Virus genome (UHGV): UHGV-0282798
DNA from: a virus
DNA length: 45,006 bases
Direction: 5' to 3' (one strand)
In this document: piece after piece, positions 1 through 45,006 of the stretch
Position numbering within the stretch: position 1 is the first letter of the stretch
Layout of the letters: each line of letters opens with the position of its first letter
Notes under the pieces: generated by a model
What the model was told of the DNA's origin: nothing
What the model saw: the letters and a program-made list of their open reading frames with translations, nothing else
Database searches by the model: none
Translations under genes and position numbers: made by a program

Positions 1-919
1 CATTAGTGTGGCCCGAGCGACCAGAGGCGTCAGGGTAAACCGTAACCGTATGGCCCGGATACCGTATCCTGACATTATTGACGAAGTCGTCGGTATTATG
101 GCTGACAAACTCATCAACAACCGTCGGGTTGCCGTCTTCAATAACGCTCACGGTGGCGCAACAGCCGCCGATGTTAAAGTCCAACCCTATGTGCAGAGCG
201 TCTCCATTCTGCAAGGTGCGGGTGGAGTCATGTGTGCTTCGTTTGAAATAGTGATACACCTTATTGGCCGTCAAACTGACAAATTCACCGTTGATATACA
301 TATCGGCCAAAGCCGCGTCGTAGTTCCTTCGTATCTGCTCGACGTAGCCTTCAGGTAAATATGGGTTCGACAATGTAGATGCCTTAATCAGTTCCGTAGA
401 ACTGTCGGCGTTAGTAACCCAATAGTCATACACAAATCCGGAGAATCCCTGGTCAGGTGTAGTCACGGCGGCAATACTGTTCCCGCCCCTACACGGTTGT
501 CGGGTACGCTCTGAAATCTTACGCCACACCAGAGACGCCTGTTCTTTAGTAAGCACGTCAAGTTCGTCTGCGACAGAATGCGCCACCTCAAAAGCGATTA
601 GACGGTTCGGGTTGTCGTATGACCTGAAAAACATAGTACCGTAACCTTTAACATGGATACTGTATTCTGATTTGTTGAGGTCATACTTAAGCCCCATCAT
701 ATTCAGGTCATCAACCACACCGGGAATGGCACGCAGCTTCAACAGGTCATACGTGGGCATGGTGTACAGGGTGTTTATCCCTCGCTCTCGCAACATGAGA
801 TACAGGAGACGCATCGTGGCCGCGCGGGACTTGCCTGCCCCCAGTCCAGCGACAATAGCTGGATGTGTCTTTGTACTGAATACAAAGTCCTGTTGGGGTT
901 CTGTTAATGGGATATCCAT
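1..919 (-). CDS. terL: Terminase large subunit, N-terminal ~306 codons (continues in frame at 44690-45006)
   Basis: Own minus-strand translation from ATG 917-919: MDIPLTEPQQDFVFSTKTHPAIVAGLGAGKS (Walker A) ... AFEVAHSVADELD (Walker B-like). Open to position 1, so absent from ORF track. ATG overlaps terS stop. Confidence 0.8.
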   Translation of the reverse strand, partial: MDIPLTEPQQDFVFSTKTHPAIVAGLGAGKSRAATMRLLYLMLRERGINTLYTMPTYDLLKLRAIPGVVDDLNMMGLKYDLNKSEYSIHVKGYGTMFFRSYDNPNRLIAFEVAHSVADELDVLTKEQASLVWRKISERTRQPCRGGNSIAAVTTPDQGFSGFVYDYWVTNADSSTELIKASTLSNPYLPEGYVEQIRRNYDAALADMYINGEFVSLTANKVYHYFKRSTHDSTRTLQNGDALHIGLDFNIGGCCATVSVIEDGNPTVVDEFVSHNTDDFVNNVRIRYPGHTVTVYPDASGRSGHTN

Positions 920-1470
920 TACTCGCCCCCCGGTTTAACAGCCTTAACGAAACGAATCTCGATAGGTTCAGAACCCTCGCCAGTCGATTCTTCTTTCTTA
1001 TTCAGCCCCAGCTTCGCAGCGGCAAACGTAGCAGAGATGCCAGCAGCCCCTGTCTCAGTGAAATACGCCTCTTCCAGCGCCTGTGCTGTTTCATAGGCTT
1101 CTGCAAACGCGGGTATCTCACGCAGCCACAGCTTGATAATCGGGATAGTGACGCCGATGTGTAGGGCAAAGCGGGCCAGTGACGGGGGTTTATCCTGAAT
1201 AAGCGGGCGTTCGTCACCCTTAGACGTAGGTACGAGTTCCCACGACGTGCGGTCGAAGAACTCGATTAACTCGTCGCAATAGTCCGGGTCCCACAACGCG
1301 GCGGAATTACGGGATGATTGATAAAGGCTCTGTTTACCGCGCGGTCGTTTACGGCGACGGTTTGCGCTAACAGCTTCTTCATGTGCAGCTTGCACCACCT
1401 CTGGCGATGGCTGCTTAAGTTTCAGCTTCATAGAATCCCCTTGCATATGCGTCTGACCATCAGAGCGCAC
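919..1470 (-). CDS. terS: Terminase small subunit (putative)
   Basis: 183-aa ORF immediately upstream of and overlapping terL; basic N-terminus, region DPDYCDELIEFF...AKLGLNKK resembles small-terminase DNA-binding proteins. Start may be internal (MKLKLKQ). Confidence 0.5.
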   Translation of the reverse strand: MRSDGQTHMQGDSMKLKLKQPSPEVVQAAHEEAVSANRRRKRPRGKQSLYQSSRNSAALWDPDYCDELIEFFDRTSWELVPTSKGDERPLIQDKPPSLARFALHIGVTIPIIKLWLREIPAFAEAYETAQALEEAYFTETGAAGISATFAAAKLGLNKKEESTGEGSEPIEIRFVKAVKPGGE

Positions 1471-1650
1471 CAGACGCGCCCTGCGCGTCTAAAGGGATTA
1501 TATAAGGGGATTGGGCGGGATGTACAGAAAAGCCCTCCGTAGAGGACTTGTATCAGTTATATAGGCCGTGTCGTGGTGCTCTTTTACCATCGCCGCCGTA
1601 ATGGTCGTTAGCTACGGCGATAGCCCATGCGTTAGGCATGATTAACAGTT

Positions 1651-1830
1651 TCATTTTAAGAATCTCAGCGCGGCGTCCGCGATACCGGACACCACTAGCC
1701 CGAAAAACATAGGCCACCAGATATATCTTGGCAGATTGGTAAATGTTTCGGGCTTAGTCCAGAAAGCCATTAAAAACGCGAGCCAAAACACCATATAACT
1801 AATGTTGCTAAGTAATTCTAAAATATTCAT
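1651..1830 (-). CDS. Small membrane protein (59 aa)
   Basis: Own translation MNILELLSNISYMVFWLAFLMAFWTKPETFTNLPRYIWWPMFFGLVVSGIADAALRFLK; two hydrophobic segments; ATGA overlap with upstream gene; below ORF-track size cutoff. Confidence 0.3.
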   Translation of the reverse strand: MNILELLSNISYMVFWLAFLMAFWTKPETFTNLPRYIWWPMFFGLVVSGIADAALRFLK

Positions 1831-2063
1831 TCCCCGCTCTCCCCTTTAGCAATGCGTTGCTCAGTTTTAGTGATACCCCGGCGCGTGAATAACACCGGGC
1901 TGGTCTTAACGTGCGTCATCAGACGGTTGTTATAAATTACGTGGCGCTCGCAATCAACGTCTTTGCTGTACTTCGCAATCGTCATTTCGTTTATGCCAGT
2001 TTGCCGGCATGTCTCGGCCATCGTGCCGAATTCTTTAATCAGGTTCGGAATGCTGGTAATCAA
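1827..2063 (-). CDS. Small helix-turn-helix-like protein
   Basis: ORF track; segment MAETCRQTGINEMTIAKYSK looks like an HTH; start may be the internal Met. Confidence 0.4.
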   Translation of the reverse strand: MITSIPNLIKEFGTMAETCRQTGINEMTIAKYSKDVDCERHVIYNNRLMTHVKTSPVLFTRRGITKTEQRIAKGESGE

Positions 2064-2341
2064 TTTGTCTCTCCTTTAGTGACAGTAATGTCTTTCTTAT
2101 CCAGGTCTACAAAAATCGTATGTGCACCGCTTGTGTAAACGTGGCACCGCGGGACTAGGCTTTCTGTGGTCCATAAAAACTCTTGCGGACGACCGGCACG
2201 CACTCTCCTAATTTCAAACTTGCCGTATTTAATGACAACCCCGTAGTTATGTGTTGCAGATGGGTTGCAGAATTTACTATAAACGGCTTCTTCTATCGCA
2301 GATTCAATATCAGTGAATCTCGAAGCAACAGTACGTGCCAT
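2060..2341 (-). CDS. Hypothetical protein
   Basis: ORF track; stop/start overlap with neighbours in a co-directional gene chain. Confidence 0.4.
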   Translation of the reverse strand: MARTVASRFTDIESAIEEAVYSKFCNPSATHNYGVVIKYGKFEIRRVRAGRPQEFLWTTESLVPRCHVYTSGAHTIFVDLDKKDITVTKGETN

Positions 2342-2344
2342 TAT

Positions 2345-2614
2345 TTACAACTCCACATACCCAACACCCCACATAACTAACATCCCGACCGCTACTCCAA
2401 TCAGAATAGATACTGTCGTATTTGCCCATGTCCGCTGGCTACGCAAAGTCTCGGCGTTCTCCAGAATGTTGCGAACACGCGTTAAGTGTTCAATCTCCAG
2501 TTTCGCGGCTATCAGTTCCTGGGATGCTTTTGAATACTTGCCGTTAATCTTGTCCAACGCTTTTTTAAGGTCTTTGTTGTTCTTCTTGAGTTGCTCAATC
2601 TGTTCCATACTCAC
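2345..2614 (-). CDS. Coiled-coil protein with C-terminal transmembrane anchor
   Basis: ORF track; N-terminal heptad-like EQIEQLKKNNKDLKKALDK, C-terminal hydrophobic stretch VSILIGVAVGMLVMWGVGYV. Confidence 0.45.
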   Translation of the reverse strand: MSMEQIEQLKKNNKDLKKALDKINGKYSKASQELIAAKLEIEHLTRVRNILENAETLRSQRTWANTTVSILIGVAVGMLVMWGVGYVEL

Positions 2615-2817
2615 CCCACTATCTCATCGCCAAGCCACGCCGTTTCTCGTATATCGTCGACCACACACGCGGCGTGCTCACGGCTAATTGCAAAAATGTA
2701 GAAGCTGAACTTCTTCCCGTCGGCGTCGATGTGGTTAACCGCGTAAGGTTTCCACAGGACGCCATCAATCACTACTGGCTCAGGCGCTTTCATCTTCTTG
2801 CCCGACAAAATTGTCAT
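2611..2817 (-). CDS. Hypothetical protein
   Basis: ORF track; overlapping stop/start with flanking genes. Confidence 0.4.
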   Translation of the reverse strand: MTILSGKKMKAPEPVVIDGVLWKPYAVNHIDADGKKFSFYIFAISREHAACVVDDIRETAWLGDEIVG

Positions 2818-3079
2818 ACAGCGGGATTATTACGTCAGCCCCGTCCTTTGAAGCTGCGGTTGCCGTGTTGTAATAAGCCAGAGAAGAACTGTCGTCACCG
2901 ACGAACAACCCAGCATACACGTTCGGTTCTTGCGTCTTAATAGCCAGTAGCTCTTTAAACGCCTTCAGCTGAAACTCACCGTTAATTGACAGTTGCCCGC
3001 CTAACGTCTGTTTCTCCGACTCTAGCACCAGAATACGGCGCTCAAGTGATGCGATTGTAATTTTAGGCATTGGTGTCAC
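2780..3079 (-). CDS. Hypothetical protein
   Basis: ORF track; start probably at a later Met to relieve overlap. Confidence 0.4.
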   Translation of the reverse strand: MTPMPKITIASLERRILVLESEKQTLGGQLSINGEFQLKAFKELLAIKTQEPNVYAGLFVGDDSSSLAYYNTATAASKDGADVIIPLYDNFVGQEDESA

Positions 3080-3248
3080 CTTTGTTCAGATTGAAGCGGT
3101 TAATCAGTTCACGGCGTGTCTCGTAAAGCGACTCAACCATTTGCTCGGCTACAGCGATTTTGGTATTCAGGACGTGCATCACGTGGCCGATGTCTACGCC
3201 GCCGTTAACAGCCTCTACCATCATCTTTTCGTATTCACGGTCGGTCAT
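3063..3248 (-). CDS. Hypothetical protein
   Basis: ORF track. Confidence 0.4.
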   Translation of the reverse strand: MTDREYEKMMVEAVNGGVDIGHVMHVLNTKIAVAEQMVESLYETRRELINRFNLNKGDTNA

Positions 3249-3403
3249 TCTTTACGCTCTCCCCACATGCGATTGAGATACTTGTTCTTGTCCGGCCCAG
3301 GGAAACTGTTACGTTTCATCAGTTCCTCGCGTGTAGGGAACGGGGTGTTACTTACTTTACTGCCTACTCGTAATGGTTGGCTTACTTGACCTTGTTCGCT
3401 CAT
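3245..3403 (-). CDS. Small ORF (52 aa)
   Basis: Own translation MSEQGQVSQPLRVGSKVSNTPFPTREELMKRNSFPGPDKNKYLNRMWGERKE; RBS AGGAGAGAAGAA before ATG 3401-3403; ATGA coupling with next gene. Confidence 0.3.
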   Translation of the reverse strand: MSEQGQVSQPLRVGSKVSNTPFPTREELMKRNSFPGPDKNKYLNRMWGERKE

Positions 3404-3549
3404 TTCTTCTCTCCTGCGTAAGCTGCTTTCAGTGTTTGCATCGCAGCGAACCAGAACGCGTCAGCGGGGATACTGCTACTAAGGTTACTAACGGCGATAC
3501 GTGCCATCAGTTGTGCGTCTTTGAATGCTTCGATATCTGTGATTTTCAT
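3400..3549 (-). CDS. Small ORF (49 aa)
   Basis: Own translation MKITDIEAFKDAQLMARIAVSNLSSSIPADAFWFAAMQTLKAAYAGEKK; RBS GAGTAGAGAAG; first gene after promoter at 3589-3617. Confidence 0.3.
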   Translation of the reverse strand: MKITDIEAFKDAQLMARIAVSNLSSSIPADAFWFAAMQTLKAAYAGEKK

Positions 3550-3588
3550 CTTCTCTACTCCGTTCTCGTTCTCGTTGTCGATGAAGTA

Positions 3589-3617
3589 AATATAATAGGG
3601 TCTACGGTAATAGTCAA
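3589..3617 (-). promoter_or_regulatory. Sigma70-type promoter (minus strand): TTGACT-17-TATATT
   Basis: Reverse complement of 3589-3617 reads TTGACT attaccgtagaccctat TATATT; sits between tandem terminators and the next minus-strand gene. Confidence 0.35.
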
Positions 3618-3639
3618 CTAGTCATTACAGAAAATAGAT

Positions 3640-3671
3640 AAAAAAAATCCCGGCTGGGTCAGGGCCGGGAT
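3640..3671 (-). terminator. Intrinsic terminator (minus strand)
   Basis: Stem ATCCCGGC (3647-3654) / GCCGGGAT (3664-3671), 9-nt loop; on the minus strand the hairpin is followed by an 8-U run (plus-strand A-run 3640-3647). Downstream of the endolysin gene. Confidence 0.6.
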
Positions 3672-3740
3672 AAAACTGGAGAGTAGAGGGATGAAGCAGG
3701 AGGTGATTTAAGTATCGTCGGATTAGTCTTAGGTGTCAAT

Positions 3741-3774
3741 TGGTAAAATAAAACCCGGATTCGCGGTCCGGGTT
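3741..3774 (-). terminator. Intrinsic terminator (minus strand)
   Basis: Stem AACCCGGA (3752-3759) / TCCGGGTT (3767-3774), loop ttcgcgg; minus-strand RNA continues UUUUAUUUUACC. First of two tandem terminators after the lysis operon. Confidence 0.55.
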
Positions 3775-3902
3775 TCGGTCATAAGCCCCTGAACCCTACG
3801 CAGTCTCCACCGCTTGGGCTGCTGCTTCAGGTTTACCAGGGCTTAGTATGCAAGCACAAGCAGCGTGGAAGTAATTTTACTAAATGCCTTCGTATTCGTC
3901 CA

Positions 3903-4439
3903 TCATTTAACGGCTCTCCCAATAGCCTCAGCCTCTTGCCACGGTTTACCGTCGAACAGCGCCAGACGCCCGGCTGCACGGCGACGCAGGCCGAGTAATG
4001 GTTTGCCGTTCTGGTTGATGAACAGCGCCAGCTTGGCACGCAGTGTTGCAATATCACCTGAGCGCAGCGCCTTACCCGTGCCAGTAGTAGCCGCAATCAC
4101 ACCAGCACCCGCGTTGTAGACCAGGTCACACACAGCGTCGAACTGCGCCTGTGTCAGTGAATGGTGCGCCACCGAATCCACCGCAGCTACGGCCTTAGCC
4201 ATATCGCGATTAAGTAACAGGAGGCCTTGTCCCGGTGTGATGGTCTTGCCTGGAGTCACGTCCGGCCCGTAGTGGCCGTAGCCAATAGTAAGGTACTTCT
4301 CATTCGGCGTAGCACGATACGCAGTTCCGCGGAATCCCTCGAACGCAGCACAGAAATGCAATCCATTATCTGAAATATTTCGAGACACGCTTATGTCCTC
4401 CGTATGACAGCCACGCCTGACGAATCTGGCGCAGCGCAA
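3903..4439 (-). CDS. Endolysin, phage lysozyme (GH24) family
   Basis: EGFRGTAYRATPNEKYLTIGYGH and LTQAQFDAVCDLVYNAGAG match T4-lysozyme-type motifs. Likely true start is GTG at 4386-4388 preceded by GGAGG (ACGGAGGACATAAGC GTG), giving about 162 aa. Confidence 0.8.
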   Translation of the reverse strand: MRCARFVRRGCHTEDISVSRNISDNGLHFCAAFEGFRGTAYRATPNEKYLTIGYGHYGPDVTPGKTITPGQGLLLLNRDMAKAVAAVDSVAHHSLTQAQFDAVCDLVYNAGAGVIAATTGTGKALRSGDIATLRAKLALFINQNGKPLLGLRRRAAGRLALFDGKPWQEAEAIGRAVK

Positions 4440-4638
4440 CTAATGTGATTAATGTCTCAGGCAGCGTAGGTGACATGCTGCCCTGTAACAGGTGGATGCA
4501 TCCGGCGGCGCAGACGATAGCAGTCAGGATATAGAGCACCCGGCCAAATAATCCGTCGTCCACGCTGGGGTGATACACATTAAACAGCGATGCGCCCCCG
4601 ATGGCCAGCATACCGCCGAACCAGAATAACTCATTCAT
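4366..4638 (-). CDS. Holin or antiholin-like membrane protein (2 TM)
   Basis: Hydrophobic segments FWFGGMLAIGGASLF and LYILTAIVCAAGCIHLL; immediately upstream of endolysin. Confidence 0.5.
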   Translation of the reverse strand: MNELFWFGGMLAIGGASLFNVYHPSVDDGLFGRVLYILTAIVCAAGCIHLLQGSMSPTLPETLITLVALRQIRQAWLSYGGHKRVSKYFR

Positions 4639-4939
4639 CCGGGCCTCCTCGACGTGAGATGTATTCCCCGGCGACGATACCGGAGAGGCGGGAATAGATG
4701 GGCATCCAGAGAATGGCGATGATGAATCCGAGGCCAGCTATCTCTCGCTCCCCAGTAATGCCAAACCATTGCGCGGCAAGAGGTGCACCAAACACGGCAC
4801 AGGTGAAGCCGGTTGCAATAAAGCAGAAGCCGTCAATGGGGCCAGAAATAACGGACTTATGTTGTCGTAGTCCGATTACCCCTCCGGCTAGCGCGGCAGC
4901 GAGAAGCCAGCCCGTCACTGTTTCAGTAAATTTATCCAA
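4631..4939 (-). CDS. Holin-like membrane protein (3 predicted TM)
   Basis: Three hydrophobic segments with a charged C-terminal tail RRGGPDE; position in lysis cassette. Confidence 0.55.
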   Translation of the reverse strand: MDKFTETVTGWLLAAALAGGVIGLRQHKSVISGPIDGFCFIATGFTCAVFGAPLAAQWFGITGEREIAGLGFIIAILWMPIYSRLSGIVAGEYISRRGGPDE

Positions 4940-4998
4940 GATGAATCCTCCAGGTGCGTATTAAGTATGCAGTAACTGGAGGATACCACGGGTAGGAA

Positions 4999-5439
4999 TT
5001 ATCCTAATAGTTGTTTGGTAATAATCTTGCCGCCGGTGTTGGTGTCGAACTTCGATGCAACAGCTACGCCGCCATGTGCTGAATAACCACATTCCATAGC
5101 CGCCAGTGCATAAGGAGAGCCGGACCCAACGGCGGCAAAACCGTCTGCAATAGGGATAACAGAGCTTAGTGCACAATCCCATGATTTATAGAACGCGACT
5201 TTATACACCTTTTCTGTGTCTTTCACGAACACAAGGGCTTCGAAATCGAAGTCGTATGATTTTGGATTAAGTACGCCATTATCACGGATTAGCATAACCC
5301 CAACTCCTGCGTCCCCGGCTACCCCAATTATGAAATGGTCATTCTCGTATATCTTTGTGTCTGTGTTGTAACAGTTACTCCCGCACACAACACAGGTGTC
5401 ACAGGCCATTGTCTTTCCGTCAAACGCGATAGTCGTCAT
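4999..5439 (-). CDS. HslV/proteasome-beta-like Ntn-hydrolase with Cys4 insertion
   Basis: N-terminus MTTIAFDG (Thr directly after initiator Met); KIYENDHFIIGVAGD parallels HslV RLYNDKVIAGFAGG; AAVGSGSPYALAA parallels HslV IAIGSGGPYAQAA; inserted CDTCVVCGSNC cluster. Confidence 0.6.
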   Translation of the reverse strand: MTTIAFDGKTMACDTCVVCGSNCYNTDTKIYENDHFIIGVAGDAGVGVMLIRDNGVLNPKSYDFDFEALVFVKDTEKVYKVAFYKSWDCALSSVIPIADGFAAVGSGSPYALAAMECGYSAHGGVAVASKFDTNTGGKIITKQLLG

Positions 5440-5786
5440 TTATGTCTCCAGATGTATTGTCGTCTCTGTGGTTTCGTCGGGATATCTTCATACCCCAGCG
5501 ATTTCCAGTAATTAAATAACCGGTTAGCGATTGCTGCGCGTTCCTGTGTTTTAAACTCACCCAGGTTAACTGCCTTCCCGTTCTGGAACCCACAGGCGCG
5601 GATAGCTTTGCGCCTGGCCTGAATCTCCGGGTACAGCGCGTTACGGCGGCGCTTGTGTATTCGGGCGGTTGCTCTCGGTGACAGCGGCACGAGGCCGCTT
5701 CGTTTCAGGATGTCAGTTGCCCGGCTCATGCCATCCTCCCACATTTCGAGCATGTCTGGAAGTCGTCCACATCGTGCATAACCCAC
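5436..5786 (-). CDS. Small AP2-like DNA-binding protein
   Basis: NGKAVNLGEFKTQERAAIANRLF resembles the AP2 core (LGxFxTxEEAAxAY). Probable start is ATG at 5727-5729 (MSRATD..., ATGA overlap with upstream stop). Confidence 0.4.
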   Translation of the reverse strand: MGYARCGRLPDMLEMWEDGMSRATDILKRSGLVPLSPRATARIHKRRRNALYPEIQARRKAIRACGFQNGKAVNLGEFKTQERAAIANRLFNYWKSLGYEDIPTKPQRRQYIWRHK

Positions 5787-6055
5787 TCATGCTTGCATAC
5801 CTGCGCATCCTCTTTACGGCAACCGGACTGCCCCGTAACATCTTCAACCCCTTCCACGTGTGTAACGGCCCCACAGTTCACGCACTCGACATAATCCGGG
5901 AACTGGTCTTTGTATTTCTGTAACTCGGCTTCGAGCGCCATTAAATCAGAGTACCGCACGCGCACATACTCGCCGCTATATTGGGCCTCCGGCGACAGTG
6001 TACGCCAGTCGAATAGTTTAATCATCACCGCGCCTCCGTAAATCGCGAAGCGCAA
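5726..6055 (-). CDS. Zn-ribbon protein, paralog A
   Basis: C-terminal SGCRKEDAQVCKHEWVMHDVDDFQTCSKCGRMA, paralogous to the C-terminus of 6465-7034. Probable start ATG 6023-6025 (MIKLFDW) preceded by GGAGG. Confidence 0.5.
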   Translation of the reverse strand: MRFAIYGGAVMIKLFDWRTLSPEAQYSGEYVRVRYSDLMALEAELQKYKDQFPDYVECVNCGAVTHVEGVEDVTGQSGCRKEDAQVCKHEWVMHDVDDFQTCSKCGRMA

Positions 6056-6335
6056 TAATCCCGTCTAACATTCCGATGGCGTGGTCGACTGTGAAATCCT
6101 CATCCTCACAAAGATTCCGCAGATGTAATACGGCCTTGACCAATTTATGGTAATCCTCTGTGTAACAAAGCTCGCCCTCTTCCGCGCGCTGTTCGTTTAA
6201 CTGAAATAGCGTTGCGCCAGGTACAGTACCAAGCGGAACAGCATTAAAAGTACGAATAGTCATGTTATTTCTCCTGTTTACCAAGTCGCTTAGGTGAGCA
6301 AATAGCGCGTACCTCTGAATCGTTGGGCTTGTCAC
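6018..6335 (-). CDS. Hypothetical protein
   Basis: ORF track; likely start at internal ATG 6261-6263 (MTIRTFNAV...). Confidence 0.4.
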   Translation of the reverse strand: MTSPTIQRYALFAHLSDLVNRRNNMTIRTFNAVPLGTVPGATLFQLNEQRAEEGELCYTEDYHKLVKAVLHLRNLCEDEDFTVDHAIGMLDGIIALRDLRRRGDD

Positions 6336-6468
6336 CCTGGAACAGGAAGTGCGCGTTCTCTGCGGCGCGTGCCGCTGACTGGCACGCCTCCATCGAGTAA
6401 AACGTTTCCGATGTCGCCAGGTGCATCTGGCCTGCGGACAGTACCCATATAAATAAGATGCTGGTCAT
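6265..6468 (-). CDS. Small protein with N-terminal hydrophobic segment
   Basis: MTSILFIWVLSAGQMHLA looks like a signal or TM segment. Confidence 0.4.
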   Translation of the reverse strand: MTSILFIWVLSAGQMHLATSETFYSMEACQSAARAAENAHFLFQGDKPNDSEVRAICSPKRLGKQEK

Positions 6469-7034
6469 TTCAGTTTAGCCCCGCAATCAAGACACTTTTT
6501 AGTAAAACCCGGCGCAAAGCCTTTGCGCAAACCGACGGTATTAGCGTGTTGGCAATCGCTCGATTCCGATTCTTGCTTACCGCATTTAGCGCAAATGAAG
6601 TAGTCCCCTTTTTCATCTAGCACCCAATCATGCTCGCATTCCTGAGTATCTTCCTTACGGCAATCAGATTGCTCAGGTTCATGCGGAAACTTATTAGCTA
6701 GAACGGATACCTGCCTACCGAGTAAATTAAGCGCTTTCTGCAGCTCTGTCTCCCGCGCCGACGCATCGCGTAACTGATTCTTAAGTGACTGCAACTCATG
6801 CGCCAGGTCTTCGCACTGGTTGTTATTTACCTGCTGACGTAAACTGTCTTTCAGCGCTCGTATTTCGTCGTCCTTACCGGCGATATGCTGCTGTAGGTTG
6901 TGAATTACCTGCTTGACCTCATCAAGGTCGGATATCCGCACAGACACATCGAAAGATGTGACATCTTTCTTATTTACCTGCTGCCGTAGCTGGTCAATCA
7001 GGTACTCGAATACTACATCATTTGCGTTCTGCAT
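6465..7034 (-). CDS. Coiled-coil protein with C-terminal Zn-ribbon, paralog B
   Basis: Long heptad-like region then SDCRKEDTQECEHDWVLDEKGDYFICAKCGKQ plus a second CxxC (CLDCG). Confidence 0.55.
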   Translation of the reverse strand: MQNANDVVFEYLIDQLRQQVNKKDVTSFDVSVRISDLDEVKQVIHNLQQHIAGKDDEIRALKDSLRQQVNNNQCEDLAHELQSLKNQLRDASARETELQKALNLLGRQVSVLANKFPHEPEQSDCRKEDTQECEHDWVLDEKGDYFICAKCGKQESESSDCQHANTVGLRKGFAPGFTKKCLDCGAKLK

Positions 7035-7161
7035 TTTTAGCCTCTCTGTTCATAAGTTCCAGTAATAACCTAGCTGTTTGGCGCTCACGGGTGTTTCTCG
7101 GTGACGAGGCGTAGAACTCTAGCACCTCGCGTGATGGTTCTTGTGCGGTTTTACTGTTCAC
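7018..7161 (-). CDS. Small basic ORF (47 aa, GTG start)
   Basis: Own translation (M)NSKTAQEPSREVLEFYASSPRNTRERQTARLLLELMNREAKNAERK; RBS GGAGAG before GTG 7159-7161; just downstream of promoter 7191-7219. Weak. Confidence 0.25.
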   Translation of the reverse strand: MNSKTAQEPSREVLEFYASSPRNTRERQTARLLLELMNREAKNAERK

Positions 7162-7190
7162 TCTGTCTCTCCACTCGTTGGTGTAAATGA

Positions 7191-7219
7191 ATAGTAGCCT
7201 ATTCTATCTCAGTGTGCAA
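7191..7219 (-). promoter_or_regulatory. Sigma70-type promoter (minus strand) TTGCAC-17-TACTAT with AATAG-N4-CTATT dyad
   Basis: Reverse complement: TTGCAC (7214-7219), 17-bp spacer, TACTAT (7191-7196); dyad AATAGTAGCCTATT at 7190-7203. Confidence 0.45.
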
Positions 7220-7525
7220 GTAAATTTTATTGGCGTGTTATAGAATCTATGAACGACAGTAACGCGCGCTCCGCTTCTGCTTCTCTTTCTTCAAGCGACC
7301 AGGTAGCGGATTCCTCTGTTGCCGTTGCTATATCTGTTTTCACATCAATCATCGTGTTGATTAACGCGATTAGTCGTTCGGCCTGTTCTTTAGTAATCAT
7401 TGTTGCATCTCCTGCAATAGTCGCTTCTATTGTTGCGTTTGGTGAAATAGAACAAAAATGAGAAAAATGATACGCTGCTGTGTAGCAGCGTAAGTCACAA
7501 AGCCAAATAGTAACCTATTGACCTG

Positions 7526-7735
7526 TTACACCAGCGATGGTGGCTCGGGTAACGGCATCCGGTGAGTTACATTAGCTTCATCGTAATAGGATGAGTCATA
7601 CGAATGAATCTCCCAACTAACATAATCTCCATATCGGAGATAGTACCCCTCGTGGACTTGTCTTAAGTCGTCGTAAACAAGTACGTCCTCGCCTTCTTCC
7701 GGCATCCGCTCACTACACTTAATCCACTCACCCAT
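7526..7735 (-). CDS. DUF551-like small protein
   Basis: WIKCSERMPEEGEDVLVYDD ... VTHRMPLPEPP matches the pattern I recall for the DUF551 family. Confidence 0.45.
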   Translation of the reverse strand: MGEWIKCSERMPEEGEDVLVYDDLRQVHEGYYLRYGDYVSWEIHSYDSSYYDEANVTHRMPLPEPPSLV

Positions 7736-7885
7736 ATCTCACCTCGGATTTGCAACAGACAACACACCAGCTTTCCACGCCCGCCACGCGAGACGAGTCT
7801 TAACGTTCAGGTACTCTTTCTTCGAACCCTTATTAACCGGCAGACCCTCGACGACGGCCCACCGTTCGAATGCTTCTCTCATAAC

Positions 7886-8131
7886 TTAGTCCTCATCATC
7901 TTCTAAGTCGGGGTACACTATGAAATCGCCAAGCCTTTGCAACTCTGCACCTGCCATAAAATAACCAAGTGCTTCGGCTCTTTCGGAATCTGTTTTAAAC
8001 TCAGACAGAGGATATCTTTCGTAGAACTTGTTAATTAATAGCGCATGGTCAAACTTAGTTGCATCATAATTTTTCATAACTAATAACTCCGATAACTTTA
8101 GATTTCTCGCGCCGGGTGCAACCATGCTCAA
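7886..8131 (-). CDS. Small protein with acidic C-terminal tail (PDLEDDED)
   Basis: ORF track; C-terminus repeats the DLEDD motif found in the SSB tail and the primase linker; start may be internal (MKNYDATK). Confidence 0.4.
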   Translation of the reverse strand: MSMVAPGARNLKLSELLVMKNYDATKFDHALLINKFYERYPLSEFKTDSERAEALGYFMAGAELQRLGDFIVYPDLEDDED

Positions 8132-8315
8132 TGTAGTAGCGCGCCTGCTTGACGCTTTCGCAACGCGTCAACGTAACCCACCAGAACAACCCGACCCTCA
8201 CCTGCACGGCGGGTGTAATTCGTTTCTCACCGAAGGCGGTAACCCACTCTTCGCTAACTATGCGGTATTTACTTAACACGGCAACCTCCCTCAGAGTCGT
8301 CGGCACGAGCATCAT
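8064..8315 (-). CDS. Hypothetical protein
   Basis: ORF track; co-directional early gene chain. Confidence 0.4.
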   Translation of the reverse strand: MMLVPTTLREVAVLSKYRIVSEEWVTAFGEKRITPAVQVRVGLFWWVTLTRCESVKQARYYIEHGCTRREKSKVIGVISYEKL

Positions 8316-8478
8316 GATTCGATGCCGTTCGGATAGAACGCAAACTATGTAGCATTCTCCCGGCGGAAGCTGTGATAATCGTTACCCCATCTAAAATAAC
8401 AACCTCGTACCTGTTTACCCGGAAATGCACTTTCTCCAGTTTATGATGTTTCAGCTCTTCAAATAATTCTTCCATCAC
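8269..8478 (-). CDS. Hypothetical protein
   Basis: ORF track (GTG start in track; ATG at 8473-8475 is more likely). Confidence 0.4.
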   Translation of the reverse strand: MMEELFEELKHHKLEKVHFRVNRYEVVILDGVTIITASAGRMLHSLRSIRTASNHDARADDSEGGCRVK

Positions 8479-8672
8479 TTCACCCCTTTGAATTTAAAAT
8501 TGTTGCCGATGAGTTCTAAATACTCCGCGCTTACAGTTGCATGGCCGCCAGTAAATACATTGCGAAGTTTACAAATGGCAGCACTGCCTCTGTTGTTGGT
8601 GGAAAATACGGAGTACAAACATCCCGACTTTTTACTACGGACCAACTGACCCTTCTTAAACATAACCCTCAC
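8475..8672 (-). CDS. Hypothetical protein
   Basis: ORF track; likely start ATG 8661-8663 (MFKKGQLV) with GAGG RBS. Confidence 0.4.
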   Translation of the reverse strand: MRVMFKKGQLVRSKKSGCLYSVFSTNNRGSAAICKLRNVFTGGHATVSAEYLELIGNNFKFKGVK

Positions 8673-8697
8673 CCCTCTGTCTCGTTTCGATAAGTGA

Positions 8698-8726
8698 ATA
8701 GTATCCTATTATGTTTGGGTGTGCAA
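8698..8726 (-). promoter_or_regulatory. Sigma70-type promoter (minus strand) TTGCAC-17-TACTAT with dyad
   Basis: Reverse complement: TTGCAC (8721-8726), 17 bp, TACTAT (8698-8703); dyad AATAGTATCCTATT at 8697-8710; about 30 bp upstream of the first minus-strand early gene. Confidence 0.45.
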
Positions 8727-8899
8727 GAGAATAGTTACGTTGCCGTTGTGATTCTTTCGTTTCTTAAAAGAGTACGCAACGCAGGGGGTGGGCATTAGCC
8801 CACCCCAGCGGAGTGAAGTACTCTCTACCTTGCTCACGGCAACTATAGAAACTTTTAATTATCAGTGACTTGGGTATTTAGGCGGGATTAACAATAGAC

Positions 8900-9000
8900 T
8901 ATGGCCCTTCCGAATGCGGGCAGCGACACTACACTCAGTGCTAACGCACCGCTCCGTTCTCCTGCCGCACCGCGGTCGCTTGTTCATACTTCACAAGCTC
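8900..9000 (-). ncRNA. Conserved structured 5-prime leader RNA or small RNA (putative), copy 1
   Basis: About 100 nt downstream of the repeat promoter are conserved between copies with compensatory changes in two hairpins; the only ORF through it is not conserved in copy 2. Confidence 0.35.
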
Positions 9001-9006
9001 AGGTGG

Positions 9007-9035
9007 AGCTTAGCATATTTTTAGTGAAAAGTCAA
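9007..9035 (-). promoter_or_regulatory. Sigma70 promoter inside repeat copy 1 (minus strand): TTGACT-17-TGcTAAGCT
   Basis: Reverse complement: -35 TTGACT (9030-9035), 17-bp spacer, extended -10 TGC TAAGCT (9007-9015); identical in copy 2. Confidence 0.5.
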
Positions 9036-9083
9036 TATCAGTAGCATCTTTTGTATCTTAGTAACTTTGTTGTTGCTTTTTGC

Positions 9084-9112
9084 TTGAAGTACCATTATCT
9101 TAGGTACTTCAA
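9084..9112. promoter_or_regulatory. Perfect 10-bp inverted repeat (TTGAAGTACC / GGTACTTCAA)
   Basis: 9084-9093 and 9103-9112 with a 9-nt loop, about 20 bp upstream of the ATG of the first plus-strand replication-block gene. Confidence 0.4.
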
Positions 9113-9130
9113 CAACTGAGGGGTATTTAG

Positions 9131-9274
9131 ATGAAGATTTGCCAGATGTGTAGGAAAGAAAAAGAAGAAGGTGCATTCCTTAAACGTTATGACAGAAAAG
9201 GAACGCGTAGTTATTGCCGTGAATGTTTCAATGCATACCGCAAACAATTAAGAGAGGCTAAGAAGAATGCATAA
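9131..9274 (+). CDS. Small Zn-ribbon protein (47 aa)
   Basis: Own translation MKICQMCRKEKEEGAFLKRYDRKGTRSYCRECFNAYRKQLREAKKNA (CxxC ... CxxC); GAGGGG RBS; below ORF-track cutoff. Confidence 0.4.
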   Translation: MKICQMCRKEKEEGAFLKRYDRKGTRSYCRECFNAYRKQLREAKKNA

Positions 9275-9716
9275 ATACTTAGATGAGTTTCTGAAATCGT
9301 TAAACCTGATATTAGCCGAGAACCCGGGAGCGTCACTGCATGACATTAAATCGGCAATAGAACTCGACGGGCCAATTAGTGCCGTGATTTCATTGCTTGG
9401 GTATTTCGGGGAGATAGACCGTGTTTATGATGGTAGTAAATATCTGTATTGGGTTAAAGGCGGTAAGCCATCCAATGTTATATCAGTTCCTTTTCCCGAG
9501 AAGGGCCAACTTACGGAGTTACAAAAACTAGTCTATGGAAAATGTCTTGAACAGCAAGGCCGACGCATCACCCCTAGTGCGGTATACGCCCTGGTAAAAG
9601 ATGACGTCACCAATCTTGGTGCTGTCTGTACCGCTATGCGCGGACTTTCTAAAAAAGGTTTGTTGATTAAGGTGTGTGATGGCGTGTATGCTCTTGCAGT
9701 ACCAAACGCCAAATAA
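9267..9716 (+). CDS. Winged-helix-like DNA-binding protein
   Basis: ORF track; two similar half-sequences (LHDIKSAIELDG... and SAVYALVKDDVTNLGAVCTAMRGLSKKGLL) suggest tandem winged-helix folds. Confidence 0.45.
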   Translation: MHKYLDEFLKSLNLILAENPGASLHDIKSAIELDGPISAVISLLGYFGEIDRVYDGSKYLYWVKGGKPSNVISVPFPEKGQLTELQKLVYGKCLEQQGRRITPSAVYALVKDDVTNLGAVCTAMRGLSKKGLLIKVCDGVYALAVPNAK

Positions 9717-9774
9717 AAGAAAGCCCCGACGCGGTGAACGCCGAGGCCAAATTACTTGCTGAAGGAAATACAAC

Positions 9775-12042
9775 ATGTCCGATGTAATTTTATCCTACTC
9801 GTGGTCCCGTCGCAACGCGCGGGCAGAGAAAAAGGATATAAACGTCAGAACTACACACACGGCAACACTGGACGACCTGAAAGAGTTAATCCAGCCGCTC
9901 GATGCTGTTCGTGACGGAATTAACCCTAAGACAGCACCTGGCTATATTACTGCCGCGTGCGACTCAACGCACAGCACCGTAAAAGACCCGGAAACCGGTG
10001 ACTTTAAGCAAGCGCGTAAGGGTTTTTTCTATCGTTGCGACGCATCTGTAAGCAAATCGTCACTGGCGTATCTGGACTTCGACAGCGCAACACCGGAAGA
10101 GTATCAGGAAGCGGTGCGCCTGGTTAAGCGCAGCCGCCAGGCTATGTGCCTCTACACCACGGCATCGCATACCGATGAGTCTCCTCGCTTTCGCGTCGTC
10201 ATGCCGCTGGGACGCCCGGTCGAAGGTGGCGACATCATCCGCGTTCGTCATGGATTGCTCGGGCACTTCTTCAAAGGCATGGGTGCTGACCGCAGCGGGT
10301 TCACTCTGTCACAGCCGATGTACCTGCCGCCGGTTGGCGCTACCGTTATCTGGTCACGCCGCAATGACCTGATTGACCCGGACGAGTTACTGGAGGGTAT
10401 CCCCGCCGTTGACGTCAGCAGCGCATCGGATTACCAGATTCCGGAAGAACTGCGCACCGCGTTTACTGATGCGTTCGAGGTACTGGCGTTTGAGTACGGC
10501 GGCATCATGACGCCACGCGGCCTTAAGATGCCAGCTACACCGGAACACGCAGAAAACTACAGCGATCCAACACCGCGCCTGGACGACTTCCTATTGTGCT
10601 TTCCGCGCGAAGGGTACGAAGCGCCTAACGTAACCATGATTCACGACACCGACATTACCGCAACCGAAGGCATGTCGCCGAAGGAGGTGTGGAAGTATGC
10701 GTGTGATGCGACCGGGTTGCCGTTCAGTGAAGTCGCTGAGGCAATCGGCTGGGGTGCGCGTGAATCAGTTTCATGCAGCCTGGACGACCTGGAAGACGAT
10801 GAGGACTCAGAGGAGGACGAGTTACCAGAACCGGTAAAGGCTGATTTCGTCGTTGAAGGGTACATGCCGTCAGATTGTATCTGGGATATTGTCGGGGAAT
10901 CTGGCACGTACAAATCATTCTATACGCTGGGTATGATGTATCTCAGCGCCGCTGGTTACCGGTTTGCGGGGGCGGATACCCAGCGTTGTCACCATTTCTA
11001 TATCGATGGTGAGGGTGGTGCAGCCACACGTACACGTATCGATGCCCTCGCGGCTAAATATGGCGAGGAAGGTAAAGATTACGTACATGTCATCGATATG
11101 GGCGAAGTCGGCAAACTGAAAAGCCTGATTAAGTTAATGCGCGAAACCGCTGGCGATGAGCCAATAGGCATGGTTGCATTCGACACCCTTAACCAGACGC
11201 TGGCCCTGACAATCGATAAGTTCGACGAGAACAGTTCATCGACGGCAATCGGCATGGGTAAAGTTATCGCCATCCTGAAAGAAGTACGCGACGCAACTAA
11301 AGCCGCAGTAGGCGTTGTTCACCATACGCCGAAAGGCGGGAAGAAAGCACGTGGTAGCGGGGCACTGTATGCGGGTGTTGACGTGGAACTGACAATTGAG
11401 CGTGCAACCGACCGTCAGATAAACGTATATCACTCGAAATTTAAGCACGGGCCTCAACAGAAGACTGTTGGCATGGTTCTGGAGTCCGTACAGTTCCGTG
11501 AAGCCCCGCCGCCGAAACAGTACCGCGCGGTTGAGTTCCTGGGTAGCACAGAGGAATACGGCACAATCGTTAACCTCGACCTGCCGGAGCCGCACAAGGC
11601 GCTTGTGTTGATGCCGTGGGGCTTTGAACCGTTCAAGACCGACGAGGAGAAAGAGCGGGAAGAAGGGCTGACAAAGGAAGGTAAAGAAAACGTACGTAAA
11701 ACCGTAGAGAACGCCGTCAACAGCTCAGAAGCCACAATACTGGCAGCGTTTGAACTGGCGGAAGGAACCTACAACGGAAACGAAGGTATCACAGTAGCCG
11801 CAGCGAATAAGCTGGCACAGTCCGACCCCAACGCAAAGGCGTTTAACTCCAAAGAAGCCATAGAACGCGGGAAGATTAAGAAAATGGTTGAGGCCGGGTA
11901 TCTTGTACCGGGGACTGACGAAAACAATCAGATAATACCGGGCCGTTACAGACTTAACACCAGGATAACAGATAACAAGATTCCGAAGACAATATACGAA
12001 CCGAATGAAATGCTGACAGTGACCGAGGAGGATTTGGAATAG
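9775..12042 (+). CDS. Primase-polymerase (AEP) fused to RepA/DnaB-like helicase
   Basis: N-terminal AEP-like motifs (LDFDS, TTASHT); C-terminal P-loop GESGTYKS and Walker-B-like VAFDTLNQ; acidic linker DDLEDDEDSEEDE; C-terminus TVTEEDLE. Confidence 0.7.
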   Translation: MSDVILSYSWSRRNARAEKKDINVRTTHTATLDDLKELIQPLDAVRDGINPKTAPGYITAACDSTHSTVKDPETGDFKQARKGFFYRCDASVSKSSLAYLDFDSATPEEYQEAVRLVKRSRQAMCLYTTASHTDESPRFRVVMPLGRPVEGGDIIRVRHGLLGHFFKGMGADRSGFTLSQPMYLPPVGATVIWSRRNDLIDPDELLEGIPAVDVSSASDYQIPEELRTAFTDAFEVLAFEYGGIMTPRGLKMPATPEHAENYSDPTPRLDDFLLCFPREGYEAPNVTMIHDTDITATEGMSPKEVWKYACDATGLPFSEVAEAIGWGARESVSCSLDDLEDDEDSEEDELPEPVKADFVVEGYMPSDCIWDIVGESGTYKSFYTLGMMYLSAAGYRFAGADTQRCHHFYIDGEGGAATRTRIDALAAKYGEEGKDYVHVIDMGEVGKLKSLIKLMRETAGDEPIGMVAFDTLNQTLALTIDKFDENSSSTAIGMGKVIAILKEVRDATKAAVGVVHHTPKGGKKARGSGALYAGVDVELTIERATDRQINVYHSKFKHGPQQKTVGMVLESVQFREAPPPKQYRAVEFLGSTEEYGTIVNLDLPEPHKALVLMPWGFEPFKTDEEKEREEGLTKEGKENVRKTVENAVNSSEATILAAFELAEGTYNGNEGITVAAANKLAQSDPNAKAFNSKEAIERGKIKKMVEAGYLVPGTDENNQIIPGRYRLNTRITDNKIPKTIYEPNEMLTVTEEDLE

Positions 12043-12070
12043 GTAAAAAGAAAGGGGCGTTAAGCCCCTT
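12041..12070 (-). terminator. Intrinsic terminator for the repressor gene
   Basis: Stem AAGGGGC (12052-12058) / GCCCCTT (12064-12070); on the minus strand it is followed by UCUUUUUACC. Lies between the convergent primase and repressor genes. Confidence 0.5.
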
Positions 12071-12275
12071 CACCCAACGCCAGCCACTTGGCGTCTACTT
12101 GCAGCACTTCCGCCAGTTTAAACAGCGTTGCCGGGCGGACGTCCTGAGTTACCCCGAGTGCAAGCTGGTTAATCGCGCCCTGGGAAACGCCCGCAAGGAC
12201 CGCCAGACGGCGCTGGGAGATACCGAGTTCTTTACGGCGTTGCTCTACACGGATGCCTAGTTCAGATGGTTGCAT
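12060..12275 (-). CDS. XRE-family HTH transcriptional regulator (Cro/CI-like)
   Basis: 71 aa; QRRKELGISQRRLAVLAGVSQGAINQLALG is a classic XRE HTH. Confidence 0.75.
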   Translation of the reverse strand: MQPSELGIRVEQRRKELGISQRRLAVLAGVSQGAINQLALGVTQDVRPATLFKLAEVLQVDAKWLALGEGA

Positions 12276-12305
12276 GTCAATTACTCCTTAGTCAGTTGAT
12301 ATGTG

Positions 12306-12368
12306 AATAGTACCATATTAATTATTTTAGAAAAGCCCATTGACACGTGAATAGTTCGCTATTATAGT
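12306..12368 (+). promoter_or_regulatory. Promoter TTGACA-17-TATAGT with two AATAG-N4-CTATT dyads
   Basis: -35 TTGACA 12340-12345, -10 TATAGT 12363-12368; dyads AATAGTACCATATT (12306-12319) and AATAGTTCGCTATT (12350-12363); divergent from the repressor start at 12275. Confidence 0.5.
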
Positions 12369-12400
12369 TAGCCTATACCAAACGAGAGGAGAGAAACAAA

Positions 12401-12550
12401 ATGATTAACAACCGCAAAGCAAAGGTTCTGTTGGGCCTTGATATCGCATTTGGAACTAAAGAAACCGCACGCTATCGCGTAAGCAACAATCGTGTTGGCT
12501 TCTTCGACAAAGCTACAGGCCAGTTAGTTAAAACCGTTAAATATAAATAA
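12401..12550 (+). CDS. Small ORF (49 aa)
   Basis: Own translation MINNRKAKVLLGLDIAFGTKETARYRVSNNRVGFFDKATGQLVKTVKYK; RBS GAGAGGAGAGAAACAAA; first gene after the promoter. Confidence 0.4.
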   Translation: MINNRKAKVLLGLDIAFGTKETARYRVSNNRVGFFDKATGQLVKTVKYK

Positions 12551-12565
12551 ACAGGAGAGAAACAA

Positions 12566-13066
12566 ATGTTAGACCAATTCTTAAAATTACTGGAACGTTT
12601 CGTAGTTGCACATGAACTGATTGCTGCGAACAGCGCGAAAGAACCTGTGATTGGCTCCCCGGAACATTTTGCTGAGTTTTGTAAGTTGCAGGGTGTAAGT
12701 GTAAAAGAGGCTTTAACTAAACCTTCAAAAGAAATCCCGGTCGAAGGTGAAGACATCGTCGACACTAAACCGGCAGAAGAAGAGAAGCCAAAACGTAAGA
12801 CGCGTAAAGCTAAAGTAGAGGAACCAACGCCAGAACCGGAAGAAGAGAAAGAAGAAGTCGATTACCAGTCTCTTCGTGACCAGATTCAGGCTATCGATGA
12901 TGCAATTAACGAAGGTCCGAGTGATGCTGCGTGTGACGATTCTGATGAACTGCTGGAAGAGTTCACCGGTAAGAAGATGAAGATTGCCGCGATTAAAGAC
13001 GAAGACCTGGCCGAGTACCTGGAACGCCTCACGGCAATCAAGAACAAGTATTTCGAAGAAGAATAA
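12566..13066 (+). CDS. Acidic hypothetical protein
   Basis: ORF track; RBS AGGAGAGAAACAA nearly identical to that of the preceding small ORF; Glu/Asp-rich with a K/R patch. Confidence 0.5.
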   Translation: MLDQFLKLLERFVVAHELIAANSAKEPVIGSPEHFAEFCKLQGVSVKEALTKPSKEIPVEGEDIVDTKPAEEEKPKRKTRKAKVEEPTPEPEEEKEEVDYQSLRDQIQAIDDAINEGPSDAACDDSDELLEEFTGKKMKIAAIKDEDLAEYLERLTAIKNKYFEEE

Positions 13067-13121
13067 CTACTTAACTTATGGTGCCATCATACGTGAGGGC
13101 ACCAAACTGAGGGTCGGAATT

Positions 13122-13610
13122 ATGGATTGGCATGAGATATTCGACTATGACCGCGCCACAGGAAAATTGTATTGGAAAATACAGCCATCTCATGCGGTTA
13201 AGCCGGGTGAAGAGGCTGGAAGTGTGGGAACTGAGGGTTATGTAGATGTTGGTTTTGCAGGCCGTTTATATAAGGCGCATCGCATTATATGGGATATGAT
13301 GAACACTGACGATAAACTAACGCCGAACCACCAAATAGACCACATAAACCATATCAGAACGGATAATAGGATAGAAAATTTAAGGAAGGTACACCACTGT
13401 GACAACGCCAAAAATCAAAGCATGCGCGTAGACAATACCTCAGGTGTCGCGGGAGTATACTTCGACCGAACTAATAGAAAATGGAGGGCCCGCATTAGGG
13501 CGAGTGGCACGACCATTTGTTTGGGGAGATACGATAGTTTAGAAGAAGCCGCATGCGCACGCCAGAAAGCAGAAGAGATTTACGGGTTTCACAAAAATCA
13601 TGGGGGGTAA
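13122..13610 (+). CDS. HNH-AP2 homing-type endonuclease
   Basis: HQIDHINHIRTDNRIENLR (HNH) followed by AGVYFDRTNRKWRARIRASGTTICLGRYDSLEEAACARQKAEEIYG (AP2). ORF track starts at 12984; ATG 13122 (MDWHEIF) with RBS avoids overlap. Confidence 0.75.
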   Translation: MDWHEIFDYDRATGKLYWKIQPSHAVKPGEEAGSVGTEGYVDVGFAGRLYKAHRIIWDMMNTDDKLTPNHQIDHINHIRTDNRIENLRKVHHCDNAKNQSMRVDNTSGVAGVYFDRTNRKWRARIRASGTTICLGRYDSLEEAACARQKAEEIYGFHKNHGG

Positions 13611-13613
13611 AAG

Positions 13614-14855
13614 ATGATTTTAAAAGAACGCGGCGGCAATAACGACGTACATGCCTTACTGTCGCCGTCAGGGGCTAAAAAGTGGCTAAGTTGCGCTGCA
13701 TCACTGGCATGTGAAAAAGATATTCCCAACACGTCTGGTAAAGCTGCCGTTACAGGGACCGCGTGTCACACCATAGCGGAGATGCACCTTAACCAGTACA
13801 TCAAAGGCCCTGCGTTGCCGTTAGAGCGTGAAGTTGGTGCTTATGTTCTGGACGAGGGTAAGGGCCAGATTAAGGCGCTAATCAGCCCGATGAAAGGCGC
13901 GGTACTGATTACGGCGGACATGATTGAGCAGGTGCGCAAGTACACCGACTACTGCAAAGCGATTATCGACGTTGCCACTTACGCCAAGCTGGAGATGCGC
14001 GTCAATCTTACTGAGGTATTGCATCCGGGATATGAAGGCGTTGAGACGTTCGGAACCGCCGACCTTGTTGCCGTGCAGGAACTGGCAAACACTGACGAGC
14101 ACATGTTAATTATCGGCGACCTGAAAACAGGACGGCATCGTGTCGAAGCGAAAGAAAACAAGCAGCTTATGCTTTACGCTCTAGGCGTTTATCGCCGACT
14201 CAAGAGACGCTATAACATCACAGTTGTGCGCCTGGTCATCTTCCAGCCGTACGCTGGCGGGGCGTCGGAGTGGGACATCTTGGTTGAAGGTCTGGAACTG
14301 TTCGCTAAGTTTGCACAGAAACGTGCGCTGTTAGCCCTTGATGCGTATTTCCGTGGCAAGAAGAATCTGAAAGCGTCGGACTTCAGGCCGTCGGTCGATG
14401 GTTGTCAGTGGTGCCGGTTCTCTGAACAATGCGCCGCTCGTACAAAGACGGTTAATTCTGTACTGGCGGAAGAACTGGAAGACGACTTTGCGCTGGAACT
14501 TACGCCGGAGCAACTCGTCGCCGAGTATGAGAAGTTGCCGCTGTTGCGCCAGCACATCGACAAGGTTGAGAAAGCGATGGTCGCCGCATTGCATTCTGGT
14601 AAGAAAGTTCCTGGGTACAAGCTGGTTGAAGGTAAGATGGGCAATCGTGCGTGGAAAGACGCGGAGAAAGTAACAGAACTCTACGGCGACAAGCTGACTA
14701 AAGAAGTGCTCATGACGCCAACCGAAGCTGTTAAAGTGCTACCGGAAGAAGAACTGAAAGACTTCATCACACGTAAGCCCGGTGCCCCATGCGTCACAAC
14801 GGCAGACGACAAACGTCCTGAGTGGAATCAGGTAACAGAGGAGGATTTAGAATGA
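13614..14855 (+). CDS. PD-(D/E)XK exonuclease, Cas4/RecB-like
   Basis: Motifs GTADLVAV, IGDLKTG, QLMLYALG and the Cys cluster DGCQWCRFSEQC (C-x2-C-x5-C) plus an N-terminal Cys; C-terminus ends TEEDLE. Confidence 0.7.
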   Translation: MILKERGGNNDVHALLSPSGAKKWLSCAASLACEKDIPNTSGKAAVTGTACHTIAEMHLNQYIKGPALPLEREVGAYVLDEGKGQIKALISPMKGAVLITADMIEQVRKYTDYCKAIIDVATYAKLEMRVNLTEVLHPGYEGVETFGTADLVAVQELANTDEHMLIIGDLKTGRHRVEAKENKQLMLYALGVYRRLKRRYNITVVRLVIFQPYAGGASEWDILVEGLELFAKFAQKRALLALDAYFRGKKNLKASDFRPSVDGCQWCRFSEQCAARTKTVNSVLAEELEDDFALELTPEQLVAEYEKLPLLRQHIDKVEKAMVAALHSGKKVPGYKLVEGKMGNRAWKDAEKVTELYGDKLTKEVLMTPTEAVKVLPEEELKDFITRKPGAPCVTTADDKRPEWNQVTEEDLE

Positions 14856-15088
14856 TTCGTAAAATGTTCGGAGTAATTGGCGGTTTTGTAGCGTTTTTAA
14901 CCTATCACGCTCTAATACTGCCGCTGGTTATAATGCTTCTTCCGTTTTTCGTGTATACCGCCTTTAAGTGCAGGAAAATAGAACTAGAGGATTTGGTGTA
15001 CGCCAAAGAAGTTGAGTGGGTGCGTAATTTGAAGTGGCCCAACGTATACCTAACTATAGTTGAGAAAATAACTGGCTGGAAGGGTTGA
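14852..15088 (+). CDS. Small membrane protein
   Basis: ORF track begins at 14822; ATG 14852 has RBS GAGGAGG. Hydrophobic segments FGVIGGFVAFLTYHALILPLVIMLLPFFVYTAF. Confidence 0.4.
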   Translation: MIRKMFGVIGGFVAFLTYHALILPLVIMLLPFFVYTAFKCRKIELEDLVYAKEVEWVRNLKWPNVYLTIVEKITGWKG

Positions 15089-15113
15089 CACCTGAATAGC
15101 AAGCTATTATAGT
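15085..15113 (+). promoter_or_regulatory. Promoter TTGACA-17-TATAGT with perfect dyad
   Basis: -35 15085-15090, -10 15108-15113; dyad AATAGCAAGCTATT 15095-15108; about 55 bp upstream of the SSB gene. Confidence 0.5.
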
Positions 15114-15167
15114 TCTAATCACTGGCCGGGCAGCTTCCCGGAGTAAACTGAAAAGCGAGAAATCAAG

Positions 15168-15794
15168 ATGGGCATTAAACTGAATCTGCGTAAAGTAAAC
15201 ACTGCATGGGTTAACGTATTCGAACGCGAAAAAGACCGTGAAAACGATGATGGCTCAATCACTAAAGGCCAGTACAGCGCGACTATTATCCTGCCGTCTG
15301 ACCATGCTCAAATCGACGCACTCTACGACACTGTTTACGCGGTAGTTGAGGAAGCGTTAGGTGCAGCGGCTGCCGAGAAGTGGATGAAGTCCAACTACGG
15401 CGAGGGTAAGCACATGGATAAATGCGCGATTAAAGACATTGCTGAGCGTGACAATCCGTTTGAAGACTTCCCGGAAGGCTTCTACTTCAAAGCGAAGGCA
15501 CAGAAACAGCCGCTGATTGTGACCTCTAAAAAAGGTGAGACTCAGGTAGAGCAGGACTTCAACGTAGACGGCGAACAGATTGAAGGCGAACAGGTTTACA
15601 GCGGCTGCGTTGCTAACGTAAGCGTTGAAATCTGGTTCAGCCAGAAATATAAAGTCCTCGGCGTTAACCTGCTGGCAATTAAATACGTCGGTGAAGGTAA
15701 AGCGTTCGGTGGTTCTAAAGTCGCCGCGAGCGTCGATGACCTGGAAGACGACGATGAAGATGAAGCACCACGCCGCGAACGTCGTCGTCGCTAA
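15168..15794 (+). CDS. ssDNA-binding protein, T7 gp2.5-like (putative)
   Basis: N-terminal pattern KLNLRKVNTAWVNVFE ... YSATIILPSDHAQIDAL resembles the gp2.5-like (DUF2815) family as I recall it; acidic tail VDDLEDDDEDE. Confidence 0.5.
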   Translation: MGIKLNLRKVNTAWVNVFEREKDRENDDGSITKGQYSATIILPSDHAQIDALYDTVYAVVEEALGAAAAEKWMKSNYGEGKHMDKCAIKDIAERDNPFEDFPEGFYFKAKAQKQPLIVTSKKGETQVEQDFNVDGEQIEGEQVYSGCVANVSVEIWFSQKYKVLGVNLLAIKYVGEGKAFGGSKVAASVDDLEDDDEDEAPRRERRRR

Positions 15795-15814
15795 TATCTG
15801 AATCAATTTAACTA

Positions 15815-15839
15815 AGGCCCTTCATTGGGCCTTTTTATT
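15815..15839 (+). terminator. Intrinsic terminator
   Basis: Stem AGGCCC (15815-15820) / GGGCCT (15827-15832), loop ttcatt, then TTTTATT. Confidence 0.6.
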
Positions 15840-15853
15840 AAGGGTACAAAATA

Positions 15854-16009
15854 ATGTTTTTCTGTAAGCACGTTTATCGCTATATGAAACCACTTCCGTG
15901 GTATGCAGATGAGTACCGGGCCGGGTACAGACATGTGTGGATTTGCCGTGATTGTATGAAAATAAGATTAAGCGAAACGAAGGCACTGGATTTAAGGAAA
16001 AAGAAATGA
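15854..16009 (+). CDS. Small Cys/His-containing ORF (51 aa)
   Basis: Own translation MFFCKHVYRYMKPLPWYADEYRAGYRHVWICRDCMKIRLSETKALDLRKKK; stop overlaps the polymerase ATG (ATGA). Confidence 0.3.
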   Translation: MFFCKHVYRYMKPLPWYADEYRAGYRHVWICRDCMKIRLSETKALDLRKKK

Positions 16010-18255
16010 GTTACCTGTTCTTAGACTTTGAAACATTCTCCGAAGCCGATTTGAAGAAAGTCGGTTCCTACGCTTACGCCGAACATCCGTCAACCGAAGT
16101 GCTTATCTGTACATACGCTTTTGACGACGCGCCGGTGCAGGTATGGGATTGCACAGACGGCAGCGACATGCCTGGGGATTTGCATCGCGCGTTACGCCGT
16201 CTGGTGAAGCCAAACAGTCGCATCAAGATGGTGTGGCATAACGGTGGACTTTTCGATAGGCTCATCATGAAGCACTGCTGGGGCTTTGATATTCCGGTAA
16301 GCAACACCATTGATACGATGATTTGGGCGTTTCGTCACGCGTTGCCGGGTTCTCTTGATGCACTGTGCGAAGTGTTGGGCGTATCTGCGGACAACGCAAA
16401 AGACAAACGCGGCAAGGCGCTGATTCAGCGTTTCTCTAAACCGACGCCGAAGAACTACAAAATCCGCCGTTACACCGCAGAAACACACCCGGACGAGTGG
16501 GCACTGTTCATCAAGTACGCCGTTAGCGACATCACTGCGATGCGTGAAGTATTCCATAAGCTGCCGCGGTGGGGTAACTCCGAGTTCGAGGACCGCGTAC
16601 TGGAACTGGACCAGTTAATCAATGACCGGGGGTTTAAGGTTGACGTAGCGCTGGCGGAAGCCGCGATTGCAGCCGTGGAGAAACACAAAGCGCAGTTACA
16701 AGAAGAAGCCCAACGCAAATACGGCGGCTCGCTTACGGGTAAAGACTTTCTGCCTATTCTGCGCGAACTAGCTCCTGCGCACCGCATCCACAACGCACAG
16801 AAGTCTACGCTTAACGACCTGCTGGCGGACGATGATTTACCGGACGACGCACGCACGATTATCGAAATGCGCCTCGGGGCCGCGTCCACAGCGTCAACGA
16901 AATATAACCCGCTACTGTTGGGCCGCTCTTCTGACGACCGACGTCGCGGTTGTATCCAGTACGGCGGGGCCAAGCGTACGTTACGGTTTGCGGGTAAAGG
17001 CTTCCAGCCGCAGAACCTGGCGCGCGGGTACTATCACGACGACCCGAAGAATAAAAAGAAGAAAGTACGTTATGACTGGATGTCAGAGAAGGACTGGTGG
17101 AGAGTAACACACCCATTGTCCTACGGAATCGACCTGTTGTTTAAAGGCCGTGCACACCGCCGTTTTGATGTAGCCAAACTAACGGCATCGACGGTGCGTA
17201 GCTGCATCATACCGGAAGCAGGACATAAGTTTGTCGTCGCCGATTACTCTAACGTTGAAGGCCGTGGTTTGGCGTGGCTGGCTGGAGAAGAAACCGCGCT
17301 CGATACGTTCCGCGCCGGGCTGGATATTTACTGCGTAACCGCGGGTAAGATGTTCGGAATGGACCCTGATTACATTCTCGAAAGCCGTAGTGACCTACGC
17401 CAGATTGGTAAAGCCTGCGAACTGGGTCTCGGCTACGCAGGCGGCGTAGGTGCTTTCGTTCAGTTTGCTAAGAACCTCGGCTTAAACCTTGTTGATATGG
17501 CAAAAACAATGGACGGGACATTCCCCGACCATATATGGGCCGCTACTGCACGCGGCTATGAATGGGCACGTATTCAGGAAGCCAAGCGACCTCCGCGGCC
17601 AGGTGAAAAGGATGACCGACCATCGTATATTCTTGATAAGAAAGTGTGGCGTACCTGCGACGCTATCAAGCGCATGTGGCGTGAGTCACACCCGGAAACA
17701 GTAGCTTTCTGGCGTGATATTGAAGACGCGGCTATGGCGGCTATCCGCAACCCTGGCAAAGAGTTCACCGCAGGCCCGCGCGGCGTTAAGTTTTCGCGTA
17801 ACGTGGAGACAGACAACAACGGCAACAAAGTCGCTGGTTGGTGGTTGCGCATGACGTTGCCGTCAGGTCGCGTTATGTCCTACCCGGGCGTCGGGTTAAG
17901 CGTGTCGAAAGAAACAGACGAAGATGGAAAAGTGTCTACTAACGTGCGCATCAAGTACCAGGGCGAGAACCAGCTAACCCGTCAGTGGGGTTTCCAATAC
18001 ACCTACTCTGGTAAACTGGTGGAAAACTGCACTCAGGCGCTATGCCGTGATTTGCTGGCTAATGCGCTGCTGAACGTCGAAGCAAACGGCTATCCAATTG
18101 TACTTCATGTCCACGATGAGATTATCTGCGAGACACCAGACACTCCCGAGTACACGGTGGCTGAACTTGAGCGGTTGATGTGCGAATTACCGGAATGGGC
18201 CGAGGGGTTCCCTCTTGTAGCGGAAGGTCAGGAGTTAAAACGTTATGCTAAGTAA
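16006..18255 (+). CDS. DNA polymerase, family A, with 3-5 exonuclease domain
   Basis: Exo motif FLDFETFS; Pol A motif A DYSNVEGR, motif B RQIGKACELGLGYAGG, motif C VLHVHDEI. Track ORF begins at an in-frame TTG (15952); ATG 16006 has an AAGGA RBS. Confidence 0.85.
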   Translation: MSYLFLDFETFSEADLKKVGSYAYAEHPSTEVLICTYAFDDAPVQVWDCTDGSDMPGDLHRALRRLVKPNSRIKMVWHNGGLFDRLIMKHCWGFDIPVSNTIDTMIWAFRHALPGSLDALCEVLGVSADNAKDKRGKALIQRFSKPTPKNYKIRRYTAETHPDEWALFIKYAVSDITAMREVFHKLPRWGNSEFEDRVLELDQLINDRGFKVDVALAEAAIAAVEKHKAQLQEEAQRKYGGSLTGKDFLPILRELAPAHRIHNAQKSTLNDLLADDDLPDDARTIIEMRLGAASTASTKYNPLLLGRSSDDRRRGCIQYGGAKRTLRFAGKGFQPQNLARGYYHDDPKNKKKKVRYDWMSEKDWWRVTHPLSYGIDLLFKGRAHRRFDVAKLTASTVRSCIIPEAGHKFVVADYSNVEGRGLAWLAGEETALDTFRAGLDIYCVTAGKMFGMDPDYILESRSDLRQIGKACELGLGYAGGVGAFVQFAKNLGLNLVDMAKTMDGTFPDHIWAATARGYEWARIQEAKRPPRPGEKDDRPSYILDKKVWRTCDAIKRMWRESHPETVAFWRDIEDAAMAAIRNPGKEFTAGPRGVKFSRNVETDNNGNKVAGWWLRMTLPSGRVMSYPGVGLSVSKETDEDGKVSTNVRIKYQGENQLTRQWGFQYTYSGKLVENCTQALCRDLLANALLNVEANGYPIVLHVHDEIICETPDTPEYTVAELERLMCELPEWAEGFPLVAEGQELKRYAK

Positions 18256-18376
18256 ACTGATTATCGCGGTACTGGCGGGATTTGCCGCCGGTGTCTACTG
18301 TCACGAGGGCCAATACGGCATGATTGTCGCCGTAGTGGGCATGTTCATCGCAATTTATCTGTGGGTGCTGGAATGA
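18245..18376 (+). CDS. Tiny membrane ORF (43 aa)
   Basis: Own translation MLSKLIIAVLAGFAAGVYCHEGQYGMIVAVVGMFIAIYLWVLE; overlaps the polymerase stop. Confidence 0.25.
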   Translation: MLSKLIIAVLAGFAAGVYCHEGQYGMIVAVVGMFIAIYLWVLE

Positions 18377-18462
18377 AAATTTACTGGTTCTATGAAGAAG
18401 ACCGTCGAATCTGCCCGCGCTGCGGTATTGAGCATACAAAACGCGAGGGGTGCGTATTATGA
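18373..18462 (+). CDS. Tiny Zn-ribbon-like ORF (29 aa)
   Basis: Own translation MKIYWFYEEDRRICPRCGIEHTKREGCVL; ATGA coupling on both sides. Confidence 0.2.
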   Translation: MKIYWFYEEDRRICPRCGIEHTKREGCVL

Positions 18463-18611
18463 CAATGTTTGTATTTTGGACGATGGTAACCCTGCTCGCA
18501 CTGCTACTCGGCGCAGGAATAGCCGCGATGTTCTGTTATAGCCTGTTCTTTAAGTTTGTTGGCGTTGCCGTCCTCGGTGGAGCTTTCCTTACATGGGTTC
18601 TGCGCGCATGA
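18459..18611 (+). CDS. Tiny membrane ORF (50 aa)
   Basis: Own translation MTMFVFWTMVTLLALLLGAGIAAMFCYSLFFKFVGVAVLGGAFLTWVLRA; ATGA coupling to the VRR-NUC gene. Confidence 0.25.
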   Translation: MTMFVFWTMVTLLALLLGAGIAAMFCYSLFFKFVGVAVLGGAFLTWVLRA

Positions 18612-18892
18612 CCCCGGAAGGCAAGATTCAGAAATACGCAAAAGAGAGGTTCGAGGCCCTGGGCGGCCTCGTTAGAAAATTGTCGTACGAAAATAGAGTA
18701 GGCGCTCCTGACCTGCTGGTGATTCTCCCCTGGAGCATCGTCTGGTTCGTCGAGGTGAAGAAAGACGAAAACACGAAGCCAGACCCGCACCAGCTACGTG
18801 AGCACGAGCGGATGCGCAAACGCGGTGCAAATGTTTTTGTCGTTGGTTCGTTTAAACAGGTTGACGACCTAATAGCGAACTATTATAGTTAG
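18608..18892 (+). CDS. VRR-NUC domain nuclease
   Basis: GAPDLLVIL ... FVEVKK ... Q pattern typical of VRR-NUC. Track ORF 18593; ATG 18608 (MTPEGKIQ). Confidence 0.55.
   Translation: MTPEGKIQKYAKERFEALGGLVRKLSYENRVGAPDLLVILPWSIVWFVEVKKDENTKPDPHQLREHERMRKRGANVFVVGSFKQVDDLIANYYS
18861..18889 (+). promoter_or_regulatory. Promoter TTGACG-17-TATAGT with dyad
   Basis: -35 18861-18866, -10 18884-18889; dyad AATAGCGAACTATT 18871-18884; lies inside the 3-prime end of the VRR-NUC gene. Confidence 0.45.
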
Positions 18893-18922
18893 GCACACAC
18901 CAACAATATAAGGAATTGAGAA

Positions 18923-19114
18923 ATGAAACACGAATATGACCGCAAACCCGCACGTGACATCGTACCTGGTGACATGATTTTCAACGTTAAGACCCGTCGT
19001 CCTGTTGCCGTTGATACGGTGTACGTCGAGTCGAATGGTAAACTGGTTATCGAAGATGTAACTGGTAACGTTACGGCGTTCGGGCGTAAAGAGTTAGTTC
19101 TGGTGGCGAAATGA
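18923..19114 (+). CDS. Hypothetical small protein
   Basis: ORF track; ATGA coupling to the next gene. Confidence 0.4.
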   Translation: MKHEYDRKPARDIVPGDMIFNVKTRRPVAVDTVYVESNGKLVIEDVTGNVTAFGRKELVLVAK

Positions 19115-19794
19115 TTGTCTGGTCATTGTTTGACGGTTCGGGCCTTATGGCCCAACCGTGGGCAGAAGCAGGCCATACTTGCTATTGTTTCAACTACGAC
19201 GGTGCCGACCACGGCGACTACGCACGATTGGGCGCAAAAGTTGAACACGAGAACATCCACTATATAAACGCGTGGATTGATAATAAGTTCGACTTCGAGG
19301 TTGCGCCAGATATTATTTTTTCGTTCCCTCCGTGCACAGATTTAGCCGTTAGTGGCGCTGCGCATTTCGAAACCAAGCGGAAGAAGAACCCAACGTTTCA
19401 GGTAGGGGCCGTTATCACATGTAAAGTGGCTGCGCGTCTGGCTAAAAAGTACAACGTACCCTATATGATTGAGAACCCGGTTAGCGTTCTTTCGTCTTTA
19501 TGGCGTAAACCCGATTACGTGTTCAATCCTTACGACTACGGAGGTTATCTACCGGAAAACGACACACATCCAATGTTCCCAGAGTACATAAAACCGAGGG
19601 ACGCGTACCCTAAAAAGACATGTCTTTGGGTGGGTAATGGTTTCGTAATGCCGGTTAAGTCGGGTGTTGCCGTGGGTGATGGGTATTCTGACCAGCACAA
19701 CAAACTTGGCGGTAAATCAGTGCGGACAAAAACAATCCGCAGCCTCACCCCGCGGGGTTTTGCAAAAGCAGTTTACGAGGCTAATCATGTCTAA
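19111..19794 (+). CDS. Compact C5-cytosine-methyltransferase-like protein (~227 aa)
   Basis: Motif I SLFDGSG; motif IV DIIFSFPPCT (PC, but T replaces the usual Q); motif VI MIENP (ENV-like); RSLTPRGFAKAV resembles motif IX; no room for a normal target-recognition domain. Confidence 0.5.
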   Translation: MIVWSLFDGSGLMAQPWAEAGHTCYCFNYDGADHGDYARLGAKVEHENIHYINAWIDNKFDFEVAPDIIFSFPPCTDLAVSGAAHFETKRKKNPTFQVGAVITCKVAARLAKKYNVPYMIENPVSVLSSLWRKPDYVFNPYDYGGYLPENDTHPMFPEYIKPRDAYPKKTCLWVGNGFVMPVKSGVAVGDGYSDQHNKLGGKSVRTKTIRSLTPRGFAKAVYEANHV

Positions 19795-21211
19795 GTTTCA
19801 AAGGCGCGAGTACCAGAAACTCATGACTTCGTTCATGTTGCGGCACCATCGCTGTAACATATGGGCGAGCATGGGCGCCGGGAAGACTGGCAGCGTACTG
19901 TGGGCATTAAACCGACTGTTCCGCAACGGTCAAATTAACGATGACGACCGCGTGTTAATCCTTGCCCCGTTGCGCGTTGCGTCCGGCACATGGCCAGCAG
20001 AACAAGAAAAATGGCAATTCCCGTGTCTACGTGTCGTCGATGCAACTGGTTCGGAGAAGCGCCGCATCGCGGCGCTGGAGTCTGACGCTAACGTGGTGTG
20101 CACGAACTACGAAGTTATCGAGTGGCTGATTGACTACTACGGCAAAGACGACTGGCCTTTTACGGTTATCGTTGCCGATGAGAGCACGAAACTGAAGTCA
20201 TTCCGCAGCCGTTCTGGAGGTAGCAAGCGGGCAAAGGCGCTCAGCAAAGTGGCGTTCGGTAAAGTTAAGCGTTTTATCAACCTGACTGGTACGCCGTCGC
20301 CGAACGGCCTCAAAGACTTGTGGGGTCAGAACTGGTTTATCGACGCTGGCGAGCGCCTGGGGTCGTCGTACACGGCATTCACCGACCGATGGTTTAACTC
20401 TGTACAGAAAGGCAAATCCGCGATGGCGCGTGAGTATCATGCGCGCCCTGGCGCGGATAATGAAATTCACCAGAAGATGAAGGACATCAGTCTTACGATT
20501 GATGCCGCTGAGTGGTTCGGTTGTGAAGCGCCGATTATTGTTCCAGTTGAAATCGACCTGCCGAAGAAAGCACGTCAGGCGTACATCGATATGGAGGAAA
20601 AGTTATTCGCGGAACTGGAGAGCGGGGAAGTTGAAGCGGCTAACGCGGCGGCGAAGACGTCGAAGTGTTTGCAGATTGCATCCGGTGCCGTATATGTATC
20701 CGGGCCAGACGGCGACGCAACCAAAGACTGGGAGAAAGTGCACGACACGAAACTTGATGCTCTTGAGTCAATTGTTGAGGAGTTACAGGGTTCGCCGCTA
20801 TTGGTGGCCTATCAGTTCAAGCACGAACTGGAGCGTATCCTTAAGCGATTCCCGCAGGCGCAGGCGTTTTCTAAAGGTGCGAAGGGTAATAAGCAGATGG
20901 AAGCGTGGAACCGAGGAGAGATACCTATGCTATTGATACACCCAGCCTCCGCAGGCCACGGGCTGTCGCTACAACACGGCGGGCATCACATGGCTTTTAT
21001 GAGTCAGGGATGGAACCTGGAACACTATTTGCAGGTTATCGAGCGAATAGGTCCGGTAAGGCAGATGCAGTCTGGGTACAAACGGTCGGTATTCATTTAT
21101 CAAATAATAGCCCGAGATACTCTTGATGAAGTTGTCTCCGCTCGTACAGACGAGAAAAGGTCTGTACAGGACGAACTACTTAACTATATGAAGAGAAGGA
21201 GTAAGAAATGA
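19787..21211 (+). CDS. SNF2-family helicase
   Basis: GAGKTG (Walker A), ADESTK (DExx), LTGTPSPN, HPASAGHGLSLQ. Track ORF 19664; ATG 19787 (MSKFQRREYQ) overlaps the upstream stop. Confidence 0.75.
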   Translation: MSKFQRREYQKLMTSFMLRHHRCNIWASMGAGKTGSVLWALNRLFRNGQINDDDRVLILAPLRVASGTWPAEQEKWQFPCLRVVDATGSEKRRIAALESDANVVCTNYEVIEWLIDYYGKDDWPFTVIVADESTKLKSFRSRSGGSKRAKALSKVAFGKVKRFINLTGTPSPNGLKDLWGQNWFIDAGERLGSSYTAFTDRWFNSVQKGKSAMAREYHARPGADNEIHQKMKDISLTIDAAEWFGCEAPIIVPVEIDLPKKARQAYIDMEEKLFAELESGEVEAANAAAKTSKCLQIASGAVYVSGPDGDATKDWEKVHDTKLDALESIVEELQGSPLLVAYQFKHELERILKRFPQAQAFSKGAKGNKQMEAWNRGEIPMLLIHPASAGHGLSLQHGGHHMAFMSQGWNLEHYLQVIERIGPVRQMQSGYKRSVFIYQIIARDTLDEVVSARTDEKRSVQDELLNYMKRRSKK

Positions 21212-21396
21212 AATTGTTTTGTGTTAGCTCAAACGTACCTGAGTTCAAAGAGGGTGAAGAATATCTGGCCTACTATAACGGCATTGAGTACCGCGTAATT
21301 TATGATGACTCGGGCTACATAATCGCCGATTACGATGATGACTCGGGCTACATAATCGCCGAGTTCTTTAACGACGGTTTGGTGGAGTTCGAATGA
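21208..21396 (+). CDS. Small protein with internal tandem duplication
   Basis: ORF track; protein contains DDSGYIIA twice. Confidence 0.4.
   Translation: MKLFCVSSNVPEFKEGEEYLAYYNGIEYRVIYDDSGYIIADYDDDSGYIIAEFFNDGLVEFE
21304..21360 (+). repeat. Perfect 24-bp direct repeat separated by 9 bp
   Basis: gatgactcgggctacataatcgcc at 21304-21327 and 21337-21360. Confidence 0.8.
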
Positions 21397-21533
21397 TGAA
21401 CATCATAGCCCCGATTCCGGCATTGCAAAAACGTATCAAGGAACTTGAGGAGGAGGTTCTACGACTACGGCAGCAAAGAGATGCCGCTAATGCGCAACTG
21501 GCGTTTGTACTGGAGAAGTTATCAGAAGAGTAG
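21393..21533 (+). CDS. Small coiled-coil ORF (46 aa)
   Basis: Own translation MMNIIAPIPALQKRIKELEEEVLRLRQQRDAANAQLAFVLEKLSEE; overlaps the upstream stop; last plus-strand gene before the terminator. Confidence 0.3.
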   Translation: MMNIIAPIPALQKRIKELEEEVLRLRQQRDAANAQLAFVLEKLSEE

Positions 21534-21538
21534 AGAAA

Positions 21539-21568
21539 AGGCCCCAAACGGGGCCTTAGTTTTAGATA
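21539..21568. terminator. Bidirectional terminator hairpin between convergent blocks
   Basis: Stem AGGCCCC (21539-21545) / GGGGCCT (21550-21556), loop aaac, then TAGTTTTA; near-identical to the hairpin at 34422-34441. Confidence 0.6.
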
Positions 21569-23400
21569 GATACATTACCAGCAACCTTCCACACACCAGA
21601 GCCAACATGAACCCATTTATAAGGTTGCCCTGCAATCGGCGTAATAAGCTCCCATCGTGCCCCGTTTCCGAATTGTGTAACCGACACGTCAGGCGGAACG
21701 CTCCCGTATACGTGTGCAATGCCATTAATGAGGTACCCGGTAGCAGTCCAGGATGAAGTACCCCAAACGGTGTAATTACCATTATAGTGTGAGTAGTTTA
21801 GCCATGATGTTGAAGCCCCCCACAGGACTCTGGAAGCCTCCGGTGCAACAGTGTTATCAATGTTAAGAGTAGTGTCATTAACTTGCCAGTATTTGCTAGT
21901 ATGTGAGCCAGAGAACTCTGGTAAGTAACTTGCTGTAATCGTCACACCGCATTGTGTAAATATGCATGCAACCACACCTGTATCCACAAGGTTAACACCA
22001 CGGAACCCATTAATAACCATTCTTGACTGATTACACTCAAAGAAACTTCCGTGTATTTCTTCGGCCCCACAGCCATCCATCACTACACTAGTACACCCTA
22101 AGAATACATAAGCGGAACCAGTTACATAATCCGCGGCACAACCTTTAAGATTGGAATAAGTAATGTTAGTAAACTTATATGCCCAACGGGATACATTCCT
22201 GACATAAACATTATTTAAGTTAAAGGTCGTACCACCAGTATCTACAGAAATACCATCTTGAACATCTTTAATGAGAAGTGAATCAAACACCTGAAGCCAG
22301 CTATCACTTGTTCGGTACCCTGTCATCACGTTTTCTATATACAGGTCTTCTAATCGAACCATGTAACTAATCGCGCTATAGATGCCATAGGCATTTTTGG
22401 CGGGAGCAGCTCCAATTAAGCTCATCCCAGTTATTCCTCCGGAACGACTAAAGTTACCGGTTAAATCACCAGCCTCACTGGAATCCATATCTATAGCGGC
22501 GATAAAATCAAGCGAAAAGCTATGCGGCGCACCCTGCCATATACGATCAGGAACTGTTTTAATATCGTTGCCTGTTTTGCGTAGGCCGCAGGAGTCTCTG
22601 CCAATCCCCTCCCACATGACGCGGGGAGGGCGTATAGCTCCATACTTAATATCATAAAAATCTGAGAATCTTAACTTACCTCCAGTCTGTGGAAGGCAAG
22701 AATGAATACGCTCAAGAGCTTCACTGTTTTGCTCAGCTGTACGAGATGCCATCATGCCGCCGTTCTCTACCGGAATATCGATGTGGCTTCCTGCTCTCTT
22801 CCAGCGCTTACCTCCGGGGGTAACAAAAATATTCACACCATCATCAGCTTCAGAACTGGAAAAGGCTATAAATGTTCCTCCCCCAAGCCCGGGTGTGTCA
22901 GAGTAGTAGCCGCGTACCGTGATAACTTGGTTAGATACGGTTGGTTCTATCGTCCGCAGAGTAGCCACATCGGGGCAAGTTCCTACTAATTTTTCTCCGT
23001 CGATTTCGGATAATTCTTCGCGTAAATTCGGGTCGGTCTGCGGCTTCCAGTTAAAGTTACCAACCGGGTTAAATGATGCGGGGACAACAACCGGCAACGT
23101 ACCCGCATACGAGTACCACGTCTTGCTTACAGGGTCATACACCACTTTGTCGCGGTCATTAACTGTTAACGTACCGCCGGTGGAAAAGTCCCACGATACA
23201 GGAGAAAAACCTGCATCGCGCAACACGGCCGGAAGCGTCTTCTGTGTCTGCCCGGTAACCTGATTTGTCGCGTAATCGATATCAGCGCCACCAGCAACAC
23301 CACCGGATTTACCGGTGATAACTTCGGCTTCGAAAATCTGGTGCTTCTTGGCGGTTTGCAAATCCGCCAGGCTTAGAACGTCACCGCATCCGCTTGACAT
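21562..23400 (-). CDS. Tailspike / receptor-binding depolymerase (putative beta-helix)
   Basis: 612 aa; last gene of the tail module; Gly/Ser/Asn/Thr-rich repetitive core; distinct N-terminal ~120-aa module MSSGCGDVLSLADLQTAKKHQIFEAEV. Confidence 0.6.
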   Translation of the reverse strand: MSSGCGDVLSLADLQTAKKHQIFEAEVITGKSGGVAGGADIDYATNQVTGQTQKTLPAVLRDAGFSPVSWDFSTGGTLTVNDRDKVVYDPVSKTWYSYAGTLPVVVPASFNPVGNFNWKPQTDPNLREELSEIDGEKLVGTCPDVATLRTIEPTVSNQVITVRGYYSDTPGLGGGTFIAFSSSEADDGVNIFVTPGGKRWKRAGSHIDIPVENGGMMASRTAEQNSEALERIHSCLPQTGGKLRFSDFYDIKYGAIRPPRVMWEGIGRDSCGLRKTGNDIKTVPDRIWQGAPHSFSLDFIAAIDMDSSEAGDLTGNFSRSGGITGMSLIGAAPAKNAYGIYSAISYMVRLEDLYIENVMTGYRTSDSWLQVFDSLLIKDVQDGISVDTGGTTFNLNNVYVRNVSRWAYKFTNITYSNLKGCAADYVTGSAYVFLGCTSVVMDGCGAEEIHGSFFECNQSRMVINGFRGVNLVDTGVVACIFTQCGVTITASYLPEFSGSHTSKYWQVNDTTLNIDNTVAPEASRVLWGASTSWLNYSHYNGNYTVWGTSSWTATGYLINGIAHVYGSVPPDVSVTQFGNGARWELITPIAGQPYKWVHVGSGVWKVAGNVSI

Positions 23401-23412
23401 ATAGAGTCCTCT

Positions 23413-25980
23413 TTAACTAAAACCGTTGCTGAATCCGTCGGAGAAACCGCGACCGAAAGGCGCGACGCCGTCGTATTTGTAGAAGTCCGCTTCGTAGTTA
23501 ATCCCGGTAATCTTAACTGTTCTGTCGTCTCCCGGGTCAACTGTAGAAACAAGAATCATCTGAGCATTATGCCTTGCTTCGTTGCCGAATGAAAACTCAG
23601 TTTTTAGCGCACTATTACCCGCGTAAATTGCTTCTTGAGGTGCGGATAACATAATCACCTCGCGATCGTGACTTCCAGGAACCACCGCGACGCTCTGAAC
23701 TCCGCCATCTCGCCTCTTAAGAATCAATGAGTGGTCGTCTCCGGGGGTAAACGTAACAGGTTGTGATAGCGTCAGCGCAAGCCCATTAATGGCAACAACA
23801 TAGCCATCTTGCGGGGCCATACGCGAACCTTTTACCACACTTACCGCACGCCCAGGCATTGCAAAAACCCCTTCTTCTGTCGCCGTGAATGATACTGTTA
23901 CCTTCTTCAACAGGTTTTTCTGGTATCGACGATATGCGGACCAGTACGCCTGTCGATAATTACGGATACCTTTAGAGTCATACGTTTCTGTGTTGACTCC
24001 ACCTTCCGCTGGAATACTAATAGTCTCTTTGACGTTAGTATCTGGGTCGATGTAGGAGAATTTGAGACTATCGTATACCTGAGCGTCGTTAAACGTGCGT
24101 GTCCACTTCTCCGTAGCGGTAGTTTTGCTGCGGTGGGTGAACACCATTTCAGGCCCCATTCGAGGGCGTTCGAAATCCAGAAGAATATCGGCACCTCTAC
24201 GGTATGGGGTGCAGAAAATTGCTTCCGCTATCGTAGTTACTATGTCCTGCATAGTAGTTTTGTAATCATCGAATGTGTAGCAGAATTGCCCTGCCTCGGC
24301 GTTCCCGAAATAACTTTCAATCTCAGCCTGCGTGGCCAGCAACTTATCCATGTTAGCCGTGGTGAGATTGAGGTTTCCTACAACTGGGTCGCGAGCAAGC
24401 CGTATCAGGGACTGCACTGCCTGTGTGTTAGGTGTCATAACTGTATCAAAAACACCGTTGCCCAGGTACTTGTACACCATCTCGGTAGCTACCATGCGCA
24501 ATTGAGGCTGTTTAACCTCTGCGGCGCGGGGTGTCTGCTTACGCGCAGAATGTACCGTTGTACGGTTGCCATAGTGAGGGGTGCGGTCTATTGACTGCCC
24601 GTAGAGGTTTACATAAGTAACTTCGTCGACAACTGTACCTTCGAAATCAAGGTCCAGATTGGTAACACGGCGCATACGAACCCGAACTTTAGACGGCGAG
24701 GGGAGGTCGGCGTATATTGTAACGCCAGTGTAATCCTGGCTACGGCCTGTAACTGTTCCTTGTTTTGTGTACACCGGGCCATACGGTTGCCCGTCAACAT
24801 CCAGTAACTGGTACTGCATTTCAACGACAACAGATGCCCGTGTTTTATTCTCACCGTTGTCCTTGTACATGCCGTTTGCCGCAGCAACGTTAGTTACCAC
24901 TCGTTCTACGTTTATGCGGTTGATATAAGCCCAGTCTGTAAGGCTGGCGGTATAGGTATCCTGCGGCCCGATCAGATGTTTACCCTGAACGTTATCTATG
25001 GGGTACGCCGTTGTCCCTATTAAATTCCATTGTGACTGGTTGTTAGAAATATCAACTACCAGGGTAGTGTCACTAACAGAAATAACTGGGTAATAACCGG
25101 AAAGATTTACCTCACCGCCAAGGCCGCCAGGAGTAGTATCTGCAAACACTCCATCAAAGAATGCTATTTGACCAACAGAAAGAACATCATAGAATCCTGC
25201 GTCCGGTCCGGTAACTGTGCCAGTTGAGCCAGAGCGCTGTACGGTGAACAACCCAACATTAACCTGTACGTCATTCTGGGCTTTAAGTACTACGCCATCT
25301 ACTTCGTTTGACGCTACGGTGATGTAAAGCCCCTGATCGATAGGGTCTCCGATGCGTAATTGTGGTGTGCTAGTGTTATTTGGCGACGTGAACGGTGTGT
25401 ATATTTCTACCGAAGTGCCCGTGATTTCTTGTACTCGCGTATCACCGTCTGTTACATCTTCCGGTTTAATATCCAGATACCCACGCCCGGCGTCATAGTA
25501 GCCGTATTCAACGACCGTACCAGATGCATTGAACACCTTGTAAGTGGTCATAAGGTCGTTAGGGATGGTCTGAACCCTGCCGCAGATGTCATAAGTTCGC
25601 TCGTATGGGCGAGCTTTGTTGTTGCGGTCGGTCAGACTATTGTTAGGGGAGTCGGCTTGCTGGTTAGCAAGATTGTTAGACACGCCCTTCGTTGACGGTG
25701 TGAGTAATTTAGCTAGCGGTTTAAGGATGATGCTGAATACTTTCATCACGCCTTTGACTACCCCGCCGCCAGCACCTTCCAGGACGTGAAAAACGGCATC
25801 CTGTTTTAATGCGTCAAAATCTTCTGTTACGTCGTTATCCTCTCCTATTTCTTCGAGGAAAACGCGAAACGGCACACCATCAGGGATATGGTTTACGACG
25901 AAATTCAGCGGCGAGTCGTTATGCCGTTTTTGCGTAAACGTCCCGTCTTCGTTACGGGTGTAGTGGATGACTATCGCCAA
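23413..25980 (-). CDS. Tail tip / central fibre protein (gpJ-like, putative)
   Basis: 855 aa, position after the K/L-like genes; call is by size and position only. Confidence 0.5.
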   Translation of the reverse strand: MAIVIHYTRNEDGTFTQKRHNDSPLNFVVNHIPDGVPFRVFLEEIGEDNDVTEDFDALKQDAVFHVLEGAGGGVVKGVMKVFSIILKPLAKLLTPSTKGVSNNLANQQADSPNNSLTDRNNKARPYERTYDICGRVQTIPNDLMTTYKVFNASGTVVEYGYYDAGRGYLDIKPEDVTDGDTRVQEITGTSVEIYTPFTSPNNTSTPQLRIGDPIDQGLYITVASNEVDGVVLKAQNDVQVNVGLFTVQRSGSTGTVTGPDAGFYDVLSVGQIAFFDGVFADTTPGGLGGEVNLSGYYPVISVSDTTLVVDISNNQSQWNLIGTTAYPIDNVQGKHLIGPQDTYTASLTDWAYINRINVERVVTNVAAANGMYKDNGENKTRASVVVEMQYQLLDVDGQPYGPVYTKQGTVTGRSQDYTGVTIYADLPSPSKVRVRMRRVTNLDLDFEGTVVDEVTYVNLYGQSIDRTPHYGNRTTVHSARKQTPRAAEVKQPQLRMVATEMVYKYLGNGVFDTVMTPNTQAVQSLIRLARDPVVGNLNLTTANMDKLLATQAEIESYFGNAEAGQFCYTFDDYKTTMQDIVTTIAEAIFCTPYRRGADILLDFERPRMGPEMVFTHRSKTTATEKWTRTFNDAQVYDSLKFSYIDPDTNVKETISIPAEGGVNTETYDSKGIRNYRQAYWSAYRRYQKNLLKKVTVSFTATEEGVFAMPGRAVSVVKGSRMAPQDGYVVAINGLALTLSQPVTFTPGDDHSLILKRRDGGVQSVAVVPGSHDREVIMLSAPQEAIYAGNSALKTEFSFGNEARHNAQMILVSTVDPGDDRTVKITGINYEADFYKYDGVAPFGRGFSDGFSNGFS

Positions 25981-26336
25981 AATTCAATCTCCTGATATGT
26001 GTCGCGTAAATCGTCCAGACGGTCGAGACGCACTTGTCTGGACGCTAACTCGCAGTGGCTTACCATTCCATCATAATACACGCCCGCATGCCACACTACA
26101 CGCCCTCGGTGATAAGTACCAAGCAACACGGCGTCATAATTCTGCGGACTGGCAGCGCGTTCCAGACCTTTCGGGTCGGAGTGCCCTGCATCAAACGCCG
26201 AGTCTATCGCAGTTGGTGATGTTACGTCGAAAGCTGGCGTAGATAGCCCAGCATCACCGCGCACCCTGCGTACGTGATGCCAACAATTGTAGCGACGAAA
26301 GTCATAAGGGAGGCCCGTATAGGCAGTGATACTCAT
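25971..26336 (-). CDS. NlpC/P60-like tail assembly protein (gpK-like)
   Basis: YDFRRYNCWHHV has the Cys-Trp-His signature of NlpC/P60 peptidases. Track ORF extends to 26489; ATG 26334-26336 (MSITAYTG) overlaps the upstream stop. Confidence 0.5.
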   Translation of the reverse strand: MSITAYTGLPYDFRRYNCWHHVRRVRGDAGLSTPAFDVTSPTAIDSAFDAGHSDPKGLERAASPQNYDAVLLGTYHRGRVVWHAGVYYDGMVSHCELASRQVRLDRLDDLRDTYQEIEFWR

Positions 26337-26848
26337 GACAAAAGTACCCCACGCAACAGCGGTATTTCTTCCGGTGTCATCAGGATTCCTGTCTGCCGTT
26401 GGTTGAGCATAGGCGTTCCGGTCTCTGCGGTGAACACGCCTTTTTCTTGCGTCAACGTCTGCAACTCGTACACTACAGGGCCGTCGCACGGGTACGACAG
26501 GTCTGTGCTTACGTATCTTCGAAATATGAATTTAGGTAACTCTGTATTGCTATACGGGATGCGGTCCATCTCTTCATCGAGAATGTTAAGAACATCTGGC
26601 AGTGAGAACGAGGCCGTCTGGTCCATATCATTATTGTTCGCGGCGTTCTTGGCGTCCATCGGCGTGGCCTCGAACGTAACAGTTTCGCCAGTTTCAAGAG
26701 TGGCGGTAAGGTCAGACGTCCCGCGCACAAGCAACCACCGCTTCGAGAGAAGCGGGTGCGTTATTTCAAGAGTAATGTAATCCAGTTCGCCGTCTGGGTT
26801 TGATGCCAGCTTACGGCGATAGGCTGCTTCTACTGATTCCTGACTCAT
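26333..26848 (-). CDS. Minor tail protein (gpL-like, putative)
   Basis: Position between M-like and K-like genes; no decisive motif. Confidence 0.4.
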   Translation of the reverse strand: MSQESVEAAYRRKLASNPDGELDYITLEITHPLLSKRWLLVRGTSDLTATLETGETVTFEATPMDAKNAANNNDMDQTASFSLPDVLNILDEEMDRIPYSNTELPKFIFRRYVSTDLSYPCDGPVVYELQTLTQEKGVFTAETGTPMLNQRQTGILMTPEEIPLLRGVLLS

Positions 26849-26851
26849 AAG

Positions 26852-28237
26852 TTAACCGTCCACATTAAAATCAATACGGGTTATATATTTACTACCCCAC
26901 GCAGAATCCGCTTGGGGGATGGTGGCGTAGTTATCTACTGCGGGCACGTTTACGGTAGAACCATCAGAGTATGTAATGTCGATGCTTGTCGCACCATTCA
27001 TGGCTACTTTTGCCGATGCCATAGGTCTTGCTACCGGTGATGCATCGGTTACTATTGGCGATGTGGAGAACTCGCCTTTTTCTATTTGAGGCGAGGACAC
27101 GATGATGCCACTGACACCATCGCCAGCAAACGATGATACGGTCGCTGTTTGGTAAACCCCTACCGCCAGATTTAAGCCGCTGAACCCACCCGACGGACCA
27201 GTTACTGTTTCAGTAGCCCGATACCATCCGCCTCCTATAGATGTTATTGTGGAGTATGCTTCGCCATCTACAATGGCCCCGGATGTAAGGTTTACTATCG
27301 CGGAAGAGATGTGCGTAGTGTCCTGATTTGCCGCGCGGAGTCTGGCGAAATCATACCCATTCGCCTTAAAAAATACACTGAATGTGTATTTTTCACCTTC
27401 TAAAATCTGTGCGGAAACGGTCTGGTTAACTGTGTGAACACCTGTGTCCCCATTTGGGGTAATAGCGAAAGATGAAGCCAAGCTCCCGTCGTAACTGGAT
27501 GTTGTCCTCTGCTTGAACCACGCCGAGTTGCCGAAATTATTGCTAAAAGTAAGTATGTTTTCCGCTGCGGTTTCAGGGGGGACGCGCCCGGCGGCAACAC
27601 CACCGATAAACGTAAGAGGCCATTCATTGGTGGTGGACTGCACAAGATTGCCGTTCCGGTTGATATAATAAACCCGCGGCCCGTCATACACAACGCGGCT
27701 ATCAAGAGTCGACGCCAGAAGGTTAATCGGTGGGTATCCTGCAGGCCCTTCATTGCTCCAGATGCGCGGGAACGTCGTTTCGTAGTTAGCATATATTTTC
27801 ATGAAACTGCCCAGACGATCCCCGTAACAGCCGTACAAATCCGGAAGATTCTTCGTAAGGCATGTATCTTCCTGAATAGCTGTTCTCTCTGCCGTGGCGG
27901 TGAACGTAATTACCCAGTTCTTACCGTCGTCGGTGCTATCACTAATCGTCGATGTGATGAGTATCTGGTGGTCCTCGATGCCCATACCTGTATCATGCGG
28001 CATGATAAACGAGGACGCACCGCCGTCGATGTTGTTCAGGAAGCTATAAAACGCCTGGCGCCCGAGAGAAGACACTACTAGCGTTACGCTAATTGGTACC
28101 GGTTCAAAGTACGTGTCTCTCCCCTGGCGGGGTAAGCCGCCCTGAACCTCTGTGCGCCAGATATTACTCCCCCTTGTCTGAGAGTACCCCTTCGACACTA
28201 TAGGCTTTAAACTTGTTGGAAATCTTAAAGAAGACAT
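26852..28237 (-). CDS. Minor/distal tail protein with long C-terminal extension
   Basis: 461 aa; first gene after the tape measure; Gly/Ser/Thr/Asn-rich C-terminal ~300 aa suggests a carbohydrate-binding or fibre-like module. Confidence 0.45.
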   Translation of the reverse strand: MSSLRFPTSLKPIVSKGYSQTRGSNIWRTEVQGGLPRQGRDTYFEPVPISVTLVVSSLGRQAFYSFLNNIDGGASSFIMPHDTGMGIEDHQILITSTISDSTDDGKNWVITFTATAERTAIQEDTCLTKNLPDLYGCYGDRLGSFMKIYANYETTFPRIWSNEGPAGYPPINLLASTLDSRVVYDGPRVYYINRNGNLVQSTTNEWPLTFIGGVAAGRVPPETAAENILTFSNNFGNSAWFKQRTTSSYDGSLASSFAITPNGDTGVHTVNQTVSAQILEGEKYTFSVFFKANGYDFARLRAANQDTTHISSAIVNLTSGAIVDGEAYSTITSIGGGWYRATETVTGPSGGFSGLNLAVGVYQTATVSSFAGDGVSGIIVSSPQIEKGEFSTSPIVTDASPVARPMASAKVAMNGATSIDITYSDGSTVNVPAVDNYATIPQADSAWGSKYITRIDFNVDG

Positions 28238-28272
28238 AGTAAGATACTCCTATTATTTTAGGAGATACTAAC

Positions 28273-28923
28273 ATGATACCCACAGAAAAAGTAGCTAAGA
28301 GTATGTGGCTGCGCGCGAATTATCCCGCGAACAAAAGCAGCAAAACTAGGCGTGCAACTATATGCGATTTTGGCATAAATGATGCCGATTATGTGGTTAG
28401 TCCTAAGATAAACGGCAACCGTGAGCCGTGTCCTGCGTACGCTACGTGGCGAGGGATGATCCAACGTTGCATAGACGTCGAGTATAAAAACAAAAGACCT
28501 GCATACAAGGATGTAACTGTGTGGCATGGGTGGCAAAGGTTTATGTCCTTCCGTAGATGGTGGCTTTGTAATTACGTAGAAGGATGGGAACTAGATAAGG
28601 ACTTATTCTCTGGTATTAATAAGATATACAGCCCCACCACTTGCATTTTTATTCCGCAATGGTTGAATGTTTTTCTACTGGAAAGGAAAAATAGTGGGTC
28701 ACCTACAGGTGTTTTTTATGAAGAATCAAGAGGTAAATTTAAAGCCTCAGTGAAATATGAGAAAAAAACTATTAATCTAGGACGTTTTGAAACTCAGGAA
28801 GAAGCGCTAGATGCCTACATCGCTGAAAAGATAAGGATAGCAGAATCAAGAAGATGCGAGATAGAGGCGATAAGAGAAGGTATGTTCGCCCGCGTTATCG
28901 CCTTGATAAAAGAGGGGCGTTAG
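28273..28923 (+). CDS. AP2-domain protein, putative free-standing endonuclease with atypical N-terminal domain
   Basis: C-terminal AP2-like GVFYEESRGKFKASVKYEKKTINLGRFETQEEALDAYIAEK; Trp-rich N-terminal domain (YATWRGMIQRC ... VWHGWQRF) with no HNH motif visible; opposite strand to flanking tail genes. Confidence 0.5.
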   Translation: MIPTEKVAKSMWLRANYPANKSSKTRRATICDFGINDADYVVSPKINGNREPCPAYATWRGMIQRCIDVEYKNKRPAYKDVTVWHGWQRFMSFRRWWLCNYVEGWELDKDLFSGINKIYSPTTCIFIPQWLNVFLLERKNSGSPTGVFYEESRGKFKASVKYEKKTINLGRFETQEEALDAYIAEKIRIAESRRCEIEAIREGMFARVIALIKEGR

Positions 28924-28932
28924 CCCCTACCT

Positions 28933-31257
28933 TTAATACCCCGGCTGACCGCGAGTAGAGCGGCGAGCTTTAGAAATCGGTGAGTTGTTATCCTGTAACT
29001 GCGACGCTACTGTTTCACTGATTATAATACGTAAACGCCCTTCGTCATCACGTTCTGTTACAGCAGAATCTACGCGCCCCGTAGTGTTATTAACTATAGT
29101 GACGTTATCACCGCCGGACTGGCCACCGTTTTGCCCCATAATCTCTTTCATCTGCTGCGCAGTTCGTACGCGCGATGCGCCAGCAGGCATGATAACTTCC
29201 GGTTTGCCGCGTTCTGCGATGGTAGACATCTGCCCCGCTGATAACTGACCGCCCTGCTCACGTGCCGAGCGGATTTTGGCGATATTAGCCAGCCCCGCGG
29301 CAACGGCAGTACCTGCGGCAACCGGTGCCAGGAATGGGCCGACAACCGGTATCGCTGCGGTAGACTTATATGCTTCGATAGCCGAGGTGTATGTTGCGAT
29401 AGTGGCCTGGGCAATAGCAAACGCTTTATACGCGGTGGACGCCTCGCCAAATGCCGTTTTAGCATTAGCTGCCATGTCACCGAAAGAACTACCTAAAGCC
29501 TCGGCGCGCTTCGTAGCATACTGCTCATTGATAGCGTTAAGCGCCGCCTGATACTGTTCCTCGTTAATAAGCCCCTGTTCTCGATACTTATCAGCGACAG
29601 CCAGTTTCTGCTGTTCCTGGATGTCGAGGAGCTCAAGCTCAGCGGCGTTCTGCCCCATAATCTGGGCCATGAAGTCATCGCCTTTCTGCTGCTTTTCCTG
29701 CTGCTCTTTTCTTTTCTTATCCAGTTCTTCCTGTCTGGCCTGCTCGGCTGTGAGCATAATTTGAGTTTTGGCGTTTTCGTATTGCTGCTGGCTTATCGTT
29801 CCTGCGCGGTTGAACTCTTCAAGTTTTGCCAGTTTCTGCTCTTCGGCCGCCGTGATGCGAGAAATTTCATCTCCGGTTGTACGGTCAACCGTAGCAAGGA
29901 AATCTTCCGCGGCTTTCTTCTGGCGTTGTGCCGCCGTTTCTTCACGTTTGGCCTGCGCCGCCAGACGTTTCTCGTTCGATTTAGCCTCGCGGTCTGCCTT
30001 CTCTTTCTCGGTCTTGTCAATGCGGGCGATGTCTTGCTGTGCTTCCGTGTCACGAGCAGCATTATACGCGGCGATCTGTTCTTTGGTTACAGCTTCACGT
30101 TTAGCAAACGCCTGCTTATCCAGTTCAGCTTGCGCCCGGATGCGCTCACGGTCGCTTAAGATGGCGATTTGCTGATTCTTGACGATAGCTTCGTTCTGCT
30201 CCTGGAACCTCTGCGTGGTTGAGTTAACGTTACGACCGAGATTCTTTTGGGCTTCCGCCGCTGCGTTTGCGGACTTCTCCGCGTTCTCCAGTGCTGTGGC
30301 GTTCTTGTTGGCGTTGTCTGTCAGGCGGATAAGTTCCGGATTCAACTGTTTTGTGTTACCGAGCCAGTCGGTAAACACATCGGCGATGCGGCGGGCATTC
30401 TCGGCGGTTGGCTCTTTGTTAAACGCGCTCTGCGCCGCTATCATCTCCAGCGCCTGGTCACGGTTAACCCCGAACTTACTGCTAAGCTCCGCTATATTCT
30501 GCGCCAGCATGTTGACGCCTACGATGTTACCCTCGTAAGTGCCGCCAAGTTTTTCTAACGTGTCGCCTACATCCGCACCCTTAGAGACCAATGCATCGTA
30601 CTGGCTAATAGCGGATGCCGTGGAGGCTTTCCATGTCTCCCATGACTCGGCGTCCTCGCGGACAGCTTTAGCTGTTTGCTGCGCGATAAGGTCTGCGTTA
30701 GCCTTAGCCAGAGCAAGCTGAGTCTCCGCCGCTTCTCTGCTGATTTGGGTAAGCTGGATAAGGCCGTCTGTCAGTTCGAGGGAGCCAGATGCCGTTTGCT
30801 GGAAGGTGTCTTTTAACTGTTTCTGCGCGGCTTCCAGGTCTTTTGAACTGCCTTCTGCTTCGGTTAGCGATTTGTACAGGACACCGCCGATTGCCGAAGC
30901 AAGAGCAATCACAGCCCCGAGCACCGCGCCACCAGGTCCGAAAGCACCAGCAAGCTGCGAACCTTGTTGCCCGATTGCTACGAATGCAGACGTGCCGGAT
31001 TGCAACTGGACTACCATGTCCTGCACCTGGAAGCCAACCTGCCCTGCAGCGTTACGGAACTTAGCGAAACCGTCGGAGGCCGCTTTAGACGTAGCGGAGT
31101 TTACTTTATTAACGTCCGGCGTTAGTTTGTTTACGGATGTGTCCGCCCGGTCTGCGGATGCCGCCATAGCGTCAAGCTGTTTAGCGGCCGCATCAGCGCC
31201 TTCTGTTTTTACTCTGGCAATTAGGGAAGCCGTATCAGCCATCTTCTCTGCCCTCAA
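28933..31257 (-). CDS. Tail tape measure protein
   Basis: 774 aa, Ala/Gln/Glu/Lys-rich coiled-coil composition; between chaperones and distal tail genes. Track start is TTG; ATG at 31240-31242 with GAGGG RBS. Confidence 0.8.
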   Translation of the reverse strand: MRAEKMADTASLIARVKTEGADAAAKQLDAMAASADRADTSVNKLTPDVNKVNSATSKAASDGFAKFRNAAGQVGFQVQDMVVQLQSGTSAFVAIGQQGSQLAGAFGPGGAVLGAVIALASAIGGVLYKSLTEAEGSSKDLEAAQKQLKDTFQQTASGSLELTDGLIQLTQISREAAETQLALAKANADLIAQQTAKAVREDAESWETWKASTASAISQYDALVSKGADVGDTLEKLGGTYEGNIVGVNMLAQNIAELSSKFGVNRDQALEMIAAQSAFNKEPTAENARRIADVFTDWLGNTKQLNPELIRLTDNANKNATALENAEKSANAAAEAQKNLGRNVNSTTQRFQEQNEAIVKNQQIAILSDRERIRAQAELDKQAFAKREAVTKEQIAAYNAARDTEAQQDIARIDKTEKEKADREAKSNEKRLAAQAKREETAAQRQKKAAEDFLATVDRTTGDEISRITAAEEQKLAKLEEFNRAGTISQQQYENAKTQIMLTAEQARQEELDKKRKEQQEKQQKGDDFMAQIMGQNAAELELLDIQEQQKLAVADKYREQGLINEEQYQAALNAINEQYATKRAEALGSSFGDMAANAKTAFGEASTAYKAFAIAQATIATYTSAIEAYKSTAAIPVVGPFLAPVAAGTAVAAGLANIAKIRSAREQGGQLSAGQMSTIAERGKPEVIMPAGASRVRTAQQMKEIMGQNGGQSGGDNVTIVNNTTGRVDSAVTERDDEGRLRIIISETVASQLQDNNSPISKARRSTRGQPGY

Positions 31258-31507
31258 ATATTCCGTCTAAGCCCATGATAACCTCGGCTTCGAACAAACT
31301 TATGCCGTAACCGGCGACATCACGAAACGCTACCAAATCTTGCCATTTGAGCGCATCGCGCGGGATTATAACGATAGTATCATCTGTTTCGCGCTGTAGG
31401 AATTTAATGGCACGGTATTTCTCGAACACGTCGATAAGAGAAACGGGGCATTCTGGCCCCGTCGCTTCTTTCATCTGCGGTTCTTTAATCACACCCATTG
31501 CGATCAA
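31235..31507 (-). CDS. Tail assembly protein (gpT-position ORF)
   Basis: 90 aa between chaperone and tape measure; track start is TTG; its frame is -1 relative to 31597-32013 but is closed by a stop at 31544-31546. Confidence 0.35.
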   Translation of the reverse strand: MIAMGVIKEPQMKEATGPECPVSLIDVFEKYRAIKFLQRETDDTIVIIPRDALKWQDLVAFRDVAGYGISLFEAEVIMGLDGIFEGREDG

Positions 31508-31596
31508 AGCTGCTTGATGCCCCGCCGCGATGTCGTCGAATTGCTTACGTTTCTGGCGGTCGACAAAGCACCATTGCGCAAATTCATACAGCGCTT

Positions 31597-32013
31597 TTAC
31601 TTTTCCGAGAGTTTCTCGCGGCTATCGGTGTGGTGTTTAACTACGGCTTCTGCCAGTCCGCTGTACTGGTCTAACAGGTTAGCCAGCGCCTCTTTGCTGA
31701 ACGGCTCGTCGAATGACCAACCGGTGACGATGTCGACAGCGAGCTGCTTGTTCAGGTCCATCACCCGCCAGCCCTTCTCATCGTTATAGCGCGCCCAGTT
31801 ATTCAGCGCCTCGCACTCTTTATCTAATGGCGCAAGTTCTTCCGTAAGGCGTCGAATTGCCGTTGTGTAGGCGCGGCCTGCACGAACACCCGCATCACAA
31901 TCGGGGCCAATGACCTGCAGCCATTCGCCGGAGTCTTTACCGCTCGGCAGGAGGATAGGCATTTTAGTACCAGTAGCGTGGCGGTCGGCAAAATAAAAAT
32001 CAGAAAGTTTCAT
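31597..32013 (-). CDS. Tail assembly chaperone (gpG-like)
   Basis: 138 aa; position upstream of the tape measure; acidic C-terminal half. Confidence 0.5.
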   Translation of the reverse strand: MKLSDFYFADRHATGTKMPILLPSGKDSGEWLQVIGPDCDAGVRAGRAYTTAIRRLTEELAPLDKECEALNNWARYNDEKGWRVMDLNKQLAVDIVTGWSFDEPFSKEALANLLDQYSGLAEAVVKHHTDSREKLSEK

Positions 32014-32120
32014 TCTTTGATCCTTTGGTTAAGAGGTTACAGGTTAAGGTTGACGCGCCAGACGGGAACCACCCGCTTTTCGTGTGCGACACTAGGCGCA
32101 AACTTATTCTAGCACACTAC

Positions 32121-32149
32121 TTGCACACCCCAATATAATAGGGTACTAT
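32121..32149 (+). promoter_or_regulatory. Promoter TTGCAC-17-TACTAT with dyad (island promoter)
   Basis: -35 32121-32126, -10 32144-32149; dyad AATAGGGTACTATT 32137-32150; same TTGCAC/TACTAT class as 7191 and 8698. Confidence 0.5.
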
Positions 32150-32179
32150 TCACCTACACCAACAATGGAGGGATTTAAA

Positions 32180-32371
32180 ATGTCAAGTTTACCAGTTTCC
32201 TTAATTCTGTTTGCACTTCTCGCTTATTTCGCGCCTTTCCTGGTTGCGTACTTCCGTAATCATAAAGCGAAGTTGGCAATATTCATGGCTAACCTGTTTC
32301 TTGGCTGGGTTCTGCTGCCGTGGGTATTTATTTTAATATGGGCTTGCAACTCGAACGTGAAAGAGAAGTAG
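32180..32371 (+). CDS. Imm-like small membrane protein (superinfection-immunity-type, putative)
   Basis: AYFAPFLVAYFRNHKAKLAIFMANLFLGWVLLPWVFILIWA fits the pattern I recall for the superinfection-immunity family. Track ORF 32165; ATG 32180 has a GGAGGG RBS. Confidence 0.45.
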   Translation: MSSLPVSLILFALLAYFAPFLVAYFRNHKAKLAIFMANLFLGWVLLPWVFILIWACNSNVKEK

Positions 32372-32409
32372 GCTACTATAAGACAAATCCTAAACACGAG
32401 GAAGTAAGC

Positions 32410-33540
32410 ATGGCCCATAAGAAAATAACCGACGAACAGTTACAGGAAGAATTGAACGCCGGAATGAAGAATGCAGACATCGCCCGTAAATACGGCATCT
32501 CAGACCGCGTAATTCGTATCCGTAAAGCGAAGCTGGCTAAGAAAGGCGTAGGCCACGGGCGTGACGTTAGTCACCTTGTCCCGGACGGCTACAAAATTAA
32601 AGGGACCTCGTCACTGGTGGACGAGTTCGGCAACACTAAACTTCAATGGGTTAAGACCGACACCGATGCCGAACGTCAGGTCGAGTTGATGAAAGCCGTA
32701 ATCGAAGGCATGAAGTCGGAGATTACTCCAGTTGCACCAGTTAAAGCCGTTCGCGCCAAACGTGACGATAAACTACTCAATCTTTACACGGTATCTGATT
32801 TCCATCTCGGTATGCTGGCCTGGGCCGACGAGAGCGGCGACGACTGGGATATGAAGATTGCGGAAGACCTGTTCTCTCGCTGGTTCGATGCTGCGTTCCA
32901 GAAAGCGCCAGATGCAGGAACAGGAGTTATTAACCTGCTTGGCGACCTTGCGCACTTCGATAGTCTGGATGCCGTTACACCTGCAAGCGGCCATGTTCTT
33001 GACGCGGACACGCGCTATCAGAAACTGGTCCGCTACATGATTCGTATGGTTCGCCGTGTTATTGATATGGCGCTGGTTAAGCATAAAAATGTTCGCTTGC
33101 TTATCGTGCAAGGGAACCACGACGAAAGTGGAATGATTTGGTTAGCTGAGATGTTCAGTACGCTGTACGACAATGAGCCGCGTGTGTTTGTCGATACTTC
33201 ACCAGATGTTTACAAGATGGTGCAACACGGCAAAACGACGCTGTTCTTTACACACGGGCATAAATGCCGGTTTGAGGTTGTCGAACCAATTATGATAGCT
33301 AAGTTCAGAAAAGCATTTGGAGAAAGCGAGTACAGTTACGCGCATGTAGGGCATCTCCACCATCAAAAGATTGTAGAAAGTAGGAATATGGTAGTGGAGC
33401 AACATCGCACTCTCGCGGCGAAAGATGCATATGCTTCCCGCGGCGGGTGGATGTCTAAGAGGTCCGCTAATGTCATAACCTATAGTTCAGAGTTCGGGGA
33501 AGTAGGTAGGCTTTCAATCTCACCGGAGATGCTAAGATGA
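32410..33540 (+). CDS. HTH domain fused to calcineurin-like metallophosphoesterase
   Basis: N-terminal HTH (MKNADIARKYGISDRVIRIRKAKL); phosphoesterase motifs SDFHLG, LGDLAHFD, VQGNHDE, FTHGH, HVGHLHH. Track ORF 32320; ATG 32410 (MAHKKITDEQ) preceded by GAGGAAG. Confidence 0.65.
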   Translation: MAHKKITDEQLQEELNAGMKNADIARKYGISDRVIRIRKAKLAKKGVGHGRDVSHLVPDGYKIKGTSSLVDEFGNTKLQWVKTDTDAERQVELMKAVIEGMKSEITPVAPVKAVRAKRDDKLLNLYTVSDFHLGMLAWADESGDDWDMKIAEDLFSRWFDAAFQKAPDAGTGVINLLGDLAHFDSLDAVTPASGHVLDADTRYQKLVRYMIRMVRRVIDMALVKHKNVRLLIVQGNHDESGMIWLAEMFSTLYDNEPRVFVDTSPDVYKMVQHGKTTLFFTHGHKCRFEVVEPIMIAKFRKAFGESEYSYAHVGHLHHQKIVESRNMVVEQHRTLAAKDAYASRGGWMSKRSANVITYSSEFGEVGRLSISPEMLR

Positions 33541-34007
33541 AGTACCTTGATGTTTCAAAACAATTTAAATACTGCCCTGATACGGGGCAGGTTACCAGGA
33601 TATCTACTGGTGCTGAGGTTGGTACGGTTGGTGTAAGAGGATATCTGTGCTGCGGTATGGGTGGTAAAACAGTATATGTCCACCGCGTAGCATGGTGTCT
33701 TTATAATAAATGTGACTTAGACAGGAAAACACAAATAGACCACATAAACCATAACAGGCTAGACAATAGAATAGAAAATCTACGCGCCACCGACAATACA
33801 GGGAACAGTAAAAATAAAACTATGAGAAAGATAAATAAATCCGGGGCTACAGGTGTAAGTTTCCACAAAGCCGCGGGTAAGTGGCGCGCGTTTATAAAAG
33901 TTAACTACAAACAAGTGCATTTAGGGCTTTACGACGATTTTGATGTAGCGGTTGCCGCGCGTAAAGCCGCTGAGAGTAAATACGGTTTTCATGAAAACCA
34001 TGAGTAG
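33537..34007 (+). CDS. HNH-AP2 homing-type endonuclease
   Basis: HRVAWCLYN ... QIDHINHNRLDNRIENLR (HNH) and GVSFHKAAGKWRAFIKVNYKQVHLGLYDDFDVAVAARKAAESKYG (AP2); paralog of 13122-13610. Confidence 0.75.
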   Translation: MKYLDVSKQFKYCPDTGQVTRISTGAEVGTVGVRGYLCCGMGGKTVYVHRVAWCLYNKCDLDRKTQIDHINHNRLDNRIENLRATDNTGNSKNKTMRKINKSGATGVSFHKAAGKWRAFIKVNYKQVHLGLYDDFDVAVAARKAAESKYGFHENHE

Positions 34008-34018
34008 GAGAGCTATTT

Positions 34019-34249
34019 ATGACTTCAAAATATAACCGCACAATGACAAATACCCACGGCAGCACTATGACAGTAGACGTTTATGATGTGCTGCGGGCCT
34101 TCGACATCCGCGACCCAGCACTGCAACACGCTTTGAAGAAATTATTGTGCATGGGCTTGCGTGGACACAAAGACACCGGGACGGACTTAGCGGAAGCAAT
34201 TGAAAGTCTGGAGAAGTTACGAGAGTACCGGAGTAATATTGATGAGTGA
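34019..34249 (+). CDS. Hypothetical small protein
   Basis: ORF track. Confidence 0.4.
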   Translation: MTSKYNRTMTNTHGSTMTVDVYDVLRAFDIRDPALQHALKKLLCMGLRGHKDTGTDLAEAIESLEKLREYRSNIDE

Positions 34250-34418
34250 AAATATTATGAAAACGATATATGTAATCCGTGTATACGACGAAGAATGGGA
34301 CGAGTGGGTTGATATTTACGCTGTAGGTAGTAAGGAAGAGGCCTCTAAAGAGATGGCAGAACGGAGTGACCGAGGTCAGTTAACTAACTTCTACGAAATG
34401 CCATTCAAAAGTGAGTAA
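34200..34418 (+). CDS. Hypothetical small protein
   Basis: ORF track; true start probably an internal ATG (MSENIMKT or MKTIYVIRV). Confidence 0.35.
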   Translation: MKVWRSYESTGVILMSENIMKTIYVIRVYDEEWDEWVDIYAVGSKEEASKEMAERSDRGQLTNFYEMPFKSE

Positions 34419-34421
34419 GAA

Positions 34422-34448
34422 AAGGCCCCGAAAGGGGCCTTAGTTTTA
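34422..34448. terminator. Terminator hairpin closing the plus-strand island
   Basis: Stem AAGGCCCC (34422-34429) / GGGGCCTT (34434-34441), loop gaaa, then AGTTTTA; sits between the island and the convergent major tail gene. Confidence 0.6.
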
Positions 34449-35618
34449 TGCGTAGGTGATACGCTGGATAACAATAGACGACTGGTACTGATTGCCGGTA
34501 GCCTGGCCTTCGATGGACTGAGTGATTGACTCTGGTCCGCCAATCTCTGGCGTAACCGCCGTAAGTTCTGCGCGTTTCAGGCTGAAAGACATAGCCCCGT
34601 TTACCCCCGCCAGAATAGAGTTAATCTCTACCTGCTGTTCGTTGATAAACTTCTGAATCATCGCCATGTCGTACAGCTTACCGGAGATAGAGAAGGTGTT
34701 AGCCGCGCGACCACGTTCCACGAACGCAACGCTACTGTTGCCGAGTTCGAACTGCGCAGAAGCACCGTTGTCGTTTGTGATGGTCAGAGTATCGCAACGC
34801 AACGGCGTAGAACCGTCGAACACGGACACATCTACGGATGAGAACGGCTCATCGGTAAACGTCACCTGAGAGAAATCAGAACCTGCTGGCGGTGCAGAAA
34901 GAATCTCCTGACTTAGACCGATGAACGGGAAGCTGCCTGTCACCATCGCGTTTACGGCCTGTTCAATGGTGAATCCGGAGATTTCCACGCCTTTGGTCAA
35001 CATGTACGCGTCCGGGTTCCCGCACTGTCCTTTGAACCATGTCAGGATGGAGAACGTCTTACATGCGTTACTGGTTTCCAGTTTGTCGCCGGTTTTAGCG
35101 TCGGTGGTTACAGTCTCTGCTGTCAGCGTGTGCTGAATGCCCGCACCCGTAACTACAAGAGCAGAAACCGCGGTCACGATAAACGGTTTTGCGTTGTCGC
35201 CGGTTAAGTCGGTGAACGCAATCAGGTCGCCAACTTCTACACCGTCAGTAATGAAGCTACCGGCAGCGCGGGTGAATGTTTTACCTGCTGGGGCGACCGT
35301 AATTTCAGCACCCGTAATCTCCACCCCATCCTGCCACGTAGAAGTCATCGCGCCCGCGAGGAAATCATCCTGGCTACGCGAGCTAAGTTCGATGGCGTAC
35401 TCCCCGCTAACCTGCTTATTACCAGTGCGGATGGATGTAGTTTCACGGCTGCCGTCGAGTTCGTTGGAAGTCAGCGCATCGCGGGTTACGGCTGGAACGC
35501 CGCCCGTGTTACGCAACGGCGACCAGACCGGGTTAGTCGGTGTTACGCCCGGGGTATTTTCCACCACATAGAATTGCGCGGTATTCGCGCCCTTAAAAGG
35601 AGTTGTAGCCATATTCAC
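34446..35618 (-). CDS. Major tail protein (putative)
   Basis: 390 aa, Thr/Ser/Gly/Ala-rich; follows tail-completion genes. Positional call. Confidence 0.55.
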   Translation of the reverse strand: MNMATTPFKGANTAQFYVVENTPGVTPTNPVWSPLRNTGGVPAVTRDALTSNELDGSRETTSIRTGNKQVSGEYAIELSSRSQDDFLAGAMTSTWQDGVEITGAEITVAPAGKTFTRAAGSFITDGVEVGDLIAFTDLTGDNAKPFIVTAVSALVVTGAGIQHTLTAETVTTDAKTGDKLETSNACKTFSILTWFKGQCGNPDAYMLTKGVEISGFTIEQAVNAMVTGSFPFIGLSQEILSAPPAGSDFSQVTFTDEPFSSVDVSVFDGSTPLRCDTLTITNDNGASAQFELGNSSVAFVERGRAANTFSISGKLYDMAMIQKFINEQQVEINSILAGVNGAMSFSLKRAELTAVTPEIGGPESITQSIEGQATGNQYQSSIVIQRITYA

Positions 35619-36031
35619 AGCCTCTTGGTGAATGCAATAAAGTTAATTGACAATGGTCGTTTGGCCCATCCGTTTTCTACAATCAGCGGCCCCAGGCTAA
35701 CCGATTGAACCTCGGCGCAGATGTCGTTACGTGAAAATGACTTACCTGCCTTAAACGCCGTGTTAAGTAAGTCTGCCATTTTATTGATTGGCGCGCTACC
35801 TTTCACCGATGCGTAGTTAATGTCCACCTGATAAATACCAGAGCGTTGTTCTGTGAAGAACAAATCCGCCTGTTCTGTATCCGCAAGTAACATGTAACTC
35901 GCCAGATACGGCGTATCGGTTGATGTCGGCGCGTCGATGTTTTCAAGTGCTACCTTGATGCCGTTGGCGGTTCCGAAGGCTACCAGCGGCACATCAAACG
36001 CTTTTGTTAAGTCCTCAAAGTAGCCCATCAT
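35615..36031 (-). CDS. Tail completion / terminator protein (putative)
   Basis: 138 aa between head-tail joining genes and the major tail protein; positional call. Confidence 0.4.
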   Translation of the reverse strand: MMGYFEDLTKAFDVPLVAFGTANGIKVALENIDAPTSTDTPYLASYMLLADTEQADLFFTEQRSGIYQVDINYASVKGSAPINKMADLLNTAFKAGKSFSRNDICAEVQSVSLGPLIVENGWAKRPLSINFIAFTKRL

Positions 36032-36426
36032 TTCACCTTGTTGGCTTCTTCGTTAATGAGTTGCTGGAATCGGGACACATTTATCCTGACCATGCCTTGT
36101 GGGGCCTGTTTCGACCAATGGCCGTACTCCAACCGTTGCGCATACGGCAGATTATTTGTCAGCGTGAACTCGTGCCAGTCTGTAGCTTTCAGAACGAAAC
36201 TCGTAGCGTTTCCGGTTGCCGTGTTTCCTGATTTATCCGTAGCGTCTGTAATTCCGGAAGCGGGGGTACCGCCAGACGCCATCCAGTTCATACGAAAGCG
36301 GCCTGTATCTACCGGACTCGCCTTTATGATAGCGGAAAACAACTTGACAGACACCTGACGCATCACCTTCTCAGGATTCTTCTTCGCCTTTTCCACGAAC
36401 TTAGAGACATCAAGCGCGAAACTCAT
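36028..36426 (-). CDS. HK97 gp10-like head-tail joining protein (putative)
   Basis: RFRMNWM ... LTNNLPYAQRLEYGHWSKQAPQGM resembles gp10-family signatures as I recall them. Confidence 0.45.
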   Translation of the reverse strand: MSFALDVSKFVEKAKKNPEKVMRQVSVKLFSAIIKASPVDTGRFRMNWMASGGTPASGITDATDKSGNTATGNATSFVLKATDWHEFTLTNNLPYAQRLEYGHWSKQAPQGMVRINVSRFQQLINEEANKVK

Positions 36427-36863
36427 TTTCTCACCTGAATAAAATACGCCACGACATCATCGTTAACCATCTTCTTCTCGATACCTACGACAGACCATTG
36501 CTCGCCGCCGGATTGCACCTTGTCTTCCATTTTCGGGACGACACTGCAATCCGCTTTAACAATCATGTCGCCCGCCTGAATCGTCGTACCGTTCACCAGT
36601 CCTGCGTTAACAGGAACCGGAACAGCTTTCAACGGCAGCACTTCATCCGCGGACCGGACATACTCACCGAGAACTTCATCCCACACTTTCGAGCCAGCGC
36701 GAACAAGAGATACCGTGCTACCGAATTTGGTTAGCAGGCGTGTACCGACGCCTTGCATACGTTTACTGAAAGCGGTGCTCATTTTAGCACCTCTTGCAGC
36801 GTCAAAAGAACACCGTAACTGTGCAAGACTGCTGCGGTAAGAAAACCAAAAACTACACCACAT
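36423..36863 (-). CDS. Head-tail adaptor-like protein
   Basis: Position only; start may be an internal Met (MSTAFSKRMQ). Confidence 0.35.
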   Translation of the reverse strand: MWCSFWFSYRSSLAQLRCSFDAARGAKMSTAFSKRMQGVGTRLLTKFGSTVSLVRAGSKVWDEVLGEYVRSADEVLPLKAVPVPVNAGLVNGTTIQAGDMIVKADCSVVPKMEDKVQSGGEQWSVVGIEKKMVNDDVVAYFIQVRK

Positions 36864-36876
36864 GTGAACTTATTCA

Positions 36877-37491
36877 TCAGGCGGCCTCCAGTCTCGAGAT
36901 AACCAGTAATGCGGATGGTGCTGTTCCCCATGCGGTTACGGTAGCCGCTTGTGGATATACGCCGCCGAAGTTGCTTCCGGCGCTATCCCGCATAATCTGA
37001 ACGGCAAACGTCTGGCCTGCGGTTGTGTTAATAACGACGCGAGATTCAATCGGGATTGTAGTATCAGCACTTACCAGTTTAGTAGCTGCTGGCGAGCCGT
37101 ACTGTGCGCCGTTAAGAAGAGTGCGCGATAACAGAATAGACGTCCCGCTAGCACCGGAGCGCCCTGCCTGTAACTTGATGCGAACGGCGTAGTTACCCGC
37201 AATGTTGAACGTAACCAGTCCCGCAGCATTAATCATTACCGGGTCTGAGGCGCTACCCTGCGCGGGACCGAAAGTTAACTGCAATGCCGTATCTACCGCG
37301 GTAGGCGCTTGTGTTACGGTAGACGCGGCACGGAGAACTTCAACCTCTTTAACACCGGGAGTGGCGTAAATAGGTGAGTCCGCCATCTGTGTCATTACTT
37401 CGCGTAACTTCTCGGGTGTGATAAGCCCGGTGGTGTTATCGGGAAGGTTCGCTCCGATAAGGGCGAACATCTCTGTTTTAGTCTTCGCCAT
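36877..37491 (-). CDS. Structural protein of unknown role
   Basis: 204 aa, Ala/Thr/Gly-rich; between connector and joining genes. Confidence 0.4.
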   Translation of the reverse strand: MAKTKTEMFALIGANLPDNTTGLITPEKLREVMTQMADSPIYATPGVKEVEVLRAASTVTQAPTAVDTALQLTFGPAQGSASDPVMINAAGLVTFNIAGNYAVRIKLQAGRSGASGTSILLSRTLLNGAQYGSPAATKLVSADTTIPIESRVVINTTAGQTFAVQIMRDSAGSNFGGVYPQAATVTAWGTAPSALLVISRLEAA

Positions 37492-37493
37492 TT

Positions 37494-38006
37494 TTAGCCC
37501 CGGTACACGTTAAAAGAGAAGCCATTGTTAAGACCACCACACAGTAACGGGCGCAAGGCGTCGTCGGCGGCAGTAATAGCGGTAGTAGCCCCACTGCTGC
37601 CGTTGTTGAAGTATGTCACGGTAACTGCACCTTCCACGCGCTCAGTCTGCACGGAGCGACCGTCCGAGTTAGCACGCACTTCTGTGCCCGCCCCATACGT
37701 GGCGGACGCGATTACCTGCGCAAGAATTACCTGTTTCGGAATGGCATTGTTAGCTACCGGGAATCCGTTTAACGTTACCCCCGTGCGAGGGTACGCCAGA
37801 GGCTGTTCGGCGGATACGCGGCGACCGCACATCTGCGGTTCTGCAAGCCCTACGTAAGTAGCGCCGTTGCGCAGAGCTACTTCGGCGGCGGTATCGTCTT
37901 CCGGTAGCTCAAGGCCATAATTAGCCGCTAACGCGCGGGCGTCAACCAGACTAATGTAACTGTCGGCGTTAGGTACTATCGACCCATCTTCCACGATTAG
38001 CGGCAT
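37494..38006 (-). CDS. Head-tail connector / head completion protein (putative)
   Basis: N-terminus MPLIVEDGSIVPNADSYISLVDA is typical of connector-type proteins; position downstream of capsid genes. Confidence 0.4.
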   Translation of the reverse strand: MPLIVEDGSIVPNADSYISLVDARALAANYGLELPEDDTAAEVALRNGATYVGLAEPQMCGRRVSAEQPLAYPRTGVTLNGFPVANNAIPKQVILAQVIASATYGAGTEVRANSDGRSVQTERVEGAVTVTYFNNGSSGATTAITAADDALRPLLCGGLNNGFSFNVYRG

Positions 38007-38009
38007 AAA

Positions 38010-38189
38010 TTATTCCTCTGACTTACGGCGACGACGCTTAGTACCACCGCCGTTGTTGTGCGCTTCTTCGTTGTCCGGTTGGGTTGCAACCAGTTCATCA
38101 GCCTCTACCACACCGCGAACGGGCATCACCTGACCGTCAACAACGTCAACGTGGGTGTACTTTTCGCGGATTACATAATTATCTGCCAT
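38010..38189 (-). CDS. Small ORF (59 aa) with basic tail
   Basis: Own translation MADNYVIREKYTHVDVVDGQVMPVRGVVEADELVATQPDNEEAHNNGGGTKRRRRKSEE; fills an otherwise empty gap; below track cutoff. Confidence 0.3.
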   Translation of the reverse strand: MADNYVIREKYTHVDVVDGQVMPVRGVVEADELVATQPDNEEAHNNGGGTKRRRRKSEE

Positions 38190-38225
38190 GACCTTTCCTT
38201 ATTACGGCCCCGAAGGGCCGTTGTA

Positions 38226-38576
38226 TTAAGACACAGTTGCTACAGTGCTGCTGGAGATAATATTACCATACACATCGTGAACAACCACTTTATACGTGCC
38301 TGAATCTGCGGTAGTAGTGGACGCCTTCGCATAGGTAGCAGCGTTTGCCCCGGCGATCGCGTTGTTGTTCTTGTACCACTGGTAGGAATATGGCTCCAGA
38401 CCGCCGGTTACCGCGACGGTCAGGGTCATAGTCTGCCCCGCCGTAACTGCGGTGGTAGCCGCGAGCGCGGTAGAAAAAGATGCTGGTGAGATATTCGCCA
38501 TGTCGATTTCAACCTGACCGTCGGCAGGAGAATCGTCAGAAACACCGGTAATACGACGTTTAATTACATCAACCAT
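38226..38576 (-). CDS. Ig-like domain protein (head decoration?)
   Basis: GGLEPYSYQWYKNNNAIAGANAATY ... DSGTYKVVV looks like an immunoglobulin-type domain. Confidence 0.45.
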   Translation of the reverse strand: MVDVIKRRITGVSDDSPADGQVEIDMANISPASFSTALAATTAVTAGQTMTLTVAVTGGLEPYSYQWYKNNNAIAGANAATYAKASTTTADSGTYKVVVHDVYGNIISSSTVATVS

Positions 38577-38588
38577 TTTTAAGCTCCT

Positions 38589-38888
38589 TTAGCTTACAGT
38601 TCCTGCGTTTTTAAGCGCGGTTAACAGGTTCGCTACGGTAGTGCGCAGCGCGGTAACATCGGTTCGGAGTTTATTGTACTCCGCTACAAGCGCATCAAAC
38701 TCTGCCTTAGTCGGGTCTGCGGCGGCCTGAACTCCGGCAGCGGCAGTAATGGCCGCGGGTGCAGCTACAGTAGCTGACTTTTTAACCCCACCAACTACGC
38801 TGGTAGTAGCAGGCGTCACTGGGATATCTAGGTCGCTAAAGTCAACGTTCTGAAGGCTGCGCGGTAAGCCTTTTCCGGTCTTAGCCAT
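38589..38888 (-). CDS. Ala-rich small structural protein
   Basis: 99 aa immediately after the major capsid gene; positional call. Confidence 0.4.
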   Translation of the reverse strand: MAKTGKGLPRSLQNVDFSDLDIPVTPATTSVVGGVKKSATVAAPAAITAAAGVQAAADPTKAEFDALVAEYNKLRTDVTALRTTVANLLTALKNAGTVS

Positions 38889-38947
38889 AATTTACCTCTT
38901 AGTAAATGAAAAGAGGGACCGAAGTCCCTCTCGATTATAGCTTAACC

Positions 38948-39997
38948 TTAAGCACCGACACCAGTTACCAGGAAGGCAATCGGTACATGCTTACGCTCAA
39001 CAACGCGGTTCCAGTTGGAGGCGTTCGCCAGGTCCTGCCAGGAAGCAGAGCGTGCGACAGTCTCGGTGCCGTTGCCGGTGATTACCGCGCTGGTGAAGCT
39101 GTAGCCCAGTGGGTGCAGCAACCAGGTCTTACGGGTCCACAGGGTTTCAACGCCGCCGCCGTTACCGCGAGACGCTTCACGCTCGTATTCCAGCGGGTTT
39201 GACGGATTACCTTCACCGTAACCGATAGCGCCGTTACCGAAGATGGTGGAGATGAACTTACGGCTAGGACCAGTACCGACTACGGTCATGCTGTCGTCAA
39301 CAATCACGCGGTAGCCCTGGTAGGTGGCGAACATGGTGTTGTTGTCAGCGTCTTTGATGAAGTCAATAAGCTGCTGCTTACGGGCCTGCGCATAAACGAA
39401 ACTGTGCATCGCGATAGCACCCAGTACTTCACCACCGTTACCCATCAGAGCATCGCCCATGGTCTGGGTAGCGTCGATGAATGCGCCCGCGTCGAAGCCC
39501 AGAGTCGCGGACACGTCTACTACCATGTCGTTCTGCTCGTGGTAAGCATCGGTCGCGGCAACGTTGTCGTTGTACAGGCCGAGCGCAGTGGCAATCAGAC
39601 GGCGTTGTGCCTGACGCTGCCAGAAGTTATCCAGACGGGACGCTACAGATTGCAGCGGGTTCTGGCTGGTCAGTTCGACAGTCAGGTCAGCCTGGCCAAA
39701 ACCTTCGTTCAGGTACGCAACGCGCGCCATCATCTCACCGGTCTGCACGTTACGCGGGGTTGCGATGTCCTGGTATACGTCGTTCGAGTAGTTTGGCTCG
39801 ATAGAGGTATCAATCGCTTTCCAGAAAGGAATATTAGCGACGTTGGACGGGCCACGAGCAATCTCGGCAGCGTACGGGGTCGGGGTAAGGATACCGGACT
39901 GGAAGAACGCGGTTTTTTCTACCGGGTCTTCTGTCATGTAAGACGCCAGGACCGGGATGTTGCCAGTTACGATATCGCCGATAGTGGTAATTGCCAT
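38948..39997 (-). CDS. Major capsid protein (putative)
   Basis: 349 aa directly downstream of scaffold; strong RBS GAGGAAATAATA before the ATG; positional call. Confidence 0.6.
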   Translation of the reverse strand: MAITTIGDIVTGNIPVLASYMTEDPVEKTAFFQSGILTPTPYAAEIARGPSNVANIPFWKAIDTSIEPNYSNDVYQDIATPRNVQTGEMMARVAYLNEGFGQADLTVELTSQNPLQSVASRLDNFWQRQAQRRLIATALGLYNDNVAATDAYHEQNDMVVDVSATLGFDAGAFIDATQTMGDALMGNGGEVLGAIAMHSFVYAQARKQQLIDFIKDADNNTMFATYQGYRVIVDDSMTVVGTGPSRKFISTIFGNGAIGYGEGNPSNPLEYEREASRGNGGGVETLWTRKTWLLHPLGYSFTSAVITGNGTETVARSASWQDLANASNWNRVVERKHVPIAFLVTGVGA

Positions 39998-39999
39998 TA

Positions 40000-40755
40000 T
40001 TATTTCCTCAGGGCTTTAAGTTGCCGTTCAAATTCGGCAGGGTTCGATTTATACAGAGCTAAACGCTCCGCTTCACTCATGTCTTTAAACGCTGGTGCGG
40101 CCCCGCCGCCTTTGCTACCGGAAGCCCCGCCGCCGGAAGCTGCATTTGCTTTAATCAAATGCGAAAACGCTTTGTGTTCACGCAGGTATTTGCGGAACTG
40201 TTCCGGGTCAGTCGTGATTACGTTGCCGTCTGCTCCGACAAACTTAGTAACCACGTCATCGCCTTCAAACTCGGTCTTAACGAACGGAGCCAGGATGTCC
40301 ACTGCTTCCGGGGTGATAAAGTCACCCGCGAAAGAGCCTAACACCGCTTTACGTTCGCTGCCGAGGATACGCTCCGCCATTCTGGAGATGCGGCCGTCTT
40401 TCTCGGCTAACACCGGGTCATACTGGCTACGAATCGTCTTTTCAAACTCGTCCATCTTACCAGCGGCTTTTAACGCCTCCTGGTGTGCGCGCTGCCGTTC
40501 TTCTTCGGCCTCTTTTGCTTTGCGAGCGGCTTCTTTCTTCTCCGCCAGCAATGCTTCCTGATTAGCCTTAAGCCCGGCTACTTCTTTCTCAATCAGCGCC
40601 TGAACTTCTTCAGCGGTGAACATTTTCGGCGCATCACCGCCGCCAGATTTATCTTCTGTCCCAGCTTCTTCCTGGAACGGATAACGTAAAAAACGATTCA
40701 TAGTCAGTATGTCCCCTGGACGTTGGAATCCGGGCCACCCGGATTTACATGTCAA
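40000..40755 (-). CDS. Capsid scaffolding protein (putative)
   Basis: Charged helical protein (EEVQALIEKEVAGLKANQEALLAEKKEAARKAKEAEEERQRAHQEALKAAGK) immediately upstream of the capsid gene; likely start ATG 40699-40701 (track start is TTG). Confidence 0.55.
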   Translation of the reverse strand: MTCKSGWPGFQRPGDILTMNRFLRYPFQEEAGTEDKSGGGDAPKMFTAEEVQALIEKEVAGLKANQEALLAEKKEAARKAKEAEEERQRAHQEALKAAGKMDEFEKTIRSQYDPVLAEKDGRISRMAERILGSERKAVLGSFAGDFITPEAVDILAPFVKTEFEGDDVVTKFVGADGNVITTDPEQFRKYLREHKAFSHLIKANAASGGGASGSKGGGAAPAFKDMSEAERLALYKSNPAEFERQLKALRK

Positions 40756-40783
40756 GAATAAATTATTCCAACATGCAAGGCAA

Positions 40784-41047
40784 CTATTCCAGAATATTCC
40801 TCACGTAATCCTGCAACATGAACACTTTCAGCCTCAGTTGCCGTACACATTCAGCGTTCTGAACGTCGATAGCCAAATCCTCGTCAGCATCACTACTTGG
40901 CGGTGCCAGCTTGCACGGCGGCTGCATCATTGTCGTATCCGGGGATGGAATTGGCGTTTGCGACGGCGCGGGACTTGAGTTGCACGCGCTCAGGGTCAAA
41001 AGTGCACACGCTGCGGCTAGGCGTTTTAATGTACTTAACGACTTCAC
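40784..41047 (-). CDS. o-spanin (Rz1-like lipoprotein)
   Basis: Signal peptide with lipobox LTLSAC, Pro-rich mature part; +1-frame gene overlapping the 3-prime half of the Rz-like gene. Confidence 0.6.
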   Translation of the reverse strand: MKSLSTLKRLAAACALLTLSACNSSPAPSQTPIPSPDTTMMQPPCKLAPPSSDADEDLAIDVQNAECVRQLRLKVFMLQDYVRNILE

Positions 41048-41279
41048 GGGTAATCACCTCTGATTTCGTCTTGCCTTCGTTGTCGGCGGCTGCGGCCTTT
41101 GACTCATCCTGCTGCTGCCGTTGTGTCTTCTTAGCTAACTCAGCCTTCGCTTTTTGGGTTTGTTCGGTAACGAGGTCAAGCCGTCCCGCATCCCAGCCGC
41201 GGTTGTATTGGTACCCCCCGTACAGCCATACCGTAAGCAAGCCTGCCGCCGTTAGTGTTGCTGTGTTGCTTAGATTCAT
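40893..41279 (-). CDS. i-spanin (Rz-like)
   Basis: N-terminal TM (TATLTAAGLLTVWLYGGY) then a charged helical periplasmic region; overlaps the Rz1-like ORF. Confidence 0.55.
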   Translation of the reverse strand: MNLSNTATLTAAGLLTVWLYGGYQYNRGWDAGRLDLVTEQTQKAKAELAKKTQRQQQDESKAAAADNEGKTKSEVITREVVKYIKTPSRSVCTFDPERVQLKSRAVANANSIPGYDNDAAAVQAGTAK

Positions 41280-41397
41280 GTTTCCCCTTTCTCGATAAGT
41301 AAAGCCCCGCCTTAAAGCGGGGCGCTAGTCCTTATCATTTAAACATAGAAACGGCGTAATCTCAGTAAACCAGTTACTCTTTACACAAGCAAAAGAG

Positions 41398-41532
41398 TAT
41401 GGCCCTTCCGAACGCGTCAGCGTAACTACACTCAGGACTTACGTCCCGCTCCGTTACCTGCCCGCGCCGCGGTCGCTCGTTCATACTTCACAAGCTCAGG
41501 TGGAGCTTATCATATTTTTAGTGAAAAGTCAA
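41398..41532. repeat. Repeat copy 2 of the ~135-bp promoter-plus-leader element
   Basis: Aligns with 8900-9035; lies between the terminator at 41591-41617 and the Rz start at 41279. Confidence 0.85.
41504..41532 (-). promoter_or_regulatory. Sigma70 promoter inside repeat copy 2 (minus strand): TTGACT-17-TGaTAAGCT
   Basis: Reverse complement: -35 41527-41532, -10 41504-41509 with upstream TG. Confidence 0.5.
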
Positions 41533-41590
41533 CTATTCGAATAGTTTATTCCAACATTTACAATTGATTGGAATAACTGGAATAATTACG

Positions 41591-41617
41591 AGCCATAAAA
41601 AGCCCCTTTCGGGGCTT
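41591..41617 (-). terminator. Intrinsic terminator (mainly minus strand)
   Basis: Stem AAGCCCC (41600-41606) / GGGGCTT (41611-41617), loop tttc; on the minus strand it is followed by UUUUAUGG. Confidence 0.55.
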
Positions 41618-41621
41618 CAGT

Positions 41622-42083
41622 TTATTCTGGCTTAGTCACCTTCGCCGCTTTGCTTACACCCTCTACACCATCGGCATCGGTAACTTTAACGAAGTATTCA
41701 CCGACCACATTAACCGTCAGAGACAGAGCTTCTTCTGGGGCGTTGACTACTTCCTTACCGTCTTTGTACCAGGTCAGCACATACGGCGCTTTGCCCGCCT
41801 TAACTTCGACAGTGATAGTTGCGCTGCCGTCTGCCAGTTCCGCATCCTGCGGTTGCACAGAGAAATACACGTCGCCAGCGTCCGCCAGATACGGAATCTC
41901 ATAAAGCATACCCGCCGCGGGCAGCGCGATGCCTGTTTTATCCGCAAACGGCATATCGTCTACCGGTGTACCGAGTACACTTTCGTCTTCAATAAACACC
42001 ACGTTCTCACCAGAGCCGGATACACGGGCGTACTGGACTACGCGGCGCGCGGGTACATCGGTTACTTTGAAAAAGCCCATCAT
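41622..42083 (-). CDS. Ig-like domain protein
   Basis: GKAPYVLTWYKDGKEV ... GEYFVKVTD looks like an I-set/Big-type domain; position after the Mu-F-like gene. Confidence 0.45.
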   Translation of the reverse strand: MMGFFKVTDVPARRVVQYARVSGSGENVVFIEDESVLGTPVDDMPFADKTGIALPAAGMLYEIPYLADAGDVYFSVQPQDAELADGSATITVEVKAGKAPYVLTWYKDGKEVVNAPEEALSLTVNVVGEYFVKVTDADGVEGVSKAAKVTKPE

Positions 42084-43159
42084 TATTCCCCTTTCAGATA
42101 ATCAGCAACACGTTTATCGAGTTCCGCCATCTGCTTAAGCGTGAGCGGATTCCCGAAACCATCTACAGATATTACGCGAAACTCTTCCGGCGATATACCG
42201 CTGTTACGGAAAATCTTACCGCGAACAGGGCCGAGTGCTTCATCCACGAACCATGCCGGTTGTTGTTTAAGGAACTCGTAGTAAGTAGTGTCCGCGCTTA
42301 CCTGAGTACCCCCGTCGGCACCCTTAGCTGCACGTTTTGCACCTTTATCCAAGAAGTCGAACTCAGAGCTGATTACTGGCGCAGTGGTACTCCGGCAATT
42401 CGGATGTGCTGGCGGCATCGGCCCCTTACCGATTTCCCACGTCATTCCGTCTCTGGCCCTACAAATCGTACTGGTACGGCTGTCCAGCGTCGACACCCAC
42501 TCGTACTTCTCGATGATGTCGTCGTTCTGGCGGTACGTCTCGTTACGGGCTTCGTTGGATATGTGAGACAGCGCGGTGCGGATTACCGTAGCCGCGTTGC
42601 GCTCAGAGATGTCGGCCAGGCCACCAGCGCCAACAACATTCTTAACAATCTGCCGTGTTGTCTGGCCTTGTACAAAGCCCATCTTAACGCCGGTTACCAG
42701 GCGCGCGACTTCTGTTTCACCCCAGCCTGACATCAGCTTAGTGAAATCAACAGGCTTGTCGCTTAACGATAGCGGCTGAAACTCGGCAGCGGCCCACACC
42801 TGTTCAGCAGTGGGTGTAACAAATTCCGCGTCTACGTTAGCCGTCAGCGTTTTTACATTCCACTCCGCTTCATACGCCGCCAGTTCTTTAAGGTCTTCTG
42901 TCAGCTTTGTTTGCCAGTCGCCTGTAAGTCCGCTCAGTGCTTCTTCCAGGTCGCGTAACAATTTATTCAGTCGCGCAGTGCTGCGACCGTCGTCGCCGAA
43001 TAACAGCACCTGCCGTTTGATTTCGTCTCGCATTTCCTGAAGAAACGGCGCAAGGTCTTTCACTTCACCGGATGCGGTGCGTTGCAGCCATATCTGGTGG
43101 CTGATTAGGGATGTAAGTAAGCTCATAGTTAAATCCTGTGGCGCTAAAGTTAATAGCAT
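42083..43159 (-). CDS. Head morphogenesis protein (Mu F / SPP1 gp7-like, putative)
   Basis: PAHPNCRSTTAPV resembles the conserved motif of this family; position after portal. Confidence 0.55.
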   Translation of the reverse strand: MLLTLAPQDLTMSLLTSLISHQIWLQRTASGEVKDLAPFLQEMRDEIKRQVLLFGDDGRSTARLNKLLRDLEEALSGLTGDWQTKLTEDLKELAAYEAEWNVKTLTANVDAEFVTPTAEQVWAAAEFQPLSLSDKPVDFTKLMSGWGETEVARLVTGVKMGFVQGQTTRQIVKNVVGAGGLADISERNAATVIRTALSHISNEARNETYRQNDDIIEKYEWVSTLDSRTSTICRARDGMTWEIGKGPMPPAHPNCRSTTAPVISSEFDFLDKGAKRAAKGADGGTQVSADTTYYEFLKQQPAWFVDEALGPVRGKIFRNSGISPEEFRVISVDGFGNPLTLKQMAELDKRVADYLKGE

Positions 43160-43195
43160 ACTATAAGAAAGCCCCTTTCGGGGCTATATGCGAAC

Positions 43196-44677
43196 TTACT
43201 GCTGGGCGGTGTCTTGTTGCTGCGCCGACTGCGGAATCTCCCCCGCTACCGGAGTAGCAGCACCCAACGGCAGCGGCGCATCCTCAATAGCGTTCTGAAT
43301 GTCCTCGTCGGTCCAGTCGGTTACCCCCGCCTTACGCAACGCAGCATAATAAGCGGTAGCTGGTAGTAGGCCTGCGTTAATATCCACCATCCACTGTGCA
43401 CGGTCCTGAGCGGTCATCGGCTGCAGGAAGAACTCCATATTCAGCTTGAACTCAATCTCTGTGCCTTCACGCAGCCCTAGCATCGCGGCTACCCAGCGCA
43501 ACGCATCGGTATACGCCATGCTTACATTACGCGCGATTGTCGCCATAACAGACGTATCAGCGCCACGTTGCAGGCGGGCCGATTCTGCAGTGATTTGCTG
43601 CGTCGGGGTAATAAGCTGCGCACCAATCTGAATGGCCTGATTCTCTTTATCCAGCATGTTCTGCTTGGCGAGATTGTTCTCTCCGGCCTGAACCAGAAAC
43701 GCATTACCGCCGTAGCCAATGTTGTGGCCTGAACGCGACCCCATGCGCACGCCGTGAGGGTTGGCTTCGGTCCACTGTTCCATGCTCATATTCTCACCAG
43801 GGGCGATGAACAGAGTGGGCTGGCCCACGACGAAGCTGGATTCCTCATTATCGGCGCTGTTGCGGAAATGCCCGATATTAAGCTCAGCTAACGGTAGCAA
43901 AGGTGCGTCGTCAATGGTGGCATCGTTGTTGCTCGCCCCGATGAACGTGAACGGGATTTTGCCGCGTAACTGTCCGCCAAGTTCCGGGAAGATTTCTTTT
44001 ACTTCACCCTGAGCGCCACCTTCGGCATCGAAGCGGTAAATACGCTGGCGGTAGCGCCCGTCAATCAAATCGAGAACGCGGTATTGCTCACCGAACTTTG
44101 TTTCGAACTCCGCGCCCGGTTCCGAGTATTCCCACACCTCGCGCAACACGACCATCGTCACCCGGTTAACAGAACCGATGCGTGTCAGTCGCCAGTTGAT
44201 GATGTTCTCTGCGGTGTAGAATGCGATGACCGGGTTTAATAATCCCGCGTTCTGTTCGGCTGCCGTTGCCGCAGCAGTCTCCGGCGCGTCCACCAGCAAC
44301 CCACCACGGCCTACCGAGTCAATCTCCATTAGCGTATCCTGCGCGTGCTGCCACAGTCCGACACCGGAACCGTCGGCATTGCGTAACAGGTACTCAAGCT
44401 CAGGCGGGATAATCTGCTCAGGGTCTTTGCGCATCACTGACCCCACCATCCCAGCCAGGGTACGTTTAGTGAAGTTGTAGCAGATAGCGCCGTTCTCGTA
44501 TTCTTCCTGTCGCTGTGCCGCGTAGGTCGGGTCAGGCTCGTTCTTCCCGACGTTGCGCAGGTAGCGGATAAGGTCGCCCTCCAGCGCGTGGCGTACCTTC
44601 TGCCATTTATCGAAGTGGTGCAGCCATTCCCGGTGTTTTGTCTTAACACCCTGATTCTGACCGTTCATAGTTAACAT
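43196..44677 (-). CDS. Portal protein (putative)
   Basis: 493 aa directly downstream of terL and upstream of the Mu-F-like gene; positional call. Confidence 0.6.
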   Translation of the reverse strand: MLTMNGQNQGVKTKHREWLHHFDKWQKVRHALEGDLIRYLRNVGKNEPDPTYAAQRQEEYENGAICYNFTKRTLAGMVGSVMRKDPEQIIPPELEYLLRNADGSGVGLWQHAQDTLMEIDSVGRGGLLVDAPETAAATAAEQNAGLLNPVIAFYTAENIINWRLTRIGSVNRVTMVVLREVWEYSEPGAEFETKFGEQYRVLDLIDGRYRQRIYRFDAEGGAQGEVKEIFPELGGQLRGKIPFTFIGASNNDATIDDAPLLPLAELNIGHFRNSADNEESSFVVGQPTLFIAPGENMSMEQWTEANPHGVRMGSRSGHNIGYGGNAFLVQAGENNLAKQNMLDKENQAIQIGAQLITPTQQITAESARLQRGADTSVMATIARNVSMAYTDALRWVAAMLGLREGTEIEFKLNMEFFLQPMTAQDRAQWMVDINAGLLPATAYYAALRKAGVTDWTDEDIQNAIEDAPLPLGAATPVAGEIPQSAQQQDTAQQ

Positions 44678-44689
44678 TTAATAATCCTC

Positions 44690-45006
44690 TTAAAGTGCGA
44701 AACGAACTGGGGTATTGATAACAGGGCGGACAACAGGGAACAACCTATGCATACAATAGCCTAAACTGTCATTCCAGTCGTCGATAGCTGGGTGAGTTTT
44801 AAACTTCTCCGGTTCACCATTATCGTTATACCCCTGCGTCTCTAGTGACTGCGTTAATTTAGGGCATTTTGAAGTGTTAATCCTCAAACGGCTATGTGAC
44901 AAAAGCGCGTTAACCGCGTTTATTCTGTCTTTAACGAATGGGTTCTTACTTGGAGCGTTAACACGTAAGCCGGCCTTTTCGATGATACCTATGTCGGATA
45001 ATGATG
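44690..45006 (-). CDS. terL: Terminase large subunit, C-terminal ~105 codons (continuation of 1-919)
   Basis: Minus-strand frame is open from 45006 to the stop at 44690-44692 (...SLSDIGIIEKAGLRVNAPSKNPFVKDRINAVN...). Position 1 plus 45006-45005 form one codon (GCA), so the junction is in frame. Confidence 0.75.
   Translation of the reverse strand, partial: SLSDIGIIEKAGLRVNAPSKNPFVKDRINAVNALLSHSRLRINTSKCPKLTQSLETQGYNDNGEPEKFKTHPAIDDWNDSLGYCMHRLFPVVRPVINTPVRFAL

What the first reader, a model, noticed from the sequence alone, without database searches (positions are those of the whole stretch)
1..45006. Window is a whole, circularly permuted phage genome; terL is split across the window ends
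The minus-strand terL reading frame starting at ATG 917-919 runs to position 1 without a stop, and the frame entering from position 45006 is open down to the stop at 44690-44692. Joining the ends gives an intact codon (position 1 plus 45006-45005 = GCA) and one uninterrupted ~411-codon ORF. The window length is divisible by 3, so frame is preserved. Gene order is then continuous: terS, terL, portal, head genes. Every functional module expected of a tailed phage is present once, and no host genes, integrase or att-like junctions were seen.
Basis: seen in the sequence. Interest (0 to 1): 0.45.

Follow-up and report, generated by a model that had tools for sequence, protein, structure and literature searches.

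The report
Complete circular phage genome, cut in terL
The window is one complete 45,006-bp genome of a lytic E. coli-type siphovirus (Kagunavirus group) that assembled as a circle and was cut open inside its large-terminase gene, which is an ordinary bookkeeping artefact.

Summary
The minus-strand ATG is at 919-917, the frame is open to position 1, and it continues from 45006 to the TAA at 44692-44690. The junction codon is GCA and the joined ORF has 411 codons. That ORF is a genuine large terminase (TerL), 99.5% identical over its full length to TerL of Escherichia phage AV104.

The interpretation also holds. Two MEGAHIT metagenome contigs of 45,147 bp (45,006 + 141, matching the k141 in their names) are 100% identical to the window wherever they were read (about 47% and 52% of the circle). 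One runs 21.5 kb straight across the window junction. The other has an exact 141-nt terminal overlap and is cut elsewhere in terL. The first is cut in a helicase gene. So one circle has three different arbitrary break points.

The genome is collinear around the whole circle with Kagunavirus phage 26. It carries each module of a tailed phage, with no integrase and no host DNA.

Whether the virion DNA is truly circularly permuted (headful/pac packaging) is only inferred from relatives in the subfamily. No reads were available.

Side finding: terL and the last ~24 codons of terS form a swapped cassette. TerL is 42% identical to the usual Kagunavirus TerL, while the flanking genes are 88-96% identical at protein level.

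Interest is low.

The parts
1..919 (-). terL, 5' part (codons 1-306 and the first base of codon 307). It holds the ATPase domain with Walker A GLGAGKS (25-31), Walker B VADE (116-119) and the TTP motif (153-155), plus the first half of the nuclease domain (D247, D297).
44690..45006 (-). terL, 3' part (the last two bases of codon 307 through codon 411, then TAA at 44692-44690). It holds the rest of the nuclease domain, including DDWND at 382-386.
919..1431 (-). terS (small terminase, 170 aa as called in public assemblies; an upstream GTG at 1470 would give 183 aa). Its stop overlaps the terL ATG.
   Evidence: phrog_3064 terminase, 2.8e-72
43196..44677 (-). Portal protein (493 aa).
   Evidence: phrog_145, 6e-150; PF13264
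42083..43159 (-). Head morphogenesis protein (Mu F-like).
   Evidence: phrog_241, 4e-155; PF04233
41622..42083 (-). Hoc-like head decoration protein.
40000..40755 (-). Head scaffolding protein.
   Evidence: phrog_206
38948..39997 (-). Major head protein.
   Evidence: phrog_247, 1e-119
34446..35618 (-). Tail tube / minor tail protein.
   Evidence: (PF18906 Phage_tube_2)
28933..31257 (-). Tail length tape measure protein.
   Evidence: phrog_1538, 9e-196
23413..25980 (-). Central tail protein (J-like).
   Evidence: phrog_469, 1e-247
21562..23400 (-). Tailspike. The N-terminal anchor is conserved. The distal part resembles E. coli prophage tailspikes.
19664..21211 (+). SNF2-type DNA helicase. Contig k141_37393 is cut inside this gene; its record position 1 corresponds to window 20916.
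15952..18255 (+). Family A DNA polymerase.
9775..12042 (+). Replicative helicase-primase.
   Evidence: phrog_3228, 1e-286
3903..4939 (-). Lysis cassette: two holins (4631-4939 and 4366-4638) and an endolysin (3903-4439). The spanin is encoded separately at 40893-41279.
608..748 (.). The 141 nt that occur at both ends of contig k141_59889 (the k-mer overlap of a circular assembly path). This marks a second break point inside terL, different from the window's own.
1..994 (-). Left part of the exchanged packaging cassette: the last ~24 codons of terS and the terL 5' part. DNA identity to the typical Kagunavirus Bas75 falls from about 83-100% to about 20-60% at window ~994.
44700..45006 (-). Right part of the exchanged cassette. 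Identity to Bas75 recovers at about 44700, at the terL stop.

Best explanation
The window is one complete genome unit (45,006 bp, 50.4% G+C) of a virulent siphovirus of the Kagunavirus group (Guernseyvirinae). It was recovered as a closed circular path in a metagenome assembly, the assembler's 141-nt k-mer overlap was removed, and the circle was cut open at an arbitrary point that falls in codon 307 of terL. Joining the ends restores an intact large terminase with an N-terminal ATPase and a C-terminal RNase H-like nuclease, encoded between terS and portal.

Shown: the junction is continuous, the source assembly is circular, the break point is arbitrary, the ORF is TerL, the gene set is complete, and there is no integrase or host DNA.

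Inferred: the packaged virion DNA is linear, terminally redundant and circularly permuted. Terminase would start at a pac site on replication concatemers and cut again once the head is full. Such a population assembles as a circle with no fixed ends.
For: Junction. The joined protein is 99.5% identical over residues 1-411 to AV104 TerL. A 3,000-nt junction query aligns in one ungapped-length piece to phage 26 (92.2%) and hz69 (91.6%). Loci L003 and L009, from contig k141_37393 of sample ERZ27264761, are 100% identical with 0 gaps over 21,482 and 20,513 nt that cross the junction. L007, L012 and L006 also cross it, at 99.4-99.98%.

Circularity. Two contigs are 45,147 bp = 45,006 + 141. The ends of k141_59889 overlap by exactly 141 nt, at window 748-608. 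k141_37393 starts at window 20916, inside the helicase gene. That gives three break points for one sequence.

TerL identity. The motifs, and residues that are invariant across five homologues of 42-59% identity, include K30, D118/E119, D247, D297 and D382/D386. A profile of these homologues aligns over positions 26-395 to the solved phage D6E TerL, 5OE8.

Completeness. The window is collinear with phage 26 round the whole circle. Modules. No large repeats.

Not integrated. Only a tailspike segment matches any of 5,426 E. coli genomes.

Headful inference. Jerseyvirus K47 was shown to use headful/pac packaging by PhageTerm, a circular-like restriction pattern and a broad PFGE band (PMC10783031). 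Shashou and Sciku were predicted pac/headful (PMC6776780, PMC6753286). Kagunavirus fBC-Eco01 had no detectable termini (PMC9825357). K1G and K1H TerL cluster with headful phages (PMC5582158).
Against: No reads were available, so the physical ends of the virion DNA were not examined. A circular assembly is also produced by cos phages and by phages with direct terminal repeats.

This phage carries a minority TerL allele that is only about 40-42% identical to the TerLs of the relatives whose packaging was studied. I found no termini data for any phage with this allele.

The window's own break point matches neither of the two 45,147-bp contigs, so its exact source contig was not identified.

The 141-nt overlap of k141_37393 rests on length arithmetic. 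Its far end was not fetched.

The samples that gave the two contigs have neighbouring accession numbers and may come from one study.
Confidence: 0.88

Rival explanations
1. The genome is complete and assembles as a circle, but the virion DNA has fixed ends somewhere else in the sequence (cohesive ends, or short or long direct terminal repeats). The circle would then come from concatemer reads, annealed cos ends or a collapsed repeat, and the DNA would not be circularly permuted.
For: A circular assembly does not discriminate between packaging modes. The TerL here is a distinct allele, about 40-42% identical to the Guernseyvirinae TerLs with packaging data. Its nearest outside relative, Plesiomonas phage phiP4-7 at 73%, has no packaging data that I could find. 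The phage 26 record note mentions both 'circularly permutated' and 'cohesive ends'.
Against: Apart from phiP4-7 (73%) and Caulobacter phage DMCA (43.6%), the closest full-length relatives listed were Guernseyvirinae TerLs at about 39-41%, followed by Dhillonvirus at about 35%. One study places that TerL group next to the headful phage P1 (PMC10783031). Every termini analysis found for the subfamily gave either headful/pac or no fixed ends (PMC10783031, PMC6776780, PMC6753286, PMC9825357). The N-terminal 146 residues of terS, where DNA recognition usually resides (established knowledge of small terminases), are essentially identical to those of typical Kagunavirus. The window contains no long direct repeat that could be a collapsed terminal repeat.
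Confidence: 0.15
2. The window ends are real physical ends. On this reading the window is either a truncated or partial genome, or a prophage excised from a host contig, and terL is genuinely interrupted.
For: Only the raw fact that the record begins and ends inside a gene.
Against: Identical sequence runs uninterrupted across the junction in five other assemblies. The joined protein is 99.5% identical, full length, to a terminase from a cultured phage. Relatives show the same length across the junction. No host genes or integrase were found. The backbone is absent from E. coli chromosomes.
Confidence: 0.01
3. The circle is an assembly artefact, closed falsely through a repeat or formed as a chimera of two related phages.
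For: The genome holds a two-copy element of about 145 nt (8892-9036 and 41390-41533). Logan contigs L004 and L006 break at that element.
Against: The overlaps that close the circles lie in unique coding sequence (terL 608-748, and the helicase near 20776-20916), not in the repeat. Two separate sample assemblies gave contigs of the same 45,147-bp length that are 100% identical to the window over every stretch fetched (about 47% and 52% of the circle). Gene order is collinear with cultured phages all the way round.
Confidence: 0.01
4. It is maintained in cells as a circular episome (a phage-plasmid or carrier state), not only as a lytic phage.
For: One 44-kb 'plasmid' record from an E. coli blood isolate, CP088689, is a Kagunavirus-like genome.
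Against: No partition, plasmid-replication, repressor-switch or integrase genes were found among the proteins scanned or in the Pfam tables. The group is described as strictly lytic (PMC10783031, PMC13507304). A single such record is more simply explained as phage DNA carried over into a bacterial assembly.
Confidence: 0.03

Closest known systems
Escherichia phages AV104 (OR352935), 26 (NC_073320 / MZ832314) and hz69 (ON556632), genus Kagunavirus, subfamily Guernseyvirinae
   Same: They have the same gene order all round the genome and the same minority terS-tail/terL cassette, with TerL 99.0-99.5% identical. Backbone DNA is about 87-92% identical where it aligns. The phage 26 record is itself cut inside a gene (the DNA polymerase) and carries a note about circular permutation.
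   Different: Only about 66-88% of the window aligns by megablast to the best relative, which is well below the 95% species threshold. The window is longer (45.0 kb against 42.5-43.1 kb), at least in part because of three HNH endonuclease genes and other small inserts. Its tailspike distal domain is different.
Typical Kagunavirus such as K1G (NC_027993) and AnnaReinhart_Bas75 (PQ850596)
   Same: Collinear structural, lysis and replication modules. Portal is 96% identical at protein level, and TerS is essentially identical over residues 1-146.
   Different: TerL is only 41.8% identical and the last ~24 residues of TerS are unrelated. The DNA boundaries are sharp, at window ~994 and ~44700.
Jerseyvirus (for example Salmonella phage K47 or vB_SenS-Ent1), used as the packaging reference
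   Same: Same subfamily and the same terS-terL-portal layout. TerL is about 40% identical over its full length. Headful packaging with pac initiation was shown experimentally for K47 (PMC10783031).
   Different: Different genus and host, and a different TerL allele. Packaging was not tested for the present phage.
Circular contigs from de Bruijn graph assemblers (MEGAHIT k141), recognised by a terminal k-mer overlap
   Same: Contig length is 45,147 = 45,006 + 141, with an exact 141-nt end overlap verified in k141_59889.
   Different: The window itself carries no overlap. Its break point differs from both contigs found, so it is a third linearisation, or a rotated copy.

Membership tests
Large terminase subunit (TerL; Pfam Terminase_6N + Terminase_6C; PHROG 2) | N-terminal ASCE ATPase with Walker A, Walker B with a catalytic Glu, and a coupling (C) motif | tested here: met
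   Terminase_6N matches residues 22-226 at 29 bits, above the 22-bit cut-off. The motifs are GLGAGKS 25-31, VADE 116-119 and TTP 153-155. K30, D118 and E119 are invariant in five homologues of 42-59% identity.
Large terminase subunit (TerL; Pfam Terminase_6N + Terminase_6C; PHROG 2) | C-terminal RNase H/RuvC-like nuclease with conserved acidic residues | tested here: met
   Terminase_6C matches residues 267-393 at 22.3 bits, just under the 22.6 cut-off. phrog_10250 terL matches residues 198-403 at 1.9e-29. D247, D297, D382 and D386 are invariant. A profile aligns over positions 26-395 with the solved D6E TerL, 5OE8, at E=0.0027. The domain spans junction residue 307.
Large terminase subunit (TerL; Pfam Terminase_6N + Terminase_6C; PHROG 2) | Encoded next to the small terminase and portal genes | tested here: met
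   terS (919-1431), terL and portal (43196-44677) follow one another on the minus strand.
Large terminase subunit (TerL; Pfam Terminase_6N + Terminase_6C; PHROG 2) | ATP-driven DNA translocation and endonuclease activity | not testable with these tools
   This needs a biochemical assay.
Genus Kagunavirus (Guernseyvirinae) | Collinear genome with the shared hallmark genes of the genus | tested here: met
   blastn collinearity with phage 26 extends round the whole circle. There are 500+ Guernseyvirinae records among the hits, and the best hits are all Kagunavirus.
Genus Kagunavirus (Guernseyvirinae) | At least 70% intergenomic nucleotide similarity to members of the genus (ICTV genus criterion; established knowledge) | tested here: inconclusive
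   A rough estimate of coverage times identity against AV104 is about 67% by megablast, and against phage 26 about 62% by blastn (70% of the window aligned). These figures undercount divergent regions. No VIRIDIC-type calculation was run.
Headful (pac) packaging phage with circularly permuted, terminally redundant DNA | The genome assembles as a circle with no fixed ends | tested here: met
   An exact 141-nt overlap, and three break points for one identical sequence. This is necessary but not specific: cos and DTR phages also assemble as circles.
Headful (pac) packaging phage with circularly permuted, terminally redundant DNA | Random read starts, or a one-sided pac peak, a submolar pac fragment, and more than 100% of a genome per virion | not testable with these tools
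   No reads or virion DNA were available.
Headful (pac) packaging phage with circularly permuted, terminally redundant DNA | TerL groups with the TerLs of phages that have proven headful packaging | tested here: inconclusive
   About 40% identity over the full length to Jerseyvirus TerLs, whose headful mode has experimental support (PMC10783031). No phylogeny against the reference terminase set was built here.
Temperate phage / integrated prophage | Integrase or recombinase, att junctions, flanking host genes | tested here: not met
   No integrase appeared in the PHROG scans of the 31 proteins tested or in the Pfam tables of the public gene calls covering most of the circle. The backbone is absent from 5,426 complete E. 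coli genomes.

The most novel reading that the evidence does not exclude
The window ends happen to fall inside a packaging cassette of about 1.3 kb (the last ~24 codons of terS plus all of terL). In a minority of Kagunavirus records (8 in the phage collection), this cassette has been replaced as a unit by a distant homologue. Its TerL is 42% identical to the usual genus allele and 73% identical to that of Plesiomonas phage phiP4-7, while the flanking terS body and portal stay 88-96% identical at protein level.

The most novel reading not excluded is that the swap has a functional consequence. It might alter packaging behaviour (for example end type or headful cutting). It might also provide escape from a host defence or a satellite that targets the terminase. 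The co-transferred TerS tail would be the adaptor that keeps the new motor docked to the old DNA-recognition subunit.
Probability: 0.12. Interest if true: 0.45.

Novelty: new member of a known kind. Interest (0 to 1): 0.12.

Why it matters
The practical lesson is about annotation. The window should be treated as a circle. The two terL fragments are one gene. The record should be rotated, by convention to the start of terS, before gene calling or comparison. Otherwise terL will be reported as two partial genes or missed altogether.

The phage itself appears to be a new species-level member of a well-studied group of lytic, glycan-dependent E. coli siphoviruses that is of interest for phage therapy. 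It raises no open question.

The terS-tail/terL cassette exchange is a tidy natural example of modular replacement of a packaging motor together with its docking peptide. It could be used to map the TerS-TerL interface in this group.

Tried and rejected
(1) I searched for a terminal direct repeat or overlap between the window ends. There is none, so circularity could not be read from the window alone.

(2) Exact-match scans for the 34-nt junction in IMG/VR and in JGI metagenomes, and for a 37-nt string near the window start in IMG/VR, all returned nothing. The source contig with this exact break point was not identified.

I used portal, terS, tailspike and methyltransferase instead.

(4) A single-sequence search of the PDB gave only noise. 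A five-sequence profile was needed to reach a solved TerL.

(5) Greedy ORF picking mis-assigned some loci, for example the strand opposite the capsid genes. I dropped it in favour of profile hits and public gene calls.

(6) I considered a small RNA as the explanation for the two-copy 145-nt element. There is no Rfam hit. Fold energies are not different from shuffled sequence (z from -0.7 to -1.8). My by-eye minus-strand promoter, TTGACT-N17-TAAGCT, does not pass the scan criteria. The element is left unexplained.

(7) The literature search found no termini data for phages with this TerL allele (AV104, phage 26, hz69).

(8) The prophage, phage-plasmid, false-circle and real-ends readings were considered and rejected; see the rival explanations.

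Full report
**1. The observation**

Reading the minus strand, ATG lies at 919-917 and overlaps the stop codon of the upstream gene (TAA, 921-919) by one base. The frame is open to position 1. Entering from position 45006, the same frame stays open to TAA at 44692-44690. Concatenating 44690-45006 with 1-919 gives 1,236 nt with no internal stop: 411 codons plus the stop codon. The junction codon is GCA (Ala307), made of position 1 followed by 45006 and 45005.

The remark that the window length is divisible by 3 is true but has no bearing on whether the frame is continuous.

**2. The joined ORF is a large terminase**

- It matches phrog_2 'terminase large subunit' at 6.6e-33 over residues 5-400.
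- It matches Pfam Terminase_6N over residues 22-226, at 29 bits against a cut-off of 22.
- It matches Terminase_6C over residues 267-393, at 22.3 bits against a cut-off of 22.6. This nuclease-domain match is a single stretch that spans junction residue 307.
- The expected motifs are present: Walker A GLGAGKS (25-31), Walker B VADE (116-119), TTP (153-155), and acidic nuclease residues D247, D297 and D382/D386.
- These residues are invariant in an alignment with four homologues of 42-59% identity.
- A profile of that alignment aligns over positions 26-395 with the solved large terminase of phage D6E, 5OE8, at E=0.0027.
- The protein is 99.0-99.5% identical over residues 1-411, in one piece, to the annotated terminase of eight phage records, including AV104, phage 26 and hz69.

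The window ends therefore cut through the nuclease active site of a gene that is intact in cultured phages.

**3. What the window is**

The window matches more than 500 Guernseyvirinae records. The best matches are E. coli Kagunavirus phages at about 87-90% identity over about 66-88% of the length.

After rotation and reverse-complementing, the window is collinear with the complete genome of Escherichia phage 26 around the whole circle. The only wraps are at the reference's own ends, and a single 3,346-nt HSP crosses the window's ends.

Profile searches identify the following genes.

| Module | Genes found |
|---|---|
| Packaging | terS, portal |
| Head | Mu F-like head morphogenesis protein, Hoc-like decoration protein, scaffold, major head protein |
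| Tail | tail tube, tape measure, J-like tail protein, tailspike |
| Replication and DNA metabolism | SNF2 helicase, DNA methyltransferase, family A DNA polymerase, Gp2.5-like ssDNA-binding protein, two exonucleases, helicase-primase, resolvase-like endonuclease |
| Lysis | two holins, endolysin, spanin |
| Regulation | small HTH regulator |
| Mobile | three HNH endonucleases |

No integrase or recombinase appears in these scans, nor in the Pfam tables of public gene calls that cover most of the circle. There are no tRNAs and no long internal duplication. The backbone is absent from 5,426 complete E. coli genomes; only part of the tailspike matches prophage tailspikes.

**4. Is the junction real, and is the source circular?**

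Three lines of evidence agree.

(a) A 3,000-nt query built from the last 1,500 and first 1,500 bases aligns in one piece, 3,000 onto 3,000 bases, to phage 26 (92.2%) and hz69 (91.6%). No base is missing or duplicated at the join.

(b) Looking up the exact portal and terS proteins in public assemblies returned two MEGAHIT contigs of 45,147 bp: k141_37393 from ERZ27264761 and k141_59889 from ERZ27264767. 45,147 - 141 = 45,006, which is the window length. Loci from k141_37393 are 100% identical to the circularised window, with no mismatch or gap, over 21,482 and 20,513 nt that run from window 9671 (or 11431) down through position 1, on to 45006, and further. In that contig terL is an intact internal 411-codon gene.

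(c) In k141_59889 the last 141 nt of one end equal the first 141 nt of the other. This is the terminal overlap expected of a circular assembly path at k = 141. The overlap corresponds to window 748-608, so this contig is also cut inside terL, but 607 nt away from the window's cut. Contig k141_37393 starts at window 20916, inside the SNF2 helicase gene.

One identical 45,006-bp circle thus exists in three different linearisations, so the break point in the window carries no biological meaning. Three further contigs (L007, L012, L006) cross the junction at 99.4-99.98% identity.

Limits:
- The far end of k141_37393 was not fetched, so its overlap rests on length arithmetic.
- Neither contig was read in full. 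The fetched loci cover about 47% (k141_37393) and 52% (k141_59889) of the circle.
- The contig with the window's own break point was not found.
- The two samples have neighbouring accession numbers and may belong to one study.

**5. Circular permutation of virion DNA versus arbitrary cut**

The cut is arbitrary; that is shown. Whether the packaged DNA is itself circularly permuted and terminally redundant cannot be read from the sequence, because cos and DTR phages also assemble as circles.

The inference rests on relatives:
- Jerseyvirus K47 was assigned headful packaging with pac initiation by PhageTerm, a circular-like restriction profile and a broad PFGE band (PMC10783031).
- The Guernseyvirinae-like phages Shashou and Sciku were predicted pac/headful (PMC6776780, PMC6753286).
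- For Kagunavirus fBC-Eco01, PhageTerm found no termini (PMC9825357).
- K1G and K1H TerL cluster with headful terminases (PMC5582158).

The weakness is that this phage carries a different TerL allele (section 6), and I found no termini data for any phage with that allele. In favour of unchanged packaging, residues 1-146 of TerS, the part that in characterised small terminases recognises DNA (established knowledge), are essentially identical to those of typical Kagunavirus.

I put headful packaging at roughly 0.75-0.8 and fixed ends elsewhere in the genome at about 0.15.

**6. A side finding at the same place**

Most Kagunavirus records match the junction query over only 57% of its length, in two pieces. 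Portal and terS align at about 91%, but terL does not align at DNA level.

A windowed alignment against Bas75 shows identity falling from about 83-100% to about 20-60% at window ~994. It recovers at ~44700, at the terL stop.

At protein level:
- TerS is essentially identical up to residue ~146, and the last ~24 residues are unrelated.
- TerL is 41.8% identical.
- Portal is 96% identical.

In the phage collection this TerL allele is at least 99% identical in only 8 records. Plesiomonas phage phiP4-7 is next at 73%, and all other listed relatives are below 60%. Relatives of 50-59% identity sit on contigs binned into unrelated MAGs.

This is a cassette exchange of the motor subunit together with the C-terminal tail of TerS. 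In characterised terminases that tail is the TerL-binding segment (established knowledge for P22 gp3 and lambda Nu1; an inference here). Terminase mosaicism is well known among tailed phages, so I rate this a neat example and not a new principle.

**7. Comparison with what is known, and novelty**

The phage is a member of a known group. By coverage times identity it is far below the 95% species threshold relative to any record in the collection, so it is probably a new species. Placement at the 70% genus threshold was not computed properly.

The finding itself, a gene split by the ends of a linearised circular assembly, is routine. The RefSeq record of phage 26 is likewise cut inside its DNA polymerase gene and says so in a note.

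**8. Verdict**

Novelty: a new member of a known kind. Interest is low (0.12). The practical action is to rotate the record to start at terS and annotate terL as one gene.

Noticed in passing
window 44700-45006 plus 1-994 (minus strand): terL and the last ~24 codons of terS form an exchanged cassette. TerL is 41.8% identical to the usual Kagunavirus allele, while the TerS body is essentially identical and portal is 96% identical. The allele is at least 99% identical in only 8 phage records, and its nearest outside relative is Plesiomonas phage phiP4-7 at 73%.
   Followed up: partly
window 8892-9036 and 41390-41533: A two-copy intergenic element of about 145 nt, 87-89% identical between copies. 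Bas75 and phage 26 have only the head-module copy. On the plus strand both copies end in the hairpin AAGCTC-AGGTG-GAGCTT followed by a T-run. There is no Rfam hit and folding is not better than shuffled sequence. A small ORF is annotated over the element in Bas75. Its function is unexplained.
   Followed up: partly
L004 and L006 (Logan contigs SRR25011134_20119 and SRR25011153_2285): Both of these 12-13 kb contigs begin and end inside the 145-nt element, so the repeat is where less aggressive assemblies of this phage break.
   Followed up: no
window 8687, 12296, 12340, 15085, 18861 (plus strand): Five copies of a 30-nt promoter-like motif, TTGACAcgTGAATAGt..gCTATTATAGTT. The spacer contains the palindrome AATAG-N5-CTATT. 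The copies lie upstream of plus-strand replication genes and close to the small HTH regulator at 12060-12275, so this may be a shared operator (family D2).
   Followed up: no
window 12984-13610, 28273-28923, 33537-34007 (all plus strand): Three HNH endonuclease genes, two of which share a 51-nt near-repeat. They appear to be free-standing homing-type inserts, one between the tape measure gene and the next tail gene, and they help explain the extra length relative to phage 26.
   Followed up: partly
window 21564-22899 (tailspike, minus strand): The distal part of the tailspike gene matches tailspike genes of E. coli chromosomal prophages at 78-85%. The rest of the genome has no match in 5,426 E. 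coli genomes, which suggests a receptor-binding domain exchanged with prophages.
   Followed up: no
window 21534-21564, 34418-34448, 41595-41625: Three copies of the G+C-rich hairpin AAAAGGCCCCnnnnGGGGCCTT with A/T runs on both sides, lying between convergent gene blocks. They look like bidirectional intrinsic terminators.
   Followed up: no
window 21302-21367: A tandem duplication of 33 nt (two copies, 91% identical) at the 3' end of the small ORF 21208-21396, downstream of the helicase gene (family D5).
   Followed up: no
L001 (NC_073320, Escherichia phage 26), positions 1-2011 and 42272-42462: This RefSeq record is itself linearised inside its DNA polymerase gene. The misc_feature note mentions both 'circularly permutated genome' and 'cohesive ends', which contradict each other.
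   Followed up: no
PLSDB record CP088689 (44,086 bp, E. coli from human blood): A record deposited as a non-mobilizable plasmid is a Kagunavirus-like genome, 87.5% identical over 41% of the query. It is probably phage DNA carried into a bacterial assembly.
   Followed up: no
L013, L015, L016 (ENA scaffolds VATA22-2_SAMN26286761 scaffold_170, 44,965 bp, and SAMN26286735 scaffold_94, 46,383 bp): Essentially the same phage (99.98% over 5.8-7.8 kb) occurs in other metagenome assemblies, with scaffold lengths that differ from 45,006. The 46,383-bp scaffold is 1,377 bp longer, which could be an insert or a terminal overlap; this was not examined.
   Followed up: no
L008 (ENA ERZ27280705 k141_615186, 43,459 bp): Another Kagunavirus contig carries the identical TerS protein and a same-length (411-aa) terL, at about 90% DNA identity across terS-terL-portal. 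It also has a PAPS-reductase-like gene inserted between the head decoration gene and the spanin gene, at the locus where the 145-nt element sits.
   Followed up: no

What the first reader, a model, noticed from the sequence alone, without database searches (positions are those of the whole stretch)
4999..5439. Phage-encoded HslV/proteasome-like Ntn-hydrolase with a Cys4 insertion, adjacent to the holin
The 146-aa product begins MTTIAFDG (Thr immediately after the initiator Met, as in HslV where Thr1 is the nucleophile) and contains KIYENDHFIIGVAGD and AAVGSGSPYALAA, which parallel HslV RLYNDKVIAGFAGG and IAIGSGGPYAQAA. A CDTCVVCGSNC cluster (four Cys) is inserted near the N-terminus. No HslU-like ATPase is encoded, so it would have to act alone, use the host ATPase, or act as a decoy. 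Its position directly upstream of the holin in the lysis operon suggests a role in lysis timing or host takeover.
Basis: partly seen in the sequence, partly recalled or inferred. Interest (0 to 1): 0.65.

Follow-up and report, generated by a model that had tools for sequence, protein, structure and literature searches.

The report
Known phage proteasome-like peptidase (PPH)
The gene is a real, well-conserved phage copy of a small proteasome/HslV-like threonine peptidase, from a family described in 2021 and routinely annotated in relatives; its four-cysteine "insertion" and its link to lysis do not hold up.

Summary

It is not an HslV orthologue (15.7 bits against a 157.75-bit cutoff). [quoted passage not shown] PHROGs already labels the family "peptidase HslV family", and about 313 phage records carry it.

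The Cys4 cluster is neither an insertion nor conserved. Cys16 is a private CGT→TGT change, and Arg holds that position in nearly all 120 close relatives.

Adjacency to the holin is real but is lineage synteny. Kagunavirus K1G lacks the gene cleanly with the same lysis cassette, and distant relatives sit in other genome modules.

No unfoldase is encoded. Function is untested; most likely a dispensable, ATPase-independent peptidase.

The parts
4999..5439 (-). PPH-type proteasome/HslV-like Ntn threonine peptidase gene, 146 aa (ATG 5439-5437, TAA 5001-4999)
5434..5436 (-). Codon 2, Thr: the predicted N-terminal nucleophile once the initiator Met is removed
   Evidence: Thr in 127 of 130 diverse relatives and Ser in the other 3. 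139 of 150 representatives start with MT.
5398..5400 (-). Codon 14, Asp: equivalent of HslV/proteasome Asp17
   Evidence: Asp in 127 of 130, Glu in 3. Aligned to HslV Asp17 by hhalign, probability 95.5%.
5353..5355 (-). Codon 29, Lys: equivalent of Lys33
   Evidence: Invariant in 130 of 130. Aligned to HslV Lys33.
5314..5316 (-). Codon 42, Gly: equivalent of the oxyanion-hole Gly (proteasome Gly47, HslV Gly45)
   Evidence: Gly in 129 of 130. Aligned to the HslV 'FAGG' Gly.
5119..5127 (-). Codons 105-107, the Gly-Ser-Gly motif, equivalent of HslV 'GSGG' and proteasome Ser129
   Evidence: Gly105 and Gly107 are invariant; Ser106 in 115 of 130. Aligned to HslV IAIGSGG.
5044..5046 (-). Codon 132, Asp of the conserved FDxxTGG motif. 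Inferred (not directly aligned here) to correspond to proteasome Asp166/Ser169/Gly170.
   Evidence: Asp in 125 of 130; Gly136 conserved in at least 90% of both alignments (invariant in the second, A2). The correspondence to Asp166 is my inference from the known proteasome motif RDxxSGG.
5371..5403 (-). Codons 13-23, CDTCVVCGSNC: a lineage-specific Cys-rich stretch on the beta-strands that follow Asp14. It is not an insertion and not a conserved metal site.
   Evidence: No gap columns in this stretch. Column residues across the family: position 13 Ala 81/130, position 16 Leu/Arg/Gln, positions 19 and 23 variable. The 120 close homologues mostly read CDTRVVCGSNC or CDTRVAGDHIY.
5392..5394 (-). 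Codon 16, TGT (Cys): a private substitution of the CGT (Arg) found in the relatives examined
   Evidence: Window GACACCTGTGTT vs VT223 GACACCCGTGTT and G AB-2017 GATACGCGTGTT. None of the 120 closest homologues has Cys here; most have Arg, a few Gln or Leu.
5436..5786 (-). Upstream ORF of unknown function (phrog_9632). The likely real start is the ATG at 5729, giving 97 aa. Its stop overlaps the PPH start codon.
   Evidence: A 97-aa orthologue lies directly before the holin in K1G.
4631..4939 (-). Holin 1 (TTG start), 59 nt downstream of the PPH stop
   Evidence: phrog_2359 holin, E=3.5e-29.
4366..4638 (-). Holin 2
   Evidence: phrog_2508 holin, E=1.1e-33.
3903..4439 (-). Lysozyme-type endolysin. 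This is the maximal ORF; the real start is probably near 4388, by analogy with the 486-nt K1G gene.
   Evidence: phrog_7 and phrog_33703 endolysin, E=4e-40 and 2e-48. K1G annotation.

Best explanation
[quoted passage not shown] It is a minimal, 146-aa N-terminal-nucleophile threonine hydrolase.

Shown here:
- the proteasome/HslV fold;
- the full catalytic constellation, all under strong conservation: Thr2, Asp14, Lys29, Gly42, Gly-Ser-Gly 105-107 and Asp132;
- no propeptide;
- loss of helix H2;
- no phage-encoded unfoldase;
- dispensability, from natural absence in K1G;
- no conserved gene neighbour.

Inferred:
- Host methionine aminopeptidase removes Met1, since Thr is a permitted second residue. 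This exposes Thr as nucleophile and general base without any autoprocessing, as in E. coli HslV.
- The protein then acts as an ATPase-independent peptidase, probably as a homo-oligomer, on unfolded or specific host or phage polypeptides during the middle-to-late phase of infection.
- It is an accessory fitness factor, not part of the lysis machinery.
- It is co-transcribed with the lysis genes only because it sits at a gene boundary in a long same-strand transcription unit.
- The four cysteines are incidental.

The confidence of 0.55 is for the whole statement including the inferred mechanism. The fold and family assignment alone I put at about 0.9.

For: Sequence: family profile against PDB gives BPH 3.1e-8, HslV 1.2e-7 to 1e-5 and beta5 5e-5. 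hhalign to E. coli HslV has probability 95.5%, with Asp14=Asp17, Lys29=Lys33 and Gly42=Gly45. 70 of 123 family members hit Pfam Proteasome, best E=2e-8. phrog_1040 matches at E=5e-34.

Catalytic conservation across 130 representatives sharing about 28-41% identity with the query (plus one at 81%): Thr2 127 (plus 3 Ser), Asp14 127, Lys29 130, Gly42 129, Gly105 and Gly107 130, Asp132 125.

PPH features:
- 146 aa.
- Only one short helix (46-52) between strands S4 and S5, then H3 (108-116), H4 (121-131) and a final strand; there is no H5. This matches the published description that PPH lacks H2, has about 140 residues, occurs in Caudovirales and radiates from BPH.

Purifying selection: synonymous codon changes exceed non-synonymous ones.

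No unfoldase: for this genome. None is among the commonest neighbour families in 63 lineages. The published study also found no co-occurring AAA+ partner.

Dispensable and independent of lysis: K1G lacks the gene precisely, with identical flanks and the same lysis cassette.
Against: No biochemical or genetic data exist for any PPH that I could find. Peptidase activity, oligomeric state and substrates are all inferred.

This protein alone scores below Pfam's gathering threshold (18.8 vs 22.4 bits).

The loss of H2 could alter or abolish ring assembly, on which activity depends in proteasome subunits.

A minority of unrelated PPH loci also lie within about 0.1-0.7 kb of an endolysin or holin: about six independent lineages besides Guernseyvirinae (plus one more at about 1.3-2.6 kb). 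A loose association with lysis modules is therefore not fully excluded.

Identity with the published PPH cluster rests on matching features. I could not make a direct comparison with the published representative WP_042125023.1 because its sequence was not retrievable.
Confidence: 0.55

Rival explanations
1. Hijacker of the host unfoldase. The phage protein assembles into an HslV-like ring that docks onto host HslU (ClpY), or another host AAA+ protein, and redirects ATP-dependent degradation to phage-chosen targets.
For: It is homologous to HslV with an intact active site. Its enterobacterial hosts have HslU (general knowledge). No phage ATPase is encoded.
Against: It is far from HslV in sequence: 15.7 bits against the 157.75-bit equivalog cutoff, and about 20% identity in the alignment. 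The H1/H2 region is about 25-30 residues shorter and H2 is absent; in HslV and proteasomes that face is the one opposite the ring-ring contacts made by H3/H4, so the canonical docking surface is remodelled (inference). The family occurs in phages of many hosts, and no AAA+ co-occurrence has been seen.
Confidence: 0.1
2. Lysis-timing factor. The peptidase processes or degrades a holin, antiholin or endolysin regulator and so sets the time of lysis.
For: It lies directly upstream of holin-holin-endolysin on the same strand, with no terminator-like or convincing promoter-like site in the 59-nt spacer. This synteny is conserved in Kagunavirus and Jerseyvirus. A few unrelated PPH loci also lie near endolysin or holin genes.
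Against: K1G has nearly identical flanks and the same two holins and endolysin but no PPH gene. In most of the 63 lineages the neighbours are terminase, head-tail connector or replication genes. VT223 has an extra small ORF between PPH and the holin. The protein has no predicted membrane segment and its model is a soluble globular fold.
Confidence: 0.07
3. Non-proteolytic Ntn enzyme. It uses Thr1 for transpeptidation or ligation (as connectase does) or for amide hydrolysis of a non-protein substrate.
Against: The best structural and sequence matches are all true peptidases (BPH, HslV, 20S beta), at much higher scores. It lacks the helical S3/S4 insertion that gives connectase its specificity.
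Confidence: 0.12
4. Catalytically irrelevant decoy or poison subunit that binds to or co-assembles with host HslV/HslU and inhibits it.
For: It is a small HslV-like protein with no partner ATPase.
Against: Near-invariance of Thr2, Asp14, Lys29, Gly42, the GSG motif and Asp132 across relatives sharing only about 30-40% identity with the query is what is expected of an active enzyme, not a decoy. Its divergence from HslV makes co-assembly unlikely.
Confidence: 0.04
5. The four cysteines (C-x2-C-x2-C-x3-C, a ferredoxin-like spacing) form a zinc or iron-sulfur site that regulates the peptidase.
For: The spacing CDTCVVCGSNC is present in this genome.
Against: None of the 120 closest homologues has Cys at position 16 (Arg in nearly all, Gln or Leu in a few), and the difference is one C-to-T change. 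Many orthologues read RVAGDHIY, with no Cys at positions 19 or 23. Position 13 is Ala in 81 of 130. Only 1 of 130 family members has four Cys in its first 30 residues. The residues lie on consecutive beta-strands of the conserved core, not on a loop insertion.
Confidence: 0.02

Closest known systems
[quoted passage not shown]
   Same: About 140 residues. Encoded by tailed phages of proteobacteria. Thr directly after Met with no propeptide. Conserved Thr/Asp/Lys/Gly catalytic set. Helix H2 missing and no C-terminal S12/H5. Nearest characterised relative is BPH. No associated AAA+ gene and no informative gene context.
   Different: Nothing substantive. This copy has a private Arg16Cys change. 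It is 96% identical to the annotated protein of Salmonella phage VT223. A direct comparison with the paper's representative sequence could not be made.
HslV (ClpQ), the peptidase of the bacterial HslVU protease
   Different: About 30 residues shorter. Helix H2 and most of the H1-H2 segment are absent. About 20% identity in the alignment. It fails the HslV equivalog models by a wide margin. No hslU partner gene is present. Oligomeric state is unknown.
BPH (beta-proteobacterial proteasome homologue; PDB 5ovs, 5ovt, 5ovu)
   Different: BPH is about 185-200 aa with both helix pairs and a long acidic pore loop, and it is chromosomal rather than phage-borne.
20S proteasome beta subunits (Pfam PF00227)
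   Same: Core alpha-beta-beta-alpha Ntn fold and catalytic residues.
   Different: No propeptide, no alpha-type partner, much smaller. This protein is below the Pfam gathering score.

Membership tests
Proteasome/HslV superfamily (Ntn hydrolase, MEROPS T1-like; Pfam PF00227) | Four-layer alpha-beta-beta-alpha Ntn fold superposable on known members | tested here: met
Proteasome/HslV superfamily (Ntn hydrolase, MEROPS T1-like; Pfam PF00227) | Significant sequence-profile similarity | tested here: met
   The single sequence is below Pfam's gathering score (18.8 vs 22.4 bits). The family profile, however, hits BPH at 3e-8 and HslV at 1e-7. hhalign probability is 95.5%. 70 of 123 relatives hit PF00227.
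Proteasome/HslV superfamily (Ntn hydrolase, MEROPS T1-like; Pfam PF00227) | Catalytic Thr1, Asp/Glu17, Lys33, oxyanion Gly47 and the Ser129-region GSG motif | tested here: met
   Thr2, Asp14, Lys29, Gly42 and Gly105-Ser-Gly107 are present and 97-100% conserved in 130 relatives (Ser106 itself 88%). They align to the HslV residues.
Proteasome/HslV superfamily (Ntn hydrolase, MEROPS T1-like; Pfam PF00227) | Actual threonine-peptidase activity | not testable with these tools
   No experimental report was found for any PPH.
HslV proper (NCBIfam TIGR03692 / NF003964 equivalogs) | Score above the curated equivalog cutoff | tested here: not met
   15.7 bits vs 157.75 and 14.8 bits vs 137.
HslV proper (NCBIfam TIGR03692 / NF003964 equivalogs) | Both helix pairs (H1/H2 and H3/H4), about 175 aa | tested here: not met
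   146 aa. A single short helix (46-52) stands in place of H1/H2. There is a gap of about 25-30 residues against HslV in the hhalign alignment.
HslV proper (NCBIfam TIGR03692 / NF003964 equivalogs) | Partner HslU ATPase encoded with it | tested here: not met
   No Clp/HslU-type AAA+ protein is found among the window ORFs of at least 170 aa that were scanned (all of those of at least 350 aa), or among the commonest neighbours of relatives.
HslV proper (NCBIfam TIGR03692 / NF003964 equivalogs) | Double hexameric ring that docks HslU | not testable with these tools
   Only monomer prediction was available.
PPH clade (Fuchs et al. 2021) | About 140 residues, no propeptide, compact with no C-terminal S12/H5 | tested here: met
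   146 aa. The MTT start aligns at residue 1 in 139 of 150 representatives. The model ends with strand 139-143 after H4. Published description.
PPH clade (Fuchs et al. 2021) | Second helix (H2) absent | tested here: met
   DSSP on the model shows only H46-52 between strands 36-42 and 66-72. Published description.
PPH clade (Fuchs et al. 2021) | Encoded by tailed phages or prophages of (mainly) proteobacteria | tested here: met
   The window is a Kagunavirus-like siphophage. 313 phage records carry a homologue. There are 280 or more viral contigs and a prophage context in L005.
PPH clade (Fuchs et al. 2021) | Nearest neighbour cluster is BPH | tested here: met
PPH clade (Fuchs et al. 2021) | Direct sequence clustering with the published representative WP_042125023.1 | not tested
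   The sequence was not retrievable with the tools. A cluster look-up of NCBI-sourced relatives returned no matching accession.
Cys4 zinc / Fe-S binding module | Four ligand cysteines conserved among orthologues | tested here: not met
   None of the 120 close homologues has Cys16 (Arg in nearly all). Cys19 and Cys23 are lost in many. Cys13 is Ala in 81 of 130.
Cys4 zinc / Fe-S binding module | A discrete inserted loop or knuckle carrying the ligands | tested here: not met
   There are no gap columns at positions 1-24 against 129 relatives. The stretch is one residue shorter than in HslV. The residues lie on core beta-strands 10-14, 16-19 and 23-26.

The most novel reading that the evidence does not exclude
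PPH proteins, this one included, could be stand-alone, ATPase-independent threonine peptidases. With helix H2 missing they might have an unconventional oligomeric architecture. Phages might deploy them as accessory weapons, for example to cleave a host defence or stress protein. That would make them the first functionally defined viral proteasome homologues. My evidence shows an intact and strongly conserved active site, dispensability, no partner gene and highly mobile genomic placement (moron-like). All of this is compatible with that reading, but none of it proves it.
Probability: 0.25. Interest if true: 0.55.

Novelty: already known. Interest (0 to 1): 0.2.

Why it matters
For the scan this is a correct homology call on an ordinary, already catalogued gene. 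The two features that made it look special, the Cys4 'insertion' and the lysis linkage, do not hold up.

More broadly, PPH is a large family with no experimental characterisation that I could find. Here 1434 representatives at the 50%-identity level match at E<=1e-3, against 324 nr90 sequences in the 2021 survey. A Kagunavirus/Jerseyvirus copy in an E. coli or Salmonella phage, with natural PPH-minus relatives such as K1G, would be a convenient genetic system for asking what a viral proteasome homologue does. That is a property of the family, not a discovery in this window.

Tried and rejected
1. Single-sequence searches were weak: Pfam 18.8 bits (below cutoff), PDB phmmer E>=0.014 with a spurious top hit to carboxymuconolactone decarboxylase, and NCBIfam 15-18 bits. 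Family profiles and structure prediction were needed to settle the homology.
2. PADLOC defence models gave no hit.
3. The Cys4 metal-site idea is rejected on conservation.
4. I looked for a conserved partner gene. All-against-all clustering of ORFs within 4 kb in 84 loci found no real neighbour family in more than 18 loci, and that one is an endolysin family of which 8 loci are Guernseyvirinae. PHROG scans of the two nearest genes on each side in 63 lineages gave heterogeneous results: terminase large subunit about 5-10, head closure 5, head-tail adaptor 4, and endolysin or holin a few each. Caveats: gene calling was a crude longest-ORF heuristic, and only the 25 commonest families are listed.
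5. The promoter/terminator scan found nothing convincing between PPH and the holin. A 9-of-12 promoter-like match inside the 3' end of the gene is no better than shuffled expectation.
6. Six literature searches for experimental work on phage HslV-like or PPH proteins found none.
7. I tried to link the protein to the published PPH accession through cluster look-ups, without success.
8. The afdb50 fold library was unavailable.
9. Model coordinates are not exposed, so Cys-Cys distances could not be measured.
Its residue mapping agrees with independent alignments to deposited HslV chains.

Full report
**1. The observation**

Window 4999..5439 holds a 146-aa ORF on the minus strand. Its ATG is at 5439-5437 and its TAA stop at 5001-4999.

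A GGAG lies about 7 nt before the ATG, and the ATG overlaps the stop of the upstream ORF (ATGA). The gene is under purifying selection. Against four of five orthologues, synonymous codon differences exceed non-synonymous ones about 2-3.5:1, for example 38:13 against phage G AB-2017 and 21:6 against VT223; the fifth is 38:30.

Downstream, after a 59-nt spacer, come two holins (4631..4939, phrog_2359; 4366..4638, phrog_2508) and a lysozyme-type endolysin (3903..4439).

**2. The genome**

The window is a Guernseyvirinae siphophage genome. It is closest to Kagunavirus, at about 88% nucleotide identity over about 66% of the first 25 kb. Its modules are typical: helicase-primase, DNA polymerase, SNF2 helicase, tail, tape-measure, major head, portal and terminase.

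None of the window ORFs of at least 170 aa that were scanned (all of those of at least 350 aa) is a Clp/HslU-type unfoldase.

**3. What the protein is**

Single-sequence searches are weak:
- Pfam Proteasome: 18.8 bits, below the 22.4-bit gathering score.
- PDB phmmer: E>=0.014.
- NCBIfam HslV equivalog: 15.7 bits against a 157.75-bit cutoff.

The family-level evidence is decisive:
- PHROGs phrog_1040 "peptidase HslV family" matches at 5e-34.
- An exhaustive HMMER scan finds 1434 representatives at the 50%-identity level with E<=1e-3. Almost all are 135-160 aa and aligned from residue 1.
- A profile of 123 relatives hits solved BPH (3.1e-8), HslV (1.2e-7 to 1e-5) and proteasome beta5 (about 5e-5).
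- hhalign to E. coli HslV gives 95.5% probability.
- 70 of 123 relatives hit Pfam Proteasome individually.
- AlphaFold2 with that alignment gives pLDDT 91.8 and pTM 0.87.

**4. The active site**

In 130 diverse representatives sharing about 28-41% identity with the query (plus one at 81%), conservation is as follows:

| Residue | Conservation (of 130) |
|---|---|
| Thr2 | 127, plus 3 Ser |
| Asp14 | 127, plus 3 Glu |
| Lys29 | 130 |
| Gly42 | 129 |
| Gly105, Gly107 | 130 each |
| Ser106 | 115 |
| Asp132 | 125 |

hhalign maps Asp14, Lys29 and Gly42 onto HslV Asp17, Lys33 and Gly45. These are the catalytic triad and oxyanion glycine listed for all proteasome-like proteins. I infer from the known motif that FDxxTGG (131-136) corresponds to the proteasome's RDxxSGG (Asp166/Ser169/Gly170).

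139 of 150 representatives start with Met-Thr. There is no propeptide. Removal of Met1 by methionine aminopeptidase would suffice to expose the nucleophile; this rests on established specificity and was not tested here. Such conservation argues for an active enzyme rather than a decoy.

**5. Which family**

It fails the tests for HslV proper: the equivalog score, two helix pairs, and a partner HslU.

[quoted passage not shown] That anatomy is 146 aa, a single short helix (46-52) where H1/H2 would be, then H3 and H4, a last strand and no H5. The published description is about 140 residues, Caudovirales and their hosts, lacking H2, compact without S12/H5, and radiating from the BPH cluster. [quoted passage not shown]

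That paper also reports no informative context and no co-occurring AAA+ partner, which my own neighbour analysis reproduces. I could not compare the protein directly with the paper's representative accession, so membership rests on features rather than on a clustering run.

In GenBank, orthologues are already labelled "peptidase HslV family", "protease", "ATP-dependent protease" or "N-terminal nucleophile hydrolase domain containing protein". About 313 phage records carry one, and the best match is Salmonella phage VT223 at 96%.

**6. The "Cys4 insertion"**

It is neither an insertion nor a conserved site.
- The region has no gap columns against 129 relatives. It is one residue shorter than the corresponding HslV stretch.
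- None of the 120 closest homologues (77-96% identical) has Cys at position 16; nearly all have Arg, a few Gln or Leu. The window differs by a single transition, CGT to TGT.
- Many orthologues read ...CDTRVAGDHIYN..., with no Cys at positions 19 or 23.
- Position 13 is Ala in 81 of 130.
- This protein is the only one of 130 with four Cys in its first 30 residues.
- The residues sit on consecutive core beta-strands (10-14, 16-19, 23-26) around catalytic Asp14.

The resulting C-x2-C-x2-C-x3-C spacing resembles a ferredoxin motif. I treat that as coincidence, with about 2% probability of a real metal site.

**7. The lysis neighbourhood**

The adjacency is real and is conserved within Kagunavirus and Jerseyvirus. 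VT223 has an extra small ORF in between. There is no terminator-like or convincing promoter-like site in the spacer, so co-transcription with the lysis genes is likely.

However, Kagunavirus K1G has the orthologous upstream 97-aa ORF (94% identical) followed directly by the same holin-holin-endolysin cassette, and it has no PPH homologue anywhere in its genome. The DNA alignment shows identical flanks and about 25 nt resembling the 3' end of the PPH gene, which points to a clean deletion. The gene is therefore dispensable and is not an integral lysis component.

Relatives outside the subfamily sit in many different places:
- the tail module of Klebsiella Jedunavirus;
- inside head-tail connector modules (L004 and about 10 similar loci);
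- next to a phage-stabilisation gene (L003);
- after NinB/NinG in a prophage (L005).

I clustered 84 loci into 63 lineages at 70% identity. The nearest two genes on each side are terminase large subunit (about 5-10 lineages), head closure (5), head-tail adaptor (4), endolysin or holin (a few each, partly Guernseyvirinae), nucleases and others. No AAA+ unfoldase is among the commonest families.

About six non-Guernseyvirinae lineages do have a lysozyme-type endolysin within about 0.1-0.7 kb, plus one more at about 1.3-2.6 kb. A weak statistical association with lysis modules cannot be excluded with my crude gene calling, but there is no obligate linkage.

**8. Mechanism**

Best explanation, at about 0.55 for the mechanistic part and about 0.9 for the family and fold assignment: a minimal N-terminal-threonine peptidase. 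It would be activated by Met removal alone and work without a dedicated ATPase, probably as a homo-oligomer. It would act as a dispensable accessory factor expressed with the middle and late genes.

Rivals:
- a non-proteolytic Ntn chemistry such as ligation (0.12);
- hijacking of host HslU (0.10), disfavoured by the remodelled H1/H2 face and the great divergence from HslV;
- lysis timing (0.07);
- a decoy (0.04);
- a Cys4 metal site (0.02).

I found no experimental work on any PPH, so activity, assembly and substrates remain inferences.

**9. Verdict**

But it rediscovers a published and routinely annotated family, and the two embellishments that raised its score are not supported. Novelty: already known. 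Interest: 0.2.

The residual value is that this family is large, unstudied experimentally, and here sits in a genetically tractable E. coli/Salmonella phage group with natural PPH-minus relatives.

Noticed in passing
window 5726..6055 (-) and 6465..7034 (-): Two paralogous small ORFs upstream of the PPH gene share phrog_6094. Both carry a Cys-rich C-terminal motif (CRKEDAQVCKHEWV...CSKCG and CRKEDTQECEHDWV...CAKCG) that looks like a zinc ribbon. Function unknown.
   Followed up: no
window 4900..5520 vs Escherichia phage K1G (L008:39450-39650): K1G lacks the PPH gene between the conserved upstream ORF and the holin. It retains about 25 nt resembling the gene's 3' end, which suggests a clean deletion. 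The gene is a presence/absence polymorphism within Kagunavirus.
   Followed up: yes
window 12984..13610 (+) and 28273..28923 (+): An HNH_3+AP2 ORF and an AP2-only ORF resemble homing endonucleases. The second lies on the opposite strand within the minus-strand tail module, between the tape-measure gene and a tail/structural gene.
   Followed up: no
L004:4127-6421 and about 10 similar viral contigs: In a group of metagenomic phages the PPH gene sits inside the head-tail connector module (adaptor Ad1, small ORF, PPH, small ORF, head closure Hc1, tail terminator). In several other lineages it lies directly before the terminase large subunit. Placement looks moron-like.
   Followed up: partly
L023, L031/L036, L039/L052/L053, L041, L060, L069: Six or so independent non-Guernseyvirinae lineages have a lysozyme-type endolysin within about 0.1-1.3 kb of PPH. 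This may be more than chance, but it was not tested statistically.
   Followed up: partly
whole window (1..45006): The window looks like a complete, circularly permuted genome of a Kagunavirus-like phage, about 88% identical over about two thirds of its length to known species. The small terminase is at 919..1470 and the portal at 43196..44677. The large terminase was not identified here and may run across the window ends.
   Followed up: partly
window 3903..4939 (-); compare K1G 4663-5158: The lysis cassette here holds two holins and an endolysin but no spanins. In K1G the Rz-like spanins are annotated far away, inside the head-gene module. The lysis genes are therefore split between two loci in this phage group.
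   Followed up: no

What the first reader, a model, noticed from the sequence alone, without database searches (positions are those of the whole stretch)
5726..7034. Two paralogous Zn-ribbon modules on otherwise different early proteins
The C-termini SGCRKEDAQVCKHEWVMHDVDDFQTCSKCGRMA (5726-6055) and SDCRKEDTQECEHDWVLDEKGDYFICAKCGKQ (6465-7034) are clearly homologous: CRKEDxQxCxH(D/E)WV, then an acidic stretch, then F-x-C-x-KCG. One is attached to a ~100-aa N-terminal region and the other to a long coiled-coil. Duplicated small zinc-binding modules in the early region are typical of host-takeover or anti-defence proteins.
Basis: seen in the sequence. Interest (0 to 1): 0.5.

Follow-up and report, generated by a model that had tools for sequence, protein, structure and literature searches.

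The report
Swappable zinc-ribbon cassettes on phage proteins
The two similar Cys/His stretches are real relatives, but they are two different members of a pool of at least 20 interchangeable mini zinc-ribbon cassettes that Kagunavirus-type phages attach through a conserved linker to several unrelated small proteins, an uncatalogued system whose function is still unknown.

Summary
ORF1 (5726-6025, minus strand) and ORF2 (6465-7034, minus strand) share a 32-35-aa stretch (53% identity, pairwise E = 3e-11). No shuffle reaches the observed score, even with the Cys/His framework held fixed.

This is not a private duplication. The window is a Kagunavirus-like (Guernseyvirinae) siphophage. Across about 240 homologues there are roughly 23 types of 20-31-aa C-x-H…C-x-x-C cassette. 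Their only invariant residues are those four presumed Zn ligands. Proteins carry 0-4 cassettes, attached through a conserved, predicted-disordered junction (E/G-Q-S-G-C-R-K-E-D-x-Q-E). At least four or five unrelated small carrier proteins of the same leftward operon bear them. ORF1 carries type T04.

DNA comparisons show sharp recombination breakpoints at the junction/cassette boundary (about 6640) and at the N-terminus/core boundary of ORF1 (about 5935).

No Pfam, NCBIfam, PADLOC or PDB family reaches threshold, and I found no paper describing the system.

The function is inferred only. The most likely reading is Zn-stabilised protein-binding knobs on helical stalks, reassorted as a specificity repertoire. 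The "early" and "anti-defence" labels remain untested.

The parts
5726..6025 (-). ORF1, 99 aa from the ATG at 6025 (the open frame extends to a TTG at 6055). A chimera of a variable N-terminus, the phrog_29624 core, a junction and a T04 cassette. Its stop overlaps the start of the next gene (ATGA).
   Evidence: (phrog_29624 E = 8.4e-21 for residues 30-71; phrog_6094 E = 4.5e-8 for residues 63-107)
5843..5935 (-). Conserved core of the ORF1 family, LEAELQKYKDQFPDYVECVNCGAVTHVEGVE. It contains a C-x-x-C-x4-H half-site. Short-form homologues (81 of 121 clusters) stop right after ...HVEGVE.
5798..5833 (-). ORF1 junction peptide GQSGCRKEDAQV
5738..5797 (-). ORF1 cassette type T04, CKHEWVMHDVDDFQTCSKCG. 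The presumed Zn ligands are C77, H79, C92 and C95 in 99-aa numbering.
   Evidence: Absent at more than 62% identity from 50,697 phage records; close copies occur only in metagenome assemblies.
6465..7034 (-). ORF2, 189 aa, a member of phrog_6094. It consists of a helical carrier, a junction, cassette T00 and cassette T01. Its stop overlaps the start of the next gene (ATGA).
   Evidence: (E = 4.1e-47)
6690..7025 (-). N-terminal helical (coiled-coil-like) carrier of ORF2. Predicted helices span residues 4-21, 34-71 and 74-115.
   Evidence: pLDDT 60-87 over the helices. Only coiled-coil-type sub-threshold hits in Pfam, NCBIfam and PADLOC.
6820..7001 (-). Two 35-nt direct repeats (6820-6854 and 6967-7001, 77% identical, 147 nt apart) that encode ...LRQQVN.... 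They bracket the 49-residue segment missing from the approximately 137-140-aa family members.
6639..6674 (-). ORF2 junction peptide EQSDCRKEDTQE. The recombination breakpoint seen against L014 lies at its 3' end.
6579..6638 (-). ORF2 cassette type T00, CEHDWVLDEKGDYFICAKCG (ligands C133, H135, C148, C151). This is the stretch homologous to ORF1's cassette.
6480..6554 (-). ORF2 cassette type T01, CQHANTVGLRKGFAPGFTKKCLDCG (ligands C161, H163, C181, C184). It is basic, nearly always the last cassette, and nearly invariant across the family.
6018..6335 (-). The gene between the two carriers' partner genes (probable start at the ATG at 6263). Its first 41 residues are 93% identical to the N-terminus of P0163, where that N-terminus is fused to the ORF1-family core, junction and cassette. 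It is another mosaic partner.
7227..7400 (-). DUF7438 gene (57 aa). It carries no cassette here, but a homologous N-terminus carries a junction and a T05 cassette in P0258, so it is a third carrier family.
   Evidence: (PF24219, E = 1.5e-10)

Best explanation
SHOWN.
- The two similar stretches are two different alleles (T04 in ORF1, T00 in ORF2) from a pool of at least about 20 discrete 20-31-residue C-x-H-x-W...C-x-x-C-G cassettes.
- Guernseyvirinae siphophages append these cassettes, singly or in tandem strings of up to four, to the C-termini of several unrelated small helical carrier proteins of one leftward operon. The carriers are the phrog_6094 coiled-coil protein, the phrog_29624 core, a DUF7438 protein, a K-01 CDS23-like protein and a 'MATLKEHQ...' protein in Salmonella phages.
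- Each first cassette is joined to its carrier by a conserved junction peptide (E/G-Q-S-G-C-R-K-E-D-x-Q-E) that is predicted to be disordered.
- Cassettes and N-termini are exchanged by recombination, with sharp breakpoints at the junction/cassette boundary and at the ...EDY.KL|EAELQKY boundary.

INFERRED (structure). Each cassette is a mini zinc ribbon that holds one Zn through its four invariant residues (Cys, His, Cys, Cys). The variable loop between the two knuckles forms the exposed surface.

INFERRED (function). The cassettes are binding knobs displayed on helical, probably oligomeric, stalks. Each discrete type would recognise a different partner, most probably a host protein or a competitor's protein. 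Recombination would then reassort a phage's repertoire of specificities. ORF1 and ORF2 together give this phage three non-redundant cassettes (T04, T00, T01).
For: Homology.

Family anatomy: among 121 + 121 clusters there are about 23 loop types, 0-4 cassettes per protein and 44 architectures in the ORF2 family. Seven types are shared between the two gene families.

Ligands: the only invariant columns in 51 diverse cassettes are C13, H15, C28 and C31.

Further carriers: P0258 (DUF7438-like N-terminus, E = 4.7e-9), P0270 (K-01 CDS23-like, 73% identity) and the 'MATLKEHQ' proteins in approximately 40-kb Salmonella phages.

Breakpoints:
- ORF2 and the L014 gene are 90-100% nt identical through the carrier and junction, then about 50% from the C-E-H codons onward.
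- ORF1 and the L015 gene are 30-50% identical in the N-terminal part, then 83-100% from about 5935 to the end.
- The short and long ORF1-family forms diverge immediately after the HVEGVE codons.

Junction: it is conserved as a peptide, not as DNA. Identical codons given an identical residue occur 0.66 of the time, versus 0.72-0.86 in same-type cassette bodies.

Structure: the cassette-only AlphaFold model has pLDDT 81-89 over residues 11-35 with a beta-hairpin (17-19 and 26-28), and the junction has pLDDT about 51. The best geometric analogues are TFIIB, RPA and ribosomal zinc ribbons.

Repertoire: each type is nearly invariant across many phages, so the types are discrete alleles. Net charges range from -5 to +3. 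In the four genomes with cassettes on both genes, all types differ within a genome.
Against: - There is no experimental evidence for metal binding, partners or phenotype.
- The cassettes are low-confidence in the full-length model (pLDDT 29-52).
- Strong conservation within each type shows purifying selection. That fits fixed partners, but it is not the classic signature of an arms race at the residue level.
- Kagunaviruses are reported to be highly RM-sensitive, so at least one popular anti-defence role is unlikely.
- The protein samples are the best 120 hits of each search, so type frequencies are biased towards the query's own types.
- The breakpoint evidence rests on two pairwise comparisons.
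Confidence: 0.6

Rival explanations
1. The cassettes are nucleic-acid-recognition modules. Tandem Zn-ribbon units joined by conserved linkers would read short DNA or RNA sequences, as C2H2 zinc-finger arrays or primase zinc-binding domains do. The carriers would then be phage transcription or replication regulators whose target specificity is reassorted.
For: Zinc ribbons are common in nucleic-acid-binding proteins, and the best geometric analogues are TFIIB, RPA and ribosomal ribbons. The tandem-array-plus-conserved-linker architecture is similar. T01, T06, T10 and T15 are basic, at +2 to +3. Neighbouring genes include HTH regulators.
Against: Many types are acidic, including both homologous window cassettes (T00 at -3, T04 at -2, T14 at -5). 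The junction is itself acidic or mixed in charge. No DNA-binding family is hit. Many proteins carry a single cassette, which would give very little sequence specificity.
Confidence: 0.2
2. The modules are a simple duplication within this genome. One gene's C-terminal module was copied onto the neighbouring gene in this phage lineage, and there is no wider system.
For: The two genes lie 410 bp apart on the same strand and share the junction motif.
Against: ORF1's T04 is much closer to T04 copies in other genomes than to ORF2's T00. Both cassette types occur on both carrier families and on further carriers in many phages. The DNA identity of the two window copies is only about 68-77%.
Confidence: 0.03
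3. The cassettes are a Lar-like or other anti-restriction function. Small phage Zn-ribbon proteins would block host restriction-modification or another specific defence.
For: There is a weak sub-threshold Pfam hit of ORF1 to Lar_restr_allev (14.3 bits versus a cutoff of 28.6). The genes sit in an accessory block of small genes, and the cassette repertoire is variable.
Against: The Lar hit covers ORF1 residues 44-71, which is the core and not the shared cassette, and it is below threshold. BASEL Kagunavirus isolates show high sensitivity to RM systems (PMC11990801). There is no meaningful PADLOC hit.
Confidence: 0.07
4. The conserved junction is a processing site. The carriers would be mini-polyproteins, and the cassettes would be released as free approximately 3-kDa Zn peptides, for example by the phage's own HslV-like peptidase encoded three genes downstream.
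For: The junction is conserved at the peptide level with free synonymous variation and is predicted to be disordered. An HslV-family peptidase gene lies at 4999-5439 in the same operon.
Against: Later junctions within arrays differ (KSPGRQKEDTQE, DKEYKPKNDTQE, VTKSSE). Some relatives lack the peptidase gene between phrog_9632 and the holin (ORH_001). There is no evidence of cleavage. Peptide-level conservation is equally expected for a linker that packs against the ribbon.
Confidence: 0.05
5. The similarity is a chance or compositional resemblance between two Cys-rich tails.
For: The modules are short and rich in Cys, and generic CxxCG knuckles match many unrelated proteins weakly.
Against: Pairwise E = 3e-11. 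0/5000 composition shuffles and 0/20000 framework-preserving shuffles reach the observed score. Hundreds of homologues share the same junction and framework.
Confidence: 0.01

Closest known systems
Generic zinc ribbons (Pfam clan Zn_Beta_Ribbon; for example the TFIIB N-terminal ribbon, Zn_Ribbon_1, Zn_ribbon_3)
   Same: Four metal ligands are supplied by two short knuckles separated by a beta-hairpin. The domain is about 20-30 residues. The second knuckle is the classic C-x-x-C-G. The best geometric analogues of the model are the TFIIB, RPA and ribosomal ribbons.
   Different: The first knuckle is C-x-H-x-W rather than C-x-x-C. No Pfam ribbon model reaches its gathering score. There is no significant PDB match by sequence or fold. 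No known ribbon family is described as a shuffled cassette pool with a dedicated junction.
PHROG families phrog_6094 and phrog_29624 (function unknown)
   Same: ORF2 is a full-length phrog_6094 member. ORF1 residues 30-71 match phrog_29624 end to end.
   Different: PHROG treats them as two unrelated families. ORF1 is a chimera of both profiles, and neither entry records the cassette and junction structure or assigns any function.
Eukaryotic C2H2 zinc-finger arrays with the conserved TGEKP linker (for example PRDM9, KRAB-ZNFs)
   Same: The architecture is analogous: tandem mini Zn domains, conserved inter-domain linkers, variable recognition surfaces, and copy number and order that change by recombination.
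   Different: The fold and ligand pattern differ (beta-beta-alpha, C2H2). The only sequence resemblance is the C-x-x-C-G knuckle (PRDM9, E = 0.003 summed over repeats). The kingdoms differ, and many cassettes here are acidic.
Module shuffling at short conserved motifs in T-even phage adhesins and tail fibres (gp38 glycine-rich motifs, gp37 'His boxes'); from my own knowledge, not tested here
   Same: Discrete variable segments are bounded by short conserved motifs at which recombination reassorts specificities among related phages.
   Different: Those are virion receptor-binding proteins. Here the modules sit on small non-structural proteins, and one pool is shared by several unrelated carrier genes.
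DksA/TraR-type proteins (a coiled coil plus a C4 zinc finger that binds RNA polymerase); from my own knowledge
   Same: A small protein built from a helical coiled coil followed by a zinc-binding element. Phage and plasmid versions exist.
   Different: The defining C-x2-C-x17-C-x2-C zinc finger (PF01258) is not matched by ORF1 or ORF2. The zinc part here is modular and variable in number.
Lar restriction-alleviation protein (PF14354)
   Same: A small phage or prophage Zn-ribbon protein encoded in an accessory region.
   Different: Only a sub-threshold hit (14.3 versus 28.6 bits), and it falls on the ORF1 core rather than on the shared cassette.

Membership tests
phrog_6094 (ORF2) | Significant full-length match to the family profile | tested here: met
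   E = 4.1e-47, 160.6 bits, residues 61-188 against profile positions 11-141 of 142. There are 1198 homologues at E <= 1e-3.
phrog_29624 (N-terminal two-thirds of ORF1) | Significant match to the family profile through to its end | tested here: met
   E = 8.4e-21, residues 30-71 against profile positions 19-60 of 60. The remainder of ORF1 (63-107) instead matches phrog_6094 positions 61-106 (E = 4.5e-8), so ORF1 is a chimera.
Zinc ribbon (fold class) | Four Cys/His ligands contributed by two knuckles | tested here: met
   C13, H15, C28 and C31 are the only invariant columns in 51 diverse cassettes.
Zinc ribbon (fold class) | Beta-hairpin or three-stranded sheet carrying the knuckles, with structural similarity to solved ribbons | tested here: inconclusive
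Zinc ribbon (fold class) | Stoichiometric Zn binding | not testable with these tools
   This needs metal analysis of purified protein.
Pfam zinc-ribbon families (Zn_ribbon_3 PF13248, Zn_Ribbon_1 PF13240, DUF5817 PF19134) | Score at or above the curated gathering threshold | tested here: not met
   16.6 versus 27, 15.3 versus 25 and 13.9 versus 31 bits for ORF1. ORF2 gives only coiled-coil noise plus DUF5817 at 12.6 versus 31.
Lar restriction alleviation (PF14354) | Score at or above the gathering threshold over the Lar domain | tested here: not met
   14.3 versus 28.6 bits, residues 44-71 only.
C1 domain (PF00130) | The full H-C-C-C-C-H-C-C two-zinc motif with a score above threshold | tested here: not met
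   15.3 versus 26.5 bits. Only profile positions 1-19 (H...C-x-x-C) are matched.
DksA/TraR (PF01258) | The C-x2-C-x17-C-x2-C zinc finger following a coiled coil | tested here: not met
   No hit for ORF1 or ORF2 at E <= 1. The first knuckle here is C-x-H.
Known anti-phage defence or counter-defence components (PADLOC-DB) | Significant domain-level match to a defence-system protein | tested here: not met
   Only weak hits to the coiled-coil regions of JetC, LmuB and SMC-like proteins (E >= 2.5e-5), plus HEC-08 at E = 6e-4. No dedicated anti-defence library was available.

The most novel reading that the evidence does not exclude
Guernseyvirinae phages maintain a population-wide, recombination-shuffled library of mini zinc-ribbon 'warheads'. 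A standard junction would plug these onto several different scaffold proteins. Each warhead would neutralise or hijack a different host factor, such as a defence sensor or effector, or a rival phage's protein. It would be a natural plug-and-play binder system, analogous in logic to polymorphic toxin tips or variable receptor-binding modules, but built from approximately 25-residue domains on non-structural proteins.
Probability: 0.3. Interest if true: 0.8.

Novelty: new variant of a known kind. Interest (0 to 1): 0.6.

Why it matters
If the cassettes are target-specific binders, this would be one of the smallest natural modular recognition systems known: about 25 residues, one metal ion and a standard connector. 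It would also give a compact way to read a phage's host-interaction repertoire straight from its sequence.

It would assign a role to a block of 'hypothetical proteins' found in hundreds of Escherichia and Salmonella phages that are being considered for therapy and biocontrol.

It is directly testable. BASEL Kagunavirus isolates (Bas70-76) and many sequenced relatives differ naturally in cassette content.

Even without a known function, there is a practical annotation point. phrog_6094 and phrog_29624 are not independent families. They share a mobile module, so similarity-based annotation of these small proteins will be confounded by cassette content.

Tried and rejected
- Pfam, NCBIfam and PADLOC scans of ORF1, ORF2 and their neighbours gave only sub-threshold zinc-ribbon hits and coiled-coil noise. 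A Pfam scan of ten related proteins found no model for the cassette.
- A profile search of the cassette alignment against PDB sequences matched only generic C-x-x-C-G knuckles, with best E = 0.003 summed over PRDM9 repeats.
- The search for related loci on IMG/VR returned only 5 loci, too few for a population-level recombination test.
- I tested whether the junction is conserved at the DNA level as a recombination sequence. It is not specially conserved: synonymous sites vary (0.66 identical codons).
- Contigs for the 'MATLKEHQ' carrier and for a free-standing tandem array were too short to give context. The tandem array P0279 has no match in the phage collection.
- Literature searches found no description of these proteins (Kagunavirus or Guernseyvirinae with zinc or early genes; zinc ribbon with domain shuffling; BASEL). 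The ApeA preprint was irrelevant. The K1B4 transcriptome paper gives no temporal class for these ORFs.
I corrected it.
Full report
1. WHAT IS IN THE WINDOW

The window is a Kagunavirus-like (Guernseyvirinae) siphophage genome of about 45 kb. Region 5000-8000 matches 395 phage records, mostly from Escherichia and Salmonella phages of 40-45 kb, but no record covers more than 63% of it.

Both ORFs named in the finding exist on the minus strand. ORF1 is open from a TTG at 6055, but its homologues begin at MIKLFDW..., which corresponds to the ATG at 6025 and gives 99 aa. ORF2 spans 6465-7034 and encodes 189 aa.

Both sit in a tightly packed leftward block with ATGA-type stop/start overlaps. In the direction of transcription the order is: DUF551 gene, a terminator-like hairpin (7471-7492), DUF7438 gene, a 47-aa ORF, ORF2, a 67-aa gene, an approximately 81-aa gene, ORF1, a 97-aa basic protein, an HslV-like peptidase, two holins and the endolysin.

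2. OBSERVATION CHECK

BLASTP aligns ORF1 residues 76-107 with ORF2 residues 122-153 at 53% identity and 75% positives, without gaps, E = 3e-11. The local score of 113 compares with 26.7 +/- 5.5 for composition-preserving shuffles (0/5000 reach it). When the shared Cys/His positions are fixed and only the other residues are shuffled, 0/20000 reach the observed score. The homology is real.

The DNA copies are only about 68-77% identical, so the event is old.

Four corrections to the finding:
- ORF2's copy is internal and is followed by a second cassette.
- The part of ORF1 ahead of the module is about 65 aa, not about 100.
- The Cys of 'CRKED' is not conserved.
- The window holds exactly three cassettes.

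3. THE FAMILY PICTURE

PHROG places ORF2 in phrog_6094 (E = 4e-47). ORF1 is a chimera: residues 30-71 match phrog_29624 through to its end, and residues 63-107 match the middle of phrog_6094.

I retrieved 1198 homologues of ORF2 and 345 of ORF1 from the 5.8-billion-protein set and read the best 120 of each.

The ORF2 family has a conserved N-terminal helical carrier with repeat-bounded insertions and deletions. It is followed by a junction (E-Q-S-G-C-R-K-E-D-x-Q-E) and then one to four different C-x-H-x-W...C-x-x-C-G units.

The ORF1 family has a variable N-terminus and a conserved core (LEAELQKYKDQFPDYVECANCGSVTHVEGVE). In 81 of 121 clusters it stops there. Otherwise it continues through the same junction into the same kinds of units.

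Clustering the loops gives about 23 types and 44 architectures among 121 ORF2-family proteins. Seven types are shared by both gene families. ORF1 carries T04. ORF2 carries T00 followed by T01.

In an alignment of 51 diverse cassettes, the only invariant columns are Cys13, His15, Cys28 and Cys31. The junction Cys is present in only 82% of first junctions.

Later junctions inside arrays differ but are recognisably related: KSPGRQKEDTQE after T05, DKEYKPKNDTQE after T02, and VTKSSE after T07.

4. MORE CARRIERS

I ran an exhaustive profile search with the junction-plus-cassette alignment against 1.84 billion representative proteins. It found 192 clusters at E <= 1e-3. Among them:
- P0258 joins a DUF7438-like N-terminus, homologous to the window gene at 7227-7400 (E = 4.7e-9), to a junction and T05.
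- P0270 joins a K-01 CDS23-like N-terminus (73% identity) to a junction and T08.
- A set of 'MATLKEHQ...' proteins carries EQAGCRKxDTQVC junctions. These map to approximately 40-kb Salmonella phages.

The window gene between the 67-aa gene and ORF1 shares its first 41 residues (93% identity) with P0163, in which that N-terminus is fused to the ORF1-family core and a cassette.

At least four or five unrelated carriers therefore use one cassette pool.

5. RECOMBINATION BREAKPOINTS

ORF2 and the L014 gene (P0018) are 90-100% identical at the nucleotide level through the carrier and the junction. Identity falls to about 50% exactly at the C-E-H codons (window about 6640), where T00-T01 is replaced by T03.

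The reciprocal case holds for ORF1. ORF1 and the L015 gene (P0122) are 30-50% identical over the N-terminal part. They are 83-100% identical from about 5935 through the core, junction, T04 and into the next gene.

The short and long ORF1-family forms diverge immediately after the HVEGVE codons.

Inside ORF2, two 35-nt direct repeats 147 nt apart bracket the 49 residues that the approximately 140-aa forms lack.

The junction itself is conserved as a peptide with free synonymous variation: identical codons given an identical residue occur 0.66 of the time, against 0.72-0.86 for same-type cassette bodies. Its conservation therefore reflects protein-level selection and not DNA homogenisation.

ORF1's T04 is 81% nt and 28/35 aa identical to the T04 in the ORF2-family gene of L008. 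That is closer than its match to T00 in its own genome.

No record among 50,697 phage genomes has T04 at more than 62% identity. Close copies occur only in metagenome assemblies.

6. STRUCTURE

The full-length ORF2 model shows three helices (4-21, 34-71 and 74-115; pLDDT 60-87) and a poorly modelled Cys/His tail.

The cassette-only model, built from 51 sequences, has pLDDT 81-89 over residues 11-35, with a beta-hairpin and a short third strand. The junction has pLDDT about 51.

I conclude that the cassette is a one-zinc mini ribbon with an unusual C-x-H first knuckle. This rests on the ligand pattern and the prediction. It has not been demonstrated.

7. BEYOND THESE PHAGES

The profile also retrieves, through the cassette core only:
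- small proteins made of 2-6 tandem cassettes without the junction;
- six giant (over 1300 aa) secreted proteins with N-terminal 'CEHEWVTDPET..CSKCG' repeats;
- 56 clusters of signal-peptide proteins with 'GHxWxxATCxxPxTCxxCG' repeats.

None has a Pfam model. With such short Cys-dominated units, homology and convergence cannot be separated here.

8. FUNCTION (INFERRED)

The relevant observations are:
- The types are discrete and individually well conserved.
- They combine freely and sit at the ends of helical carriers.
- Their charge ranges from -5 to +3.
- Genomes with cassettes on both genes carry non-redundant types.

The most economical reading is a set of Zn-stabilised protein-binding knobs with different partners, reassorted by recombination. 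I put about 0.9 on the structural and evolutionary description and about 0.4 on this functional reading, for 0.6 overall.

The rivals are nucleic-acid recognition (0.2; many types are acidic), a Lar-like or other anti-restriction role (0.07; the hit is below threshold and Kagunaviruses are RM-sensitive), processing at the junction by the neighbouring HslV-like peptidase (0.05), a private duplication (0.03) and chance (0.01).

'Early' expression is plausible from position but was not tested.

9. NOVELTY

The fold class (zinc ribbon) and the process (module shuffling in phage genes) are both known. What I did not find in Pfam, NCBIfam, PADLOC, PHROG annotation, the PDB or the searchable literature is this particular system: a cassette family with a dedicated junction, shared by several small non-structural carriers.

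I rate it a new variant of a known kind, with interest 0.6. The pattern is unexpected and directly testable, but the function is unknown.

Noticed in passing
window 4999-5439 (-): A 146-aa HslV-family (Ntn-hydrolase, proteasome beta-like) peptidase with the N-terminal M-T-T-I-A-F-D-G motif (phrog_1040, E = 5e-34; Pfam Proteasome below threshold). It is encoded between the small-gene block and the holins. Some relatives, such as ORH_001, appear to lack it at this position.
   Followed up: partly
window 6265-6468 (-): A 67-aa protein (phrog_3766, E = 3e-36) that always lies between the two carrier genes. It has a hydrophobic N-terminus (ILFIWVLSAG) and two Cys, so it may be a small exported or membrane protein. 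It is translationally coupled (ATGA) to ORF2.
   Followed up: no
window 5843-5935 (-), ORF1 core: The conserved core offers only three candidate ligands (C-x-x-C-x4-H), even in the 60-aa short forms that have no other Cys. It may form an intermolecular (dimer-bridging) metal site after the short helix, reminiscent of a zinc hook. This is speculative.
   Followed up: no
window 6820-6854 and 6967-7001: 35-nt direct repeats (77% identical, 147 nt apart) inside ORF2 match a 49-residue presence/absence polymorphism in the family. The carrier length therefore also varies by repeat-bounded indels. Other family members carry further coiled-coil inserts, for example SELARYKKPYIAYVKKTDW....
   Followed up: partly
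window 7471-7492 (-): A strong terminator-like hairpin (9-bp stem with 5 GC pairs, then a T-run) lies between the DUF551 gene and the DUF7438 gene. This suggests the leftward block may be split into two transcription units just upstream of the cassette-bearing genes.
   Followed up: no
window 5436-5729 (-); L015 3292-3578: The 97-aa basic protein downstream of ORF1 (phrog_9632, E = 1e-52) contains a V-N-L-G-E-F-x-T-x-E-x-A-A motif that looks like an AP2 or integrase-type DNA-binding domain. This is my own reading and was not tested. In metagenome contig L015 the gene appears frameshifted.
   Followed up: no
proteins P0264-P0385, not in the window: Abundant uncatalogued repeats occur in signal-peptide or lipoprotein-like proteins ('GHxWxxATCxxPxTCxxCG', up to 10-11 copies) and at the N-termini of 4000-aa secreted proteins ('CEHEWVTDPET..CSKCG'). 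No Pfam model covers them. Their relationship to the phage cassettes is unresolved.
   Followed up: partly
L002 2802-3242 (phage vB_Eco_K-01): The ORF2-family gene of K-01 has a degenerate junction (EQSGCRKEDTHSQGTGVSGRVREGG...) before an atypical cassette (CSHLWHYTDDHLVHCVLCG). This may be a frameshifted or remodelled junction.
   Followed up: no

What the first reader, a model, noticed from the sequence alone, without database searches (positions are those of the whole stretch)
8900..9035. A ~135-bp promoter-plus-leader element is present in two copies 32 kb apart
Segment ~8900-9035 is repeated in direct orientation at ~41398-41532, roughly 88% identical by eye. Each copy carries a near-consensus minus-strand sigma70 promoter (TTGACT, 17-bp spacer, TG-extended -10 TAAGCT) followed by about 100 nt of conserved transcribed sequence. 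Similarity ends just upstream of the -35. The only ORF through copy 1 (47 codons, plus strand) is broken by a 1-nt indel and an early stop in copy 2, so the conservation is not protein-coding. No other segment of this length was seen duplicated in the genome.
Basis: seen in the sequence. Interest (0 to 1): 0.8.

Follow-up and report, generated by a model that had tools for sequence, protein, structure and literature searches.

The report
Duplicated promoter with structured leader RNA
A phage of the Kagunavirus group carries two copies of a promoter joined to a ~100-nt folded, non-coding RNA; comparison with relatives suggests the RNA heads the capsid-gene operon across this phage subfamily, is absent from Rfam, and may help RNA polymerase read through the many terminators downstream.

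Summary
The repeat is real: window 8892-9045 and 41390-41545, direct orientation, about 87-89% identical, and the longest repeat in the window. The window is a Kagunavirus-like (Guernseyvirinae) siphophage. On the minus strand each copy has TTGACT, a 17-nt spacer and TGnTAAGCT. A ~104-nt RNA follows (8897-9000; 41395-41497).

The RNA is non-coding and folded: a 5' hairpin at +3, then a long irregular hairpin. Across 30 distinct sequences from two genera, 94.8% of cells pair (30-41% when partners are slid) and 15 of 28 pairs change on both sides. G-U versus A-C counts favour the minus strand. Neither Rfam nor the searched papers describe it.

The "late" copy lies between the Hoc-like decoration and Rz spanin genes. 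Every relative examined keeps a non-coding gap there; a matching RNA was detected in Kagunavirus, Jerseyvirus and (weakly) phiEap-2-like phages. It heads a head-gene block with hairpin-plus-T-run sites at gene junctions and no other convincing promoter. The "early" copy is an optional cassette, always a different variant.

Best explanation (about 0.4, inferred): a cis-acting leader that makes RNA polymerase terminator-resistant, like HK022 put in layout but not homologous. Rivals: a trans-acting sRNA, or an mRNA-stabilising leader.

The parts
9030..9035 (-). Copy 1 (early locus): -35 hexamer TTGACT
   Evidence: Sequence read; exact pattern match 9007-9035; invariant in all but one of 33 distinct promoter+core sequences
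9007..9015 (-). Copy 1: extended -10, TGcTAAGCT (TG 9015-9014, hexamer 9012-9007); 17-nt spacer 9013-9029
   Evidence: TG and hexamer are fixed while the middle base of TGn varies (C/A/G) across relatives
8897..9000 (-). Copy 1: structured non-coding RNA core, variant A; predicted start at 9000/8999. P1 hairpin 8998-8978, long hairpin (P2/P2b/P3) 8975-8910, unpaired tail AAGGGCCAUAGUC 8909-8897
   Evidence: Covariance model hit 109.6 bits; MFE fold; covariation; strand test
8825..8896 (-). Copy 1: less conserved 3' leader region. It is also present in K1G, which lacks the promoter+core here
8766..8824 (-). Copy 1: compound hairpin (outer AGAGUAC/GUACUCU, inner GGGGUGGGC/GCCCACCCC) followed by UUUU (8769-8766); terminator-like
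   Evidence: Sequence read; fold; conserved in early loci of variants A and C, replaced by an unrelated hairpin in variant E loci
8691..8727 (-). Downstream AATAG..CTATT-type promoter (TTGCAC-17-TACTAT) that drives the small leftward early genes (8672 down to 6465)
   Evidence: Inverted-repeat family I1/I2; motif 8 sites vs 0.14 expected; ORFs
41600..41617 (-). Terminator hairpin after the Hoc-like decoration gene (41622-42083), just upstream of copy 2
   Evidence: gene identity from PHROG 3945, E 5.9e-85
41533..41585 (-). Upstream array specific to the late copy: palindrome GGAATAAACTATTCGAATAG abutting the -35, plus two TTATTCC repeats; candidate regulator-binding sites
   Evidence: 3 of the window's 9 GGAATAA sites lie at 41546-41585; sequence; the same arrangement is seen in Ent1, SE2, phiEap-2 and TS33; absent upstream of copy 1
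41504..41532 (-). Copy 2 (late locus): promoter, TTGACT (41532-41527), 17-nt spacer, TGaTAAGCT (41512-41504)
41395..41497 (-). Copy 2: structured non-coding RNA core, variant B (the commonest); predicted start at 41497
   Evidence: Covariance model hit 121.3 bits; MFE fold; covariation
41295..41394 (-). Copy 2: 3' leader ending in hairpin GCCCCGC-UUUAAG-GCGGGGC (41323-41304) plus UUUACUUAU, then the RBS and the Rz start codon at 41279
   Evidence: Terminator scan; compensatory CCCCGC/GCGGGG to CCCTGC/GCAGGG in relatives; ORFs

Best explanation
SHOWN: each copy is a sigma70-type extended -10 promoter fused to a ~100-nt non-coding RNA. The RNA folds into a 5'-terminal hairpin and a long irregular hairpin, with an unpaired purine-rich tail (CGGAAGGGCC). 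Every Guernseyvirinae relative examined keeps a non-coding gap upstream of the Rz spanin gene, at the head of the Rz-scaffold-capsid-to-major-tail operon. A matching RNA was detected there in Kagunavirus, Jerseyvirus and, weakly, phiEap-2-like phages. The promoter+RNA unit moves as a cassette. INFERRED: the RNA acts in cis. As it emerges it folds and engages the RNA polymerase that made it, alone or with a host or phage factor. That polymerase then resists the hairpin-plus-U-tract terminators downstream, so one promoter can express a long multi-terminator operon. This is the logic of HK022 put RNA. The late copy, which has upstream GGAATA-type sites, would be the regulated late promoter. The early copy, which lacks those sites, would load read-through-competent polymerase at the start of the leftward early/lysis/packaging transcription unit.
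For: Structure and strand. Promoter conservation pattern across three lineages. Position: the RNA starts at +1 to +3 of the transcript, as putL does (PMC9378689). It is co-directional with the downstream genes at both loci. Need for read-through: hairpin-plus-T-run sites lie on the minus strand at gene junctions, at 43185-43170, ~41617-41600, 41323-41304, 38932-38911 and 34441-34422, and also at 8766-8824 and 7492-7471 in the early-left unit. Minus-strand sigma70-like matches occur only at chance frequency, and no AATAG-type promoter lies anywhere in 34-45 kb. The Rz start codon is only about 25 nt past the hairpin. Context independence: the same core is followed by three unrelated hairpins. 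Variant A occurs at either locus (L025). K1G lacks promoter+core but keeps the downstream leader. Two copies downstream of two promoters, similar but not identical, parallel putL/putR (PMC9378689). A -10-like hexamer is repeated in the initial transcribed region of two lineages (TAAGCT..TGAGCT; TACGCT ACC TACGCT). That arrangement drives sigma-dependent pausing at lambda PR' (my own recollection of the lambda literature); putL carries a -10-like element further in, at +23 to +28 (PMC9378689).
Against: There is no functional or transcript evidence of any kind. There is no detectable homology to put: model R1 finds nothing at HK022 putL. The RNA is about 100 nt, against about 70 nt for put. The tail-gene block (32013 down to 21562) also contains terminator-like hairpins but starts from an AATAG-type promoter region without this RNA, so the element cannot be the only solution. 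In Jerseyvirus, phiEap-2, TS6 and TS33 the hairpin after the leader has no U-tract, so the immediate 'terminator' is not universal. The -10-like repeat is absent in phiEap-2-like phages. The terminator calls are pattern matches only. At the early locus a second promoter follows the hairpin, so read-through is not strictly required there.
Confidence: 0.4

Rival explanations
1. A trans-acting small RNA. The ~100-nt folded domain is released by termination at the downstream hairpin (about 200-230 nt in Kagunavirus) or by processing of the leader. It then acts elsewhere, for example by titrating a host protein or pairing with an mRNA. The second copy under an unregulated promoter would supply it earlier in infection.
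For: In the window each copy has the classic promoter-RNA-hairpin/T-run anatomy of an sRNA gene. An invariant unpaired motif, CGGAAGGGCC, is conserved across three lineages. The module works in two genomic contexts.
Against: Outside Kagunavirus no terminator follows the RNA, so release would need processing. The U-tracts are short for an Hfq-type sRNA. The complement of the tail is not enriched in the phage (12 matches vs 11 expected). A duplex scan finds only the element's own antisense. E. coli genomes hold no similar sequence that would suggest mimicry of a host RNA. Host targets could not be screened.
Confidence: 0.25
2. A passive 5'-UTR element that does not touch RNA polymerase. The 5'-terminal hairpin and compact fold protect the long late mRNA from 5'-end-dependent RNase E decay, and/or shield the 230-330-nt untranslated leader from Rho.
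For: P1 begins within 1-3 nt of the predicted 5' end in every lineage, with different sequences. From my own knowledge of the ompA 5'-UTR work, this is the geometry known to stabilise E. coli mRNAs. The element always sits at the extreme 5' end of a long untranslated leader.
Against: A simple stabiliser needs only a terminal hairpin. Here about 100 nt of structure, an internal loop (GGAG / AGUGUAG) and an invariant unpaired decamer are conserved, which suggests specific recognition. At the early locus most of the mRNA would start from the downstream AATAG promoter and would not carry the element.
Confidence: 0.15
3. An RNA binding site for a phage-encoded protein: either a nut-like site for an unrecognised N-type antiterminator, or an operator for translational or autoregulatory control of the late operon.
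For: Conserved unpaired motifs and a tetraloop-capped hairpin. Many small early proteins of unknown function lie beside the early copy.
Against: No antiterminator-like family was found among the 10 neighbouring proteins, and none is annotated in Bas71, K1G or GZMU_E2010. Two different variants coexist in one genome and differ mainly in the hairpin stem, while the loops are GNNA-type. That argues the hairpin is a structural strut rather than a specificity determinant.
Confidence: 0.1
4. A DNA-level or coding feature: a duplicated promoter whose downstream similarity is a hitch-hiking remnant, a plus-strand terminator, or a small protein gene.
For: A plus-strand hairpin plus T-run overlaps the -10 (8995-9011). 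ORFs of 36-47 codons exist on both strands.
Against: Compensatory substitutions occur in 15 of 28 pairs. G-U outnumbers A-C by 86 to 5, which favours the minus strand. ORFs are broken or absent in other variants. No plus-strand genes lie upstream that would need a terminator.
Confidence: 0.04

Closest known systems
HK022 put RNAs (putL, putR): cis-acting processive antiterminator RNAs (PMC9378689)
   Same: Transcribed immediately downstream of a sigma70 promoter, with the first helix at about +3. A two-stem-loop plan with bulges. Two similar but non-identical copies per genome, each heading a long operon with terminators. No dedicated antiterminator protein evident. A -10-like element in the early transcribed region.
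   Different: No sequence or structure homology. About 100 nt instead of about 70 nt. Found in virulent Guernseyvirinae rather than a lambdoid temperate phage. The universal copy heads the late structural operon, not the early operons. Most genomes have a single copy. Activity is untested.
Lambda-type late promoter PR' with its 6S leader and tR' terminator (Q/qut system)
   Same: A promoter, then a ~200-nt non-coding leader ending in a terminator-like hairpin, then lysis and head genes. The -35 is TTGACT. A -10-like hexamer lies at the start of the transcript. HK022 PR' can be read.
   Different: No Q-like protein was found. In the Q system the leader's RNA fold is not the conserved feature (my own knowledge), whereas here the fold co-varies strongly.
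Other RNA-based processive antiterminators: Bacillus EAR, pLS20 conAn2, Tn916 canT (PMC11658703)
   Same: Structured RNAs at the head of long operons that contain internal terminators. They are orientation-specific and work with heterologous terminators, which would fit the cassette behaviour seen here.
   Different: Those are from Gram-positive elements and are unrelated in sequence. No match to any Rfam family, EAR included if Rfam holds it, even at permissive thresholds on the two loci. canT is about 450 nt.
phi29 p4-type switch (one regulator represses early promoters and activates the late promoter) - recalled from my own knowledge as a lead only
   Same: GAATAG/CTATTC-type half-sites lie between -35 and -10 of eight other promoter-like sites, and lie upstream of the -35 at the late-locus promoter.
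   Different: No regulator has been identified. The arrangement of half-sites differs between the two contexts. Nothing was tested.

Membership tests
HK022 put RNA | Sequence/structure homology to putL/putR | tested here: not met
   Model R1, run with filters off on the whole HK022 genome, gives no hit at putL (28240-28310). Its best match is 13.4 bits, E 0.19, elsewhere.
HK022 put RNA | RNA encoded directly downstream of a promoter, folding into two stem-loops | tested here: met
   P1 starts at +1 to +3 and a second long hairpin follows. Independent MFE folds of four lineages agree, and covariation supports the helices.
HK022 put RNA | Acts in cis to make RNA polymerase read through intrinsic and Rho-dependent terminators without phage proteins | not testable with these tools
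   Only context could be examined: terminator-like sites downstream and no alternative promoter.
HK022 put RNA | Binds the beta' zinc-binding domain; blocked by rpoC ZBD mutations | not testable with these tools
   Requires genetics or biochemistry.
Lambda Q/qut late antitermination | Phage-encoded Q-family protein | tested here: not met
   No such PHROG among 10 neighbouring proteins. None is annotated in K1G, Bas71 or GZMU_E2010. Not every window ORF was scanned.
Lambda Q/qut late antitermination | -10-like pause-inducing element in the initial transcribed region | tested here: inconclusive
   Present in Kagunavirus (GAGCTT/TGAGCT) and Jerseyvirus (an exact repeat of TACGCT), but absent in phiEap-2-like phages.
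Any Rfam 15 family | Reaches the family's gathering score | tested here: not met
   No hit in the whole window. Only chance-level hits at E >= 1 in either locus, and none over the core.
Riboswitch / attenuator | Aptamer coupled to a specific expression platform by mutually exclusive pairing | tested here: not met
   The same core precedes three unrelated hairpins 75-110 nt away, and no terminator at all in other lineages.
Hfq-type trans-acting sRNA | Discrete transcript ending in a Rho-independent terminator with a long U-tail; seed complementary to targets | tested here: inconclusive
   The hairpin with a short U-tract occurs only in Kagunavirus. No phage target was found. Host targets were not screened.
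Small protein gene | ORF conserved in frame across relatives | tested here: not met

The most novel reading that the evidence does not exclude
Guernseyvirinae time and drive their late genes with a previously unrecognised class of RNA polymerase-modifying leader RNA. It would be a second, independently evolved put-like processive antiterminator in enterobacterial phages. It is combined with an activator-dependent late promoter and can move as a promoter+RNA cassette to other operons.
Probability: 0.3. Interest if true: 0.8.

Novelty: new variant of a known kind. Interest (0 to 1): 0.62.

Why it matters
RNA-only processive antitermination is known from very few systems: put, EAR and canT, with conAn2 needing a protein partner. 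Only put has a known structure. A new, compact (~100 nt) example that acts on E. coli or Salmonella RNA polymerase would be directly testable with existing put tools, namely rpoC ZBD mutants and cryo-EM of roadblocked complexes. It would also explain how a large group of therapeutically used phages expresses its structural genes. That group has 496 database records carrying the neighbouring scaffold gene, no RNA polymerase gene among the annotations examined here (K1G, Bas71), and no known late regulator. Even if the mechanism turns out differently, this is a well-supported RNA family that is currently annotated as a 'hypothetical protein' or not annotated at all. It also marks what is probably the late promoter.

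Tried and rejected
(1) Rfam at gathering and at permissive thresholds, and tRNA/tmRNA search: nothing. (2) Plus strand as the functional strand: rejected by G-U/A-C counts and by the lack of upstream plus-strand genes. (3) Protein coding on either strand: rejected. (4) Homology to HK022 put: rejected. (5) Host mimicry or a prophage origin: no match in 5,426 E. coli genomes. The genome-contig scan gave 47 pattern matches, of which only one, a 6-kb phage-like MAG contig, was real. (6) The metagenome scan gave 120+ pattern matches, mostly chance hits in GC-rich contigs. 23 real hits added no new variant. (7) Target search within the phage for the conserved tail and for the whole RNA: nothing beyond chance. 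The duplex scan with 80-nt tiles is crude. (8) Pseudoknot between the P1 loop (GUAUG) and the tail (CAUAC): considered by eye and dropped, because variant C changes both without compensation. (9) Leader-peptide idea (GGAAGGG as an SD, plus UUG 10 nt downstream): mini-ORFs of 3, 6 and 10 codons with no conservation, and absent in phiEap-2; dropped. (10) Published Kagunavirus RNA-seq (PMC12645636): gene-level only, with no intergenic data in the text or in the listed supplement titles. (11) The first MAFFT alignment misaligned the inner hairpin between variants. It was replaced by model-based alignments, which lean towards the imposed structure. The raw sequences and independent folds show the same helices.

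Full report
OBSERVATION. The two segments align over about 150 nt (window 8892-9045 and 41390-41545) in direct orientation, with one 1-nt indel. The repeat finder reports 87% identity over 115 nt and 89% over the adjoining 27 nt, and no other repeat longer than 51 nt. blastn between the copies gives E = 2e-43. The string TTGACT-N14-TGNTAAGCT occurs exactly twice in the window, at 9007-9035 and 41504-41532 on the minus strand, against 0.00 expected.

Three corrections apply. First, the -10 hexamer TAAGCT matches the consensus at only 3 of 6 positions. It does keep the A at position 2 and the T at position 6 and has a TG extension, but the generic promoter scan does not call it. Second, weaker similarity continues about 100 nt beyond the core.

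WHAT THE GENOME IS. The window is a Kagunavirus-like siphophage of the subfamily Guernseyvirinae. Its closest record is Escherichia phage vB_EcoS_GZMU_E2010. blastn finds the element in 181 phage records from Escherichia, Salmonella, Raoultella and Shigella hosts. It is unannotated there, or overlapped by a 'hypothetical protein'.

TWO LOCI. Alignment of 38 copies from IMG/VR contigs shows two locus types. The 'late' locus is copy 2 of the window. It lies between the Hoc-like head-decoration gene (41622-42083; PHROG 3945) and the Rz/Rz1 spanin genes (40893-41279, 40784-41047), followed by scaffold and major capsid genes. All IMG/VR contigs and annotated phage genomes examined here have it. The 'early' locus is copy 1. 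It lies at the start of the leftward small genes and is divergent from the primase-helicase gene. Only a subset has it. K1G lacks the promoter and core there but keeps the downstream 3' region and hairpin. The promoter+core therefore behaves as a cassette.

The core occurs in at least six Kagunavirus variants (A-F). Variant A sits at the early locus in the window but at the late locus in L025. In all 16 two-copy genomes the two copies are different variants, 78-87% identical.

IT IS A FOLDED, NON-CODING RNA ON THE MINUS STRAND. From the predicted start (G at 9000 / 41497) the sequence folds into three parts:
- P1, a 6-bp hairpin beginning at +3.
- A long irregular hairpin: P2, P2b, an internal loop GGAG / AGUGUAG, and P3 capped by a GNNA-type tetraloop.
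- An unpaired tail, AAGGGCCAUA.

The variants differ by compensatory changes. P3 is GUGC/GCAC, GGAC/GUCC, GUGCC/GGCAC or CACG/CGUG. One P2 pair is U-A, C-G or A-U. On a model-based alignment of 28 distinct Kagunavirus sequences, 96.0% of cells pair, against 30-41% when partners are slid by 1-3 columns. Seven pairs change on both sides. G-U cells outnumber A-C cells by 86 to 5, giving 96.0% pairing on the minus strand against 85.4% on the plus strand. About 52 of those G-U cells come from two invariant pairs, but variable U-A to U-G changes in P1 and G-U to C-G changes in P3 point the same way.

The minus-strand ORF that starts in the P1 loop is 41, 36, 9 or 19 codons long, or has no ATG, depending on the variant. 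No Rfam family matches.

THE FAMILY IS WIDER THAN BLASTN SHOWED. The neighbouring scaffold protein occurs in 496 phage records. All six diverged relatives examined keep a 320-460-nt non-coding gap upstream of Rz. The covariance model, run with filters off, detects a diverged homologue in Jerseyvirus Ent1 and SE2 (30.5 bits, E 1.5e-5) and weakly in phiEap-2 (E 0.03).

Reading those gaps shows the same plan with different sequences:
- Ent1: TAGACT-17-TGtTACGCT, P1 ACGCU/AGCGU, ACCGCGG, P3 GGGCGC/GCGCCC, UUCGGAAGGGCC.
- phiEap-2: TGGACT-17-TGaTAACCT, P1 CGUUC/GAACG, P3 GCC-GUAA-GGC, CGGAAGGGCC.
- TS6-type phages: a still more diverged two-hairpin leader.

Independent MFE folds of Kagunavirus B and F, Jerseyvirus L258 and the TS6 type give the same architecture. 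The Ent1 fold and the phiEap-2-type folds were less clear. A joint Kagunavirus + Jerseyvirus alignment of 30 distinct sequences gives 94.8% paired cells and 15 of 28 pairs with changes on both sides, covering 102 cells. Slid controls give 30-41%. These alignments are fitted to the model and the sequences are related, so the numbers are supportive rather than formal probabilities.

The promoter is supported by its own conservation pattern: hexamers, the 17-nt spacing and the TG are fixed, while the spacer and the 'n' of TGn vary. Metagenome and bacterial-genome scans added no new variant and no host copy.

CONTEXT. All head genes, and further on the tail genes, lie on the minus strand. Hairpin-plus-T-run sites lie on that strand at gene junctions:
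- after portal (43185-43170)
- after Hoc (~41617-41600)
- after the element (41323-41304)
- after the major capsid gene (38932-38911)
- after the major tail gene (34441-34422)
- after the tail chaperone (31463-31442) and the tape measure gene (28928-28913)
- in the early-left unit (8766-8824, 7492-7471)

The phage's other promoter-like family, AATAG-N3-6-CTATT, has 8 sites against 0.14 expected. These lie at 7190, 7416, 7506, 8697, 12350, 15095, 18871 and 32137. None lies in 34-45 kb or 0-7 kb. That motif has been noted before as a PHIRE-predicted promoter motif (PMC9825357). Minus-strand sigma70-like matches in the head block occur at chance frequency. The Rz start codon lies about 25 nt past the hairpin. 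So the element's promoter is the only evident promoter for Rz-scaffold-capsid-...-major tail, and its transcripts must pass several terminator-like sites.

The late copy, and only the late copy, is preceded by a palindrome (GGAATAAACTATTCGAATAG) abutting the -35, plus two TTATTCC repeats. The same arrangement is seen in Ent1, SE2, phiEap-2 and TS33. This suggests a regulated, probably activator-dependent, late promoter.

One important caveat: only Kagunavirus copies have a U-tract after the hairpin that precedes Rz. The Jerseyvirus, phiEap-2, TS6 and TS33 hairpins do not. The universal unit is therefore promoter + structured 5' leader, not a terminated sRNA gene.

MECHANISM. I favour, at about 0.4 and as an inference, a cis-acting leader that renders the transcribing RNA polymerase resistant to downstream terminators. 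That is the logic of HK022 put: about 70 nt, two stem-loops, starting at +3 after PL, two copies per genome, no phage protein needed (PMC9378689; putL read). Four points argue for it:
- the position at +1 to +3 of the transcript;
- the two-hairpin plan;
- the need for read-through in the operon it heads;
- the cassette behaviour, with the same core preceding three unrelated hairpins. This argues against a riboswitch-type coupling to a specific expression platform and for a terminator-independent action.

A -10-like hexamer is repeated at the transcript start in two lineages. From my own recollection of the lambda literature, that placement is the one that drives sigma-dependent pausing at PR'; putL carries its -10-like element further in, at +23 to +28 (PMC9378689).

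Points against:
- there are no data on transcripts or function;
- there is no homology to put;
- the tail-gene block has terminator-like sites but no such RNA;
- the early locus has its own downstream promoter;
- the -10-like repeat is missing in phiEap-2-like phages.

Rivals are a trans-acting sRNA (0.25), a passive mRNA-stabilising or Rho-shielding leader (0.15), an RNA site for an unidentified phage protein (0.1), and DNA-level or coding explanations (0.04). No antiterminator-like protein was found near the element or in three annotated relatives. No phage target for the conserved tail was found.

COMPARISON AND NOVELTY. The element works like put in layout but fails the homology test, so it is not a member of that family. 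Its genomic arrangement also resembles lambda PR'-6S-tR' (HK022 PR' read), but no Q protein is evident, and here it is the RNA fold that is conserved. Other RNA-based processive antiterminators (EAR, conAn2, canT; PMC11658703) are unrelated and come from Gram-positive elements. Neither Rfam nor five searches of the held literature turned up a description of this RNA. I rate it a new variant of a known kind. The RNA family itself is well supported and appears undescribed; the mechanism is a hypothesis that could be tested quickly.

Noticed in passing
window 7190-7203, 7416-7431, 7506-7519, 8697-8710, 12350-12363, 15095-15108, 18871-18884, 32137-32150: The palindrome AATAG-N3-6-CTATT occurs 8 times (0.14 expected). 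Each site lies between the -35 and -10 of a promoter-like site (TTGACA-17-TATAGT or TTGCAC-17-TACTAT). These sites head the replication genes, the small early-left genes and the divergent region at 32.1 kb. Published work calls the motif a PHIRE 'phage promoter' (PMC9825357), although no RNA polymerase gene appears in the K1G or Bas71 annotations. It looks like an operator shared by all early/middle promoters.
   Followed up: partly
window 41533-41585; also L216:1690-1735, L218:1650-1710, L221:1540-1600: GGAATA-N3-TATTCC palindrome about 6 nt upstream of the late-locus -35, plus two TTATTCC repeats about 30-45 nt further up. It is conserved across Kagunavirus, Jerseyvirus, phiEap-2 and Hafnia TS33. 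It shares the GAATAG/CTATTC half-site with the AATAG..CTATT family, which suggests one regulator could repress the early promoters and activate the late one.
   Followed up: partly
window 9007-9012 with 8996-9001; L216:1759-1773: The -10 hexamer is repeated a few bases downstream, at the transcript start (TAAGCT CCACC TGAGCT in Kagunavirus; TACGCT ACC TACGCT in Jerseyvirus). The repeat also forms the 5' strand of P1. On the plus strand it creates the hairpin that the scanner calls terminator-like (8995-9011).
   Followed up: partly
window 13332-13382 and 33732-33782: Second-longest direct repeat: 51 nt, 84% identical (CAAATAGACCACATAAACCATA...). Both copies lie inside plus-strand ORFs, among the replication genes and the exonuclease/kinase genes. 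Unexplained.
   Followed up: no
window 21302-21367: Tandem duplication of a 33-nt unit (91% identical), just beyond the last long plus-strand ORF (19664-21211) and close to the bidirectional terminator at 21534-21564.
   Followed up: no
window 21534-21564, 34418-34448, 41595-41625: A family of near-identical GGCCCC/GGGGCC hairpins. Two of the three (21534-21564 and 34418-34448) sit between convergently transcribed gene blocks and have T-runs on both strands, so they could act as shared bidirectional terminators.
   Followed up: partly
L048 (K1G) 36775-36805: At the early locus of K1G, which lacks the promoter+core, there is a copy of the late-locus hairpin (GCCCCGC..GCGGGGC) in inverted orientation. 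This points to mosaic exchange of regulatory modules between the two loci.
   Followed up: no
window 32020-32100 (minus strand): The leader of the tail-gene block contains a GC-rich stem (GCGCC...GGCGC) enclosing UAGUGUCGC. The same 9-mer occurs in variant A of the element. This may be chance. I did not test whether the tail operon has its own structured leader.
   Followed up: no
L174 (JAEWLW010000073.1) and hit H113 (PP389045.1): A 6-kb contig binned as a 'Bacillota bacterium' MAG carries the Guernseyvirinae early-locus arrangement, so it is probably mis-binned phage DNA. A record named 'Pseudomonas phage vB_PsS_LDT325' has a scaffold protein whose identity to the query (87.3%) is the same as that of the Salmonella jerseyviruses, so the host label is suspect.
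   Followed up: no
L291 (HK022) 36875-36890 vs window 9026-9038: HK022 PR' and copy 1 share the 13-nt string GATATTGACTTTT around the -35. The only (non-significant) match of the element's model in HK022 also falls in the PR' leader (13.4 bits, E 0.19). This is probably chance.
   Followed up: partly

What the first reader, a model, noticed from the sequence alone, without database searches (positions are those of the whole stretch)
8938..8998. Compensatory base changes between the two copies support a structured leader RNA
Read as minus-strand RNA, two hairpins keep pairing despite sequence change. (a) Copy 1 GUGC-GUUA-GCAC (plus strand gtgctaacgcac, 8938-8949) versus copy 2 GGAC-GUAA-GUCC (ggacttacgtcc, 41435-41446): two base pairs switch identity while pairing is maintained, and the loop becomes a GNRA-type GUAA. 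(b) The 5-prime-proximal stem GCUUGU/ACAAGC (8978-8998) becomes GCUUGU/ACGAGC in copy 2 (41475-41495). That still pairs as a U.G wobble in the minus-strand RNA but would be a C.A mismatch in a plus-strand transcript, which argues for minus-strand transcription. A promoter-proximal conserved structured RNA present in two copies is the arrangement known for cis-acting antitermination RNAs such as HK022 putL/putR; a trans-acting small RNA is an alternative.
Basis: partly seen in the sequence, partly recalled or inferred. Interest (0 to 1): 0.75.

Follow-up and report, generated by a model that had tools for sequence, protein, structure and literature searches.

The report
Conserved structured leader RNA in phage operons
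Two phage promoters in this genome are each fused to the same roughly 110-base folded leader RNA, found in at least 180 related E. coli and Salmonella phage genomes and not yet described, which may let host RNA polymerase read through terminators without a protein factor.

Summary
The window is a Kagunavirus (Guernseyvirinae) genome. Two minus-strand cassettes, 9035-8892 and 41532-41390, each hold a near-consensus sigma-70 promoter (TTGACT, 17 bp, TGnTAAGCT) fused to a ~110-nt leader.

The leader folds as a short hairpin P1, a GA linker, a long interrupted hairpin P2, and a conserved single-stranded tail. Between the two copies, 8 of 14 substitutions form four doubly compensated pairs and none breaks a pair.

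Across 36 distinct homologues, 97.5% of pair cells are standard pairs. Ten pairs change on both sides, against 0-2 in slid controls. Conserved G.U pairs fix the strand as minus.

The copy ahead of the structural operon was found in every Guernseyvirinae genome searched in full, and is more conserved than the flanking genes. The early-operon copy occurs only in a subset of Kagunavirus.

Both leaders are followed by terminator-like hairpins, and the structural operon holds four more. There is no Rfam match, no similarity to HK022 put in either direction, no boxA, no recognisable Q or N protein, and no literature.

The RNA structure is well supported. A put-like processive antitermination role is the best-fitting inference but is untested. 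This is a new RNA family, not a put member.

The parts
9030..9035 (-). Copy 1 promoter, -35 hexamer TTGACT
   Evidence: Pattern TTGACT-N14-TGnTAAGCT occurs exactly twice in the window and 0 times in 100 shuffles. It is conserved in all homologues.
9007..9015 (-). Copy 1 extended -10, TGCTAAGCT. The predicted transcription start is about 9000-8999.
   Evidence: The start site is inferred from spacing (7-8 nt after the -10 hexamer) and has not been measured.
8978..8998 (-). Copy 1 hairpin P1: GCUUGU, loop GAAGUAUGA, ACAAGC
   Evidence: Predicted in the minimum-energy fold. It is 100% paired in 36 distinct homologues, varying only U-A to U.G.
8910..8975 (-). Copy 1 long interrupted hairpin P2. 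It comprises CCG/CGG, GGUGC/GCAUU with a tandem G.U, CAGG..AAC/GU.UC.GCUG, an internal loop GGAG/AGUGUA, and an apical stem-loop at 8936-8951.
   Evidence: Folds. Covariation. Apical stems seen in homologues are GUGC/GCAC, GGAC/GUCC, GGGC/GCCC, CACG/CGUG and GUGCC/GGCAC.
8892..8909 (-). Copy 1 conserved single-stranded tail AAGGGCCAUAGUCUAUUG
   Evidence: Conserved between the two copies and across homologues. No supported pairing partner was found.
8766..8839 (-). It lies between the copy 1 leader and the first early gene (8672-8475).
   Evidence: Fold of -36.9 kcal/mol followed by UUUU. A hairpin of this type, or another one, follows most copy-1-type leaders.
41527..41532 (-). Copy 2 promoter, -35 hexamer TTGACT
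41504..41512 (-). Copy 2 extended -10, TGATAAGCT. The predicted transcription start is about 41497.
   Evidence: The start site is inferred.
41475..41495 (-). Copy 2 hairpin P1: GCUUGU/ACGAGC with a U.G pair
41408..41472 (-). Copy 2 long hairpin P2. The apical stem-loop CGGGAC-GUAA-GUCCUG is at 41433-41448.
41390..41407 (-). Copy 2 conserved tail AAGGGCCAUACUCUUUUG
41295..41323 (-). Terminator-like hairpin GCCCCGC-UUUAAG-GCGGGGC plus UUUACUUAU. It sits between the copy 2 leader and the Rz-like spanin gene (41279-40893).
   Evidence: Terminator scan. Present at every copy-2 locus examined, with a compensated variant GCCCUGC/GCAGGGC. The spacer plus hairpin is 95-99% conserved.
41531..41546 (.). 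Perfect 16-bp palindrome AACTATTC|GAATAGTT abutting the copy 2 -35 hexamer. It looks like an operator and is absent at copy 1.
   Evidence: Conserved as CTATTCGAATAGTTGACT at all copy-2 loci.
41591..41617 (-). Intrinsic terminator ending the upstream Hoc-like gene. It lies upstream of the copy 2 promoter and is not read from the copy 2 leader.

Best explanation
Each locus is a promoter-plus-leader cassette. A strong sigma-70 promoter (TTGACT, 17 bp, TGnTAAGCT) starts minus-strand transcription about 2 nt before a conserved RNA. That RNA folds as it is made into hairpin P1, a GA linker, a ~66-nt interrupted hairpin P2 with sequence-conserved internal loops and a tandem G.U, and an 18-nt conserved tail.

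Shown here:
- The cassette heads the ~20-kb structural operon (spanin, scaffold, major head, tail, tailspike) in every Guernseyvirinae genome searched in full.
- In this phage and some other Kagunavirus it also heads the early/lysis/packaging operon.
- The RNA structure, the transcribed strand and the conservation.

Inferred mechanism: the folded leader acts in cis on the RNA polymerase that made it, as HK022 put does. This would make elongation resistant to pausing and to intrinsic or Rho-dependent termination. The polymerase could then pass the terminator-like hairpin just downstream, and the further hairpins inside the operon, without a dedicated phage protein.
For: Structure and strand:
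- 97.5% of pair cells are standard pairs and 10 pairs change on both sides, against 0-2 in slid controls.
- The same holds on a structure-blind alignment.
- No pair-breaking change separates the two window copies.
- 45 G.U cells would be A.C on the plus strand, giving 97.6% paired on the minus strand against 88.1% on the plus strand.

Promoter fusion:
- The promoter pattern occurs only at these two sites.
- The spacing from promoter to leader is invariant in all homologues.

Context:
- Operon layout comes from the annotated relatives Bas71 and FSL SP-101 and from PHROG hits.
- A terminator-like hairpin follows each leader.
- Further minus-strand terminator-like hairpins lie at 38932-38911 (after the major head gene), 34441-34422, 31463-31442 and 28928-28913 in the structural operon, and at 7492-7471 in the early operon.

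Terminator independence: the hairpins and spacers after the two leaders are unrelated in sequence while the leaders are alike. This argues against a classical alternative-pairing attenuator and for a terminator-independent mode.

Interchangeability: leader types are swapped between the two loci in other phages (L037, L062, L358), so one function serves both operons.

Selection: the copy-2 leader is 94-98% identical between E. coli, Salmonella and Raoultella phages, whereas flanking genes are 68-91% identical. Internal-loop sequences are conserved beyond what pairing alone needs.

No protein antiterminator: no Q- or N-type antiterminator was recognised among 30 small proteins.
Against: - No functional data exist. 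The transcription start sites, termination and read-through are all predictions.
- There is no sequence or structure similarity to put in either direction.
- The hairpin after copy 2 has a weak U-tract (UUUACUUAU) and may not terminate efficiently.
- A strong conserved terminator ends the early/packaging operon just upstream of copy 2. It would serve little purpose if the copy-1 leader made polymerase fully terminator-resistant.
- Many Guernseyvirinae lack the leader at the early promoter yet keep a GC-rich hairpin there.
- P1 never covaries. Its invariance could reflect a DNA-level signal or a protein-binding site instead.
- Folding energies of the window copies are not exceptional, with z-scores of -1.2 and -2.0.
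Confidence: 0.4

Rival explanations
1. The leader is a binding platform for a protein, either a phage early protein or a host factor. This would resemble a nut site or an RNA operator. Binding to P1 or to the conserved internal loop of P2 would then control termination, translation or timing of both operons.
For: - P1 and the internal-loop sequences are nearly invariant, while the apical stem and loop vary freely. This pattern is typical of sequence-specific recognition.
- Most early proteins have no known function.
- The copy-2 promoter also carries an operator-like palindrome, so phage-encoded regulators act at this locus.
Against: - No boxA-like sequence lies near the leaders.
- No N-, Q- or other antiterminator family was recognised.
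- The element is conserved across phages whose early gene sets differ, including Jerseyvirus.
- A host target such as RNA polymerase explains the invariance equally well.
Confidence: 0.25
2. The leader is an mRNA stability or processing element. P1 would be a 5'-terminal hairpin that protects against 5'-end-dependent decay. P2, a long imperfect duplex with an internal loop as in T7 RNase III sites, would be cleaved to give a defined, stable 5' end.
For: - P1 begins about 2-3 nt from the predicted 5' end.
- P2 has roughly 17 bp below an asymmetric internal loop and a 6-bp upper stem.
- The whole copy-2 5' UTR is highly conserved.
Against: - A stabiliser needs structure, not the observed near-invariance of loop and linker sequences.
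- Nothing in this model explains the fixed fusion to one particular promoter, or the conserved single-stranded tail.
- RNase III determinants could not be tested.
Confidence: 0.15
3. The cassette makes a trans-acting small RNA of about 200 nt that ends at the hairpin after the leader. It would act on host or phage targets, and transcription of downstream genes would be incidental read-through.
For: - It has its own strong promoter and a hairpin about 70-120 nt downstream.
- The spacer and hairpin at copy 2 are 95-99% conserved.
Against: - No other promoter was found for the structural operon between the upstream terminator and the spanin gene.
- The spacers and hairpins of the two loci are unrelated, so the two 'small RNAs' would share only the leader.
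- The U-tracts are weak or interrupted.
- The element is absent from 5,426 E. coli genomes, so it does not mimic a host small RNA.
Confidence: 0.1
4. The conservation is not at the RNA level. The block would be a protein-binding DNA site, or it would encode a small protein, as annotated in several GenBank records.
For: - An ATG in the P1 loop opens a 36-45-codon frame that gene callers annotate, for example Bas71_0007.
- The -10 hexamer and the first transcribed bases form an inverted repeat, AAGCTC-N5-GAGCTT.
Against: - The ATG is absent in the L007 and L062 leader types, and indels shift the frame between the copies.
- Substitutions are compensatory in stems, not synonymous.
- The arms pair over up to 60 nt with G.U pairs that work on only one strand. 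That is incompatible with a DNA operator.
Confidence: 0.03

Closest known systems
HK022 putL/putR (polymerase-utilisation RNAs; Hwang et al. 2022, PMC9378689)
   Same: - A cis-acting, promoter-proximal transcribed element in two related copies per genome, with compensatory differences.
- Two adjacent stem-loops joined by a 1-2 nt linker, with conserved bulges and internal loops.
- Located at the head of long operons that contain terminators.
- No cognate antiterminator protein recognised in the genome.
   Different: - No detectable sequence or structure similarity in either direction.
- About 92 nt, with a short P1 and a very long P2, rather than two ~35-nt stems.
- Found in virulent Guernseyvirinae siphophages rather than lambdoid prophages.
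- The universal copy heads the structural (late) operon rather than the early operons.
- Function is untested here.
Lambda late promoter region PR' - 6S RNA - tR' with Q antiterminator
   Same: A strong sigma-70 promoter followed within ~200 nt by a terminator-like hairpin, ahead of a ~20-kb lysis and structural operon. Most leaders carry a -10-like AAGTAT at about +10 to +15.
   Different: - The Q system needs a Q protein and a DNA binding element, not a conserved RNA fold.
- No Q family was found.
- The -10-like hexamer is not conserved in the L007 and L062 leader types.
- Here the RNA structure itself is under selection.
Lambda/rrn nut-type sites (boxA, boxB, boxC)
   Same: A hairpin-containing leader RNA proposed to modify the transcribing polymerase.
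   Different: - No boxA within 2 mismatches near either leader.
- The apical loops are variable rather than a conserved GNRA-like boxB loop.
- No N homologue was recognised.
T7-type RNase III processing sites
   Same: A long hairpin with an asymmetric internal loop between a lower and an upper stem, conserved in a phage polycistronic transcript.
   Different: T7 sites lie between genes and are not fused to a promoter. Cleavage determinants were not testable here.

Membership tests
HK022 put RNA | Transcribed element immediately downstream of a sigma-70 promoter, heading a multi-gene operon | tested here: met
   The extended -10 promoter is found only at the two loci. The transcription start is predicted, not measured.
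HK022 put RNA | Two adjacent stem-loops of about 70 nt in total with conserved bulges | tested here: inconclusive
   There are two stem-loops with a GA linker. They span about 92 nt and have very unequal sizes.
HK022 put RNA | Sequence and structure homology to putL/putR | tested here: not met
   Leader model R1 gives no hit in the HK022 loci at E<=1. Put model R2 gives no hit to either leader at E<=10.
HK022 put RNA | Terminators downstream that are read through | tested here: inconclusive
   Terminator-like hairpins are present after each leader and inside the operons. Read-through was not measured.
HK022 put RNA | Acts alone by binding the RNA polymerase beta' zinc-binding domain. Blocked by rpoC zinc-binding-domain mutations. 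| not testable with these tools
   Needs in vitro transcription, genetics or cryo-EM.
Lambda/rrn nut-type antitermination site | boxA consensus (GCUCUUUAACAA or CGCUCUUA) next to a boxB hairpin | tested here: not met
   Six matches with up to 2 mismatches in the window, none near a leader, against 4.6 expected by chance.
Lambda/rrn nut-type antitermination site | Cognate N-like protein | tested here: not met
   No such Pfam or PHROG family among 30 small proteins. Only the top 25 of 58 PHROG families were displayed, so this test is limited.
Lambdoid Q-dependent late promoter | Q antiterminator gene | tested here: not met
   No Q family hit. The same limitation applies.
Lambdoid Q-dependent late promoter | Conserved -10-like pause-inducing element in the initial transcribed region | tested here: inconclusive
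   AAGTAT is present at about +10 to +15 in most leaders. It is replaced by AGTTAT or AGATAT, which lack the critical A at position 2, in the L062 and L007 types.
Any Rfam 15 family | Covariance-model match at the gathering score | tested here: not met
   No match in the whole window. Only chance-level hits at E<=10 around both loci.
Terminator-bounded trans-acting small RNA | Own promoter plus an efficient intrinsic terminator giving a discrete short transcript | tested here: inconclusive
   A promoter is present. The hairpins have weak or interrupted U-tracts.

The most novel reading that the evidence does not exclude
The leader is a second family of RNA-only processive antiterminators, unrelated in structure to put. 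It would be the means by which a whole subfamily of virulent siphophages (Guernseyvirinae: Kagunavirus, Jerseyvirus and relatives) drives its ~20-kb structural operon through multiple terminators with unmodified host RNA polymerase and no Q- or N-like protein. The promoter-leader cassette would be portable and has been duplicated onto the early operon in some lineages.
Probability: 0.3. Interest if true: 0.85.

Novelty: new variant of a known kind. Interest (0 to 1): 0.62.

Why it matters
As far as the literature reached here shows, HK022 put is the only phage RNA known to make E. coli RNA polymerase terminator-resistant by itself. It is known from only a small set of sequences (ten were aligned in PMC9378689).

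An independent RNA that does the same job in abundant, therapeutically used virulent coliphages and Salmonella phages would have three consequences:
- It would show that RNA-only control of elongation is a recurrent solution.
- It would give a second structure with which to probe how nascent RNA locks polymerase in a processive state.
- It would provide a compact promoter-leader part for synthetic operons.

Even if the function turns out to be different, this is a well-supported structured RNA family that has not been described. It is present in at least 180 sequenced phage genomes, and in several GenBank records it is mis-annotated as a hypothetical protein gene.

Tried and rejected
1. Rfam. 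No family matched at the gathering score or at relaxed thresholds.

2. Homology to put. Covariance models run in both directions gave nothing. By eye, short words are shared (GCGGCG, CAGG, AACGG), but they sit in different structural contexts, so I treat them as chance.

3. Pseudoknot between the P1 loop UAUG and the tail CAUA. It is 92% compatible but shows no change on both sides, and the shuffles equal the observed value. It is unsupported.

4. Leader peptide. The ATG in the P1 loop, and the UUG in the tail preceded by a Shine-Dalgarno-like GGAAGGG, open frames of 1-45 codons. These are not conserved in length, frame or presence.

5. boxA. Absent near the leaders.

6. CsrA-type GGA motifs. 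The first GGA is lost in the group D/E and L007 leader types.

7. Sigma-dependent pause hexamer. Not conserved in all leader types.

8. Classical attenuator (leader tail pairing with the terminator). The terminators and spacers of the two loci are unrelated.

9. Loose pattern scan of viral contigs and the genome-contig scan. These returned about the number of hits expected by chance. Only L203 was real, and it is probably a mis-binned phage contig.

10. MAFFT mis-aligns the central part of the group D/E leaders. These leaders use a shifted register in the middle of P2, so they were not forced into the consensus.

11. Folding-energy z-scores of the window copies are unremarkable. The case rests on covariation, not on stability.

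12. The one Kagunavirus RNA-seq paper (PMC12645636) has no transcript-boundary resolution.

Full report
**What the window is**

BLAST of the region against GenBank phages finds 181-231 records, all Escherichia, Salmonella, Raoultella, Shigella or Klebsiella siphophages of the Guernseyvirinae. The closest is Escherichia phage vB_EcoS_GZMU_E2010, at 96-99% identity.

Gene order was taken from the annotated relatives LotteLoewe_Bas71 and FSL SP-101 and from PHROG hits on window proteins.
- Minus strand of the window, operon 1: many small early genes, holin and endolysin, terminase, portal, head morphogenesis, and a Hoc-like decoration protein.
- Minus strand, operon 2: Rz-like spanin, scaffold, major head protein, tail genes and tailspike.
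- Plus strand: the replication genes.

**Checking the observation**

The four sequences are at the stated coordinates. The two loci share a ~140-nt block, 9037-8892 and 41534-41390, about 88% identical. The flanks on both sides are unrelated.

Read on the minus strand, each block begins with TTGACT, 17 bp, then TGnTAAGCT. This extended -10 sigma-70 promoter pattern occurs only at these two places in the window and never in 100 shuffles. The simple promoter scan missed it because TAAGCT matches only 3 of 6 consensus positions. The predicted start is about 7 nt after the -10 hexamer, at G9000 and G41497. That is 2 nt before the first hairpin.

Minimum-energy folds of both copies, and of six of the seven divergent homologues folded, give the same architecture. 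The exception is L003, whose minimum-energy fold lacks P1.
- P1: GCUUGU, a 9-nt loop, ACAAGC.
- A GA linker.
- P2, a ~66-nt hairpin made of CCG/CGG; GGNGC/GCNUU with a tandem G.U; CAGG-N-AAC/GUU-N-C-G-CUG with a bulged G; an internal loop GGAG/AGUGUA; and a 6-bp apical stem with a 4-nt loop.
- An 18-nt conserved tail, AAGGGCCAUA(G/C)UCUAUUG.

The two window copies differ by 14 substitutions and 3 indels.
- Eight substitutions form four doubly compensated pairs. The other two are U-A to C-G in P2b and A-U to U-A in P2c.
- One substitution gives U.G in P1.
- One converts an A/G mismatch into A-U.
- Four are in unpaired positions.
- None breaks a pair.

**Homologues and covariation**

Pattern scans of IMG/VR and of metagenomes, confirmed with an nhmmer profile and a covariance model, gave 89 instances and 40 distinct sequences.

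On a structure-blind MAFFT alignment of 16 distinct sequences:
- 97.6% of pair cells are standard pairs, against 32-41% with partners slid by 1-3 columns.
- Four pairs change on both sides.
- No shuffle out of 500 reaches the observed covariation score.

On the model-guided alignment of 36 distinct sequences:
- 97.5% of cells pair.
- Ten pairs change on both sides, against 0-2 in slid controls.
- This alignment leans towards the structure, so the structure-blind result above is the safer figure.

The apical stem occurs as GUGC/GCAC, GGAC/GUCC, GGGC/GCCC, CACG/CGUG and GUGCC/GGCAC, with loops GUUA, GUCA, GUAA, GUUAA, AUUA, AUCA, UCUCGA and UGUAG. One P2b pair takes C-G, U-A and A-U. One P2c pair takes U-A, A-U and G-C.

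P1 never changes on both sides. It varies only U-A to U.G, or gains a G-C pair with a shorter loop in the L007 and L062 types. It is therefore supported by conservation and folding, not by covariation.

Conserved G.U pairs fix the strand: 453 of 464 cells pair as minus-strand RNA, against 409 of 464 as plus-strand RNA.

One group of early-locus leaders (L034, L036 and related) uses a shifted register in the middle of P2. I did not force them into the consensus.

**Distribution**

The leader model finds exactly two copies in the window. It finds one copy, ahead of the spanin gene, in Bas71 and in the Jerseyvirus FSL SP-101. Those two phages have a different early promoter and leader.

In GenBank, 181 records hold the element at 224 places. 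The structural-operon copy was present in every Guernseyvirinae genome searched in full. The early-operon copy occurs in a subset of Kagunavirus and is much more variable (78-98% identical, against 93-99% for the structural-operon copy).

Leader types are exchanged between loci. L037, L062 and L358 carry an early-type apical stem at the spanin locus.

At the structural-operon locus the leader is 94-98% identical to the window, and the spacer plus hairpin is 95-99% identical, in E. coli, Salmonella and Raoultella phages. The flanking Hoc-like gene is 84-91% identical and the spanin gene 68-83%.

The element is absent from 5,426 complete E. coli genomes. In 185,579 species genomes the 90 pattern hits match the chance expectation. 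One was real, a 6-kb contig that is probably phage DNA mis-binned into a Bacillota genome bin.

**Surroundings that bear on function**

Each leader is followed, before the first gene, by a terminator-like hairpin.
- At copy 2 the hairpin is GCCCCGC-UUUAAG-GCGGGGC, followed by UUUACUUAU. It is present at every copy-2 locus examined and has a compensated variant.
- The two hairpins and the spacers are unrelated in sequence.

Further minus-strand terminator-like hairpins lie after the major head gene (38932-38911), at 34441-34422, at 31463-31442, and after the tape-measure gene (28928-28913). One more lies in the early operon at 7492-7471. No strong promoters lie between them.

A strong terminator at 41617-41591 ends the Hoc-like gene just upstream of the copy-2 promoter.

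The copy-2 promoter is abutted by a perfect 16-bp palindrome that copy 1 lacks. The two promoters are therefore probably regulated differently while sharing the leader.

**Interpretation**

The RNA structure, the transcribed strand and the promoter fusion are shown. Function is inferred.

The features that point to an action on the transcribing polymerase are:
- The fixed fusion to the promoter.
- The two-hairpin shape with sequence-invariant internal loops.
- Indifference to the identity of the downstream hairpin.
- Interchangeability between an early and a structural operon.
- Long operons with several internal terminator-like hairpins.
- No recognisable Q or N protein.

Together these fit a cis-acting RNA that modifies the polymerase that makes it, as HK022 put does (PMC9378689). 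I put that at about 0.4.

It is not a put family member. Covariance models built from either element fail to find the other, and the dimensions differ. No boxA is present and no Rfam family matches.

The rivals, in order:
- A protein-binding leader. The invariance of P1 and the internal loop would fit, about 0.25.
- A stability or RNase III processing element, about 0.15.
- A terminator-bounded trans-acting small RNA, about 0.1.
- A coding or DNA-site explanation. This is essentially excluded, because the ATG is absent in some leader types, indels shift the frame, and the substitutions are compensatory rather than synonymous.

Points against strong processive antitermination:
- The conserved terminator that insulates operon 1 from operon 2.
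- The weak U-tract after copy 2.
- Many relatives manage the early operon without this leader.

**Literature**

Full-text searches found nothing on this element. The searches covered the element's sequence, antitermination in Kagunavirus, Jerseyvirus and Guernseyvirinae, and transcript mapping in these phages. One genome paper only lists predicted promoters. One RNA-seq paper has no transcript-boundary resolution. Within the libraries I could search, the RNA is undescribed.

**Verdict**

This is a new RNA family of a known general kind, the promoter-proximal cis-acting phage leader. Interest is moderately high because a second, independent put-like RNA would be notable, and because simple reporter and in vitro experiments can decide the question.

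Noticed in passing
window 41531-41546 and 41546-41576: A perfect 16-bp palindrome AACTATTC|GAATAGTT overlaps the first bases of the copy-2 -35 hexamer. Just upstream is a 9-bp inverted repeat, TTATTCCAA/TTGGAATAA. Both are conserved at all structural-operon loci and absent at the early copy. They look like operators for a DNA-binding regulator of the structural promoter.
   Followed up: partly
window 9084-9112 and 9131-9274 (+): A perfect 10-bp inverted repeat, TTGAAGTACC/GGTACTTCAA, lies just upstream of a 47-aa CxxC...CxxC zinc-ribbon ORF that diverges from the copy-1 promoter. The ORF has only a weak PHROG hit, to part of an HNH endonuclease family. This may be an autoregulated small regulator.
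   Followed up: partly
window 9012-8996 and 41509-41493 (-): The non-consensus but invariant -10 hexamer TAAGCT and the first transcribed bases form an inverted repeat, AAGCTC-N5-GAGCTT, spanning -10 to +6. In L034-type leaders it is AAGCTCAG-C-CTGAGCTT. This could be a coincidence of two separate constraints, or an operator or hairpin in its own right.
   Followed up: no
L034 about 4350-4400; also L035, L046, L048: After the early-locus leaders of one group, a (CTCA)n tetranucleotide repeat of variable copy number (about 3-7) precedes the hairpin GGUGCCUUCGGCACC and a U-rich tail. This C-rich, unstructured stretch resembles a Rho-loading site.
   Followed up: no
L052 35870-36120 (Bas71) and L380 35090-35390 (FSL SP-101): Phages that lack the early-locus copy have a different early promoter and leader. 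They still carry a conserved GC-rich terminator-like hairpin, GGGCAGG...CCTGCCC + UUUAGUU (L052 36095-36115; L380 35363-35383), ahead of the same conserved 5' UTR of the first early gene. The layout of promoter, leader, hairpin and genes is kept even when the leader is replaced.
   Followed up: partly
L052 5282-5392 (Bas71_0007) and other GenBank records: Several deposited genomes annotate a 'hypothetical protein' CDS inside the leader. The frame starts at the ATG in the P1 loop and is not conserved, so it is probably an annotation artefact.
   Followed up: yes
L037 2219-2328, L062 582-688, L358 4975-5081: Leaders with the early-type apical stem (GUGC/GCAC) sit at the structural-operon locus, upstream of the spanin gene. 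This shows recombination or gene conversion between the two cassettes, with breakpoints inside the leader.
   Followed up: partly
L203 (JAEWLW010000073.1, 'Bacillota bacterium' MAG, 6.2-kb contig) 2135-2245: A genuine Kagunavirus-type leader sits on a contig binned into a Bacillota metagenome-assembled genome. It is most likely a mis-binned phage contig.
   Followed up: no
window 34422-34441, 31442-31463, 21538-21557: GC-rich hairpins with T-runs on both sides look like bidirectional terminators. They lie at junctions between the structural genes and an oppositely oriented gene block inserted among the tail genes.
   Followed up: no
window 8840-8860 and 41345-41365 (-): The otherwise unrelated spacers after the two leaders share a second short block, ACUGA...GUUUCUAU, at a similar distance from the leader (alignment). 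Its significance is unknown.
   Followed up: no
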